Positions 1-64,000 of a stretch of 64,000 nt of DNA are shown piece after piece. The position numbers were made by a program, and so were the translations under genes. The stretch is from Octopus bimaculoides. Lineage: Eukaryota. The first letter of the stretch is position 1, and every line of letters begins with the position of its first letter. Location: the NCBI RefSeq assembly GCF_001194135.2, contig NC_068984.1, forward strand, positions 115,506,304 to 115,570,303, in the 5' to 3' direction. Under the pieces are notes generated by a model that ran no database searches, had not been told where the DNA came from, and saw only the letters and a program-made list of their open reading frames with translations.

Positions 1-787
1 ATATATATATATATATACACTCTCTGAGTGGTTGGCGTTAGGAAGGGCAGCCAGCTGTAGAAACTCTGCCAAATTTAGATTGGAGCCTGGTGTTGCCATC
101 CGGTTTCACCAGTCCTCAGTCAAATCGTCCAACCCATGCTAGCATGGAAAGCGGACGCTAAACGATGATGATGATGATGTATCAGGCACGTGCCATCAGT
201 AATTACGCAGGGTAGGCTTATTTATTCACATATTTTAAAATTAATCAAGTATTATCATAAAACTGAGAAATTTTGATGATGTAACTATTTATTTTTAGAA
301 TGATATTGTAGGGTAGGTGTGAGAGGCTGGACCTAGCTTGTTTCAACATATAACTGGGAGAATACATAGGCCAGATATGGCCGGTTTAAATGCTAAAGGG
401 TTAAAACATGAAATTTGTATCATAGAATCAGATATGGTCTTGGACATGTTGGTAATCTTTATGTAGTAAAACACACAAAAATAACTGAAACACAGGCACA
501 CAACTGAGATGTAGGCAGATTTACTTCTGCCTTTATAGCACAAAGAAAACATTGTTGTAGGAATGTACACGGCACATGTACTACAGCAGTTTTACGTGTA
601 GCTTAAATACTGAGATTGAAAAGCAGGTACAAATTATGTCTACCTAATATACAAAAAAATAAAGTAATTTGCATTTTACGCATAGTAATCAGATCAACCT
701 TCATAATTTTATTGAATTAGGTGCATATTTTGCCATGAAAAGAAAATGTTGCTACCGATCTTGCCTACCTAGATGGCACATCCCTGA

Positions 788-820
788 TATATATATATAT
801 ATATATATACAGAGAGAGAG

Positions 821-883
<63 letters not shown>

Positions 884-901
884 AAGAGAGAGAGAGAAAG
901 A
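788..901. repeat. (TA)n/(GA)n microsatellite, representative of many
   Basis: Other conspicuous tracts at about 4285-4338, 8190-8222, 10587-10630, 15301-15385, 26025-26122, 35755-35918, 44220-44350, 47028-47064 (GGA)n, 56958-57105 (TAT/TAA)n and 61520-61860. Confidence 0.95.
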
Positions 902-1361
902 GTACCCTTGTGAAGGAGGTACTTTCCTTCAGCTAAATTGTTGATATTTGTAATCAGTATCACTACACAGCCTCTAACAGAATTGTTTAAGTCTTCTAAG
1001 AATTCCAAAATTCAGAACTTTCAAACTGACTGACATCACAAAATAAATAGAATAATGAGGAGAGGCACTAGATGATAGATGGCTTGAAAAGTTTTTTCTT
1101 TTAGGTCAAATGTCAGAGGACAACACGTAAAGTTAAAGTATCATCAAAACATAAAAGTCACCCATTTCAATAATTGGTCCTGTGATATCAAGTGACAATC
1201 ACTACCAAAGTTTTGTTGTTTTTTAATATTGTCTCAAGTGATCAGTTTGTAATTTTGATGGATGTAGTGACTATCCACTGTTTTGAAAGTTTCTTAAATA
1301 TGTTGTTATATTTCAGATCAGCACACATGCAGCAAACACAATTAAGGGCAGGAGGCTACCT

Positions 1362-1763
1362 ATAACCCTTCTGTTACCATATTTCTGTTGAAATACACCT
1401 GCCTTTGTTCCAATTAATTTTTAAAATAATGAAGAATTTAGTAAAATAACTTCATCATTATTAGGCTGGTGCTGGTATTTAGACCATGAATTAACATGAA
1501 ATTTTTGATGGGAACATTTTAATTCACATCACTTTAATACTTTAGCATTCAGATTAATTTATCAAATGTAAAGCTTATTTATCCACATATTTTAAAATGT
1601 ATCAAGTATTATCATAAAACCATGAAATTTTGATGATGTAACTATTTATTTTTAGAATGATATTGTAGGGTAGGTGTGAGAGGCTGGATCTAGCTTGTTT
1701 CAACATATAACTGGGAGAGAATACAAAGGCCAGATATGGCCAGTTTAAATGCTAAAGGATTAA
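1362..1763. mobile_element. piggyBac-like MITE-family sequence
   Basis: Ends ..AATGCTAAAGGA-TTAA. The internal sequence matches 216-404 and the 5381 element in reverse. Confidence 0.55.
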
Positions 1764-2779
1764 AACATGAAGTTTGCATCATAGAATCAGATATGGTCTT
1801 GGACATGTTGGTACCAAAAGGATTAAATTCTATCTGAAATGACATGATTATGTAGAAAATGACAATCAGATTTTCTATGGATAACAAAACATTCAGTTGT
1901 TCCCAGGTAGCAAATTTTTACTTTAATATTTAGAATTATCTTTCTACTTATCTTTTATCTTTTACTTGCTCCAGTCATTAGATAGTGGTCATGCTGGGAC
2001 ACCAAATGAATTGACCCCAGTACTTATTAAACCTGGTATTTATTCTATCAGCTTCTTTTGCCAAATTGCCAAACCACCAAGTTACAGGGACGTAAACATG
2101 CCAACACCAGTTGTCAAGTGGTGGGGGGGGGACACATACATGACCAGTTTCTTTCAGTTTTAATCTGCCAAACCCACTCACAAAGCTTTGGTTGGTCCGA
2201 TGCTATAGCAACCACAAAGTGAGACTGAACCCAGAACCTTGCAATAGGGAAGCAAACATCTTACCACACATCCATGCCTGCAGGACTTTTTTCTACCAAC
2301 AGATTATGTCTTTTGGGATGATTAATGCCAAGCTTTTTCCAATATCTTTCCAGTTGATTGTGCCTCTTTACAGAGCCAAAGGCAGCAAAATGTCAGAGTC
2401 ATTAGACAATTGGATAGAACATTTCATAGTATTAGCCCCCAACCCACCAGAGTCTGACCTCCAATCCTTTGGGAGTTGATTAAAAAAAAAATAGCAACCA
2501 AGGCAAAGGATTGGCAGAACTGTTAGAAGGATCAGACAGGATCACTTGTGATCTATTCCAGCTTTTTGCCTTCTGACAGCAATGCTTGCAACGATACTGA
2601 TGCCAAACTATCAGCCCAAATCAGTAGGTCTTTTCCTCAAATAAACATTGGTATTGTAGAGAGAAGCATCTGTATGCATGGGTAATTTCCAGTCTTCTTG
2701 AGCAGAACTGCACATACAAGTGCAGATGAATGGTCAACAATGACTGATAGCAGCTCCTATATACAGAGCCAAAGAGATA

Positions 2780-2995
2780 CGAGGAGGGCTGAAAAATTCA
2801 TGGCTTTGGGTAAAAGAAAATACAAGAGGATCAGTTAATTACGATTTTATTCAACATATTCCCCTCTCAAATTCACATACTTATTGCAGCAGTCCTTCAG
2901 TTTTTCTAAGCCCTGTTAAAGAACTCAGAAGGTTGGGCCTTCAACCAGGCTTTTCACAATACCCTTGAAGCCAGGAACTTTTCAGCACACCCTCA
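2780..2995 (+). mobile_element. Mariner-type MITE (~215 bp)
   Basis: ~29-bp imperfect TIRs (GAGG.G.GCTGAAAA.TTC.TGGCTT) flanked by TA. Further copies at 34734 and 35188. Confidence 0.8.
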
Positions 2996-4301
2996 TATTT
3001 TTACTCAAGTGTTTCATAAGATAATACTGCCTATACTTTTTGTTTCCAACATACTTTTGCAAAATGTCTGATCATTTTACACTTACAACTAGTTCATCAA
3101 CAACAGGAGATTCTGCATGGCCAGGTAAAGTCTTTAATCCATGTCAAACAAGTTTTAACTTAACTGAAGTAGATTTCCTGATAGCAGCAGCATAAGAATC
3201 GTGGTTAGCAGTTGTAATACTGTCTATAGCACTGTTGAAAACACAGATTCAATCAATGTAACAGCTGGAATACATAATAAATTGGTACATACTGCTTTAT
3301 TCTATAATAAACCATAGAATGGGTATATATATTTTCAACATGCCACTGGTAATTGGCTATGACAAGTCCAGTGGCAAAATAGTGTTAGATGATCCCCCAG
3401 AATAATGTTTTACTTAGTAAAAAAATGCCAAGAAATTTCCACTTAGATGTTTTGATGGAATGAGGTTTCTGATATATGATTTTAGCATTTGCGAAGATAC
3501 CTGAGACTTATGAAACCAGATGAGAACAACAAATTGGATTTATTTCTATTATGTCTGCTTGCTCTGGAAGACACAGCAATTCGTTGCCAAGGTGAAATCA
3601 GATTAGTGAAATTACGTAAGTGAAGGCAATACATACAATACATTCAAGGGTCAAAAATTTCATTGTGACAGGAGCAATGAAAAAGAATGTGCAAAAAGTA
3701 GAGGAAGATCAAAGAAGACCTGGCTAGAGATGATGGGAGAGAAAATGAAAGCAAAGAATTGGTGAAAAGGGATGTAGAGGATAGGGGTAAAATGAGGAAG
3801 ACTGTTATGAAGCCTGCAAGGCTGATATTTGTTTTACAAGAAAAAAATAATCTTAAAATATTTGTTAATGTACTCTATTCTAAATATGAAATTACATAAT
3901 TGCATTTATGATGCAATAAAAATGTTCACAGTTTATAAGATCAGCCCTGAAAAACTGTCTTCATAAACACAGGTATGTGACTCAAAAGTTCGCTTCCCAA
4001 TCACATAATTTCAGATTCAGTCCCACAGTATGACACTTTAGGCTTGACATCATGTTATAGTTGTAAATGAGTGTCCTTCATTTCCACTATTTTGCAAAAA
4101 AAAAAAAAAGTGTCTTGCCATGGGGAAATTTAATTTGGTTGGAAACAAGTGAGGGTAGGCAACAGGAAGAGCACTCTGCCCAAGCCATGCAAGCCTGGAA
4201 AAGTGGACATTAAAACAATGATGATGACTTTGATATTTAGACATAAATAGGCAAACAGCTTGAAAGATGGGTAGCTAGATATAGATATGTGTATCTCTTT
4301 T

Positions 4302-4342
<41 letters not shown>

Positions 4343-5380
4343 TGGGAAACCACAAAACCACAAAGCAACTATCTTATCAGTCTATCAGAAATGCAGTGAA
4401 CTAGCAATTGACCAATTGAAAACCTGTAACCAACAATACAAGAGCTATTCACAAATAACAATATAAAATAAATGATTACAGTGTTGAGTACAAGTCAACC
4501 ATGACAAAACTCAGTCCTCATCACAATATTAACTGTGACTTAGAACTGCAGGTATACAATGTTTTAAAGTAAAACCACTCAGCAACAAAGTACACTCAAT
4601 CACTCAATTTACCTACTACTACTACTACTACTCTCTCTCTCTACTCCATAGTCCTCACTCACACTCTGGCATTACAATTTTGACTAAAATCAAACAAAAA
4701 CAACAAACCATTTCTACAAATGTTACTCAATTTTGATTAACAGAAAACAATTTGAAAGAATTTCATAGGATATATAGCATATATATATTTCATAGAATTT
4801 CAAACAACATTCTCGTCATTTTAACATTCACTTTTCCGTGCTTGTAGAAATCATACTGAAAGTCACTGAGGCAGATTTTACATAGTTGCACATCCTTCCT
4901 GTTGCCAACCCTCACTAGTTCCTAAGCAAGGTAATACTTCCCCCTAGTATTAAGAACACAAACAGCACAATGGCCGGATATGTTTCCAATCTTCTATGGA
5001 AACAAATGACAACACTTGTATGATGGTGAAACTCATTTACAGCTTTTGTTAAGTCAAAGCAACGCAAATACACACAATAAGCTTCTTTCAGTTGCTAACA
5101 ACCACTCACAAGGCTTCAGATGGCCCAAGCTATTTTAAAAAATAGCCCAAGGTGTTGCACAGTTGAACTGAACCTGGAAGAACATAGTTGCAAAGTGAAC
5201 TTCTGAACCACATCGTCAGGCCTGCACCTGTCCTTAAAGCTCCACAGGTGCTAATTTCTTCAAATATTTTTATATCATAGATTTACATATTTATCCATAA
5301 GTTTTAATGTTTATTAGGTTAAAGATGAGAATTAAACCAAAGCCTTTTAGCTTTGATCTATTGAGCATCATCATCATCAT

Positions 5381-5996
5381 TTAAACCTTTAGCATTTAAA
5401 CCAGCCACATCTGACCAAATTATTCTACCTGGTTTATGTTCAAACTGGCCAGATCTGGCCTCTCCCATCTACCCTATTGTTGGCACTCCGTCGCTTACAA
5501 CGTTGAGGGTTCCAGTTGATCCGCCCAACGGAACAGCCTGCTCGTAAAATGAATGTGCAAGTGGCTGAGCACTCCACAGACACATGTACCCTTAATGTAG
5601 TTCTCGGGGATATTCAGTGTGACACATAGTGACAAGGCTGGCCCTTTGAAATACGTGTACAACAGAAACAGGAAGAAAGAGTGGGAGAAAGTTGTGGTGA
5701 AAGTTTACAGCAGGGTTTGCCACCATCCCCCTGCCAGAACCTCGTGGAGCTTTTAGGTGTTTTTCGCTCAATAAACACTCACAACGCCCGGTCTGGGAAT
5801 CAAAACCGCAATCCTATGACCACGAGTCCGCTGCCCAAACCACTGGATCATTGCGCCTCCACCATCTACCCTATAATGTCATTCTAAATCACATTATCAA
5901 AGTCTTGAAGCAACAAGACAATGCTTGATTAGTTTGAAACAATATGAATTAATAAGTATTATATTTGGCAGAATAATCAGAACACTAAAGGGTTAA
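5381..5996. mobile_element. piggyBac-like MITE (TTAA-CC(C)TTTAG...CTAAAGGG-TTAA)
   Basis: TTAA at 5381-5384 and 5993-5996 with inverted termini. Related ends occur at 391-404 and 1751-1763. Confidence 0.7.
5478..5861 (-). mobile_element. tRNA-derived SINE with 13-bp target-site duplication
   Basis: Head GGAGGCGCAATGATCCAGTGG...GGTTTTGATTCC (A/B-box-like). TSD CCATCTACCCTAT at 5465-5477 and 5862-5874. Confidence 0.8.
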
Positions 5997-8187
5997 TGTT
6001 CGTTTTCCATGCTGGCATAGGTTATACAGTTTGTTTTGCCACGGTTTCTATGATTGGATGCCCTTCTTAATGCCAACCACTCTACAGTATGTACTCTGTG
6101 TCTTATGCGCTACAGTACTGGCCATGACCATGATTTCACTTAATTTGATGTGTCTTCTCAAACACAGCAGCAAATTACCAGAACTCTCAGTCACTTGCCA
6201 TTGCTTCCATGAGACTCAACAACCAAAGATCATATTTCACCACCTTGTCCCACATCTTCTAGGATCTACCTCTTCCACAGGTTGCCTCCACAATTAGAGA
6301 TCAGCACTTCTTCATGCAGCTGTCCTCGTCTGATTATTTTAATAAAGAGTTGTGGAAAACACCCTGCCCTCTCTTTCTCACATGAATAATTCAATCTACA
6401 AATTAACCTTAAATACAGAAGGTTTCTTTATCTCAAGCTTACAACTCAGTATCAGCAGTTATATTTATTTAGTTTTATTTGAATTTTTATACTATTTCAA
6501 TGGAACAACACAAACTTGAATTGTACTGAAATACAGTTAATGAATTCAGTGTGTTCCACCACCTTAATTGTCATAGCCAGGAAATTGTTAATCTTAATGT
6601 TTTTATTACATGACTTGACGACCTGAATAGTAGCTAGAAATCTATTCATATAGGCATGTGTCCATTTGTTTGTTTTTATTAATTAGAGAATGAAGAGAAC
6701 AGTGTCCATGACCTGTGTAGGCTTTACCAGATTGTTGAAAGCATTATGGTTTATGCTTTAGATCAACTTTCTAGGTCAATGCTTCTGGGAGAGATAAACA
6801 GAAAGGTGTGCAAGGAGGAAATTCCAGTTGTTTTGAGGACAAATGCTTTGAAGAAGAACGATAGGGAAAATTGTCTAGGGTAAAATCTGGGGGGTTAGAT
6901 AGGGAGACAGTGGATAAGATGAGTGGATGTGCAGCCCACCAACCCCCCAAAAATTAGTTATGTGGCTTGCCAGTTCATAGGAGCAGGGTATCTGTGCATA
7001 GTGATTATAATAGATTATAATAGTTATATTGGTGAGTTAATACGTCAGCTAAATTGTAAATTGTCTTTTGGATGCAACCTAGGGTATTCATGGGAATAGC
7101 AGAAGCGCCATCTCAGATATGTGAGCAGTACTCCATCCAATGTGAGTTACACTCGAGTTTTATAGAGGTAAAGAATGTATCAGGGCTGGAGTGTTTCCTC
7201 GTCCTGAGAATGGAAACCTAGAGACCAGTATTTCCTGGTTCAGAAAAAGAAACAGATTTTTGGATGCAGTTTCGTGTGATCTTCGAAAGAAAGCAGAAAT
7301 TGTTAGTCCTCGAATTTGTAGCGACTTACAATGTTTTATCTGTTGTTTCACGCTAAGGAGGAAGAATGCAGGGCAAATCTGTTCCCTGATGGATATATAT
7401 AATGAATGTGTCGTACTGTCAGAGGAGACTAGATTATATCATATCTAAGGGTGTCTGACGTAAGGTACCTAGGTCGCGTGTGGATGACACGTTTATTCTT
7501 AGAATACCCTTAAAGAAAGAAATATCAATGTTAAACGAGAAAATTATATTCATATAAAAGCAACAAAATGAAAGTAGGAAGTCAAATTTACTGCGTCTGA
7601 ATTACTTAGAAATGATGAGGTCTAGTTTTATAATAATCCATATATTTAATTATAAACAGCATTATTTCGTTTTGAAATAAGATAAATTTATGCATATTTA
7701 ATAATCGCGAAACAAACTGCTTTTCAAAGATCGTAGAGCTTCTAAATGACTAGTTTTAAAATTTCAAAGACTGCAATTTAAAATACAAAGTGATTTTCGA
7801 GGAACCAGATCCTATTGTCTGCTCCCTTTTATATATATATATATATATATAAAATGGGTCTATGAACATTGTAATAAAGAAATTAAATTGCTGAGTTTTG
7901 TGGGGGCTTTTTCAACAGATACTCTATTCAAATAGTGTTCCATTTTTACCTATCCCTCAAAAGAACTAAGTATATCGAATTAAATCAAATAAAGCGGAGT
8001 TGGTTAAACAATATCATATGCGTGTATATGAGCGCATATGATGAGCATTTTACCAAACCACACACATATAAGCCGATGACGGCTGGCAAGCTAAAACCTC
8101 GAAGTCACTGTCAACCTTCGCTTAATAAAAAATAAATATATACTCTACTATAAAGTACTGAATGACCATTCAATATAATGTTAAATT

Positions 8188-8223
<36 letters not shown>

Positions 8224-10337
8224 CTTCACATAAAAGCAAACAATACACATATGCATATATTACATATATTATATATACATACACACGTTACTGCAGCAGA
8301 AAAAATATCTTTTTAAACAAATAATTTCTTTCTGGTTAGAAAATTAAGAGGTACAGTATAGTACTGGACAAAACTGTTTGGTTATTACAAACCTAGGTGA
8401 AAAAGATGTCTAATTTTAGAGCCATGAAACATCACACAGCTGAGGATATACACATACATATATACAAATAAATGAATATATATTCTTGTTTAAAGTTGTA
8501 GTGTACCTCTTTCACAGTCGGCACAAGCGTTAAATACAGTAATAATTTAGTAATTTATAAAAATCTGAACTAATGTTAATTTTCTGCAATCGACATTACA
8601 ACCAGATCCAAGTTAATTTCAAACTATATACTCTCAAAAACAAAAACCGACATTTTCAAACTTGATCCAATCATTTTACCAACACAGATCCAAATAATCT
8701 AGACTCTACACACATAAACAGGCCTATATATATATATATATATATACATACCTGTACGTATATATGCATATACTCATTTACTTTTGTTTATATATATATA
8801 TATATATATATATATCCTAAATGAAACATCCTACATATGTATTCGAGCTAGTACCCGTTAAAATGCATACATTATTAAATAATAATTGATATTTATAAAA
8901 AGGATCCCGATATCTTTGAATACAATCTGTATTTCTCCAAAAGTNNNNNNNNNNNNNNNNNNNNNNNNNNNNNNNNNNNNNNNNNNNNNNNNNNNNNNNN
9001 NNNNNNNNNNNNNNNNNNNNNNNNNNNNNNNNNNNNNNNNNNNNNNNNNNNNNNNNNNNNNNNNNNNNNNNNNNNNNNNNNNNNNNNNNNNNNNNNNNNN
9101 NNNNNNNNNNNNNNNNNNNNNNNNNNNNNNNNNNNNNNNNNNNNNNNNNNNNNNNNNNNNNNNNNNNNNNNNNNNNNNNNNNNNNNNNNNNNNNNNNNNN
9201 NNNNNNNNNNNNNNNNNNNNNNNNNNNNNNNNNNNNNNNNNNNNNNNNNNNNNNNNNNNNNNNNNNNNNNNNNNNNNNNNNNNNNNNNNNNNNNNNNNNN
9301 NNNNNNNNNNNNNNNNNNNNNNNNNNNNNNNNNNNNNNNNNNNNNNNNNNNNNNNNNNNNNNNNNNNNNNNNNNNNNNNNNNNNNNNNNNNNNNNNNNNN
9401 NNNNNNNNNNNNNNNNNNNNNNNNNNNNNNNNNNNNNNNNNNNNNNNNNNNNNNNNNNNNNNNNNNNNNNNNNNNNNNNNNNNNNNNNNNNNNNNNNNNN
9501 NNNNNNNNNNNNNNNNNNNNNNNNNNNNNNNNNNNNNNNNNNNNNNNNNNNNTATATCTTAATATGTATAATGCATATATGTGTGCTTATGCGTGTATAT
9601 ATAAACATAGTTTATATAAGTTTGCATGTAAAATATATAACGCATACACAATGTAATACATATGTATGTATATATACATATAGCTTAACCATAAATAATT
9701 CACATACTTAGATGTATGTGCATGTATATATAAAGAGACTAATTGGTACTATCTACAAGAGATGCTAAATATTTTAGCAACTAATGTCACAAATGGTTTC
9801 GAGTCTTTTTAGCTCTTTTTTGTGCCTCTTTCCAACTCTCGTTTGTTTATTTGGGGGCTGTTTTATTTTTCCTTTTCTTTACTTTTGTCTGTTCTTTTCA
9901 CATGCAAACTTCGAAATAAGACCATAATAGGTGTGAAGAATCACACGAACGTTACATCTAATTACGCAGGAAGACGCCGAAACCGATTTACCAGGTACTA
10001 TGCAAATAACTACTTAAACACAATTACAAAAAAAAAAAAATAGTATTATTATATTTAATCAGTGTTGACTCTAAATCGCAATGTATAGAAGCCGGTTATG
10101 AACAGATCGGGTTTGTAGTTTGAGATATTTAAGTACGGAGGTACCTTACTAAGTTAGTTGCCAGGCATGTGACAACTTAATGACTTTATCATTTTCACAT
10201 CGATAAGGTCGTGATGGACTAAAAAAATAATCAAACCAATACAAATATATATTAAGATCAAACCCGATTTCATCGATATTCGAAACAAAAGTAAAAAAAA
10301 ATACCAAAACAATAAATGTAATAATAAAGCTGCTTAC

Positions 10338-10469
10338 CTCAAGTACAAAGTAGGTGCGAATCCTACGATAAGATTCCCACGCCTCCTCCTGGCTATTTCT
10401 GTCCATGTTAAGATCTCGACATAAATTGGAGAATCTTTGCTCCACATCTTCATCTCCGGACAGACCCAT
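10338..10469 (-). CDS. RBL1: Retinoblastoma-like protein (p107/p130 family), first coding exon (44 codons, phase-0 donor)
   Basis: ATG at 10469. MGLSGDEDVEQRFSNLCRDLNMDRNSQEEAWESYRRIRTYFVLE resembles the RBL1/RBL2 N-terminus (LCxxLNxD..A...Y..I...YxLE). The frame runs into a consensus donor GAG|GTAAGC at 10338/10337, the point where vertebrate RBL1 continues LE|G..HWLAC (from memory). Likely co-orthologue of RBL1/RBL2. Confidence 0.9.
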
Positions 10470-10695
10470 TTTGAGCAGGTTTACTAGTGGTGCACTAGAA
10501 AGGACTAGTGGAACACTACACTAGTAGTAAGACGCCTGACAAACTTGGTGCTTCGGTTGAATACCGGTATGTCTGTCTGTCTGGTTGTGTGTGTGTGTGT
10601 GTGTGTGTGTCTCTCTCTCTCTCTCTTTCTCGTAGTAATATTATATAGTAACCGTGAAGGTAAGAGAGATTAATTATCTCCAGGGCTTGCCTCAC

Positions 10696-11100
10696 CTTCG
10701 ATTAAGAAGAGAGTAGTAGTTGTAGTAATGGTAATAGTAAGAGTAGACATTCAGCAACGTGGTAGAAGCGAAACTGTTGTGAGAGTATCTGTATGGAAGG
10801 AAGGGAGATCGCGGTGGCAGCAGTCACCTCTGTCTGGTGATGGTGGTGATGGAGTGAATTCTATAGTATGTGATAGGCGACGGCAACGAAGTGGTAAACG
10901 AGGAAAGGCGGCGTTGACAACAAGCGATGATGATAATGATGTGGTGCTTGTAAATCTAAGTTCGAAACAGAAGACAGAAGTTAGCATGATGCCATTACTA
11001 CATAATTGTCTACTAATAAACTTCACAAAAGAAAAAAAAAATTAAATTTAAAAATCAATGTAGAAATTAGAAAGCTTACTACCAGCCTAGCCTATTAGCC
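10696..11100 (-). other. Putative non-coding 5' exon of the RBL gene (5' limit approximate)
   Basis: Minus-strand donor GAAG|GTGAGG at 10696/10695 and candidate acceptor GTTTGTCAG at 10536, enclosing a 160-nt microsatellite-containing intron. The region is CpG-richer than its flanks. Confidence 0.35.
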
Positions 11101-11368
11101 GACGTTGAAAATTTTTTACCGGAGCAGCATCGATGAAAAGTTTATCCTTTTCCTTTTTTTCTTCTTCTTTTCCTGAACGACCAGAATTTTAGTCAGGTTT
11201 TCAGGTGGTAATACCAAAGACATTGATGTTGGTATCTCCACAATTCCATAAATACAAATCCAGGTACTCACTATAAGTAACGAAGGGAGGAAGTAAAAGC
11301 GACGACTTAATCCAGGTCAGTTTCTAAGTTGTTACGATGACAGCAAAGAATCTGCTAAGTCGACGAAG

Positions 11369-11378
11369 TGGCGGGAAA
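11369..11378 (-). promoter_or_regulatory. E2F consensus site (TTTCCCGCCA on minus strand) upstream of RBL
   Basis: Plus strand reads TGGCGGGAAA, an exact TTTSSCGC-type E2F motif, about 900 bp 5' of the RBL ATG. Confidence 0.55.
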
Positions 11379-12429
11379 TTAATAATGAACAAAAAAATAA
11401 CTAAACTAAAAGAAAACTAAGACATAAAAAAAAACTTTCTACCAGCATGTGGAGAGTAACTAGTCGGAACTATTGGAGTAGGAGGATGAGGAATAGTGAG
11501 AGGTAAGAGAAGTAAAGGAACTTTGCTATGAGGTGATGTTTTTAGTGGTTTATAACAGCTGATTGGTTGACTAATGTTATAAAGTATGGGGAGGAGGACC
11601 AACCAACAAGGGTAGCCACGACGCGGTCGCTTCATATGCTAGAAAGAGAAACTAAATATAAATTATAATCTACTGTTTTAAACAGAAAAAGACATTAAAT
11701 AATGTCTAAAATACTGCGCAGACGTTCCATGTGTGGCAAGAAGTTTGCTTCTTAACTTCATAGATTCTGGGTTCCGTCCCACTGTGTAGCACCATGGGCC
11801 TTAGGACCGTCGTTTATATATATATGTGTGTGTATGTGCATGTGCGTGTATGTTTGTGTTTGCCCCTCTCTACCACAAGACAACCGGTGTTGGTTTGTTT
11901 ATGCCCCCGCCACTTAGCGGTTCGGCAGAAAAAAAAACGATAAAATAAGTAGCAGGCTTAGGGGAAAAAAAAAGTACTGGAGTCGATTTATTTGACTAAA
12001 CCAGTCAATGCGGTGCTCCAGTATGGCCGCAGTCCAATGTCTGAAACAAGTAAAAAATGAAAGATAAATAAATCTGAATTAAACACAAAATGGGATGGTT
12101 GCAGTTGGAGTGCTTAAGATAATAAATTTACTTGTTCAGGGCTGATCTTGGACTGAACAAGTATATGAGGTGTCAACTCAAAGCAGCTTTGCTGCAATGC
12201 AGTGCAGTGTAAATAAATAGGTTAGTCAAAAAATTATGTTAAGGTTTTGCAAAAGGAAATTTAGAAAGGAATAATGGATTTACTATATTCCTTAAGTTTG
12301 CACATTAAAAAAATGGGTTGCAATTTTTAAAAGGAGGTGGAGATATTTTCATGTGACCTTGGTAGAAAAAAATACTTTTAACAAAAAATAGTTCTAAAGA
12401 AAATTTTGGAAGTTAGTTGTTGATTACCA

Positions 12430-13320
12430 ATGTATGTAAAGTAGGTTATGCATGCACCACATTCGGAATCAGAGCAAAAGAAGACGTTTCTACGTAGTCG
12501 TTAGATCTGCTAGATTTGGCAGTTAAAAGTTCCTAAAATTACACACTATCGTTTTAGAAAGAGAAGGACACGTTAGATAATGCAGTTTTAGATATACAAA
12601 AACAGGGTGGTTATGGCAGGAACGCCTCTGATCATAAGTTTTCCCAATCATGGCCAACTAGGATGGGGTTAAATAGCATTAATACAGACACCAGTAAGCT
12701 ACATACACAGACGTTCTACCTGCTAGAAATAGCAGCCACATTTCCCTCAGAATACACTTTATTTTGTTTAAAAAAAAAAAAAGACTCAAAAAATCTATCT
12801 TGGGCGGGGCTGCGGGAGACATATGGTCACGTCTGAAACGTCTTTTATTGTAGATTTGATCATTCAGAGCTGTTGTGGGTTAAACAACTACGATAAACAC
12901 GTTAATTCTCGGGTCAAACTAATGTAGGGGCCTCTCATACGCATTCATTCGTTCAACCTGCTATAAATAGCATCCAGATTATCCTTAAAGGTGACATTGG
13001 ATAACGTAGTCCGAGATTATCTTAGGTACACTATAACTGGATTTAAAAGGAGTAGTCACATCTGGGACGCCTTTAATTATAGGTCTGCTCAATCTGAGCT
13101 CACAAGACTGTTGCAGACACGAACCAACGAAAGAGCCTCTACGCAAGTCACTCGACATGCTAGAAATGGCAGTTAATTTCCGTTAAGTTTCACCCTACAG
13201 TCTTAGAGAAAGGACACAATAGATAATGTAATCTTAGATACACTTATGTCTGTGGAAAAAGACGTGATGGTAACGGCTGCAACGGATTAACAGGGCTAAC
13301 TTAGGGTTAAACAATAACAT
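12430..13320. repeat. Cluster of three diverged copies of an interspersed repeat (GCTAGAAATAGCAGCC...GGGGTTAAACAAC family)
   Basis: The motif set recurs at ~12500, ~12720 and ~13160, and again at ~19220-19370 and ~28000-28230. Confidence 0.6.
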
Positions 13321-15298
13321 TTACTGTAGACAAATCTTTATTTCATCAGCGTTTTGTAGTATATTTATTTATACTAATTACAGATGCTATTTTAATTAAA
13401 TAATTAATATGCATAGAATTTTAATGGGAGAGCTAGAACCGACGGATATATAACTCGTTAAAATATAAATATATGAGTATTACAAAACTAAATTTTTGTT
13501 TAGTTGTTGTTCGGAAGGTTGGGACTCTTCTTATTTTTGTTTCTCGTTTTAGCCTTGCTGTTGACTCTTAGATCAACTTTAAAAACAGACAGACCCACAA
13601 TGAATAATATTCCGTAACTTTTTATACTCAGTAATATTTAATATGCTAACTCTTCTCTTTTATAAGACAATTAAGCTGTGATTTTGCGGGAGATTTGTTC
13701 ACTCATATATAGCAGCAGATCGAGTCCACTATGTAGGGTTCTCTCCATGTCTCGGTACTTAATATGTTTACGGAAGCAGTTGATGCAGTCAACGGGAAAG
13801 ACATAACCACGTGCAGACACAATATTGACTGTCATGTTAGAGCAAGTACGAATGGGAATCAAATTCGATTATTATTGTTATTATTATTATTTATGTAAAT
13901 CCCCACACAAACTGTTGTCTGTTTTTGTGATGTTCCCCTCATTTGTGCTTCTGTGGCTAATAAAAGAAATGACTACTATTATTATTATTTATTTTATTGT
14001 ATTTTATTTAAGGGGCGGGTAGTTGTGATGGTTTAATCTATAGCAAATCGAAAATTGTCTCACAAAATCATGTAAAGTTTTTAATTGGTGTAAAACATGC
14101 ATGTGTACACATACGTAAATGGTCATGTGTCCTCTACTACGATCCCTGCCTCAGCATGGGCGCCGTCCAACGACTAAAACAAGCAAAAGAACGTGTGTGT
14201 GTGTGTTTATGTATGTATGTTTCAGCTGCTCTTAATTATTTAAATTCTTCCTCTGAGGAAGGAGCTCGATTCTAACAAATATGCAAAGTTCCATCGTTGG
14301 AATGTAAATAACAAGAACAATATCACATTTTAAACTTGAGACAAGTCTTGTGTATTTTTACTGTTGCGAGTTAGTTGGTTGATTTCTTTTTCTGAAAACA
14401 CTAGCTTATCCAGATTGTCACTTTGGCATTTACTCACAATTATTATTAGTAAAAATGTGAATTTACAATCTGTCTGTCTGTGTGGATGGATGGACGGACG
14501 GACGGACGGATGGATGGATCTCTACTGGCAACATGAAATCTAGTACTTAGAGACGACTAAACCGGCACCTACACCTGACTAGCCTGGTGAGGAGGGTTGC
14601 TAGAAACCCTGCAGGCCTAAAAACAAACCTGTTAAAGGGGACAGTTGAACCCACTGTAGGTTCGACTACCATCTAGCGATAGCATAGGCACTCAGAAATG
14701 TCGGTTTGGTTTCCGCTGGGAATGAGGCACCCATCAGTTTTTGTTAAAGCATGTCTTTAGGAGGTTACTCTAAAATAATACTGGATATGCAGAGAATGGC
14801 ATTGGACATCTTGCGGATTTTTTGCTTGCGCTTGAAATCATACCGCTCCCAAATTCCTGAGCTTGCAACCCATATTGGCACTGGATGTCTTGCCCTGGCT
14901 CGTCCCTGGATCATGTCGATATGGTAGAGAGGGGCTGTGAGGTCGTACAAGCCCTTTGGGACCTAAAATTTTGCATTGACATTGTTGATATTTTGCACGT
15001 CATTGCCTTGTAAGTGATGATTGTACTTGTCTGACGATTCAACAGCTATCATATATACAAACGTGTGTGTAATATATGTATGTATACGTAAGGCGGCCGA
15101 GCTGACAGGATCGTTAAGCATGCCAGGCAAAAATGCTTAGCGGCATTTCGTCCGTCTTTACGTTCTGAGTTCAAATTCTGCCAAGTCGACTTTCGGACTC
15201 GATGTAATCGACTTACTCCCATCCTTCGAAATTGCTGGTCTTGTACTAAAATTGGAAACCAATATACGTATGTATACGTACATATATTTGTGTGCATG

Positions 15299-15389
<91 letters not shown>

Positions 15390-16616
15390 ATACATGTACG
15401 TATATATGCATATACTCATTATTTATTTATATATATATATAATGCGCGCACATAGAATAGACACACAAACATACATGAACAATGAAACACACATACATAC
15501 AAACTACTGTACTATGGTGTACTAGAGAGACGTGCACTCGTTATTACATGACGGCAACGTAGAAAATGGATTTTCGTCGGTTTTGATGAAGATCGTTCAG
15601 TTCGATAAATTGCACTGCATGTCCATTGAATTAGCGTGTAAGTGACTGTGTATACCAAAGACACACACATTTAGCCTTAACGAAATCGTCAGGTAGAGTC
15701 AGTGTTACACAGTGTGTGGAACAAATCCAATCGATAAGCATCCGAAAAGTTTCATGTTATTTTTGTCAACTCAAATCGATGATCAAAAAAAAAAAACATT
15801 TTTCCAAGATGCCATGCTGTCGTATCAAACCTGAGACGTTGTTATTAAAAAATGAACTTTTTAACCATTCGTCCACAAGTATATCCACACATACGCTTAA
15901 CGCCTATATACATGCACATATAAATTCGCTCGTATTTTTCACAAGTGCCTGGAATTGTGTTGACTCAAACCAAAATTCCTTGTCGCTTTGTTTAGCAACC
16001 AGTTTGAATTCTACAAAGGAAATTAAATAAATCTCAAAGAAAAACATGTATAGAACATTGTGTGTGTGTGTGTGCGCGCGCTCATGCATGTGTGTATGCA
16101 TGTATCTGTTTTACTTGTTTCAACCATTTGACTACGGCCATGCTGGGGCACCACCTTGAACGGTTTAAGTCGAACAAATCGACCCCACTACTTATTTTTT
16201 AAAAATCTGGTACTTTTTCCATTGGTGTCTATTTTGCCGAAGCACTAAGATACGGAGACGTAAGTAAACCAACACCGGTTGTTTAGCGGTGGTGGGGGAC
16301 AAACGCACGCGCGCGCACACATACACACAAACACACACACACATGTGTATATATATACATACATATATATATATATATATANNNNNNNNNNNNNNNNNNN
16401 NTATACAACGGGCTTCTTTCAGTTTCGTCTACCAAATCCGCTGACAAGGCTTTGATCGACCCGTGGGCTATAGTGAAAGACACTTGCTCAAAGTCTCACG
16501 TAGTAGGACCAAACATGAAACCATGTGGTTGAGAATCAAGCTTCTTATCACATATATATGTAATCATGCTGCTTAACCATCAAGATACTAAAAACCAGTT
16601 GTTAGAACTGAAAATA

Positions 16617-17372
16617 TAAGGGTGGGCTGAAAAATTCATTGGTCGACTATGAAGGAGTCATCTTAGAGCTGTGAAATCTTGCTAGCATTGATTTCAGCAC
16701 TTCTTATCAATAACTGCATTGTTCCTATCCAGCTAATCTGACATTTGACAGTTTAAAGAAGACTTCAGAAATAACTAATAACGACTCCTCTTGAAAATGG
16801 ACGAAACTTGGCATCGTGGTGTTATCAAGTACGTGCAGTAATTTGGTTTAGCTCCCCCAACGACATTCATGCTGACGTGCTTGCTACATTAGATGATGCT
16901 TCAGCTCAATCAACATTGCAGAAGTGGGCAGCTGAATTTAGGAGGAAAAGGGAGAGTCTTGAAGATGACGTAAAGTTTGGACATTCTGCCTCTACCGAGG
17001 AAAACATTAATCGTGCTCACCACATGGTGATGGATGACAGGCGATTGACTAACAGCCAATGCTATTAGCATATCCTGTGAGTGAGTTGAGAATATTCTGC
17101 ACAATGAACTTGGCATTACGAAGGTTTCTGCTCTGAAAGTGCCATGTCTAATGAAACCTGATCAAAAGCGCACCCGATGATCACATCACGGGAAAGTCTG
17201 GCATTGTTTGAGGCATATCCAGCTGGTTTCCTTGAACGTTTCCTAACCCAGGATAAGTGTTGAGTTCACCACTTTGAGCCAGACACAAAGAGACAACCCA
17301 TGCAGTGGAAACACCCCTCCTCACTTTCTCCCAAAAATGTCAAAATCGTTTCATCTGCAGGAAAGATGACAG
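16617..17372 (+). mobile_element. 5' half of a second degenerate mariner transposon
   Basis: Left TIR-like TAAGGGTGGGCTGAAAAATTCA, then a broken transposase (DIHADVL..STLQKWAAEFRR..SLEDD, MVMDDRRLT, HHFEP.TKRQ.MQWKH). It stops abruptly at a foldback element. Confidence 0.88.
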
Positions 17373-17377
17373 CCAAA

Positions 17378-17627
17378 GCATATAAAAAATCTGAAAATTC
17401 AGAAAAATTGTATTACATGTGTATAAGAAGGAATGACCAATTTTTCATTTTGTCTTGCCCGCTTATGTTATGGTGTTTTGCGAAATTTTTTTCTAGTAAA
17501 CATTATCTTTTCTTTGTGGCTGAGTCGTTGATGACCTCTGTCTAGTATATCGGATGTCCACTTAGTGGTCATCCCTTCTTATACATATGCAATACAATTT
17601 TTCTGAATTTTCAGATTTTTTATATGC
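17378..17627. mobile_element. Foldback element with ~62-bp terminal inverted repeats
   Basis: 17378-17439 is the reverse complement of ~17566-17627 with 3 mismatches. The core is repeated at ~17975-18120 and, diverged, at ~18255-18375. Confidence 0.7.
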
Positions 17628-18513
17628 TAGGCCACTTGGTTTTAAATTGAATTAATATTCAATTTATCACCCTCTATATATAAATAATAATTTAAATAAT
17701 TATGTTCTCCAGCCGGCAACATAAACTGCAGAGAATAATTCACTGCAGAATTGTTTCCGGAATTTGGTGCGCCAGAGCTGAGACATTTTGAAAAATAACC
17801 CCAATGTAATCGGTAGAACTGTACGCAAGTCTTATTTCATGAAGACAATTCGTGTATAGTTCTGCAAATTATATTGATTCTAGAACGATTGTGCTGATGA
17901 AAACACGGATGTTGTTACGTAAGTAAAATGTTAATGTCAAAACCGGTACACAATTAATTCTTTATTCTGTATATTTCTCATTTTGTCTTGCCCGCTTATG
18001 TTCTGGTGTTTTGCGAAATTTTTTTCTGGAGAACATTATTTTTTCTTTGTGGTTGGGTCGTTGATGACCTCTTTCTAGCATATCGGATGTCCACTTAGTG
18101 GTCATCCCTTCTTATACATACATATATATNNNNNNNNNNNNNNNNNNNNNNNNNNNNNNNNNNNNNNNNNNNNNNNNNNNNNNNNNNNNNNNNNNNNNNN
18201 NNNNNNNNNNNNNNNNNNNNNNNNNNNNNNNNNNNTTTAGGTGATTTTAAATGTCTTGCCCGCTCACGTTTTTGGTATGCTGCTATATTTCATGTTGAGA
18301 ACTTTTTAGGTCTTAATAGACACAAGATGTGATCTATTTCTAGCGCATTAATTGTCCACGTTAGTGGTCGACGTTATTTTTTAAAATGTACCTTAATCCC
18401 CTGAGATTGCAGATAATATTTCTGAATCTCTTTGATTCTTTAAATGTGCTGGCCCCCTGATAATTAATCGATATTAATTAATATATTAATATATGACTAA
18501 TTACCAGATCTTA

Positions 18514-18545
<32 letters not shown>

Positions 18546-18939
18546 AAGAATGATAGTTGAGGTGTGTTCTGTTAAGAACGTATAAGAGGAGTACAAATAG
18601 AGATCGTTCACTCTTAGAATTCCCAAATAGCCGGTAGTATTTTAGTCTTAGGTATTCCTTGTGTTAGTTTCAAAGAAGAAGCCATGGATGTTGTAGCATG
18701 GAAATCTAGATTTACTTACGGAGACAGCAACTGAGTATCGCCTGAGGAGATACATATAGATCTTCTTATACAGGTAAATCGTTACATAATTTAATTTGAA
18801 TTTAACTTTAAATCCTGTATATATGAGGATCTGTATGTATCGAAACATTTGTAGCGATTAAAAAGCTGCCTAACCGTACTTACTCTTCCCTTTGACTCGT
18901 TTACTTTTTACATAAAGAATAATATATATTCTTTTATGC

Positions 18940-18970
<31 letters not shown>

Positions 18971-21900
18971 ATCTACATATGTAATACGTACACAGATATA
19001 CATATAGTATGCATATACATACATGTGTGTATGTGTAAATATAAAATAAATACATATATGAATGTATATGTTTATTTCGTCAGAAGTTACAGAGTGATAA
19101 TGGACAAATTCGTGTTTGATAAGTGTCAATACACGAAACTCAGCTTTTGGCTTACTCTCTAACTTCTGCCGATGATATATATACATATTACATATATTTG
19201 CAAAAATATCTCATCACACAATCGAAGCAATGAAAGAGCCTCTACCTCGTCGCTCAACACGCTAAAAATAGCAGCCTAAGTATCCCCCTACCTAAATAAC
19301 ACGGCCATTGCTGAAGGCTGGAATGTCTTTGATGATAGGTTTGCAGTATCAGGGTTGATTTGAGGCTAAATAACATTATGGTCAATTTCTATATTAACAC
19401 CCGCACGATTTTCTCTAAGAATTTTTTTTAATGATTTTTTTTTTTTTTTTTTTTTGCGTGGAATCAAGCACCCTGACCTAATAGGCTGCAAATCCCTTAT
19501 TTTGGTTCGGAAAAAATGAGGGGCTCCCCGCCCTCAATTCCGGAATCATCTTTTCGTTGCATGAATTCCTGTGAACTCCTAATATTGCAAAATTAGGTTA
19601 TTTAAGGTGAGCCTGGTAACTGATGGTTTTGAGGTCTTGTTTGTAACTTTTGATTAGCCATGGTACAACTAACAACATGGTAAAAATCCCTGCCATTAAT
19701 TTGGTGTGGATGGGTAATATCAAATAATTCAATCACAACATATATCTAAATTAAATATGAAAAAAATTGAATTATCATCATCACTTACATGAAAATATTG
19801 AAATATTATCTTTCAGTATTTTATAAGGTAAAATACTAAATTATTAATGGACACATTATAATTTATCTTATAACAGCAATGCCTGGAAAAATCACGGATT
19901 ACATGGAAAAATGCAAGCATGAAAAGTAATATTCTTAAGATTATAAACCTGGAAAAGTACAGGACAAGTTATTACACCTGTAAAAGTATAGGACAAGCTA
20001 TTACTTCTAGTAATGTAAAGAATAAGAAACTTGTTACTTAAAATGAATAAAAGGTAAAGTCGACCTCGGAGGAATTTGAACTCAGAACGTAAAGACGAAC
20101 GAAATGCCAATAAGCAGTTGGCCCGGCGTGCTAATGATTCTACCAGCTCACCACTTTAAAGTTTCTTTTATAATACTAAGTATAACGTTTGGGATAATCA
20201 CAGATAAAACTGGAATATACAAAATAATATGTGTGGCTGTAATGTGATGCATCTGGTGCCAAGGTTGAGATGTTTAGGGGTGCATCAGTCCCAAAGTGGT
20301 CTTACAGTGCACTCATTGACTTATTTGGTGTATTGGTGTGTTTTAGTATGGCCTCGTTTATTATTGTTAGATTGTCGTTCACCTTATGCTGAATTTATCT
20401 GTCCTTTTGACAGTTTGTTTTTGTCCTGTTATATAGCAACTGTCTTTGCTAGCAACTGTCTTTGCTAGACAAGCCTGGTAAGGCGTGTCAATTTAGACAC
20501 TGACGATCTAAGCATGTAACAGATGTACTGGGTTAAAAATTTCCAGTAACATTTAGAGTGGCCTAACATAACATATAATGATATACATTTGCACCTGTAT
20601 AGTTTCCGTGAAGTTCATAAACATATAATCCCGTTTAAATTTTTCTACATTCTAAGTTGAAACTCTACCTGAGGCAACTTTGCCTTCCATTCTCTCTTAA
20701 ATCGACAATTTCCGTCTTTATCCCAGTGGAAGAGACTAAATTTATCCCATATATTTAGCATTTTTATCTAGTATCTACTTCAATCCTTCTAACACCCAAG
20801 ATCGTCACTACAGATCTTCCAGTGTTGGTGCAGTCGATATGGATACTTTTCAATTTGTATTTCTGCTGGTCGATAGGAAAATATATTCATGAATTACAAT
20901 TCTAAATATGAAGGACTTTGAAATACATCAAGAACTGAGTTCGGCTATTGGTCTCTATCATCAGCAGAAGATCACATATTTTGTACGATAGTATGAACGC
21001 ATTGCTAACTCTAGCTTTACTATTAGCATCGCTGTACATAACTTTCATGACACTTACAAGTCATTCTTCTATCCCTAATTTCTTTCATGACCAACAGAAT
21101 CAACGGAAAATCTAACCAAGATTTAATCCACTAATCTATCGAGTTCTCGGCATTTATTAATCTTGGAAATGTTTTCCTATGTATCTTCTGATCTTTCTTA
21201 ACCCATAGAAAAGTTCACCTCGGTCTTTCGTAGCTTCTGTCTCCTAATGCATTCCCTTAACTTAAATATATAAGGAGGCAAAGAAGCAGAAAATATTATA
21301 TTCTTGTCTCTGCTGATGGACCAACTAACTCACCATCGTCTTAATACTGACTGTTTTTTGTTTTTTTATTCATGCCCGAAATTTTCAGAGTATGGCCACC
21401 GGAATCAATTACATTATATTACTGGTACAAGGCGACAGGCTGGCAGAACGCAGGGCAAAATACTTAGAAGCATTCCGTCCGTCTTTACATTCTGAGTACA
21501 AATCTCGCTGTGGTCGACTTTGCCTTTCCTCCTTTCGGGGTCGATAAAATAAGTACCAGCCGACTTACTCCATTCCCCGAACTTGCTGACCTTGTGCCAA
21601 AATTTGAAACCATTATATTGCTGCTACTAATTTATAGATTCGGATGAGCTGAAGATCAAAATCTAATCTGGCAGTATTTAGAGAAACGTCCAGACGAAAA
21701 CATAGAGTGTCTCATAGTTATACGACACAAATGATTAGTTCAAGGCTAAACACTGTTATTAACAGAGGTACGTGCGCTCATCATTTTGATACACCCTGTA
21801 AAACGTTGCATATTTTTCAACTCAGAGGTTTACTGAAGCAAATGAATAATAACTTCTCACATTCGATCAGATAACAGTTGAAAGGAAGGAGTATGGTCGA

Positions 21901-22330
21901 TTGAAGTAAACTAGTTATGATCGGTTATGATTGAGTGCGGAGTTTCACAATGTAAAATCAACACTGGAAATATTTGAATCTAGAAGAGGGTCAATCGATT
22001 ACATTGACTGGTACTTATTTTATCGACCCCGAAGGATGAAAGGTAAAGTCGACCACGGCAGAATTTGAACTCAGAACGTAAAGCCAGAAGAAATGCTGCT
22101 AAGTAATTTTCCCGACGCGCTAACAATTTTGCCAGCTCACTGCCTTATATTGATATTTAACGATATCATATTTTCATAGGATGAAAATAAGTAAATAAAT
22201 AAATAAATAAAACGTCCCATATCCATTACGGGTCATCAAGAAAAAGAAACGCTTATGTTGTACTTTAATTTTTCGACGCCGCATGAGATGACAGGCAAAA
22301 TTGATTTCGAACGGATTTGAACTAAGAATG

Positions 22331-22748
22331 TATGGTAAGCAGCTTGCTTACCAACCGCATGGTTCCGGGTTCAGTCCCACTGCGTGGCACCTAGGGCAAG
22401 TGTTTTCTACTATAGCCTCGGGCCGACCAAAGCCTTGTGAGTGGATTTGGTAGACGGAAACTGAAAGAAACGAGTCGTATATATGTGTGTGTGTGTGTGT
22501 GTGTNNNNNNNNNNNNNNNNNNNNNNNNNNNNNNNNNNNNNNNNNNNNNNNNNNCCACCACCATCGCTTGACAACCGACGCTGGTGTGTTTACGTCCCCG
22601 TAACTTAGCGGTTCGGCAAAAAGAGACCGATAGAATATGTACTAGGCTTACAAAGAATAAGTCCTGGGGTCGATTTGCTCGACTAAAGGCGGTACTCCAG
22701 CATGGCCACAGTCAAATGACTGAAACAAGTAAAAGAGTAAAATGAGAG
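22331..22748 (+). mobile_element. SINE family A, young copy spanning a gap
   Basis: High identity to the reverse complement of 54424-54811. Confidence 0.85.
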
Positions 22749-23191
22749 TAACCGTAGCAAAATACTTCTAGGCTAAGTGCCGTCGCTCTAACAATTCAGA
22801 TAATCCACCAACCTAATTAGATACGCAATAATGAGATCCCGAAGATCATTAAATTGTCTAAACTTTTTCTCACAAAATGTTTCTGTACGCATTTACAAAG
22901 AAATTGTAAATCTCTCTCACACTGCTCCCCTTCTTCCCCCTCTCTCTTCTTCCCACCCCTTGATAAAAAATCTGTGCCAATACGATACACAATCGTTGAT
23001 ATAAAATCGTCTTCTTAATTACATGTTTCAAATTTCGGCACAAGGCCAGCAATTTCAGGCGACAGGGTATAAGTCGATTACATCGACCCCAGTGCTCAGC
23101 TAATACTTATTTCATCGAATCTGAAAGGATGAAATACACAGTCGTCCGAGGCGGAATTTACACTCAGAACGTAAAGGCGGATGAAATACCT

Positions 23192-23412
23192 ATTTCTTTA
23201 CTGCCCACAAGGGGCTACACAGAGGGGACAAACAAGAACAGACAAACGGATTAAGTCGATTACATCGACCCCAGTGCGTAACTGGTACTTAATTTATCGA
23301 CCCCGAAAGGATGAAAGGCAAAGTCGACCTCGGCGGAATTTGAACTCAGAACGCAGTGGCAGACGAAATACCGCTAAACATTTCGCCCGGTGTGCTAACG
23401 TTTCTGCCAGCT
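23192..23412 (-). mobile_element. tRNA-derived SINE family B, well-preserved copy
   Basis: AGCTGGCAGAA.CGTTAGCAC.CCGGGCGAAATG...GAGTTCAAATTCCGCCGAGGTCGACTTTGCCTTTCATCCTTTCGGGGTCGATAAA. Other copies at about 15091-15260, 20020-20160, 21427-21615, 21980-22150, 23020-23190, 24250-24600, 25421-25635, 31260-31385, 33460-33790, 34080-34230, 41955-42165, 42520-42740, 43500-43690, 52910-53150, 53500-53760, 57550-57775 and 58463-58517. Confidence 0.85.
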
Positions 23413-26037
23413 AAGCATAACACTTCCATGAAAAGCAATGTGATATCTGGTATAAGTGACTTCTACGAGAGCCTCGGACGGATTTAATAGGTGGAAACTG
23501 AAAGAAGCATGTCTCGCGTGCGCGTTTGTGAATGCGAGTGCGCGTATATTTTTCTGTCATATGCCTTTTTACTAACTGCGCTGGTTTGTCTGTAACCATA
23601 AATTAACGGTTTGGTATGTCACCGATAGAATACCAGATTTTACAAAAATTAAAAAGTACTGGAGTCGATTTGTTCGACTCAACCCTACAAAGGTGGTGCC
23701 CTAGCATGGCAGTAGGACAATAACTGAAACGAGTAAAAGACAAAAAGAAAAATTTGTTGACTTACAATATTTGGTATTGTTTTCTCCAATGTTTAAAATG
23801 CTGTAATTATTCTCATAACTTTCCCTTTTGTACATTTAATTCTGAACTGACTCATGCTTGTGGAAGTGATTATCAAAAAATGGGGAATAGTAGCAGCGAA
23901 ACAACAATTGGAGACGTGTGATATACGGTTCCTTGTCTAAGGGAAGTAACTCTAATGATTCTAACAAAAATTAAAATTTACTTTAGAGTTACCTACCTTT
24001 ACATTAGCGTATACGTTCGTGAAACGTAAACTTTTTTTTCTTTTCTTTTTTTGTGAATTCTTTGTTACAACATATTTAGCAACGGTGTAAATGCTACTAA
24101 TTTTTTTTAGTAGAAACTATATCAGTAATTCTCAAACAGGGTACAGAAGATTTAATATATATAATGTAGGGTTGTAGAAAATCCATACTAGAAACGTGAC
24201 TGTCGTGAAAGTAGAATTATTCATAATTTTGTTGTCCACACAAGTATCATTGTTCTCAAATTTTGGCACAATGCTAGCAAGTTCGGGTAGGGAAAAAATC
24301 GATTACATCAGTTATTTATTTTACCGACCCCAAAAGAATGAAAGGCAAAGTTAACATTGGTAGCATTTGAACTCAGAACGTAAAGACGAACGAAATGCTA
24401 CAAAGCATTTCGCCCTGCGTGCTAACAATTCTGCCAGCTCACCGCCTTCCATATACGTATTATTAAATATTCTTTTCCACTCTAGGCACAAGGCCCTAAA
24501 TTTTGGAGGAGGGGCCAGTCGATTAGATTGACTCCTCCAGTCCGCGATTGGTACTTAATTTGTCGACCCCGAAAGGATGAAAGACGAAGTTGACCTAAGC
24601 GAAAGTATGAAATTTTTTTTTTTAATGGATTCTTAAATGTTTTTTTTTTTAAGTTCAAAACACTGTTTCTTATTTCAATGAGACACTAATTTTAACTTTC
24701 CATGCGAAGTGTACCTTAATTTTTTCTTTAATCCCTGTAAGCCACAGTCAAAAATATTGAGTGAAGCTCGATTTAGAGCAGTGACTCCCAAACTTTTTCT
24801 CAAAGCTAAGAATCACAGTAAAATTAAATCATGCTTCCATACATGGATCAACAAAGGAGCCTTTAACTGATCAATGAACTTGTTAGATAAGAGCTATATC
24901 TCTCCTATTTACGTATCCACGGAATGGTAGTGATATTATGTTCAAGACGAAGGGTGTAACAAGTAGAATTTCACAACACAAGCACGTCAGGGCCATTAAA
25001 CTTAAATACCACTGAAAAATGCTAACGTAATGAAGCTATCTCAAAGTATAACATCCAGAGACTATATAGCTAAAGTATAAAGTATAAAATCCAAGTAAAG
25101 ACTGTATATAACTAAAGTGACTACTGTTTGTGCAACTTTTCAACATTCGAATGTCAACTTCACATATTCTCATCATTCAAGAACTAAGCTGAACTGACAT
25201 CTCCACATGATTCTAAATTGTTTAAGGATTAAAACATTCTATTGAGAAATATCAGCTTTGATTAAGTTGTCAGTGCTTATACAACTAAAGATGGCATTGA
25301 TTTATTATTAATTATAATATTAACGAGTGCATGACATAAAAGATGTTCCAATAAATTTATTAAAGATACATCAGAAACTCGTTTATAAATGTCATTATTA
25401 CATGATTTGATTTGTAAAATGCCAAGCTGACAGAATCGTTAGTGCGCCAGACAAAAATGCTTAGCGGCATTTCGTCCATCTTTAGTTCTGAGTTAAAATT
25501 CCGGCACGATCGATTTTGCCTTCTGTCCTGACAAGGTCGATAAAATAAGTACCAGTTGAGTAGTGGAGTCAATGTTATCGACTAACTTCTCCCCCGAAAA
25601 TTTCAAATCTCGTGCCTATGGTAGCAAGGATTCTGACATTATTTGTACCCCTTTATCTTAGCGACATAACGCAGATCCTTCTGGACATTTGCAACTCTGC
25701 TCCCTCCTTCATAACAACAGTAGTATTTAGAGCTAACTCCAGTGAAACACTGCCCTAAGTTCAGCATTTCGTTTACGACTGATCTTGAGTTTTATAATGA
25801 TCAACATTATTCCAGAAATAAAAGTATCCATTATTTAAGTTATCAAGTGCAATTCAGACGACAGTACTTTGAAGTTGTATTCCTTCGCCAGGAAGGACTT
25901 CTAAGGCTAGAAGAAATGTGTGTGTGTGTGTGTGTGAATTATGCATCCCTTTCTCCCTCCACAGATAGACAATCTGACCCCCTCCCAACCATTCACTCAG
26001 CAGAACATCCATGTGAAAGATGGAGAGAGAGAGTGAG

Positions 26038-26122
<85 letters not shown>

Positions 26123-26393
26123 NNNNNNNNNNNNNNNNNNNNNNNNNNNNNNNNNNNNNNNNNNNNNNNNNNNNNNNNNNNNNNNNGTAAAAAGAAGTCG
26201 TCTGCTCAAGGACCTAAGAAAATCTGCCAAGATAAGTGCACACTGAAAACACATTCTACAATTGGGAAGTCAAATTAAATTATAAATAAAGGAATAGACA
26301 GGTTTTCAAATTGATTATTTTTTTACCGATTTCATATATGCATGGAGGTTTATATTAATAAACGCATATACACATAATTCTGTTGTACATATG

Positions 26394-26432
<39 letters not shown>

Positions 26433-27314
26433 CTATTGGAAGATCTGTGTATTGGTAGATATGTGTACATTTGTATTGCTGGATCTGTGAAAATATAATC
26501 CACTTCCTCAGCTATTTAAGCCATTTTGGATTTTGAAGAAGGATTTCTCAAATAAGTAGAACAAGATAATAAATTATGTAAAATTAGGCAACTTTTTTTC
26601 AGTCTTTATTTGCTTAACATGCATTTTATAAAAAAAATAACATGGAAATGGAAAAATAAACACATCCACAAAAATTATACTGAACGACTTAATAATCTGT
26701 AGTCTTTTATTGTTTTTAATGAAAAAAAAATCAATGCAAGGATGCTAAAATTAATAGCAGTTCTTAAATTACAAATTATTGCACAAAAATGACTTGATCA
26801 AAAGAATTATAGCGTAAATTAAAAGAATTGACCTCTTCTTGGAATCATCATCATCATCAACATTTTTTAATATCCATCTTCTATGCTGGCATGGGTTGGA
26901 CGATTTGACAAGATAAAACAGATCCAAGGATTGCATTGTGCTTCCAATGTCTGCTTTGGCATGGTTTCTATGGTTTAATGCCTTTTCCAATGTCGAACAG
27001 TTTACAGAGTATATACTTGGTGCTTTTTTTCATGGCACCAGCTATTGTGAAGTAACCATGTGACTCAGAAGACTAAGATCCTCTTTGACTGAGGATGGGT
27101 GAGTGTTTACAGAAGAGCTGGAAACAAATTCAGAGGAAGAGAAAACCACCTCAAAAGGGTTTGTCAAACAACCCCAATATTTTTTTTTAGTCTGACACTT
27201 ATTCTGTTGGTATCTTTTTTTAGCGTAATACATAAGTTACAAGGATGTAAACAAACCAACACTGTTTGTCAAGTGGTAGTGGCAAACACATATGTATTCA
27301 GCTATCACTATCTC

Positions 27315-27354
<40 letters not shown>

Positions 27355-27356
27355 CA

Positions 27357-27384
27357 CTAGCTGACGTACCCAGTAATTCCAGGG
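27357..27384 (-). mobile_element. Degenerate Helitron 3' terminus
   Basis: Plus strand ACTAGCTGACGTACCCAGTAATTCCAGGG has the same ACTAGCTGA start as 49442 and an imperfect CCC..GGG hairpin. Confidence 0.4.
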
Positions 27385-28599
27385 AAAGCAGGGATTACCC
27401 CTTAGTTCCATTCTCATAATTGTTTTGCTAATCCAATAACAACAAAATAAAGTATGTAGCCCTTAAAACGGTTTTTGTATATTTACAGAGTATACTGAAC
27501 TGTCTTACACAGAATCTTGTTTTTAGGAATTCACAATAAGTTATGAATACCCAAATCGTGAAGTGAGTTATGTAATAGCATGAAATTAGTTACTTGATAG
27601 TAAGAACTCAAATAAAGTAGCCATGAAAAGGGCTTTAATGCGTTCCCAGAGTATGTAGAACATAAGAGGGAAATACTAATAAGGCATGTATACTAAAATT
27701 GTGAAGCATGTTATGTGAAAACAGGCTAATCAGATATGAGATAATAACAATTCAAAGTGTCAAATGACTGAAACAAGTAAAAGATAAAAGATAAACAATA
27801 GTTTTATAGCAATTTTCAGTAACAGGTTTTGTGAAGATAAGAAGGAACAGGTGTAATATTTAGAAGTAGCATACGGCAGTATACATCCCAGAAAATAGGT
27901 GTCATTAATATATACTGTATGAACATAGTCACCAATGAATTACAAACATTCTTAGGCCACTGCCATAAAAATCAAAACAAAAACATTTTAGTAGCTAACA
28001 TATTAGAACCATGAGCCAAAGGGGGTGACTCTATATGGTCATTTGGCTTGCTAGAAATAACAGCCAAATCTACTTCATATCTCACCCCACTATCTAAGAA
28101 AAGGACATACTGGGTAATGTCAGCATGGATTCTTTGCACTAAGAAAAACAGAGAGGATCAGACAGATGGAAAGCCATTGATCAAAGTTCTGATCCATCAA
28201 GCCTGACAAGGGCTATACAACAACAACAACAATTATTGCACCACCATCAATTTGTCTTAATAGGTAACAAAAATATACAAGATTAGGAACTGATGATGGG
28301 TCCACTGACTGTAAAATGTTGGTAAATGAAGATTTGGTAATCAAATGAGTGGAATTTTTTACTTAAAATGGAATCCTACATGTGTATATATGTATATAAT
28401 GCATCGATTGCCATTTCTGTTTCCTAATACAGGAACATATTAACAAAGAGAATAAATTTAACAGCTGTTTAGAGATTAGGGATGGATTTCTGGCCCTGGA
28501 TAAGAAATCTACTTCAGGGAAGAATGTGTAGTTGTAGACACTGTTAGAAAAGACTGCTTGAACTTAACACTTGAGAAAAGTTAGATTGAGAGTAGTTGT

Positions 28600-28985
28600 G
28601 GATTGTTGTTGAGAAGAGAGCTGTGAGGAGCTTAGCTGAGCGTTACTGGTGAATAGAGAACATGAGTGTAGTTGTATATTGTTGAGGTCAATGTAGTTGT
28701 ATATTGTGGGTGAGTTGAGGAGTCCAGCTGTGTATTGTTGACAGGTAGAGGTAATGATTGTGTATTAAGATGAGATGAGTGTAGTTATGTAATGCTGGTG
28801 AGTAGAGGAGTCCAGCTGTGTATTGTTGATGGGTAGAGGTAATGAGTGTGTATTAAGATGAGATGAGTGTAGTTATGTAATGTTGGTGAGTAGAGAAGAG
28901 GAGTTTAGCTGCATACTGTCGGTGAGTAAAGAAGGTGATTTTAGCTGTATATTGTTGATGAGTAAAGATATGTTTAGCTGTGTAT
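28600..28985. repeat. Degenerate minisatellite: 88-bp direct duplication built of ~29-bp subunits
   Basis: Units start at 28711, 28799 and 28887 (TGAGT.GAGGAGTCCAGCTGTGTATTGTTGA...). Confidence 0.7.
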
Positions 28986-29081
28986 CATTCATATATAATT
29001 ATAATTAGTTTTAAAACAGGATTAACAAGGTCTTATTAAATATCATATAAAATAATAGTCAAATGAGAGAAATAAAATGAA

Positions 29082-29457
29082 TTAATTAAAAGCAATTTGG
29101 TTACAAGAATCTACCGAAGGTTGAAACAGGGAGTCCAGAAGTGGATATTCAGTATTCATTTGTAATTCCCAACTCATTTCAGGTGGTAAATATGTTTTAT
29201 TTCCATGTAGAATTACATCACTGCTGCTGTTGATGGGAAATTCTGATGCCATTGCTGTAGCATTGAATGAAGATACAGCTTCATCTATTATCAGTCTATC
29301 TTCAAAGACATCACTATCATCATTCTCATTCTTCTTCTTATTATTATTATTATCATTACCATTGTAATCTTTCTCATGAGACAGCTTCTCTTCTTTAGAT
29401 TTGGTTCTTTTGTTGTTGTTTTTCAGTTTGCTTTTACATTTATGGCATTTTGAGTTT
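29082..29457 (-). CDS. HMG gene terminal coding exon (basic/Asn-rich then acidic-hydrophobic C-terminus, TAA stop)
   Basis: Acceptor TTTCCATTTTCATTAG, phase 2, open for 124 codons to TAA at 29082. Confidence 0.8.
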
Positions 29458-32400
29458 CTAATGAAAATGGAAAGAAAGATGGTTCTGATCAAAAGAAATG
29501 ATACTAGTTCAAAGTGATTAGTCTAAAACAAAGAAATATAGTTCTGTAAAAAATGGTTTTAGCCTCAAAAAAATACATTTCTAGTATAAAGATATTTTCT
29601 TGTAGAAGGATACATGGTTATAAAACAAAGTGCTAGAAGAACAAAATGGTTCTAGCACAAAGAATTATGATTCTAAAACAAAAGCTATGGTTAATTCTAG
29701 GACAGGCATGGATAACCTTTTTCAAGAAGCAGGTTGCATGATGTGTGACTTATCATCAAGTAGACTGCACCACTAAAAACATTTTAGGTAATCTTTTTTT
29801 TAGACATGCCATTCATAAATTCCTGCAAGCTGTATGTAGCCTGCAAGTTGCCCGTAAGTGTTATCAAGGAAATATATGATCCTAGCACATATAATTATAG
29901 TTCTAAAACAGAAAAAATATGTGCAATGTTAGTACCAGTTCGAATATACCAGTGGCACGTTCGGACTCGTAAACAAGCCATTCACTGTATTTTGTCATGG
30001 AGAAAATTTCTCACTGTAGACAAATAGAGTAAATACACCAAAATCAGCTTGCAGCGCCACCTATCCAGACTGTGAGATGCAAGCATTTTGGAGTGGTTAT
30101 CTCCTCTTCAGTCACAGAAACTGAATGGTAGTGATGCAAGCTGATAAGAGAGACAATCTCTCCTATGTTATTCCAGTCATCATATGTAAGCTGGTAACAC
30201 AAATAGGCAGCCCACATCATTAAAAAAATATGGTTGTAGAGTAAAGAAATATAGTTTCTATTATTAAGAAATATGGTTACAGTAATAAAAAAAAATTGTT
30301 TATGTTCAAAGAAATATTGTTCTTGTCCAAAGAAATAAACTATTTGCAAGCGAACTTATTTCTGTCTTGCATATTTTTCTCCAAATATCTTTGAGGCCTT
30401 TAATTCCAATGCAACCTCAAGTTGGCTCTGACCAAACAGGCCTACATTAACTTAAGGAAAAAAGTATGGTCAAGGTTAAAATGACTTTAATTTTAGGTCT
30501 GTTCAATTAAAGTTGACCTGGGTTTGAACATTTTGAAACAGCAGTTTGATTTTCCTCAAATTGTACCCCATCATCTTCATTGAACAAATTTAGTTCTAGA
30601 TATACAAAATAAGACAGTCCAGCTTTGGATAAAAAGACCTATAACCAAAGATATTAACAAGTGGAAACATCTTTTTTTTTTATATAGTAGGCCTGTTTGG
30701 TCAGAGCCAACTCAGGGTTAAAAAGCAACATCTTAATATATCCAGGATATCAAATTTTTTTACATTGTTATTGGTCTGACTGGCTGAAAGCTGGAATGTA
30801 AGCCATCACTCAAGTTCAATGTAGAAACGGAATATTAACTTACTTTACATTCTCTTTGCATCTTGGAATACGTTTCTTCGACATTATTTTCTTCTTAGTG
30901 GGAATGTCATCAAATATGTCCAAAACCTAAGATATAAACATACAAGCATCCGTATTAATCAGTCACTGGTAAAGAGAGATTGCTTTGCTTGTTTCTTCGT
31001 TTGTGTGTGTGTGTGCGCACATGCATCCGCATGCACTCACATGTGCAAGCATGCCTCTCTGTTTCTGAAGATATTCACCCACTGAAATATTACTATACCG
31101 ACGTTATTCTTGTATCAAAATGATTTTATTTTATATGTCAACGATTTACTAAGGGTAGTCTTCGGCAGATTGATACTAAATGGGTCAAGGGGTTACTGCA
31201 AGGGTGAGTACATTAGCTAAGCAATTACATTATGATTAGACGGTGAATTATCTCATGAAGGTCAGTTTTGCCTTTGGTCCTTATGGGGTTGATAAAATGA
31301 AGTACCAGTCAAGTAATAGGGTCAATGTCATCAGCTAGTCCCCACCCAACAAATTTCAGACCTCGTGTTTATAGCAGAAAGAATTTCAGTGGAGCACTAA
31401 CAGCACTGTCCGAGTGTGTTCATTGCCAGAGCAGCTGTCTGGCTTCCATGCCAGTGGCATGTAAATAGCACCATTTGAGCGTAATCATTACCAGCGTCGC
31501 CTTCTAGCACTTGTGCTGGTGACACGTTAGAAAATCATTCGAGCGAGGTCGTTGCCAGTGCTGCTGGACTGGCTCCTGTGCAGGTGGCACGTAAAAAACA
31601 CCATTTTGAGCGTGGCTGTTGCCACTGGCCCTCGTGCCGGTGGCATATAAAAGCACCCACTACACTCTCGGAGTGGTTGGTGTTAGGAAGGGCATCCAGC
31701 TGTAGAAACTCTGCCAGATCAGATTGGAGCCTGGTGCAGCCTTCTGGCTTACCAGTCCTCAGTCAAATCGTCCAACCCATGCTAGTATGGAAAGCGAACG
31801 TTAAACAATGATGATGATGATATATATATATATATACACTCACACAAATGGAAATCAAAAATTATCCGCACTTTCACCATAACATATCTCTGTTATAGTC
31901 ACACTGCCTTCTGTGCATACATGCCTATAGTTGGTACTATTGTGGTCATGTGATCAAAGTTGGTTTATGAGTGGATCGAGAAGTTTAAAAGTGGTTGGAC
32001 AAGCGAGACACACAAAGAGGGAGCAAGACGTCCATCGACCTCCGCCACTAACAAGACTTTTCAGCAAGCTTGAGAAATGGTAATGGTGAACCGGAAAGTT
32101 ATCGTTGATGAGGTAGCTCATTCTCTGCAGATTTACGATGATTCTGCCTATCAAATCATCCATGAGGAGATTGGCTTCCATAAAGTCTGTGCAAAATGGG
32201 TGCCAAGAGGGCTTACTGCAGAGCACAAGTGCAAATATCTTGAGGTTTACCAATGTTTACTCAGTCGTTACAATGAGGGCGAAGAATTTTTTAGCAGAAT
32301 AGTCACAGGAGATGAAACATGGGTCCATCATTATGAGGCAGAATCCAAAAGACAGAGCATGGAGTGGAAACAGCCTGGCTCAGCAGTGATGAAGAAATTC

Positions 32401-32963
32401 AATACTCAGTCTTCCACAGGAAAGGTGATGCTAACTGTTTTTTTGGTGGGGACTAAAAAGAGCCTATACGGGAAGACTACTTGGAAAAGGGGTGTACGAT
32501 TAACAGTGCAAGATACAGTGCTTTGCTGGCAAATACACTGATGCCAGAAATTTGCACCAAACATCGAAACCTATTGTTGAAGAAAGTTTTGCTGCTGCAT
32601 GACAATGCACACCCACACATGGCCACACAGACTATTGAAACCATTAACCAATTGGGTTTTGGGGTGCTGGAAAACCCTCCCTACAGCCCAGATCTTACCC
32701 CTTCTGACCATCATATCTTTGGACCACTCAAAGATGGTTTATGAGGTCATCAATTTCCTACAGATGAAGATGTGAAGGAAGCAGTGGTTGCACAACCAAT
32801 CAAAAACTTTCTAGGAAGGAATATGCAAGCTTGTGGACTGCTGGACCAAGTGCATGGGGAGGGAAGGAGACTAAATAGAAAAATGGCGTACTTCTTTATC
32901 CCCTGCTTTTGTGTAAACACATTGAAAAATCAAGAGTGTGTATAATTTTTGACTCTCCCTCAA

Positions 32964-32995
<32 letters not shown>

Positions 32996-35873
32996 ATTAT
33001 ATATATAATTATATATATACACATATATATAATTAAATATATATATACATATACACACGCACATAGACATTCAGATTTAGTCAAACCATTCAGTGATGGA
33101 GTAGTCACTACTAATGAGCTTGTAATCTTTCAGGCAAAACTATATTAGTCTAGTGATCTTAGTATCACTTATGGGGCAGTTATCTCCCCGCTCAGTATAT
33201 AAATATGTGCTTTCTTGCAGCAGAGGGTTTTAACTCTTATTTCTAGCAATATAGGTGCTACCTAGCACCCTCAGTCAAAATTAGTGGCAATTGAATTTTC
33301 ACTTTATGGTTTTTATATTGCATATAGCTACCTTCATTATTTCATACACACACACGGATTTCTGTGCATATGTGTGCTAATACACTTGGATTGTGTCAAG
33401 TTTGTCATATATTACGTTGATTATCATCAATGTGATACTTTAACTATTAATGTGCAACTTCAAATCCTCAACTTTACCTTGTTATCCTTTTGGGGTTGAT
33501 AAATTAAAGTACCACTCAAGTTCTAGGGTTGATGTAATTGACAAAACCACTCCCACTGAAATTGCTGGCCTTGTGTCAAAATTTGAAACAATTATAAGGT
33601 GAATTTTTAGACTCTTTCGAGTGTCAAAAACTATATCATAGTGTATGCATCCCAGATCTTTAAATCCCACAGAGGCCAGTTTTGCCTTCCATCCTTTCAG
33701 TGTCAATAAACAAAGCGTCAGTCAAGTAGTGAGATTAATTTCTACCACACCCTCTCTCTCTCTCTGTGAATCAGCCTTATGAAGGAAATAGAAAGAATCA
33801 CATCTGCTCAATCATTTCTCATAATTCTGTGGATACAACAAAAAAAGTTCACATTATGCATCTAAATATTTATATTTCTGTTCAGTGTCTTACTGCAATA
33901 TCTGTCTGCTCTCCAATAGTGCTAGTAACATAACAGTTTTTCTATGAAAGGAAGCTACTATTCTCCATCCACCCAACCTCCACATAACTTTTCTTTATTC
34001 CTGGATTAAGGGAGCTGCTTGTGCAACAGAACCAATTCCTAGAAAGAGGGGAAAGCAAACAGATACAGATAAGAACTGATCTCAGCACTTGACTGGCATT
34101 TTATTTATCAACCCTAGAAAAAATAAAAAGGTAAACTTGACTCTAATAGGATTTGAACTCAGAGCTGACAGATCCAGAACAAATACTGCAAGGAATTTTA
34201 CCTAATGCTCTAATAACTCTGCCAATTTGTCATGTTATATCTAAATATACAAGAAATACATAATTACTTTTTTCTTCCGTTTCTCTGCTGGTCTCAAGCG
34301 TGTTGGCATCACTTCTAAAACAACATCCACATCATTTTTCTTATTCGAATACATCCAATCTGGATGCTTCTTGCGTAAATCTTTCATCTCTGCTTCAAAT
34401 TTCCGCCTATGCAAAATACAGAATATTTTGTTTGTTTTCATGTTTAATTCTTTCAGACAATAACCACATTCATGATGATGCTGACGATAAAGATATAATC
34501 ATGCTGTTGATGGCAATTATGATATGATAATGATAATGACACTGATATAATGATGATGATGATGATGATAGCACAAGTTAACTTGCCCCGGTTTATCTTT
34601 GGATCATGTCAATAGGATCCTGGAGAAGGTCTTTGAGGTGTTATGCAAGCCTTATTGGACCTGAAATTTTGCATGGGCAACAGTCAGTAATGGTACTCCT
34701 CAGTCACAAGCATCATATATGTATACATATATATGAGAGGGTGCAGAAAAGTTCCTGGCTCTGGGTAAAAGAAAATACAGGAGGATCAGCAAATTATGAT
34801 TTTATTCAACATATTCCCCTCTCAGATGCACACACTTATTGTAGTGGGCCTTCAGTTTTTCTAAGCCCTGTAAAAGAACACGGAACACTGCACATCCAAC
34901 CAGGCCTTTTGCTATACCCTTAAAGCCAGGAACTTGTTGGTACCCCTTCATATGTGTGTGTGTAATACATATTTGTATACACATATACATTTAAATATAT
35001 ATAAATATATGATAATATTAAACAAGAATGAGTGCTCAATACCGCATTAATGGATAAAAATTTTATTCATGGGTCTTTTAATCCAAGATGGAGATGAACA
35101 CCTATGTTCCATGAGGTAGGCTAGATGATTAAGAGACCACTCTTAACATGAAACCAATGGTAGCCTTTACACACATCTATGCACATATGAAGGGGGTGCT
35201 GAAAAGTTCCTGGCTTTAAGGGTATCATGAAAGGCTTGGCTGGAGGACCAAACTTCCAAGTTCTTTTACAGGGCTTAGAAACACTGAAGGACTGCTGCAA
35301 TAAGCGTGTGAATCTGAGAGGGAAAAAGTTGAATAAAATCCTAATTAACTGATCTTCTTGTATATATAATTGTAAGAATATAATTATAATTAAGGGCACT
35401 GAAATCTCAGCACTTATACACTAGAAGTAGATGTCAAATACCTGCAATCCACTCAAAATTTATTCTCTATCTATAACCCAAGGCTGAATGTGCAGAAATG
35501 AGCAGGAAGATTTACAAATTTCGGATAATCCTATATCTCAAGATTTCATGCTCTGAAATGAAGATTACTTTGTACTCATCAGTAGAGATAAACTGACAAT
35601 ATATAAGCAAAAGGCACTGACATTCCAGTGTCCTTAATTATAATTATATTTTTATAATTATATACTTAAAAATTCATTTTACCAATATGGTTGTTTTTTA
35701 TATGCTAGCCACCAACACATAATAATCATGGTAATGATTATATCCTTAATGTATAAGTATATATATATATATATACATACATATACACATACATACATAC
35801 ATACATACATACATACATACATACATCCATGCATGCATGCATGCATGCATGCATGCATGCATACATACATACA

Positions 35874-35909
<36 letters not shown>

Positions 35910-37346
35910 TATATATATTCGCCTCTCCAGTTCGTGCTTCACAGCGTTCAATATACACACACTTCTCAACGTCTGGCTGTACAGCCTTTTTGTTTGTTTA
36001 TTTCACCGTTTCATTTTCCTGTCTTGTTTTCTGTCCGCCACTATCCTCCACGAAAAAATTTTATTTGTGTTTGTGGGAAGAGCCATTTTAACGATGCATC
36101 CTGCCCTAACTCTTCGAAACGCCAGTGTTTTAATGGTGGCAGCTGATGAAGGATATGTTCTCTATGTGGCCTGCTTGTTTTTTGTACCTTGTTTATCATT
36201 TTGTCCATGTATTTTTGCAACGTCATGTACCCAGATATGTATCTATAAGATAAAAGATATATNNNNNNNNNNNNNNNNNNNNNNNNNNNNNNNNNNNNNN
36301 NNNNNNNNNNNNNNNNNNNNNNNNNNNNNNNNNNNNNNNNNNNNNNNNNNNNNNNNNNNNNNNNNNNNNNNNNNNNNNNNNNNNNNNNNNNNNNNNNNNN
36401 NNNNNNNNNNNNNNNNNNNNNNNNNNNNNNNNNNNNNNNNNNNNNNNNNNNNNNNNNNNNNNNNNNNNNNNNNNNNNNNNNNNNNNNNNNNNNNNNNNNN
36501 NNNNNNNNNNNNNNNNNNNNNNNNNNNNNNNNNNNNNNNNNNNNNNNNNNNNNNNNNNNNNNNNNNNNNNNNNNNNNNNNNNNNNNNNNNNNNNNNNNNN
36601 NNNNNNNNNNNNNNNNNNNNNNNNNNNNNNNNNNNNNNNNNNNNNNNNNNNNNNNNNNNNNNNNNNNNNNNNNNNNNNNNNNNNNNNNNNNNNNNNNNNN
36701 NNNNNNNNNNNNNNNNNNNNNNNNNNNNNNNNNNNNNNNNNNNNNNNNNNNNNNNNNNNNNNNNNNNNNNNNNNNNNNNNNNNNNNNNNNNNNNNNNNNN
36801 NNNNNNNNNNNNNNNNNNNNNNNNNNNNNNNNNNNNNNNNNNNNNNNNNNNNNNNNNNNNNNNNNNNNNNNNNNNNNNNNNNNNNNNNNNNNNNNNNNNN
36901 NNNNNNNNNNNNNNNNNNNNNNNNNNNNNNNNNNNNNNNNNNNNNNNNNNNNNNNNNNNNNNNNNNNNNNNNNNNNNNNNNNNNNNNNNNNNNNNNNNNN
37001 NNNNNNNNNNNNNNNNNNNNNNNNNNNNNNNNNNNNNNNNNNNNNNNNNNNNNNNNNNNNNNNNNNNNNNNNNNNNNNNNNNNNNNNNNNNNNNNNNNNN
37101 NNNNNNNNNNNNNNNNNNNNNNNNNNNNNNNNNNNNNNNNNNNNNNNNNNNNNNNNNNNNNNNNNNNNNNNNNNNNNNNNNNNNNNNNNNNNNNNNNNNN
37201 NNNNNNNNNNNGTTTTAAATAATCACCTAAGCGACATTAAATATCCGAATAATTTACTGGCTTTTTTAACCTATATCACTAACAATGTTATGAACTATCG
37301 CTCTAAACAAATAGGTAAATAAATAAAATAATCATACAGTTTATCA

Positions 37347-37380
<34 letters not shown>

Positions 37381-40300
37381 ACACACACACACACGCATGT
37401 GCATATGTTTCTGTATATTTTATGCAGTTTGATATACAAATAGACACATTGTATCACAAAAGGCATGCTAGTGAAACTTGTAACTGTCACCTTTCATGAT
37501 TTCACAGAGAGAGAGAGAGTGTGTGTGTGTGTGTGTGTGTGTTTCTATTCATTTCTTACTTAGTTCTATATATTAGGTAATGCACATTTATTGTATAACA
37601 TAATGCCATATGTTAAATACTTGCAACATATACAAATATATATATATATATTGGAATAGTGGATCTTGAATACATAAATACATTATGCATATATATAGAG
37701 GAGGAGAGGGAGAGACAGTGATAGAGAAGGAAAAGTAATGTTTTATTTAATATATTGATTAATATTTTTCAAAGTTTTGTGGCATAAAATAATTTCAAAA
37801 AATTCTATGTAATTTTATTTGTAGAAGCCTGATTGAATAACACCTAGAAGACATTTATTGAATTCCTCGTTGGGAAAGAATAAAGCCTCTATCAGTTTTT
37901 CTCACAGTGTTGTTCAAGAAAAGACAGAATATCTATACAATATAGAATGACAAGGTCTGCTTCAACTAGATTTTTCATATCTTTCTTTTGGCAGTCCCGT
38001 TTGATACGTTAGTGTTATCAAAATAACACAGTATCAAATGGAATCAGAGAGAAAAACAAACATTTACATAAATTAATTATTACTATCACCTAGTCTCAGA
38101 TGCAAACTGTAAAACCAAAATTTAGTTGCTAACCAATAGTCTTGAATTTTTTATCTTTTGTGAAGATAATTCATTATAGATTTTTATTCCTAGAATTTTG
38201 ACATGTCTTGAATTTTGTCAACTGAAAGACAGGGATCATTTTATCTTTGTTGACATAAATTCATGTATTTTGCTATTTCTTGAATCATAAGTATCATTAC
38301 ATTCAGTAACAATTCAAGATATTTATCTACAAGAACTTTGAAAATGATTACCCATAATTCAATGTCTTATTCAAATTCAGTTTTCTAATTACTTTCTTCC
38401 ATTTCAACATACTTTATTCAGATTTTTCAACTGTCATCTGATTCCAAACATGTTTATGATAATTTTGCTAAGTCAACAACATTATTATATTATATTCCTT
38501 CATCAAAAATTTTTGAGAATTCCCTGTAATCTACTGTGTGGTTGGTTAAGAAGCTTGCTTTTCAACCACATGGTTTCAGGTTCAGTCCCATTATGCAGCA
38601 CTTCCAGGTCAACCAATGCCTTCTGAATGAATTTGGTAGATGGAAACTGTGTAGCAGCCCATCCTCTGTGTGTGTGTGTGTGCATGCACGCATTTGTATG
38701 TGTATGCACGCAAGTGGACATGCATGTTTGTTTATCACACACATAACCCCATTTAACAAGTGTTCATCAGTTTACATCACCATAACTTGGCAGTTCAACA
38801 AAAGGTATTCAATAGAATAAGTACCAGACTTAAAAACTTAAACTCAAGTACTAGAGTCAATTTGTTTGACTAAAATCATTCCAGGCAGTGCTCCAGCATG
38901 GCCAAAGTCCAATAACTGAAACAAGTAAAACATGAAAGAAGTTTCAAATGGGAAAAAGCCACTAATTTTTGCCCCCCACCCCTCCGGGCAGTGGGGAGGG
39001 CATTGTAAATACTTATAACGGTTTTGTACTGTAGAGGAGTCTCACATTTAATAGCATTCTATACTTTTGACTCAAGTACATTTCCTCTGAAAAGCAGTCA
39101 ACAAACTGCAAAAAGGTTTGCTATGAATGTCTTCATCACACTTCTTTTTACCACACGTCAAAAGCAAAGGAATGTTTACATTTTTATAATTTCCTATCAC
39201 ACCTAAGGCTTTCTAATACTTAAATATATTTCAGTCATTCTTATTTACACTGTTGCACATAAGATATATATTGTTTAATTATGAACCAGCTAAAGTGCAA
39301 ATATGCAAGTTCAGCTAATCATTACAGAAATAGATTAATTCCTAATTGCATCATAGAGCAGCTGAATATTTTATGCTTTCGATTGGTACTTTTCATCTGA
39401 GAAGTGATTAACAAAGTAAAAAACAGCCTGTTAGAAGCACCCAGCTTTTTTCTTCAGCACATCAAAAGCATAGAAGGATATAGAATTATATTCTTAAAAA
39501 TTTCTATCACAGCTAAGGCTAAATTTATTTCAGTTCTGATTCATATTATATATGCCATTAAACATATTGTTCATTCATATATATGCATGTGTATATTAAA
39601 TTTCTAATACCAATGGTTTCATGTACATGGGTTAGCCAGCAATTATCAACTAAAAATACAAAATTTGAAATTTCCTTATAATTACTGACAACTGAGCTTC
39701 TAGTTGATAATTGCTAGTCAACCTGTAAGCATGAAACCAGTGGTACTAGAAATTTGATGTCAATTTCATTAAAGATTTCATTATCCTCCTATCTGATGTT
39801 GAACACTTTTTTCAGCTCATTACTAACATCTCTCTCTCTCCTCTGCTTCCTCTCCCTCCCTCTCTTTTCCTTGCTTCCTCTCCCTCCCTCTCTTCTCCTC
39901 GCTTCCTCTCCCCTTCTCTCTCACTTCATTTATTATTATGTCCATTTTATCATGCTAGCATAAGTTAGATGAATATATTACTTTGTTATAAGTGACAGGA
40001 GCAGTTCAGATTAGCAATTTATATATCTTATTAACTTGAATATAATGTAAGGAAGCCACAACACTACATTATTCATCTTGAGAAAACATCTTGTATAGAC
40101 ACAACGTGCTAAATAGCATGGAAATAGTTGAACAGTGGCAATGGAACAGCTAATCTGGGATTCTGTGCATTTGCACATCACTGGTAACAATTATCCTCCA
40201 TGACCACATGCTTGAACAAATTTCATCTCTACTGATTAACAAGTGATTAACTAGTGATTAACAAGTCACTGATGTTACAAATGGCTGGTGGGCAGAGTAA

Positions 40301-43300
40301 AACTTCATTATTAGCAACAGAAGCAATATTAGTTCAGAAAAGCTATCTGTATATCTTACTCAATAGGGATATACTGTTGAAAGCTACAAGACTGAATGAG
40401 TAAAGAAAGAAGCAGCTTTATGCAAGCAGATGAAAAGCTATATTACAAAAGAAGGGACCTGAACAGAACAGGGATTTTTGCTGTAGAAGAACAACATAGC
40501 TACTCCCATTATAGAAGAGTGGGTGGGAATAACTCAGGTGGAACTGGAAACACAGATAAAATAGAGATGACAAAGGTGTCAGGATGGACTCCAAAGGTAC
40601 AAGGAGGTGAAAAGAAGTATGTAGAGAACAGGAATATGAATGGATAGAGATTGCAAGAGTTTATAAGAAGAGTGAGGAATGGTTAGAGACAGGGCATGAC
40701 TCAGGGAACAAATATAATAAATGAAAAGTAATGGTTGAAGGGTGGTCAATGATGAATAGGTTTTCCATATACAAGAAAATTTATTATAACTCTTTCAAAA
40801 CTGTTTCTGTGTATTTTAATCAATTTTGAAGAGGATTAAAAACTTTGGAAGAATTTATAGAAATATCCAGCTGTAAAAAACAGGCTTTGCCAGTGTTGGT
40901 GCCACATGAAAAGCACCCAAACTGCCTGTGAAATGGGTGACTTTAGAAAGAGCATCCAGTTGTAAAAAATAATGCCTAAACAGACCTCATCAGTGCTAGT
41001 GCCACATGAGAAGCATTCAGTCCACTCTGGAAGAGCATCCGGCTGTAAAAACTATATCAAAACAGGCAGTGGAGCTTGGTACAGTCCTCTGGCTTGCTAG
41101 TTCCTGTCAAAATGTCCATCCCATGCAAGCATGGAAAGTAGACTTTAAGTGATGATGATGATAAACTTTTGTTATTAAACTGGAATGTGGCACAAACAAA
41201 ATACAGTGGAAGGCAGTGTATTTCATAAATGCAAAGCTTTTAGCATAAGCAGAGGATACAAGAATACCCAGCACATATTCAGGACTCATCTTAATAACAA
41301 CAGATATATGGAAATATTATCTGCTAAAATTATGATGGATGGTTAAACTTTAAAAAGGAATGCTCAAAAACAGAAGATTTCTTACCACAGAACTAGAGGT
41401 GGTTACAGGCAGGTTGGCATGTAAAGAGTTTAAATAATGAAATTATTTAACTTACTGGTAATGTTCCCTATTTTCTTTAGATAAAAGTTTCCACTGAGAT
41501 CCCAAGACACATGAGATATTCCTGTTATCAAGGTGAGGATTCTTGGCAGCAACTTCAGCTCTCTTCTCCACAGAATATCTAATGAAACCATTTTGGGGTC
41601 GCTTAATATTGCTTGAACCTAAAACAGTAAAACATAACACACAAAAGAGAATAAAAGAATAGCAAAAAAAAAAAAATGTGCAAAATATTTTATGCCAAAC
41701 AAGAAAAAAATTCATGAAATAATGCACATGTGAGTGTACACGTGTGCATGCATGCACACCTGCAATTTTCTCTAAGGAAGAATATATTTGAGAGAATACG
41801 ATATATTATTTTACTTCCAGAGCAAAGATGAGACTTAAAATATTCATTAGTGTATTATGTAAGTACAATTCTGTATTTCCAATGCTCACATGGTTAATGA
41901 GAGATATATCAGAAACATACTGGGATTAATTATTAATTATAATTAACTCAATGTGGAAAGTTGGCAGAATCGTTAGCATGCTGGACAAAATGCTTAGTTG
42001 CATTTCATTTGTCTTACATTCTCAACTCAAATTCCACTGAGGTCAACTTAGCCTTTCATCCTTTTAGAATCAATGAAATAAGTACCAGTTGCGTACTGGA
42101 GTTGATGTAATTGACTAGCCCCTTCTCCCAAATTTTAGGCCTTGTGCCTATAGTAGAAAGTATTATAATTAACTCAATAAACTGCACTCCTTCCTTAGAC
42201 AAAAATTAACCTGTTTGTGATTTGTCAGAAAGAGAAATGAATATTTTCACTTAATGAATTAACTAGCAAGATTTCCAGTACAAAATGATATTAAATGTGG
42301 TACACACCTATTTGAGATTGAAAATTACAACCGACTGACTGAACTCAAACCACAAGTAATACCCAACAGCCTTTTACATTGAAAATTTTACAAGTTATTG
42401 CTTTCATAATTTAATTCAGTGTGTGAGATGCTTCTGGAACCTTGCTAGTAGATAGATAGAATTGAATAAATAACTAGAGAAAGTAATAATTCCGCTCAAT
42501 ATCTTGGTTGTAATTTTAAGGAGACAAGCTGGCAGATTGTTAGCACACCATGTGAAATGCTTAATGGCAGTTCGCCTGTCTTCACATTCTGCATGCAAAT
42601 TCTGCTGAGGTTGACTTTGCCTTTCATCCTTTTGGGGGCCAATAAAATAAGGACCAGCTGAATACTGCGGTTGATATAATCAACTTACTTCCCCACACGC
42701 TGAAATTGCTGGCCTTGTACCAAAATTTTAAATCAATATCTTGGCTGCAGTTGGTTCTAAGAGAATAATTCCTAAATAGTGAGAACAAGACTTGGTACCT
42801 GGAAAAATTCTCGTACTGCAAAAATTAACACAAAATATGAGATGAGACAAAAGTCAAGCTTCCCCTAAAGAAAAGGCAAAAAAAAAATCATTTTATACAT
42901 TCACTTTAATAAGTCCTCTGATAAAAATCCCTTGATTGCATGTGGACTAGTTCAATGACAGTAAACATGGGCTAGGTCATGCTGACAATGGGGGAAAGGC
43001 AACATGCCTATTTTCTGCTAGTTCACAAACTCTTCAATTAGAATGCTTGGTTCCAAACGCTTGCTTTTTTGTTTCAAGTTCCACCGTCGTAAGATTTTTT
43101 GTGCAGATATAAAATAATCCTAGATAGCTTTTGGCAAACTAATGTATTAAGTGACTATATGTCTTGGAGGATCATTATTTTGAGTATAAGAACCATTCTA
43201 GTACCAAGAATAAATCATGAATAAGTCTCTTTATATGGAGGTGAGATACCTGTGTTGAGAATAAGAACAGATCTTTAATTTGACAAATTCAAACCTAAAC

Positions 43301-46156
43301 TAATATTTGGGTCTTAAGGCTTTTTTCATGTTATTACATTATTTCATATAATTTAGGTTTTTATCGCCTCTTTACAGCATTTATCGAAATATCACTTGTT
43401 CTAACAATTTTATCACTTACCTAAATTTACTGAATATCCTCTCCATGAAGATCCACCTGACTAACGCATCTCTCTTCTGTATTATCCAACAATAATTGTC
43501 CAGTATTTCGTCTGCTATTATGTTCTGAGTTCAAATTCCACTGAGGTCAACTTTGCTTTTCATCCTTTTGCGGGGCGATTAAATAAGTACCAGTCACGCA
43601 CTAGGGTCGATGTAATCGACTTAATCCTTTTGTCTGTCCTTGTTTGTCTCCTCCCCTCTATGTTTAGCCCCCTGTGGGCAATAAAGTATTAAATAATTGT
43701 CTTACTTCCCAGATTATGTATAAAATTTCATCCCCATTCACATCTCCCTCAAACTCCAATGGTATGAAATGGCTTCTATTAAGAACCCGAGGACCATCAC
43801 TACATTCCTCTTAAGCCATAAAGCTAACTAAAACAATAAGTTTTCCTGAGCCTGATTGATTACAAACAATAACAACTTACAGTTCTTTTGACAAGAAGAA
43901 TGTGTTTGGTCTTTACATGAAGTTTTATCGTTATTCTTCTGTACCATCATATTAAGTTCCAGTGCATAGTTTGCAGTAGCAATTACAACATCTTCCTGTA
44001 AGAAATAAATAATAATCCGTGTTAGTAATTAACATATTCTTGAATGAAAATATAATTTTTAAAATTTTGTTTCATTGTATTTATTTATATACATATATTT
44101 TCACTACAATCCCTAGAAAACCCAAGTTTTGTGAGTGGATTTAGTAGAAAGAAACTGAAAGACGTTCTCTCTCTCTTTCTTTCTCTCTCTCTCTCTTTAT
44201 ATATATATATAAACTAGGCCATGTATCGTATGTGTAAATGTATATGTATGTATATATGTCTGTATGTGTATGCATGTGTATGTATGTATATGTGTGTGTA
44301 TGTGTATGCATATGTATGTGTATGTATGTGTATGTGTGTGTATGGATGCGTGTATGGAGGGATGAAGGACAGACAGAGACATACACGGATACACACACCC
44401 AACAAGCTTCTTTCAGTTTCTGTTTAACGAATTCACTCACAAGGATTTAGTCTGCCCAAGGCCACAGTAGTAGACACTTGCCAAAAGTTCCAGGCAGTGG
44501 GACTGAACCTGGAACCATGTGGTTGCAAAGCAAGTATTTCCTAATAGTTTTCTTAATTTCTGTACTGTCATTGTCATTTTAATGACAACTTTTTCCATGC
44601 CTGTGTGGATGAGACAGAATTTGTCGAAGTGGATTTTCTAATCAGACGATCTTCTTATGGCTAACCTTAACTTGTTTCCAAACAAGAAAATATTTCCCCA
44701 TGAACAGACATGTTTTCATAGAAGATTGAAAATGAATGGGCATCACTTGTATAATGATGACATTTGTTTCATAAATAGTATATGATGCAAAGCGCTCATG
44801 CATACGCGCACACACAGACACACACATAAAGGGCTCTTTTTAGCTTCCATCTACCAAATCCACTCTAAATGCTTTGGTGAATCTGAGTTTCGATAAGACA
44901 TTTGTCCAAGGTGTTATGCAGTGAGACTGAACCCAAAACCACATGATTAGGAAGTAAACTTCTTAATCACACAACCATGGCTGCATTCATCATCATCATC
45001 ATCAAACATTTATTTTCCATACTGGCTTTGGTTGGATGACTTGACAGGAGCTGGCAAAGTAAAGGACTGCACCAAACTCCATTGTCTGTGGCATGGTTTT
45101 TATAGCAGGATGCCCTTCCTAACACCAACCACTTTACAGATTGGACTGGGTACTTTCCATGTGGCACTAGCACTGACAAGGTCTGCTTAGGCATAGTTTT
45201 TACAGCTGGATGAATTTTCTAATGCCAACCACTTTTCAGATAGGAACTGGGTACTTTCCATGTGGCACCAGCATTGATGAGGTCTTGTTAGGTATAGATT
45301 TTACAGTTTGATGGATTTCCTAATACCAACCACTTTACAGAATGGACTGAGTGCTTTTCAGGTGGCACCAACACTGGCAAAGCTTGCACATTGACTGTTT
45401 TCATTCCCAGAAGAAAACAAGAGTAGGAAGTAAAGTTAGAACATANNNNNNNNNNNNNNNNNNNNNNNNNNNNNNNNNNNNNNNNNNNNNNNNNNNNNNN
45501 NNNNNNNNNNNNNNNNNNNNNNNNNNNNNNNNNNNNNNNNNNNNNNNNNNNNNNNNNNNNNNNNNNNNNNNNNNNNNNNNNNNNNNNNNNNNNNNNNNNN
45601 NNNNNNNNNNNNNNNNNNNNNNNNNNNNNNNNNNNNNNNNNNNNNNNNNNNNNNNNNNNNNNNNNNNNNNNNNNNNNNNNNNNNNNNNNNNNNNNNNNNN
45701 NNNNNNTATATATATATATATATATATATATTATATTATATATATATATATGTATGTATACATATATATATATTATACATTTAAGTTATGTAAGTGTGGT
45801 TATGCTGGAGTGCAACCATGTGCACGCATATGCCCTTGCATGCCCACAAACACACACGTATTTAATGTAATTCATTGAAACTGAATCCTCATCACACAAG
45901 GCAAATCTTATGCTTCAGCAATTTTCAAGCAAGTGAATGTTTATCTTGCAACTTGAGTTTCATGCCACTGTGATCATTAGGTGAGAACTCACCTGAAGAT
46001 AGCAAAACCATATACTCTAACTCTACAACATCTATTGAGCATTTCTTTCTCATCTAGTCAACATCATTTGATTTTTGCACATGCGTGCGCATATGTATGT
46101 GTGTGTGAAAGTATGTATGTATATTTGTGTATATATGTATAAATATATGCAAGTGC

Positions 46157-46200
<44 letters not shown>

Positions 46201-49110
46201 NNNNNNNNNNNNNNNNNNNNNNNNNNNNNNNNNNNNNNNNNNNNNNNNNNNNNNNNNNNNNNNNNNNNNNNNNNNNNNNNNNNNNNNNNNNNNNNNNNNN
46301 NNNNNNNNNNNNNNNNNNNNNNNNNNNNNNNNNNNNNNNNNNNNNNNNNNNNNNNNNNNNNNNNNNNNNNNNNNNNNNNNNNNNNNNNNNNNNNNNNNNN
46401 NNNNNNNNNNNNNNNNNNNNNNNNNNNNNNNNNNNNNNNNNNNNNNNNNNNNNNNNNNNNNNNNNNNNNNNNNNNNNNNNNNNNNNNNNNNNNNNNNNNN
46501 NNNNNNNNNNNNNNNNNNNNNNNNNNNNNNNNNNNNNNNNNNNNNNNNNNNNNNNNNNNNNNNNNNNNNNNNNNNNNNNNNNNNNNNNNNNNNNNNNNNN
46601 NNNNNNNNNNNNNNNNNNNNNNNNNNNNNNNNNNNNNNNNNNNNNNNNNNNNNNNNNNNNNNNNNNNNNNNNNNNNNNNNNNNNNNNNNNNNNNNNNNNN
46701 NNNNNNNNNNNNNNNNNNNNNNNNNNNNNNNNNNNNNNNNNNNNNNNNNNNNNNNNNNNNNNNNNNNNNNNNNNNNNNNNNNNNNNNNNNNNNNNNNNNN
46801 NNNNNNNNNNNNNNNNNNNNNNNNNNNNNNNNNNNNNNNNNNNNNNNNNNNNNNNNNNNNNNNNNNNNNNNNNNNNNNNNNNNNNNNNNNNNNNNNNNNN
46901 NNNNNNNNNNNNNNNNNNNNNNNNNNNNNNNNNNNNNNNNNNNNNNNNNNAAAGTACCTGGACATACTGTGATGGAAGAAAATAATGAAAAAGACCTTAA
47001 TGCCGGATTATCTCCAAAGACTTATGCAGGAGGAGGAGGAGGAGGAGGAGGAGGAGGAGGAGGATTGGCCCGGATGCAATACCAGGCAGTGGCTCTCACA
47101 GTTTCTGATCTTAACAGATTGGAAGTGTTAATGGTAAATTTTGATCCTTTCACCCACATGATTTTTCACTAAGGGAAAAAAACTCGGATTTTGTGCATAG
47201 AATCAAGTACCCTGACTTCCTAATATGCTGCAAACCCTTTATTTTTGGCTGGAATCATTGGAATTTTTTTTTTTTTCGTTGAATGAATTCCGGTGACCTA
47301 ATATGCCACAAAATCTTTTTGGTTTGGAAAACGGGGTGGGGTGGGGTGAAGTGGAAGCCTTTGAAATTTCTGCAGGTACATTTGCTGTGTTTTTTGCCTT
47401 GTGGCCCTTTTTTTCTCCTCCCCACTTTTTGTGTGGATACGGTTTGGTCATTGTTTTTGTTGTTTTGTTTTTCTTTTTGCCCTTTTTTCCTTCTTTTGGA
47501 TGATGTTTTCCACTGTTTATCCTGGTCAGACTTGCTGCATGTCATATCTGACCATATGAAATCAGGAAGTGACATGTCCTATCTTAAAGTTGAGAGGTAA
47601 CTGGAAGAATCCATTGTTGCTATGGTGAGAATTGGTGTTGAAGTGGCTGTTGTTGTCGGCAGTTTTTCTGTTGTTTTTGTTGATGTTGCTTTGTGGCCAT
47701 TGCTGGTGGGTTCCTTGATGCTGGGAGAAGGATGAGGGAGTCTCTTCCCTTTCTCCTTCAATGCTAGGCAGAAGGTTCTTAAGTGTGAAGTCAGAAGGAA
47801 GATGTGACACCTGGCCTTCCTCCCCGGATAGAATGATGCTACCTGAGAAATCTAACTGATCTGGGATGGCATCTACATTTTTAACTGTTTTGGATGAGGA
47901 GTTCTATCTCCATCCGCAACCAGTTCTCTTTTTTGGTCTGGTAGACTTTGAAGATTTTTGTGTTTCCTTCAATGTCTCTACCATGACAGCAGTTGTTAAC
48001 CTAGGAACTGCTATCTCTGATGGCATCCGTGGGACTTGCATTCTTGCTAGTCTCTGGCCACAGTAGTAAGAGACTAACAAGAGATCCTCACTTTTCAAGT
48101 GTTTTTGAAAGTGAAATTTTGCCTCTTCCTTTATTTCAAATCTCACTTTCACTGTTCCATAACCCTTCCTCTTTGGATTTTTCTTCTAGGCTCCAAATGG
48201 AACCTAATGCTTTTTTTGGACTTGAGCCTCAGTGGTTCTTTCCACTCTTTTCAACTTTAATTATGGTATTTAATTATGGTATTTTGAATGGTGTGTCAAT
48301 CAGGATGTTGAGTTTGACAGTTTGTTCATCTTACCCTCCCAGCCATCTTTCCTTCTTGATCTCTTCCTCAGAGTAGTTCACTCTTTGGAAAGAGGACTTA
48401 GTGGCACTAGTGAAAAAGAGACTGGTGTTTGTCATTGCCTTTGTACTGGTTTGTTGGTCTGTGCTCGTCATTGCTACTTTCGTTGCTGTTGTTGTTGCTC
48501 ATATCTTTCTCAGAGGTTAGTCTTTGCTGTGTTGATACTGACTGACATTTGTAATCTGAACCATGAATAACTTCAATTTGTTAAAATTTTTATCATAATT
48601 ATTGTTATTGGCTTCAACATTTTTTATTGTTTGTTTCACTTCAAATTGGGTGTTGTTGTTGTTGTTACTAGTTGTTGTTGATGGTAGTGGTTTGAAAGAT
48701 TACTTTGTTGAAATATTGTTTCGTGAATATTTATAACATCACTGTTGTTGAAAACTGCCTTGTTATCTGTTTTTTTTTCCAATGCGGCGACATAGCACAT
48801 CATGTTCGCTACATTCTGATGACACTCCTCACACTTTTCTTCTCTCCCAGACACCAGCCTCACCACATCAATTTTTTTTTTTCCTCCGTGGATAGAGAAA
48901 ATGAAAATTTCCGTAACAGAAACAAAATTAAATTGAGATATCCCCAAGACTGGGGGACAACACAGAAAAAGAAACTCACCAGTTGGTAGACCACAACTCT
49001 TTTTCCATGATGGTATAAATTCCAAAACTGGATGCAAAATTTATCTGTGGTTTTGTTGACAAAAATTACAGAGGCAAGGTAAAGCCTGGCTTACCAGGCT
49101 GATGCAATAA

Positions 49111-49172
<62 letters not shown>

Positions 49173-49233
49173 ATAACAACAACAACAATAATAGTAATTG
49201 CTGCTGCTGCTACTGCTGCTGCTGCTACTGCTG

Positions 49234-49284
<51 letters not shown>

Positions 49285-49310
49285 GCTGAACCNNNNNNNN
49301 NNTGCAATAA

Positions 49311-49360
<50 letters not shown>

Positions 49361-52300
49361 ATAGTAATAACAACAACAACAATAATAGTAATTGCTGCTG
49401 CTGCTGCTGCTACTGCTGCTACTACTACTACTACTACTACTACTAGCTGAACCCGTGAAAAATTCACGGAAAACATAAGCATCTGTAAATTGTGTGCTGG
49501 TGCCATGAGAAATGTTTCTATATTGTGGCAGTTACAGAATATAGAAAGAAGTGTAAAATTGATAACTACATAATCCAAAATATCCGAGTTACACAACCCA
49601 TAAACAGAATTACTATTTAGCCTAAAAATACATCGTACATATTCAAAGAACCTTCTTGATATAGTGGTATGGAATGTTCTTCTAGTATTCTTTTATTCAT
49701 TTACTTGTTTCAGTCATTTGATGGTGGTCCATGCTGAAGCACCACCCTTTAGTCAAAGAAATTGACCCTGGACTTAATCCTTGTAAGCCTGGTGCTTATT
49801 ATATTAGTCTCTTCTGCCGAACAGCTAAATTACAGGGACGCAAACACACCAAATCAGTAGTCAAACAATGGTGATGCAGGGACAAACACAGACACAATCA
49901 CACATACATAAAAATATAATATACAGGCATACCTCAACTCAAGACGTTTCGATCTAAGTCGTTTTCGATTATATGTCGGTTTTCAAAAATAATATATGGA
50001 AAAATAAAAATCAAGTTAAGTCATTTTACTCAACTTTACATCTGTCAGCCACAAATATTGGAATTGTAAAATCACTAGAAAACCATTAAAAGCACATAAA
50101 ATCATGTTACTGTACAATAAATGAGAATAAAAGCATATAAAATCATATTAAAATACATACAGTAAATGTTAAGATACACATCATAAAGTACTGTAGCTTA
50201 GTGAATGAAATCATGAAACCAGCTGTGTTGTCTTATTTATCGGTCTTTCAGAGCTCATGTTGCACTGTAGTACTAATATCTACCGTTAGGCGTCTTTGTC
50301 ACTCGTGATGCCTGCGATTGTTTTGAATTCAGATTTGTTTACGTCTGTTTATCAGCTACTTTCTCATTTTTATTCATTTATGACTGTATTTTTTGCCCCT
50401 ATTGCTCCTAAGAAAATTCATAGTGAAAGTGTTAAGCGTTATGCTATAACGCTGGAAGATAAACTGGCTATGATGAAATGCCATAAAAAAAGGTGAAAAA
50501 GTGGTAGCAATTGCACAATCTTTTGGGATGAGTCAGACAATTGTATTGATTATTTTACATTATAAAGACAAGATTTTAGCACGTGTCAAATCTGAAGCCC
50601 CAGGGATGAAGAATACTGTCATGAATAAGAAAAGAGGCAAAATCTTTGAAGAAATGGAAAGCCTTCTTTCTCTTTAGATTGTTAGGTTGAATCGTCAGCA
50701 TGCTACTATTAGTCAAGAAATCATTCAAGAGAAAGTGTTGTCTTTGTTTGAGAACCTGAAGAAAAAAATATCCAGATGAGAAAGATGTAAAATTCAAGGC
50801 AAGTCAAGGATGGTTCATGAGATTTAAGGAGCAAAGAAGTTATCACTCTATTAGGAAGCAAGGTAAAAGTGCATGAGCTGACGAACAAGCAGCAGCGAAA
50901 TTTCCTAATGCATTAAAGAAAATCATCGAAGAAAACGGGTTTCTTCTCGAACAGATTTTTAACATAGATGAAACTGGATTGTATAGGAAAAAATTGCCAG
51001 ACCGATCATTCATTTCCAAGGAGGAGAAAACTACTCCAGGCTATTAGGTCTCAAAAGAACATGTCACCATTATGTTGGGAGGTAATTGTGCAGGAGATTT
51101 TAAATTAAAGCCATTGCTTGTGTATCATGCACACAACCCCGAGCCCTAAAGAACATACCTAAGGCATCTCTCCCTCTAATATGGATAGCTAATTCAAAAG
51201 CATGGGTTACTGCTGTTGTTTTTGAAGATTGGTTCTTCAATCATTTTATCCTAGCAGAAGAGAAGTACTGTAAGGTGAAGGGAATTCCTTTTAAGGTTTT
51301 ACTTATCTTAGGTAATGTTCCTGGCCACCCCGCAAAACATCATAGATATTTGCCCCAACGTTACTGTTGTATACTGTCCCCCGAACACCACGTCTCTTCT
51401 GCAACCAATGGATCGGGGAATAATTGCTATCTTCAAGCGTTACTATATGAAGCATTTATACTGAATCTCCCTGAGAACTACGTTGACAATATGCATGTCT
51501 GTGGAGTACCCAGCCACTTGCAAGTTAATTTTATTGTGTGGTAATGAAAAGTGAAAGTGACATCCAATGTTTTGCTGTCTGTATCTATGTATCAACTTTT
51601 CTTTGGGTCTATGTATCTATTGTCTCTCACTTTCTTTCTTTCTCTTTCACTCTCTCACTTCCTCTCTGCCCTCTCTCAAGCTTTGTCACTCCTTCCTTTG
51701 AAGTAAATGTGACACACACGACAGGTACATACAAAAACAACAAGCTGGCATATTATTATTATTGATGATAATAATAATAATAATAATAATAATAATATTG
51801 CCACAATTGGCCTAGACACCTACCTGAAAAACTCTGAGGACTGGATGTTAAAACTTGTCTCAAAACATGAAAACAAGAAAGCACCATACTCAGTAACAAA
51901 ATAGGCAAAGGAATATCTAAGTGAATTCCAATTGCAACAAATTCAAGAATTAGACGAACTAGAAACACCTGCAGAAAAAGCTAAGCACATTAAAACCTGT
52001 GCTAAAACTGCTGCCTTAGATATTCTTACTGATAAATGGCAAGAAAAGCCTCTCAATGGCAAATACCCAAAGACAGTAAATAATGCCGATGTTGATAAAG
52101 CCCTTACCCATCAATGGCTAATAGCTTCTGGCTTAAAATCAGAAACAGAAGAGTTTATTATAGCAGCCCAAGATCAACGCCTACCAACAAGGAACTACCA
52201 GGCCAACATATTAATGAACGACAGTAGCCCAACATGTCGTGTATGTAAACAACAAAATGAAACCATTGATCATGTTGTCTCCATGTGCAATTTCCTTGCG

Positions 52301-55300
52301 CCTACAGAGTATCTCAACAGGCACGATATATTCACTGGATAATTTGCATAAACCTGGATTTGCCAAATGATAAAAACTGGTGGGAAAACAAACCACCTCC
52401 AGTGCTTGAATATGATCACATCTCACTCCTCAAGAACTTTACCATTCAAACTGACAGAAAGATAGATGCAAATTGACTGTCCCAATCGATATAAACGTAT
52501 CTGTCAAGACCTACCAAAAATTGAGCAAGTATAAAAATCTTGAAAGAGAAATTAGCAAAATGTGGAACCTGAAGACTAAAACAATACCTGTTGTCATAGG
52601 TGTCCTAGCAATGATAGCAAAAGGGGCTGATTGCTACCTAGCTCAGATACCAGGAAACCCCAAAATGGTAGAAATTAAAAAGAACTGCCCATATGCTACG
52701 TAAAATACTGTCTATGTGATCTCAAATTTTAAAACAAACACATAATTTTCTTATGGTTTCTTAAACATTCTCTAGAACAAGGCACCCTAGGCATAACACC
52801 AATATGAACTTCTAACATTGTCTCTTCAGGTCTCTGGGTGAGACTTGGAGCCAACTTGTAAAATGCAAAGCAAAATTCAAACATAAAATAATAATAATAA
52901 TAATAATAATCCTTTCTACTATAGGCACAAGGCCTGAAATCTTAGTGGGAGGGGGTTAATCAATTTTCTTGGAGGGGGAGTTGGGGCTTGTTGATTACAT
53001 TGACCCCAATGCTCGACTGGTACTAATTTTATCGAGCCTGAAAGGATGAAAGGGTAACTTGACCATGACGAAATTTAAATGTAAATCCAAAAAAAAAAAA
53101 AAAAGGGGCCACTAAGTATTTTGTCTGGGATGCTTACGATTCTGCCTTGATATAATAAAAATGAAAATGCCAACTATCCAGCTTCTATCTTAAAATGAAC
53201 CATTACAAACATTTAATTTAATTTCTATAGTCAAATATTTTATAACCATTAATCAATTGTGCATTTTCTAAAATTAATCTTTATAAATATTCATATATAG
53301 CTAGACTTTAATTAAACTAGTAGATATGTAAATAAAATGGAAAAAAAAAACCACTAATTCTTTTCTGTATGTTAAATATTCAATATAAAAGCCATGTTGA
53401 ATCTGAACTTAATTAAAAGAAATGCAATTTTCTGAAGAAAAACAATCTATATTTCTTGCATTGTTTCTGATTCAGGCACAAAGCAAGACATTTTTAAGGG
53501 AAGGGTTACTCAATACCATCAAATCCCAGTACTTGACTGGTACTTTATTTAAACAACCCTGAAAGGCAAAGTTGACCATGTAAGACTCAGAATACCACAA
53601 AATCATTTTCTCCAATACTTGACAGCAAAATGGCAGAATCATTAGAGCATCAAACAAAATACTTTACAGTACTTCTTCCAACCCTTTCTGTTTTGGATTC
53701 AATTCCTACTGGGGTCAACTTTGCCTTTATCTTTTCAGGGTTGATAAAATAAAGTACACATAGGCACAGGTGTGGCTGTGTAATAAGCTTGCTTCCCAAC
53801 CACATTGTTTTGGGTTCAGTCCCACTGCATGACACCTTGAGCAAGTGTCTTCTATAGTAACTTCAGGTTGACCAAAGCCTTTGTGAGTGGATTTGGTAAA
53901 CAGAAACTAAAAGAAGTCCATTGTGTGTGTGTGTTAGTCCCTCATCACCACTTGACAACTGGTACTAGTGTATTTATCTCCTCATAACTTAGTGGTTCAG
54001 CAAAAGCAACTGCTTCTGCAATATTGAAAATGCTTTCTTTTTTTTTTTTTTTTTTTCAAAATGTTTTTATTTGTTCAGAAATAGTTTACTACTTACTATC
54101 CGGATAGCAGCTAATAAAGTAGGGGGTATTCATTATACAGTAGACCTGTTTAAATATTTACAGTACTCCTTTAATTGACATAATAAATATATTAAGAAAA
54201 AAATTCTTAGCCATAGTTATTTCACATTAATATCATGGTAAGTTTACTGTGTGCGTGTGCATATGTATGCATACCTACTCTTTTACTTGTTTGTCACTCT
54301 CTCTTGATATAACGTAGTGCAAATCAGTCAGGAGACAAGTGCGTCTTGTCTATACTTCTTTATACCCTTGTTTTTACACTTTTCCTATTGTAAACTTCCT
54401 TTCTCTCCATATATATATTTACCTCTCTTTTACTCTTTTACTTGTTTCAGTCATTTGACTGCGGCCATGCTGGAGCACCGCCTTTAGTCGAGCAAATCGA
54501 CCCCAGGTTTTATTCTTTGGAAGCCTAGTACTTATTCTATTGGTCTTTTTGCCGAACCGCTAAGTTATGGGGACGTAAACACACCACCATCGGTTGTCAA
54601 GCGATGGTGGGGGGACAAACACAGACACACAAACATATATATACATATATATGACGGGCTTCTTTCAGTTTCCGTCTACCAAGTCCACTCACAAGGCTTT
54701 GGTCAGCCCAAGGCTATAGTAGAAGACACTTGCCCAAGGTGCCACGCAATGGGACTGAACCTGGAACCATGTGGTTGGTAAGCAAGCTACTTACCACACA
54801 GCCACTCCTGCACTTATCTATAATATCTACATATATCTATATATACACACACACACACACACACACATATATTGAATTTTACTGAAATTAAATCTATAGA
54901 TTTTAGCAGACATCAGAAATTGCTTAAATTGTATTGAGCCCATAGAAAAGATTAAAAAAAAAAAAACACACTATAAATACAGCGATAACTTGCATGCGGT
55001 GTGTGTGTGTGTGTGTGTGTGCTTGTGCATGTATGATTTTAAATATACATATACAAATACAAAACAGACACAAGCATGGCTGTATGGTTAAGATATTAGC
55101 TTCTTAACCATGTAGTTTCAGGTTCAGTCTCAACTGCATTGCACTACGATTAAGTGTTTTCTACTATAGCCCCCAGACCAACCAAAGTTGTTTGAGTGAA
55201 TTTGGCAGAAGGAAACTGAAATAAGTTTGTCATTATATATGGCTGGATGCATCGGCCTAGGAACAGAGGATGCAGAGAATGCAAACACACCCTCTAAAAT

Positions 55301-56969
55301 TTTTGTAGGGTGCAAAATCAAAATCTGCACCCCTACTTACTTTTCTCAAGTTAAGAAAACTGAATAAAAAGGGATCTATAAAAAGTAGTTCAAAGTTAGG
55401 TTTCTTCACAATGAACAAAATAGAATAAAACTAGACTGTTACATGGTGAGTCAGTAATGTAAATTGGAAGGAATGTCTCCTATATGTAATGTGTTCAAGT
55501 TGTAACATGTGTAGTTAGCATTTTTAGAAGGCAATTCATAGAAAGAATCCATTTTCAGTAATTTCTTATAGGCATGAATAAAGAATATTCAGAAGGCAAG
55601 TTTATAAAATAAAAACAATGAAATTTATTCAGTAGTGTAATGAGTGCTAGCAAGTGGTAACAAGGATTAATCTTGCATATGAATGAGAACCAAATATATG
55701 TGTATGCAAGACAGGAAAACCGCATAACTTACTATATACACTGAGGTTTTTATATGAAACAGAGTGGAAGCTGATATTAATCAAATGAGTTGACCTCTCT
55801 TTAAGTGATTTCTTAAAGAAGCATGAATAAAGAATATTCAGAAGGCAAGTTTATAAAACAAAAACATTGAAATTTATTCAGTGATGTGACATGTTGAAGA
55901 AAGCAATGTTGCTTCTACGCCATCAGATCCACAACTAGTTTGAAACTGCTACTTCGCTGTACACACACGCATGCACAAGAAGTAAATGGAATGGATTTAG
56001 TTTAATCGAAAATGAGAAGAACAATGCAAAAATACCAAGAACAATGAAGAACAGTAACATTAAAAAAAAAACCAATTATCACATTCTAAATAGAAAATAT
56101 TGACATACTTTCTGTCAAAGCTTTTACATTTTCTTTTTGAGGTTTTCTCGAGCTTTCTTTTGTGACTTGATGGCAGAGAGAAAGAGTCCCTTGTTGCTGG
56201 AATGATTTATGAGAATTTGGCAAATCAACAGAGTTAGTTTGCTGATAAGGACTTTCTGTGGTGTCAAGAAGGCCAGCTCCACTTTGAGAGTGCAGATTCT
56301 GACTTGGTGAATGAAACTTCTTCATCAACACATCATTAAATAATGGCTGAATGTTCTTTACATCATGTTTTTCAGATTCTTCTTTTATTTCAAAAGGATG
56401 AGGAGAAACTAAAGTCTTCTTTGATGAATTCTGATTACCTTTAATAAAATCTGAAGAAATTTTAGAAGATCCTGTGTAAAGAAAGCTTTGGTTTGTATTT
56501 GAAGACTTTCTCTTCAAGTTTGTAAATTCTGCACCCGATATCAATTGATGTTTGGAAAATGTCTTTGAGACGTCTACTTCAATAACATCACCGGGAAAAT
56601 ATTCCCTTTTCACATGTTTGATTACTGTCAGAGGACTGTCATCTGTTTGGTGAGAAGATAAGCATTCTTTGGTGTTATACTTTTCAAAATTTTCAATTGA
56701 ATTTGTCACAAAAGTGTGTTTGTAAAAGTTTTCATTTGTAGGTTGCATGGGAAAAGACATGCGACTACTTTTTGTTATTTCACCTGGAGCCTTTACATGG
56801 GAATTTTCAAAGGATAATTGAGGAGACTGAATTTCTAGCAAATGAATGTTGTCCATATTCAAGATATGACTACAGTTGGAACTTTTTTCAGTTTTGCATT
56901 CATTCTGTAAATGACAAACAGTACCTGAGCAATCACTGTTATGCAATGAACTGCTACTATTATTATTTC

Positions 56970-57006
<37 letters not shown>

Positions 57007-57061
57007 GTTATTATTATTGTTATTAATATTAATATTATTATTGTTATTATNNNNNNNNNNA

Positions 57062-57104
<43 letters not shown>

Positions 57105-57495
57105 CATTAAAAATAGAATCATTCTTTACATCAATATTTTTTATGTCTCCAAACGGAAATTTAATTGTTGGTGACTGAGTCCTCCTAGTCGCATGTTGAG
57201 ATTCCCACGATTGCTTGGGAGATGTAAGATTTTCAGGAAAAAGCCAAACTGGGTCTACTACACTGTCTTTGGAACAATCCAAATGATAACTGCATGGAAA
57301 AAGTTTTTTCTCAGATTTAAGATTCTCTTTCGGCAATCCATGAAAGTCTTGAAGAAAATAATTTCTAGGTTTTACGTCTTCATTAAGAGTATTATCAAAA
57401 TTCAAGTTGGGTGACACAAATTCTTTGATTCTGAAGGTATCTGATGACCATTTAGGCATAAATGTAATGCTACTATCTATAGATTCTTCATTCAT
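29082..57495 (-). CDS. Multi-exon gene encoding a divergent Sox/HBP1-like HMG-box protein (715 aa in 5-exon model; 775 aa with two cassette exons)
   Basis: Exons 57495-56109, 41618-41456, 34406-34268, 30926-30844 and 29457-29082 all have GT-AG boundaries and phases 1,2,0,2 that join without stops (2148 nt). Exons 2+3 rebuild an HMG box. The length assumes the 10-N gap at 57051-57060 preserves frame. Confidence 0.85.
30420..30712. mobile_element. MITE with perfect 26-bp inverted repeat
   Basis: AGTTGGCTCTGACCAAACAGGCCTAC (30420-30445) is the exact reverse complement of 30687-30712. Confidence 0.75.
30844..30926 (-). CDS. HMG gene short exon (VLDIFDDIPTKKKIMSKKRIPRCKENV; not in ORF track)
   Basis: Acceptor TTTATATCTTAG, donor AA|GTAAGT. 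Phase 0 to 2 is exactly the bridge needed between the flanking exons. Confidence 0.78.
31385..31820 (+). mobile_element. SINE/short element with RTE-type 3' tail ending (GAT)n
   Basis: GAGTGGTTGG.GTTAGGAAGGGCATCCAGCTGTAGAAA...CAACCCATGCTAGCATGGAAAGCG.ACGTTAAAC.ATGATGATG. Near-identical 3' part at 17-178. Diverged copies at 4100-4225, 26850-27000, 40870-41160, 44990-45400 and 59700-59850. Confidence 0.8.
31845..32962 (+). mobile_element. Degenerate mariner (Tc1/mariner, DD34D) transposon, near full length
   Basis: Frameshifted transposase with KWVPR, GDETWVHHY, LLLHDNAHPH and PYSPDLTPSD motifs. Imperfect TIRs TCAAAAATTAT(C/A)C(G/A)CACT at 31855-31872 and 32935-32952, flanked by (TA)n. Confidence 0.93.
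34268..34406 (-). CDS. HMG gene exon encoding end of HMG box and basic tail
   Basis: Acceptor TATTTTGCATAG (phase 2; CA+G=Gln), donor AAA|GTAATT. Encodes RKFEAEMKDLRKKHPDWMYSNKKNDVDVVLEVMPTRLRPAEKRKKK. Confidence 0.9.
34734..34950 (+). mobile_element. Mariner-type MITE, second copy
   Basis: Colinear with 2780-2995, with the same TIRs and TA flanks. Confidence 0.8.
35188..35362 (-). mobile_element. Mariner-type MITE, third (inverted, truncated) copy
   Basis: Reverse-complement match to the right three quarters of 34734-34950. Confidence 0.75.
36263..37211. other. Assembly gap (largest of 12)
   Basis: N runs at 8945-9551, 16382-16401, 18130-18235, 22505-22554, 26123-26186, 36263-37211, 45446-45706, 46201-46950, 49293-49302, 57051-57060, 58518-58906 and 63676-63685. 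These may hide exons. Confidence 1.
41456..41618 (-). CDS. HMG gene exon encoding N-terminal three quarters of the HMG box
   Basis: Acceptor TTTTACTGTTTTAG, donor CA|GTAAGT. Encodes SSNIKRPQNGFIRYSVEKRAEVAAKNPHLDNRNISCVLGSQWKLLSKENREHY. Confidence 0.92.
43881..43995 (-). CDS. Candidate cassette exon C of HMG gene (phase 0 to 1; EDVVIATANYALELNMMVQKNNDKTSCKDQTHSSCQKN)
   Basis: Strong acceptor TTATTTATTTCTTACAG and donor AACT|GTAAGT. Only phase 0 is open (38 codons). It ends in phase 1, matching the HMG exon start. Confidence 0.55.
47300..48560 (-). mobile_element. Decayed gag-like ORF1 of a non-LTR retrotransposon (L1/Tx1-like)
   Basis: Multiply frameshifted protein-like text (GYGTVKVRF..EEAK...LKSEDLLLVSYYCGQRLARM.V..MP.EI) followed by a degenerate zinc knuckle (GRKARCHIFLLTSHLRTFC, 47765-47827). 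Confidence 0.55.
48980..49044 (-). CDS. Candidate cassette exon B of HMG gene (phase 1 to 0; NKFCIQFWNLYHHGKRVVVYQL)
   Basis: Acceptor AAACCACAG, strong donor CTG|GTGAGT, open in the phase required after exon 1. Confidence 0.4.
49108..49446. repeat. Compound trinucleotide microsatellite (TAG)n-(CAA)n-(CTG)n-(CTA)n, present twice around a 10-N gap
   Basis: Directly visible in the sequence. Confidence 0.9.
49443..49469 (-). mobile_element. Helitron 3' terminus
   Basis: Minus strand: perfect hairpin CCGTGAA-TTT-TTCACGG, 6 nt spacer, then CTAG followed by T. Confidence 0.7.
49924..51480 (+). mobile_element. Degenerate Tigger/pogo DNA transposon (3' truncated)
   Basis: Starts TA-CAGGCATACCTC (Tigger-type TIR). 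Broken ORF with psq/CENP-B HTH (ITLEDKLAMMK, KASQGWFMRFK) and DDE region (QIFNIDETGL, KLKPLLVYH, KAWVT..VFEDWF, LLILGNVPGH, LQPMD). Confidence 0.9.
51797..52886 (+). mobile_element. 5'-truncated Dong/R4-clade (RLE-type) non-LTR retrotransposon, 3' end
   Basis: GLKSETEEFIIAAQDQ.LPTRNYQ, CCHC finger (CRVC..ETIDHVVSMC), KNWWENKPPPVLE, TIQTDRKIDAN, KLSKYKNL..EISKMW, IPVVIG. Both ends abut (TAA)n tracts. Confidence 0.88.
54424..54811 (-). mobile_element. tRNA-derived SINE family A, most intact copy
   Basis: Head GCAGGAGTGGCTGTGTGGTAAG...GGTTCCAGGTTCAGTCC, internal (CA/TA)n, tail ACTGAAACAAGTAAAAGAGTAAAAGAG. Diverged copies at about 1985-2280, 4990-5230, 11700-12065, 16105-16545, 23410-23730, 38525-38935, 44105-44535, 44830-44980, 49680-49900, 53762-54010, 55070-55230, 59085-59580 and 62560-62690. 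Confidence 0.85.
56109..57495 (-). CDS. HMG gene coding exon 1 (462 codons +1 nt; low-complexity, poly-Asn, Ser-rich)
   Basis: 469-codon open frame in AT-rich DNA. Acceptor TTTTATCATTGCAG lies 31 nt before the ATG, with an in-frame TGA in between, so 57495 is the likely start. Donor GAAA|GTATGT at 56109/56108. Confidence 0.8.
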
Positions 57496-60400
57496 CTTTG
57501 TACTGCTTCAATACCAAAGGACAAACCTGCAATGATAAAACAATTGCAAAATTAATATTGGTTTCAAATTTTGGCACAAGGTCAACAAATTTGGGGGATG
57601 GGGTAAGTCAATTACATTGAGCCCAATATTCAACTGGTACTTATTTTATTGACCCCGAAAAGACAAAAGGCAAAACCAATCTCAGTGGAAGTTAAACTCA
57701 GATCAAAGAACAACAAAATGCCAAAAAGCATTTTGACTGGAATGCTAACAATTCTGCAAACTTGCTGCCTTATATTTACTGAATATTAATTTAGTAAATA
57801 AGGCAAAGTACCACAAAACAACCATAATGATGCTGCAGTTTCAGTTTAAGGTTATTTCACTTCAATCATTTCAATCACCAGCCATGTTCTTCACTAATAC
57901 TGCTAAACACACTGGAAAAAGTATGAGCATCACTGCATTACATTTCCTAACCTAAAGACACGAGATTGCACCTTGAAAGATATCCTTCAAAGCACAACTC
58001 CAGACAAGGTTGTTCATGGAAGACCAGCAGTCGCCCATGCATATCAGCCTCCCCATCTCCATGCCACTGATGTTATCCAAGGGAAAGGCAAAGGCTGATA
58101 CAGCTTGGCACCAATGATGTCACAAGTCATTTCTAGAGCTGACTGAACAAGAGCAACATGAAATAAAGTGTCTTGCTCAAGAACACGACACACGGCCCAG
58201 TTCGGGAATTGAACTCTACCTCATGATTTTAGATTTTATGTATTTTACTTCAAATCAACTTCATATTTATTTAACGTTTTTGTTACCATATTTCTTGTAA
58301 CAAAAGCCAGTGTTTACAACATAAATTAACACAAAATTTTGGGGTGAGGCTTTAATTTAAATCTCTTTTGTTACTACATTTCTGTTACACTGTTTTTGCT
58401 TCGATCAACTTTGAAAATAATGAAGAATTTTGTAAAATAACTGTTATTATTTAGCTGATCTAAGGCGGCAAGCTTGCAGAATCGTTAGCATGCTGGACAA
58501 AATGCTTAGCAGTATTTNNNNNNNNNNNNNNNNNNNNNNNNNNNNNNNNNNNNNNNNNNNNNNNNNNNNNNNNNNNNNNNNNNNNNNNNNNNNNNNNNNN
58601 NNNNNNNNNNNNNNNNNNNNNNNNNNNNNNNNNNNNNNNNNNNNNNNNNNNNNNNNNNNNNNNNNNNNNNNNNNNNNNNNNNNNNNNNNNNNNNNNNNNN
58701 NNNNNNNNNNNNNNNNNNNNNNNNNNNNNNNNNNNNNNNNNNNNNNNNNNNNNNNNNNNNNNNNNNNNNNNNNNNNNNNNNNNNNNNNNNNNNNNNNNNN
58801 NNNNNNNNNNNNNNNNNNNNNNNNNNNNNNNNNNNNNNNNNNNNNNNNNNNNNNNNNNNNNNNNNNNNNNNNNNNNNNNNNNNNNNNNNNNNNNNNNNNN
58901 NNNNNNGATCACTTTAAAATGGCAGGTTTGTATCACCGGTGATTTGCATGAAATGGATCTAATACAGAACAGGCCAATACAGGCTCATTCCATTTAGGCA
59001 TAATCAATCATGGTGATAGTGGGGGGGGAAGTGGTAAGTGGGTGGGGGGTGGCAGCTACCCTAACAAAATATCTTGAATATGACAATTTATCTTTCACTT
59101 GTTTGAGTCATTGGACTGCAGCCACACTAGGGCACCGGTCTGAAGAGTTATGGTCAAAAACAATCACACTCAGGACTTATTTTAAAGTCTGGTACTTAAT
59201 CTATCGGTCACTTTTGCTGAATCATTAGATTACTGGGATGTACACCAACACTGGTTGAAAAGTGGGGGATGGGGGCAAAAAGACACAAAAGACAGACAAC
59301 ATACACACACAGGCTTGCCTCCCAACCATATAGTTCTGGGTTTAGTTCCACTTGTTTCTTATCTTTATTTTCCTAAAATTTTCGTTGCGTCTTGCAACCT
59401 TGGAAAACGGATATTAAACGATTATGATGTATGTATGACAGGCTTCTTTCGGTTTCCATCTACAAAATACACTCACAAAGCTTTGGTTGACCCAAAGACA
59501 TTTTTTCAAGGTACCACACAGTGGGACTGAACCCAGAGCCACGTGGTTGGAAAGCAAGCTTCTTACCACACAACCACGCTTTTATGTATGTATATGTGCA
59601 CATTTGTATTTTCCCTTATTCTGAGATCATGCAATGTTTGTAAACAAGCTTCACAATCATAGAAGCAATGTCGTTCATTTCCAAGTCTTCCATGAAAAGA
59701 CATGCCTGGCCATGAAAATATTACCCAACTTGGAAACAGGTATGCGTTGGTGACAGGAAGGGCATCTCACCATAGAAAATCTACCTCAACAAATTCCTTC
59801 CAACTCATGCACACATGGAAAAGAGGCTGGAAAATGATGATAACGATAATAATGATGGTCTGCATGTCTCACCTTACTTAAGATAAAGATAAAGCTAACA
59901 TAATTTTCTTTCTTTTTTTAGCTACCTTCTAATTTAAAACATTAATTCTCCTCATGTCGGTATCTTTTTCATGTTTATGATATTATGTCTGCCTATTTTG
60001 ATTTAAGACTTAGTGATATAAATATCAACAAAGATAATAGTAAACTACTCCAATCTTCTCACAATATGTATGATCTGATATTCTTTTTTTTTTTTTGCCT
60101 TAATTTGGGTTTTGTTATTTTCATTGAAATGCATAATACACAATATAAAATGCAATTATCTTTCTTTTTTTTGATTTTTTATCAGACAGTTTTTATTCTT
60201 AGTTCTTAGTTTAGCTCGTGGCTGACATAAGAAAATTATTTCGTTCAAACATAGGAACCATTAATTATTAAATTTTATTTTGTTTTCATTAACAATACAT
60301 TCTTTATTTTACTTGAAAATATGGCAAAACCCAGACAGACAATTTATGTATCACACCATCTCACCAACACCAAATGTGAAAATTATCAGATTCCAAAGCT

Positions 60401-61090
60401 AATATATACAACAAATATTACTTTTTAACCTTATAACTTAGTACTAACATGCTATCTTTAAAGATAGTGTTTAGGCAGTGACATGTCTTTTATATATAGC
60501 AACTGAGTAGCTAGTCATTGCCAAGCAATTTTCACAATAGAATGCCTTTATTTCAATTTTTTTTTATTCCATGTTAGACCATATCTTCCCCAACGGATTG
60601 ACCTCTTGATCAAGATGGATTTATGCCTTATTTGGGGCTATTTATGTCTCAATAAACGAAGTTTTTGCTTTTAGCACTTGGTACATAGATGTAAAAAAAT
60701 TTTCTTCCTATTCTTGAACGTCCAATGTAAAGCTGACCATGGGTGATGCAGAACTCTTCAAGATGTAAACTGGCAACCAAAAATATTTGCTCTTGTGACT
60801 TGATGGTTATGCCAAATCTAAGACTCACTGGAAATTGAAGTCATTTGAATTGGAATGGGACATCATGCTCAGAGTCCATGCAACAGAGGATCTTGTGCAC
60901 TTACTAAATGTCTCCAAAGCTTGGGTGTCTCTGAGACCATGCAGTAGAGGCTCATGTTCAGATATTATCAAGTCTATTTTTTCTCTGTTTGAGCCCGCTG
61001 CTGCTGTTTTTTGACAGTTGCTCTAATGAAATTCCTTACCGACACAAGCAGATGCGTGCACACGCACACACACATGCGAGATACACAAGG

Positions 61091-61247
61091 CACAGGAGTG
61101 GCTGTGTGGTAAGTAGCTTGCTTACCAACCACATGGTTCTGGGTTCGGTCCCATTGCGTGGCACCTTGGGCAAGTGTCTTCTCTAGCCTCGGGCTGACCA
61201 AAGCCTTATGAGTGGATTTGGTAGATGGAAACTGAAAGAAGCCCGTC

Positions 61248-61250
<3 letters not shown>
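61091..61250 (+). mobile_element. SINE family A, 5' half
   Basis: Head and body match family A. Truncated at the (TA)n tract. Confidence 0.8.
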
Positions 61251-61287
<37 letters not shown>

Positions 61288-61511
61288 ATGAAAACACCCC
61301 CAAATCCCAAGAAAGATAGATTACCTTAACATTAAAAAATTAAATTATATATATATATAAACGTAACATTCAAGGATCAAGATGTAGGAAGAAAGTTAGC
61401 TTCAAGTAATCCATAGTTAATATAAAGAACAACTTTTAAGAACATTAGTGGTTTATTACGGTGGAAGATTGTGGATTTTTTGTATCAAAGTACAATAAAC
61501 TGAATTTATAT

Positions 61512-61542
<31 letters not shown>

Positions 61543-61985
61543 ACACACATATCTCCTACTAACACAACACTCACACATACACGCATACAATTACACACAT
61601 GCACGCACACACACAGGAACGCATATACACACATACATATATACCTAACACTCACAATCTCACATACACACAACCACCGTCTACACACAAAAGACATACA
61701 CATGTACAAACGAACTCATACACACGCAAATGAACCCACACCTAAGTATACATACATGGACACATGCAAATGAACCCACACAACAAACACCAACACATAC
61801 ACAAAATAACCCACAGAGCAAACCGCACGCATATATACACACACACACACACACACTTAAAAACTGCTTGCTCACTTTCTACTGACCATCGTCCACAACC
61901 ACTCCCAAATAATTCCTGCTAATTCCTTCTATGTTAAGCGACACACACACTAACAGATTAACAGCCAAACCACGCACCCGCATAC

Positions 61986-62400
61986 CTCCCTCCCTCTTAG
62001 AAAACTTTTTCTCCACCCTTTCCCTTCCACAATGTAACCTCGTGTATATCGTTGGCGATTTTTCCTCCTCCGTCTTCCCTTTGGACTTTCCTATATTTCC
62101 GACGAAGAGCTCTGCTTGAAACGTCAAATCCTCTTTCCTGAGCGTCCAGTAACACGTCCTCGCGTTGTTTTTTTGTCGTTTTTCTTGTTTGAACTCGCTA
62201 TATATGTGTGTGTGCGCGCGCGCTCTTGATATTCTGTCAGAGCAAGTTGTTTTACATCTATTACATTATTTTTCTTTTGTTTCTTGGCTCCGGTGAGGCG
62301 TCTCACGATGTGAATGTTCCGAGCCCTCTCCTCACCCCGTTCGCGAGCGCACATTTTTTTCTTCATATTTGTTCTCAGCAAGTTGTTTTTAGACTTTTTA
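61986..62400 (-). promoter_or_regulatory. Putative promoter / non-coding first exon of the HMG gene
   Basis: Local CpG enrichment (CGCG runs) in otherwise CpG-poor DNA and a candidate donor GGGAG|GTATGC at 61986/61985. Coding exon 1 has an upstream acceptor, implying a 5' UTR exon somewhere upstream. Confidence 0.3.
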
Positions 62401-62951
62401 TTTTTGAGCCCAGGTCAAACGCTTTAGTTTGACCAAACGAATTAAATGTCTGCATTAATGCAAAATATTCTTCCAAGAATTTAAGCTACGTCCTCAGGTG
62501 AAAGAAAGTCTGTTAAATACTTAATTCTCAACGTAACGTTATAAAATGAGTGCATATATGACAAGCTTCGTCTACTTACAAGGTATTGGGACCGGGGCTA
62601 TACGGAAGGCACCACGTAATGGAACTGAAAACCAAACCACATAGTTAGGGAGCGAACTTACAATCGCACAGCCATGCCTGTATTCCACAATAAATTACCA
62701 GATTCTTAACACTCACCCCTCTAGTTTTTAAAAGTTATTTTAGGAATGTTATGCTTTTAGTTCTAACAAAATAATTTTAGATGCTAATACATGTACCTTT
62801 AGATGTTTTGGCTGAATATTTTTCTTTAAATATATTTAATTTTAATTATACGTATGGTTTTAATACAAAATCTTTTAACATCGTAAATATTAATGAAGCG
62901 CTCGCATAAGATGCATTGAAATAATTCACTTGAGTTAATCGACGCTTGTGC

Positions 62952-63165
62952 AGGCGCGTGGCTTAGTGATTATGGATGTTGGTCTCATGATCGTAAGATT
63001 GCAGTTTCGATTACTGGACTGGGTGACGCGTTGTGCTCTTGAACAGCCCACTAAGCTACCAAAAATTAGTAATCCTGCGACGGACATGCATCCCACCCAG
63101 GTGGAGAATATATGCGCCATGTAAACTGGCCCTATGAATTTATGACTCGGGAACGAACTTAACTT
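62952..63165 (+). mobile_element. tRNA-derived SINE (different family)
   Basis: Head GGCGCGTGGCTTAGTG...GTTTCGATT followed by CCTGCGACGGAC..CATCCC..CCAGG, a core seen in V/Meta-type SINEs. Confidence 0.55.
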
Positions 63166-64000
63166 ACCACTAATCGACAATTTAAGGTATTCAGATGAAA
63201 CAATGTTTTGTAAAACGTACTGTCAATAACTACATGTGGAAAATAGGAAGGTGATCCAAAACTGGCGGAGGTATAAAGAATCTGCACACCACCCGTTTTC
63301 GGCGTAACCATACCCCTGAACACCGGGTGTGCGTATTTTTTACCTTCGCCCCGAAACTTACTCAATAAAAAAAGTGTAACCCTGATTTTTGTTTCTTCAT
63401 AACTTTCATAAAAATTGATATTTTTCAAGGAAATACTCTACAAATAACTTTCAGATGGTGGAGATTCTAATCATTTTTTTGGTGGAGATGGAGTATATGT
63501 AATCTGGGTATACCCCCACTTTTAAATTTTGTTTTTTTTTACGGAATCCTATGTTTCAGACCATGGAGAATCCGATTCTGGAAATTTTTTTTCAAAAATC
63601 TCAATTTCAAAATTTCGACCCCCTCGGTTTTTATATAGATCCACAGGGTAAACCTAACCCTAACCCTGACCCTGANNNNNNNNNNACATGTGGAAAATAG
63701 GAAGGTGATCCAAAACTGGCGGAGGTATAAAGAATCTGCACACCACCCGTTTTCGGCGTAACCATACCCCTGAACACCGGGTGTGCGTATTTTTTACCTT
63801 CGCCCCGAAACTTACTCAATAAAAAAAGTGTAACCCTGATTTTTGTTTCTTCATAACTTTCATAAAAATTGATATTTTTCAAGGAAATACTCTACAAATA
63901 ACTTTCAGATGGTGGAGATTCTAATCATTTTTTTAATCCTTTTACTCAAGAGGAATTTCGGCTAATTCATACAAGTCGACTTTGTTTTCTCAATAACTTC
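63160..64000. repeat. Non-autonomous DNA repeat with internal 250-bp identical duplication and (CCCTAA/CCCTGA)n segment
   Basis: 63232-63480 is identical to 63686-63934. AACCTAACCCTAACCCTGACCCTGA occurs just before the gap at 63676. Confidence 0.55.

What the first reader, a model, noticed from the sequence alone, without database searches (positions are those of the whole stretch)
29082..57495. Unassembled 28-kb gene for a large, highly divergent Sox-like HMG-box factor
The ORF track shows only disconnected pieces. Five exons, including an 83-nt exon absent from the track, join with exact phase agreement into 715 aa. The layout is ~460 aa disordered N-terminus, HMG box, two basic NLS-like clusters (RPAEKRKKK; PTKKKIMSKKR) and an acidic/hydrophobic tail. 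A long N-terminal exon before an intron-split, divergent box recalls SOX30/SoxH, which is testis-biased in vertebrates and reported as male-biased in bivalves. It could be a cephalopod SoxH-like germline/sex-related regulator or a lineage-specific HMG family. This is my best candidate for novel biology here.
Basis: partly seen in the sequence, partly recalled or inferred. Interest (0 to 1): 0.72.

Follow-up and report, generated by a model that had tools for sequence, protein, structure and literature searches.

The report
Octopus HLH–HMG gene split by gaps
This is a real, already partly annotated octopus gene for an HMG-box DNA-binding factor; it is not a Sox gene but a member of an old, unstudied animal family that joins a helix-loop-helix to the HMG box (the pairing known from the vertebrate meiosis starter MEIOSIN), and two of its exons are lost in assembly gaps.

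Summary
The window is Octopus bimaculoides (CM046604.1, about 115.5 Mb). They have GT-AG borders, matching phases and give 715 aa, and four of them match NCBI model XP_014776519.1. The model is incomplete, though. In O. vulgaris three more exons (47, 96 and 115 nt) lie between exon 1 and the HMG box. The 115-nt exon is readable at 43995-43881. The other two map into the gaps 46201-46950 and 45446-45706. Skipping all three keeps the frame only because they total 258 nt. The first 641 bp of exon 1, including the ATG and the poly-Asn tract, are absent from O. vulgaris.

The SoxH reading fails. The box is 32-34% identical to SOX30 and SRY, lacks RPMNAFMVW, and octopus has a separate Sox30. The gene belongs to a family found from a jellyfish to amphioxus with the layout (b)HLH + HMG box + EPMPxRLRPR motif + CW zinc finger. 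In octopus the CW finger has decayed and the HLH is weak.

bHLH + HMG is the MEIOSIN layout. I could not obtain a vertebrate MEIOSIN sequence, so orthology is untested. The gene appears to be autosomal, but this rests only on accession order. No expression data were available.

The parts
56109..57495 (-). First coding exon (1387 nt, ends in phase 1 at donor GTATGT). Only 56109-56882 is shared with O. vulgaris. The alternative conserved start is Met at 56856 (MDNIHLL). It contains the (AAT)n poly-Asn tract with assembly gap 57051-57060.
   Evidence: O. vulgaris uses the same donor (L001 10748). There are no indels in 771 nt against 7% gap columns in introns, and dN/dS is 0.74.
56883..57523 (-). 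641-bp segment present in the window but absent from O. vulgaris. It holds the ATG at 57495, about 204 codons and the poly-Asn tract. It is flanked by a 3-nt GTT microhomology.
57524..57537 (-). Conserved acceptor-like tract ttttatcattgcag|G just upstream of exon 1. It suggests a 5'UTR intron. An in-frame TGA lies 4 codons before the ATG.
   Evidence: sequence reading; no RNA evidence.
46201..46950 (-). Assembly gap predicted to hide a 47-nt exon (phase 1 to 0; O. vulgaris peptide IKLEEILDNCWNVPID) at about 46617-46663.
   Evidence: Colinear blocks window 45707-46174 = L001 22025-21560. The O. vulgaris exon is at L001 21071-21117. tblastn finds nothing in readable sequence. Inferred, not seen.
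45446..45706 (-). Assembly gap predicted to hide a 96-nt exon (phase 0 to 0; ENQELGNLELQNLITKLREYLPKNDLLHKPTL = HLH helix 1 plus loop) at about 45485-45580.
   Evidence: Colinear block window 44898-45445 = L001 23214-22680. The O. vulgaris exon is at L001 22545-22640. Inferred, not seen.
43881..43995 (-). It encodes HLH helix 2 and a linker.
   Evidence: tblastn 82% to P0001 aa 298-336. Borders are cag|GAAGAT ... AACT|gtaagt. It is part of XP_014776519.1 and A0A0L8H0F9.
41456..41618 (-). HMG box exon 1 (163 nt, phase 1 to 2): SSNIKRPQNGFIRYSVEKRAEVAAKNPHLDNRNISCVLGSQWKLLSKENREHY(Q).
   Evidence: It is 98.8% identical in nucleotides to O. vulgaris, with dN/dS 0.25.
34268..34406 (-). HMG box exon 2 plus the post-box motif (139 nt, phase 2 to 0): RKFEAEMKDLRKKHPDWMYSNKK...LEVMPTRLRPAEKRKKK.
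   Evidence: dN/dS is 0.22.
30844..30926 (-). 83-nt exon (phase 0 to 2): basic linker VLDIFDDIPTKKKIMSKKRIPRCKENVK. It is 95 nt in O. vulgaris (+RTSK).
   Evidence: It is in XP_014776519.1.
29082..29457 (-). Terminal coding exon with stop codon: a decayed CW-type zinc finger. KCHKC is kept, the Trp residues and the 3rd Cys are lost, and there is an N/K-rich insertion of about 65 aa. The tail is conserved.
   Evidence: It is conserved in O. vulgaris at L001 52171-52552 with the same stop; indels are 12 and 3 nt only. There is no Pfam zf-CW hit. pLDDT is 40-50.

Best explanation
The locus is the O. bimaculoides member of an old, so far unnamed animal family of transcription factors. The family layout is helix-loop-helix, then a sequence-specific-type HMG box, then a conserved 'E-P-M-P-x-R-L-R-P-R-x-K-L-K-R-K' extension and basic linker, then a CW-type zinc finger.

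Shown: the true gene has at least eight coding exons over about 28 kb. Two of them, which encode HLH helix 1 and the loop, are hidden in assembly gaps. That is why public models cover only the 3' half (276 or 292 aa).

Inferred mechanism: the HMG box binds the minor groove and bends DNA. It keeps Asn10 and the Phe-Ile wedge of RPxNGFI, as in SRY. The HLH has no basic region in octopus and would serve for dimerisation with itself or a partner. In other phyla the CW finger would tether the factor to methylated histone H3 tails, as CW fingers of ZCWPW1 and MORC proteins are known to do (this is from my own knowledge). In octopus the zinc ligands are gone, so that function is probably lost or changed. 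Outside the box the protein is disordered and evolves fast.
For: Gene structure. XP_014776519.1 is reproduced exactly. An eight-exon structure with the same borders gives a 595-aa ORF in O. vulgaris that ends in the same ...DSCNQIAFN.

Family: an exhaustive HMMER search gave single-stretch hits covering the box plus 40-60 residues beyond it, at E 1e-21 to 1e-13. They come from Liolophura, Saccostrea, Pomacea, Haliotis, Owenia, Lottia, Solemya, Argopecten, Lineus, Glandiceps, Ptychodera, Chamberlinius and Branchiostoma. The alignment shows shared RPxNGFIRFS...LDNRxIS...P.W.Y, the post-box motif, and the CW finger. Pfam zf-CW scores E 1e-8 to 1e-17 in relatives.

HLH in the family: it passes Pfam's threshold in amphioxus (22.8 bits against 20.7) and is sub-threshold in five others. 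The family HLH profile's matches with E below about 0.1 among solved structures are all bHLH chains: USF1 5e-8, TAL1 1e-6, USF2, Cbf1, MYC2, Twist1, MITF, ID1, MyoD.

HLH in octopus: hhalign P 3.3e-4. A leave-one-out profile gives 8.4 bits at the expected place. AlphaFold2 predicts helices 270-285 and 297-321 with pLDDT 64-83 just before the box.

Tree and identities: the NJ tree puts octopus inside the family clade. Identity is 38-45% to family members and 25-34% to SRY, SOX30, CIC, HBP1 and BBX.

Constraint: HMG exons have dN/dS 0.22-0.25. Coding exons carry only 3n indels, while introns have 7% gap columns.
Against: Bootstrap support for the family clade is modest (39.5% for bilaterians, 64.5% with the jellyfish; 74 columns).

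The octopus HLH is weak on its own. It has no Pfam HLH hit and no solved-structure hit. One of 2000 shuffles reached the same leave-one-out score. hhalign probability is only 38%.

The CW finger gives no Pfam hit in octopus and is predicted unfolded, so one defining domain is not functional here.

dN/dS outside the box is 0.7 or higher with few substitutions, so constraint there is weak.

No RNA or expression evidence was available. The two hidden exons are inferred from O. vulgaris only. DNA binding, dimerisation and histone reading are all inferred from domain families.
Confidence: 0.78

Rival explanations
1. One reading: a highly divergent Sox gene of the SoxH/SOX30 type.
For: The best solved-structure hits include SRY and SOX2. 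Databases auto-name it 'sex-determining region Y protein-like'. It has a long N-terminal exon before an intron-split box.
Against: It is 34% identical to SRY and 32% to SOX30, below the roughly 50% used to define Sox. RPQNGFIRY stands where Sox has RPMNAFMVW. It carries 'LDNR', as CIC, HBP1 and BBX do and Sox does not. It lies outside the Sox clade, which does hold the SOX30 references. A separate Sox-30-like gene exists in O. sinensis. It shares the HLH, post-box motif and CW relic with a different family.
Confidence: 0.03
2. An ordinary orthologue of HBP1, BBX or capicua, the other 'DNR'-type HMG factors.
For: It shares the DNR motif. CIC (E 1.2e-11) and HBP1 (E 3.8e-9) are among the best hits. 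HBP1 is the top Foldseek hit.
Against: The tree separates it from the PDB-verified CIC, BBX and HBP1 groups. No AXH, CIC or BBX-specific Pfam domain was found in the octopus proteins or their relatives. The relatives instead carry HLH and zf-CW.
Confidence: 0.03
3. A decaying gene or pseudogene in octopods: a family member losing function, with only the HMG box still looking intact.
For: The CW ligands are lost and a low-complexity insertion is present. The HLH is very divergent. dN/dS is 0.74 in exon 1 and above 1 in two small exons. A 641-bp indel removes the start codon in one species. The clusters hold no transcript-derived members from run assemblies.
Against: All eight exons are open, with conserved GT-AG borders, in two species. 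Coding regions have only 3n indels while introns have 7% gap columns. The HMG exons are under purifying selection. The last 75 aa differ at only 3 positions.
Confidence: 0.1
4. The family, and so this gene, is the invertebrate counterpart (pro-orthologue) of vertebrate MEIOSIN/BHMG1, and perhaps of STRA8. It would act at entry into meiosis.
For: MEIOSIN is described as bHLH + HMG, and STRA8 as HLH + HMG-like (PMC10267585; Shimada et al. 2026). I know of no other animal factor with this pairing. The family has the same domain order. Canonical members were found in amphioxus and hemichordates but not in jawed vertebrates among the best 150 hits. That distribution complements MEIOSIN's.
Against: No vertebrate MEIOSIN sequence could be obtained, so HMG and bHLH orthology is untested. 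No vertebrate bHLH-HMG protein was among the best 150 hits. To my knowledge MEIOSIN has no reported CW finger. There is no shared microsynteny in Lottia, Lineus or amphioxus. No expression data were available.
Confidence: 0.35

Closest known systems
MEIOSIN / BHMG1 (vertebrate meiosis initiator) and its partner STRA8
   Same: One polypeptide with an N-terminal (b)HLH followed by an HMG box, and long disordered regions. In some lineages one of the domains has decayed: hagfish and zebrafish Meiosin lack the bHLH, while octopus has a weak HLH and a dead CW finger.
   Different: Sequence relatedness was not tested here. The invertebrate family carries a CW zinc finger and an EPMPxRLRPR motif that I know of no report of in MEIOSIN. 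Function and expression in invertebrates are unknown.
SOX30 / SoxH
   Same: A sequence-specific-type HMG box (Asn10, Phe-Ile/Met wedge) after a long N-terminal region. The fold is the same (TM about 0.8).
   Different: Identity is 32%. There is no RPMNAFMVW motif. It has the DNR motif, an HLH, a post-box motif and a CW relic. The true Sox30 is a separate octopus gene.
Capicua, HBP1 and BBX ('DNR'-type HMG factors)
   Same: The HPxxDNR motif in helix 2 and P-D-W after helix 3. E-values are similar to those for Sox.
   Different: They form separate clades. No AXH, C1 or BBX domains are present. The partner domains differ (HLH and CW).
CW-type zinc-finger histone readers (ZCWPW1/2, MORC3/4, LSD2)
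   Same: Relatives of the octopus gene have a canonical zf-CW (Pfam E down to 1e-17).
   Different: Those proteins have no HMG box or HLH. The octopus copy has lost the Trp cage residues and a Cys ligand and is not predicted to fold.

Membership tests
Sox family | HMG box at least about 50% identical to that of SRY | tested here: not met
   34% over 71 aligned positions to the SRY box of PDB 2gzk.
Sox family | Signature RPMNAFMVW at the start of the box | tested here: not met
   The octopus box reads RPQNGFIRY, matching 4 of 9 positions.
SoxH / SOX30 | The box groups with SOX30 in a phylogeny | tested here: not met
   In the NJ tree, SOX30 (7jjk) and a SOX30-like protein sit in the Sox clade, while octopus sits in the HLH-HMG-CW clade. 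A separate Sox-30-like gene exists in O. sinensis.
HBP1 | AXH domain N-terminal to the box; the box ends in PDCWKRKR | tested here: not met
   No AXH hit in Pfam. The box ends HPDWMYSNKK. It is in a separate clade.
Capicua | CIC-type box (SKILGEWWYAL...HPDWKWC) and a C1 motif | tested here: not met
   34% identity. It is in a separate clade. No CIC-specific Pfam hit.
BBX | BBX-type box and a BBX C-terminal domain | tested here: not met
   25% identity to PDB 1wz6. It is in a separate clade.
HLH-HMG-CW family (unnamed; e.g. amphioxus XP_078580641.1, Lottia V4BDF6, Owenia A0A8J1XZS6) | Box signature [KR]RPxNGFIR[FY]S ... HPxLDNRxIS ... P.W.Y | tested here: met
   The invariant columns R, P, N, F, S, R, P, D, N, R, S, L and W are all kept in octopus.
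HLH-HMG-CW family | Post-box motif (E)PMPxRLRP followed by a basic run | tested here: met
   Octopus has LEVMPTRLRPAEKRKKK. R-L-R is invariant in the family.
HLH-HMG-CW family | Helix-loop-helix N-terminal to the box | tested here: inconclusive
   The family profile's significant matches are all bHLH structures. For the octopus segment: hhalign P 3.3e-4 and probability 38%; 8.4 bits in the leave-one-out test, matched by 1 of 2000 shuffles; AF2 helices at pLDDT 64-83; no hit on its own. In the window only helix 2 is readable.
HLH-HMG-CW family | CW-type zinc finger (4 Cys, conserved Trp) C-terminal to the box | tested here: not met
   The terminal exon aligns to the CW finger but keeps only C-x2-C and one Trp, and it has an insertion of about 65 aa. 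No Pfam zf-CW hit. pLDDT is 40-50. I read this as secondary decay, not as non-membership.
MEIOSIN / BHMG1 | bHLH followed by an HMG box in one protein | tested here: met
   Met at family level and weakly in octopus itself. The MEIOSIN layout is taken from PMC10267585 and Shimada 2026.
MEIOSIN / BHMG1 | The HMG and bHLH domains group with vertebrate MEIOSIN in a phylogeny | not testable with these tools
   No vertebrate MEIOSIN sequence could be retrieved. None was among the best 150 hits.
MEIOSIN / BHMG1 | Germ-cell expression at entry into meiosis; binds meiotic gene promoters | not testable with these tools
   No expression data were reachable. The O. sinensis gonad study does not list this gene.

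The most novel reading that the evidence does not exclude
The bHLH-HMG(-CW) family found here, from a jellyfish through molluscs to amphioxus, is the ancestral form of the vertebrate meiosis initiator MEIOSIN, and possibly of STRA8. That would mean an HMG-based switch into meiosis predates vertebrates, originally coupled to a histone-tail-reading CW finger, and the octopus gene is its cephalopod representative.
Probability: 0.35. Interest if true: 0.85.

Novelty: new variant of a known kind. Interest (0 to 1): 0.55.

Why it matters
For the genome itself, the finding shows that a transcription-factor gene is truncated in the public O. bimaculoides annotation because two small exons fall in assembly gaps. 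It also shows that the O. vulgaris model probably ends in the wrong terminal exon.

For biology, databases auto-label this gene and its relatives 'sex-determining region Y protein', which invites wrong inferences about sex determination. The gene is not a Sox gene and appears not to be on the octopus Z chromosome, although that inference rests only on accession order. It instead belongs to an unstudied, widely conserved HLH + HMG + CW family.

MEIOSIN is the only well-known factor that pairs a bHLH with an HMG box. The 2026 vertebrate study left open what the ancestral meiotic-entry module looked like. This family gives a concrete set of invertebrate genes to test, and that would make an open question directly testable.

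Tried and rejected
1. Three word-indexed homologue searches returned family members but never a vertebrate MEIOSIN. They even missed several sequences that were in the query alignment, so their silence is not evidence.
2. The hagfish hit P0050 could not be tied to the published hagfish Meiosin gene, because no contig is on record. It has two Sox-like boxes and falls in the Sox clade.
3. I looked for microsynteny with the human MEIOSIN neighbourhood (SIX5, FBXO46, DMPK; recalled from memory). Neighbours in Lottia, Lineus and amphioxus are unrelated, so this was uninformative. Two look-ups found nothing.
4. Literature: no paper holds both 'Meiosin' and 'bilateria'. I found none that describes an HMG + CW protein. 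Ishiguro 2020 is not held in the library.
5. The octopus HLH segment alone, against Pfam and against solved structures, gave no hit.
6. Foldseek with the full model returned only generic HMG boxes and did not discriminate between families.
7. The idea that the C-terminal tail is still a folded CW finger was rejected.
8. The O. vulgaris annotated terminal exon (ESEDTLEKQRKFKIGEIN) was considered as the true 3' end and rejected.
9. A possible RB-family first exon at 10152-10520 (-) was recalled from memory. It was not confirmed by Pfam or by a solved-structure search.
Full report
**What is there.**
The window is 36% G+C and carries 12 runs of N. It is identical to Octopus bimaculoides CM046604.1 (147.8 Mb) around 115.53-115.56 Mb. 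All internal borders are AG/GT, the phases are 0/1/2/0/2, and the ORF is 715 codons. Pfam finds one HMG box (E 1.3e-17).

NCBI's model XP_014776519.1 (P0007, 276 aa, 'sex-determining region Y protein-like') uses exactly the junctions HMG1-HMG2-83nt-terminal. UniProt A0A0L8H0F9 (292 aa) does the same.

The O. vulgaris orthologue is P0001 (486 aa; 92% identical over the aligned 46% of the query). It has 86 extra residues between exon 1 and the box. In its locus L001 these residues come from three exons of 47, 96 and 115 nt.

- The 115-nt exon is present in readable window sequence at 43995-43881. It has good splice sites and the right phases, and it is the first exon of the NCBI model.
- The other two have no match anywhere in the readable window.
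- Colinear blastn blocks place them at about 46617-46663 and 45485-45580, inside the gaps 46201-46950 and 45446-45706.
- The three exons total 258 nt.

Gap 57051-57060 lies in an (AAT)n tract. Both flanks read Asn in their own open frames, so continuity is plausible but unproven.

The eight-exon structure gives a 595-aa ORF in O. vulgaris that ends in the same ...DSCNQIAFN as the window. The terminal exon annotated in O. vulgaris has no counterpart in the window.

**The N-terminus.**
Window 56883-57523 (641 bp) is missing from O. vulgaris. It holds the ATG at 57495, about 204 codons and the poly-Asn tract. There, a conserved acceptor-like tract abuts the sequence just upstream of the internal Met (MDNIHLL). 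A 200-codon open extension in AT-rich DNA is unlikely by chance. I could not tell whether it is an O. vulgaris deletion or a window-lineage insertion.

**Constraint.**
The two species differ by 6% in introns, with 7% gap columns.

- HMG exons: dN/dS 0.22-0.25.
- Exon 1: dN/dS 0.74, with no indel in 771 nt.
- Terminal exon: 97.8% identical, with indels of 12 and 3 nt only, and 3 changes in the last 75 residues.

The gene looks functional but evolves fast outside the box.

**What it is.**
An exhaustive HMMER search with P0001 found 2186 proteins. The best single-domain hits extend 40-60 residues past the box. They come from a chiton, bivalves, gastropods, an annelid, a nemertean, a millipede, two hemichordates and amphioxus. 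They are mostly 'uncharacterized' or auto-named SRY.

They share four features:

- the box signature RPxNGFIRFS...LDNRxIS;
- a post-box EPMPxRLRPRxKLKRK motif;
- a basic linker;
- a canonical CW-type zinc finger (Pfam zf-CW E 1e-8 to 1e-17).

N-terminal to the box they carry an HLH. It passes Pfam's threshold in amphioxus and is sub-threshold in five others. A profile of 11 such segments has significant matches only to bHLH chains among solved structures (USF1 5e-8, TAL1 1e-6 and others). A jellyfish protein (Sanderia, P0064) has bHLH + HMG without the CW finger.

**How octopus fits.**
Octopus keeps the box signature and the post-box motif. Its terminal exon aligns to the CW finger but keeps only C-x2-C and one Trp, and it has an insertion of about 65 aa. 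It gives no Pfam hit and is predicted unfolded.

Its HLH is very divergent, and the evidence is mixed:

- hhalign P 3.3e-4, probability 38%;
- 8.4 bits in a leave-one-out test, equalled by 1 of 2000 shuffles;
- AlphaFold2 predicts two helices at pLDDT 64-83 directly before the box;
- the segment alone hits nothing.

The acidic stretch before helix 1 means there is no basic region.

**What it is not.**
With PDB-verified references, the box is 34% identical to SRY, 32% to SOX30, 34% to CIC, 33% to HBP1 and 25% to BBX. It is 38-45% identical to family members. An NJ tree puts it in the family clade, apart from the Sox clade and from the CIC/BBX/HBP1 groups. Support is modest (39.5%, or 64.5% with the jellyfish). 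O. sinensis has a separate, male-biased Sox-30-like gene. Foldseek returns only generic HMG boxes.

**Likely mechanism (inferred).**
The protein would be a sequence-specific, DNA-bending HMG factor; Asn10 and the Phe-Ile wedge are kept. It would dimerise through an HLH. In most phyla it would also read methylated H3 tails through the CW finger, and octopus appears to have lost that module.

**The MEIOSIN lead.**
MEIOSIN is described as bHLH + HMG, and its partner STRA8 as HLH + HMG-like. The family has the same domain order. Among the best hits it appears in invertebrate deuterostomes but not in jawed vertebrates. In the library I could search, no paper links Meiosin with invertebrates.

I could not retrieve a vertebrate MEIOSIN sequence. 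Microsynteny gave nothing. This therefore remains a lead, which I put at about 35%.

**Sex linkage.**
The octopus Z is chromosome 17. This gene lies on a 147.8-Mb chromosome (CM046604.1) and, in O. vulgaris, on OX597817.1 (176.7 Mb). Both are the fourth accession of their series. It is therefore probably autosomal, but this is an inference from size and accession order only.

**Verdict.**
The SoxH interpretation is not supported. The gene is a partly annotated member of an unstudied HLH-HMG-CW family, which may be relevant to how meiotic entry factors evolved.

Noticed in passing
window 56883-57523 (-): A 641-bp indel between O. bimaculoides and O. vulgaris inside the first coding exon. It is flanked by GTT microhomology and carries the start codon, about 204 open codons and a poly-Asn (AAT)n tract. 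Which state is ancestral is unknown.
   Followed up: partly
L001 63401-63460 and L001 52171-52552 (O. vulgaris OX597817.1): The O. vulgaris public model ends in an exon (ESEDTLEKQRKFKIGEIN) that has no counterpart in O. bimaculoides. The conserved terminal exon lies unannotated 11 kb upstream, so the O. vulgaris model is probably mis-terminated.
   Followed up: yes
window 32074-32741 (+), 51104-51541 (+), 51905-52339 (+): Transposon remnants inside the introns: a mariner-like transposase (Transposase_1 / DDE_3, weak), a pogo/Tigger-type DDE_1 (E 3e-10) and a zf-RVT reverse-transcriptase finger (E 3.6e-6).
   Followed up: partly
window 11825-12070, 16100-16552, 22329-22742, 54426-54817, 61093-61282 and many sites in L001: A short interspersed repeat of about 160-400 bp recurs many times in both species' loci at 70-95% identity. 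It dominates the off-diagonal blastn hits.
   Followed up: no
window 49044-49692: A long block of trinucleotide and low-complexity repeats, with reading frames of poly-L, poly-S, poly-Y, poly-V and poly-T, surrounds the 10-N gap 49293-49302 in intron 1.
   Followed up: no
window 35680-36150 and 44140-44450: (TACA/TATG)n-type microsatellites give long spurious ORFs rich in Y, I, H, T, C and M on both strands. They lie next to gaps.
   Followed up: no
window 10152-10520 (-): An ORF with MGLSGDEDVEQRFSNLCRDLNMDRNSQEEAWESYRRIRTYFVLE resembles, from memory, the first exon of a retinoblastoma-family (p107/p130-like) gene. Neither Pfam nor a solved-structure search confirmed it.
   Followed up: partly
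P0064 (Sanderia malayensis, EukProt EP00794_P015736): A jellyfish protein with a basic-region bHLH (Pfam 19.3 bits) and a DNR-type HMG box but no CW finger. It suggests that the bHLH-HMG pairing predates Bilateria.
   Followed up: partly
P0050 (Eptatretus burgeri, UniRef A0A8C4QSR2): A hagfish protein with two Sox-like HMG boxes in a duplicated unit of about 180 aa. Whether it is the published hagfish Meiosin (ENSEBUG00000016420) could not be established.
   Followed up: partly
P0015, P0020, P0022, P0026 (gastropods): Gastropod family members seem to keep only a short 'xxYLLKEIDxLS' remnant where other members have the HLH. This hints at repeated decay of the HLH within the family.
   Followed up: no
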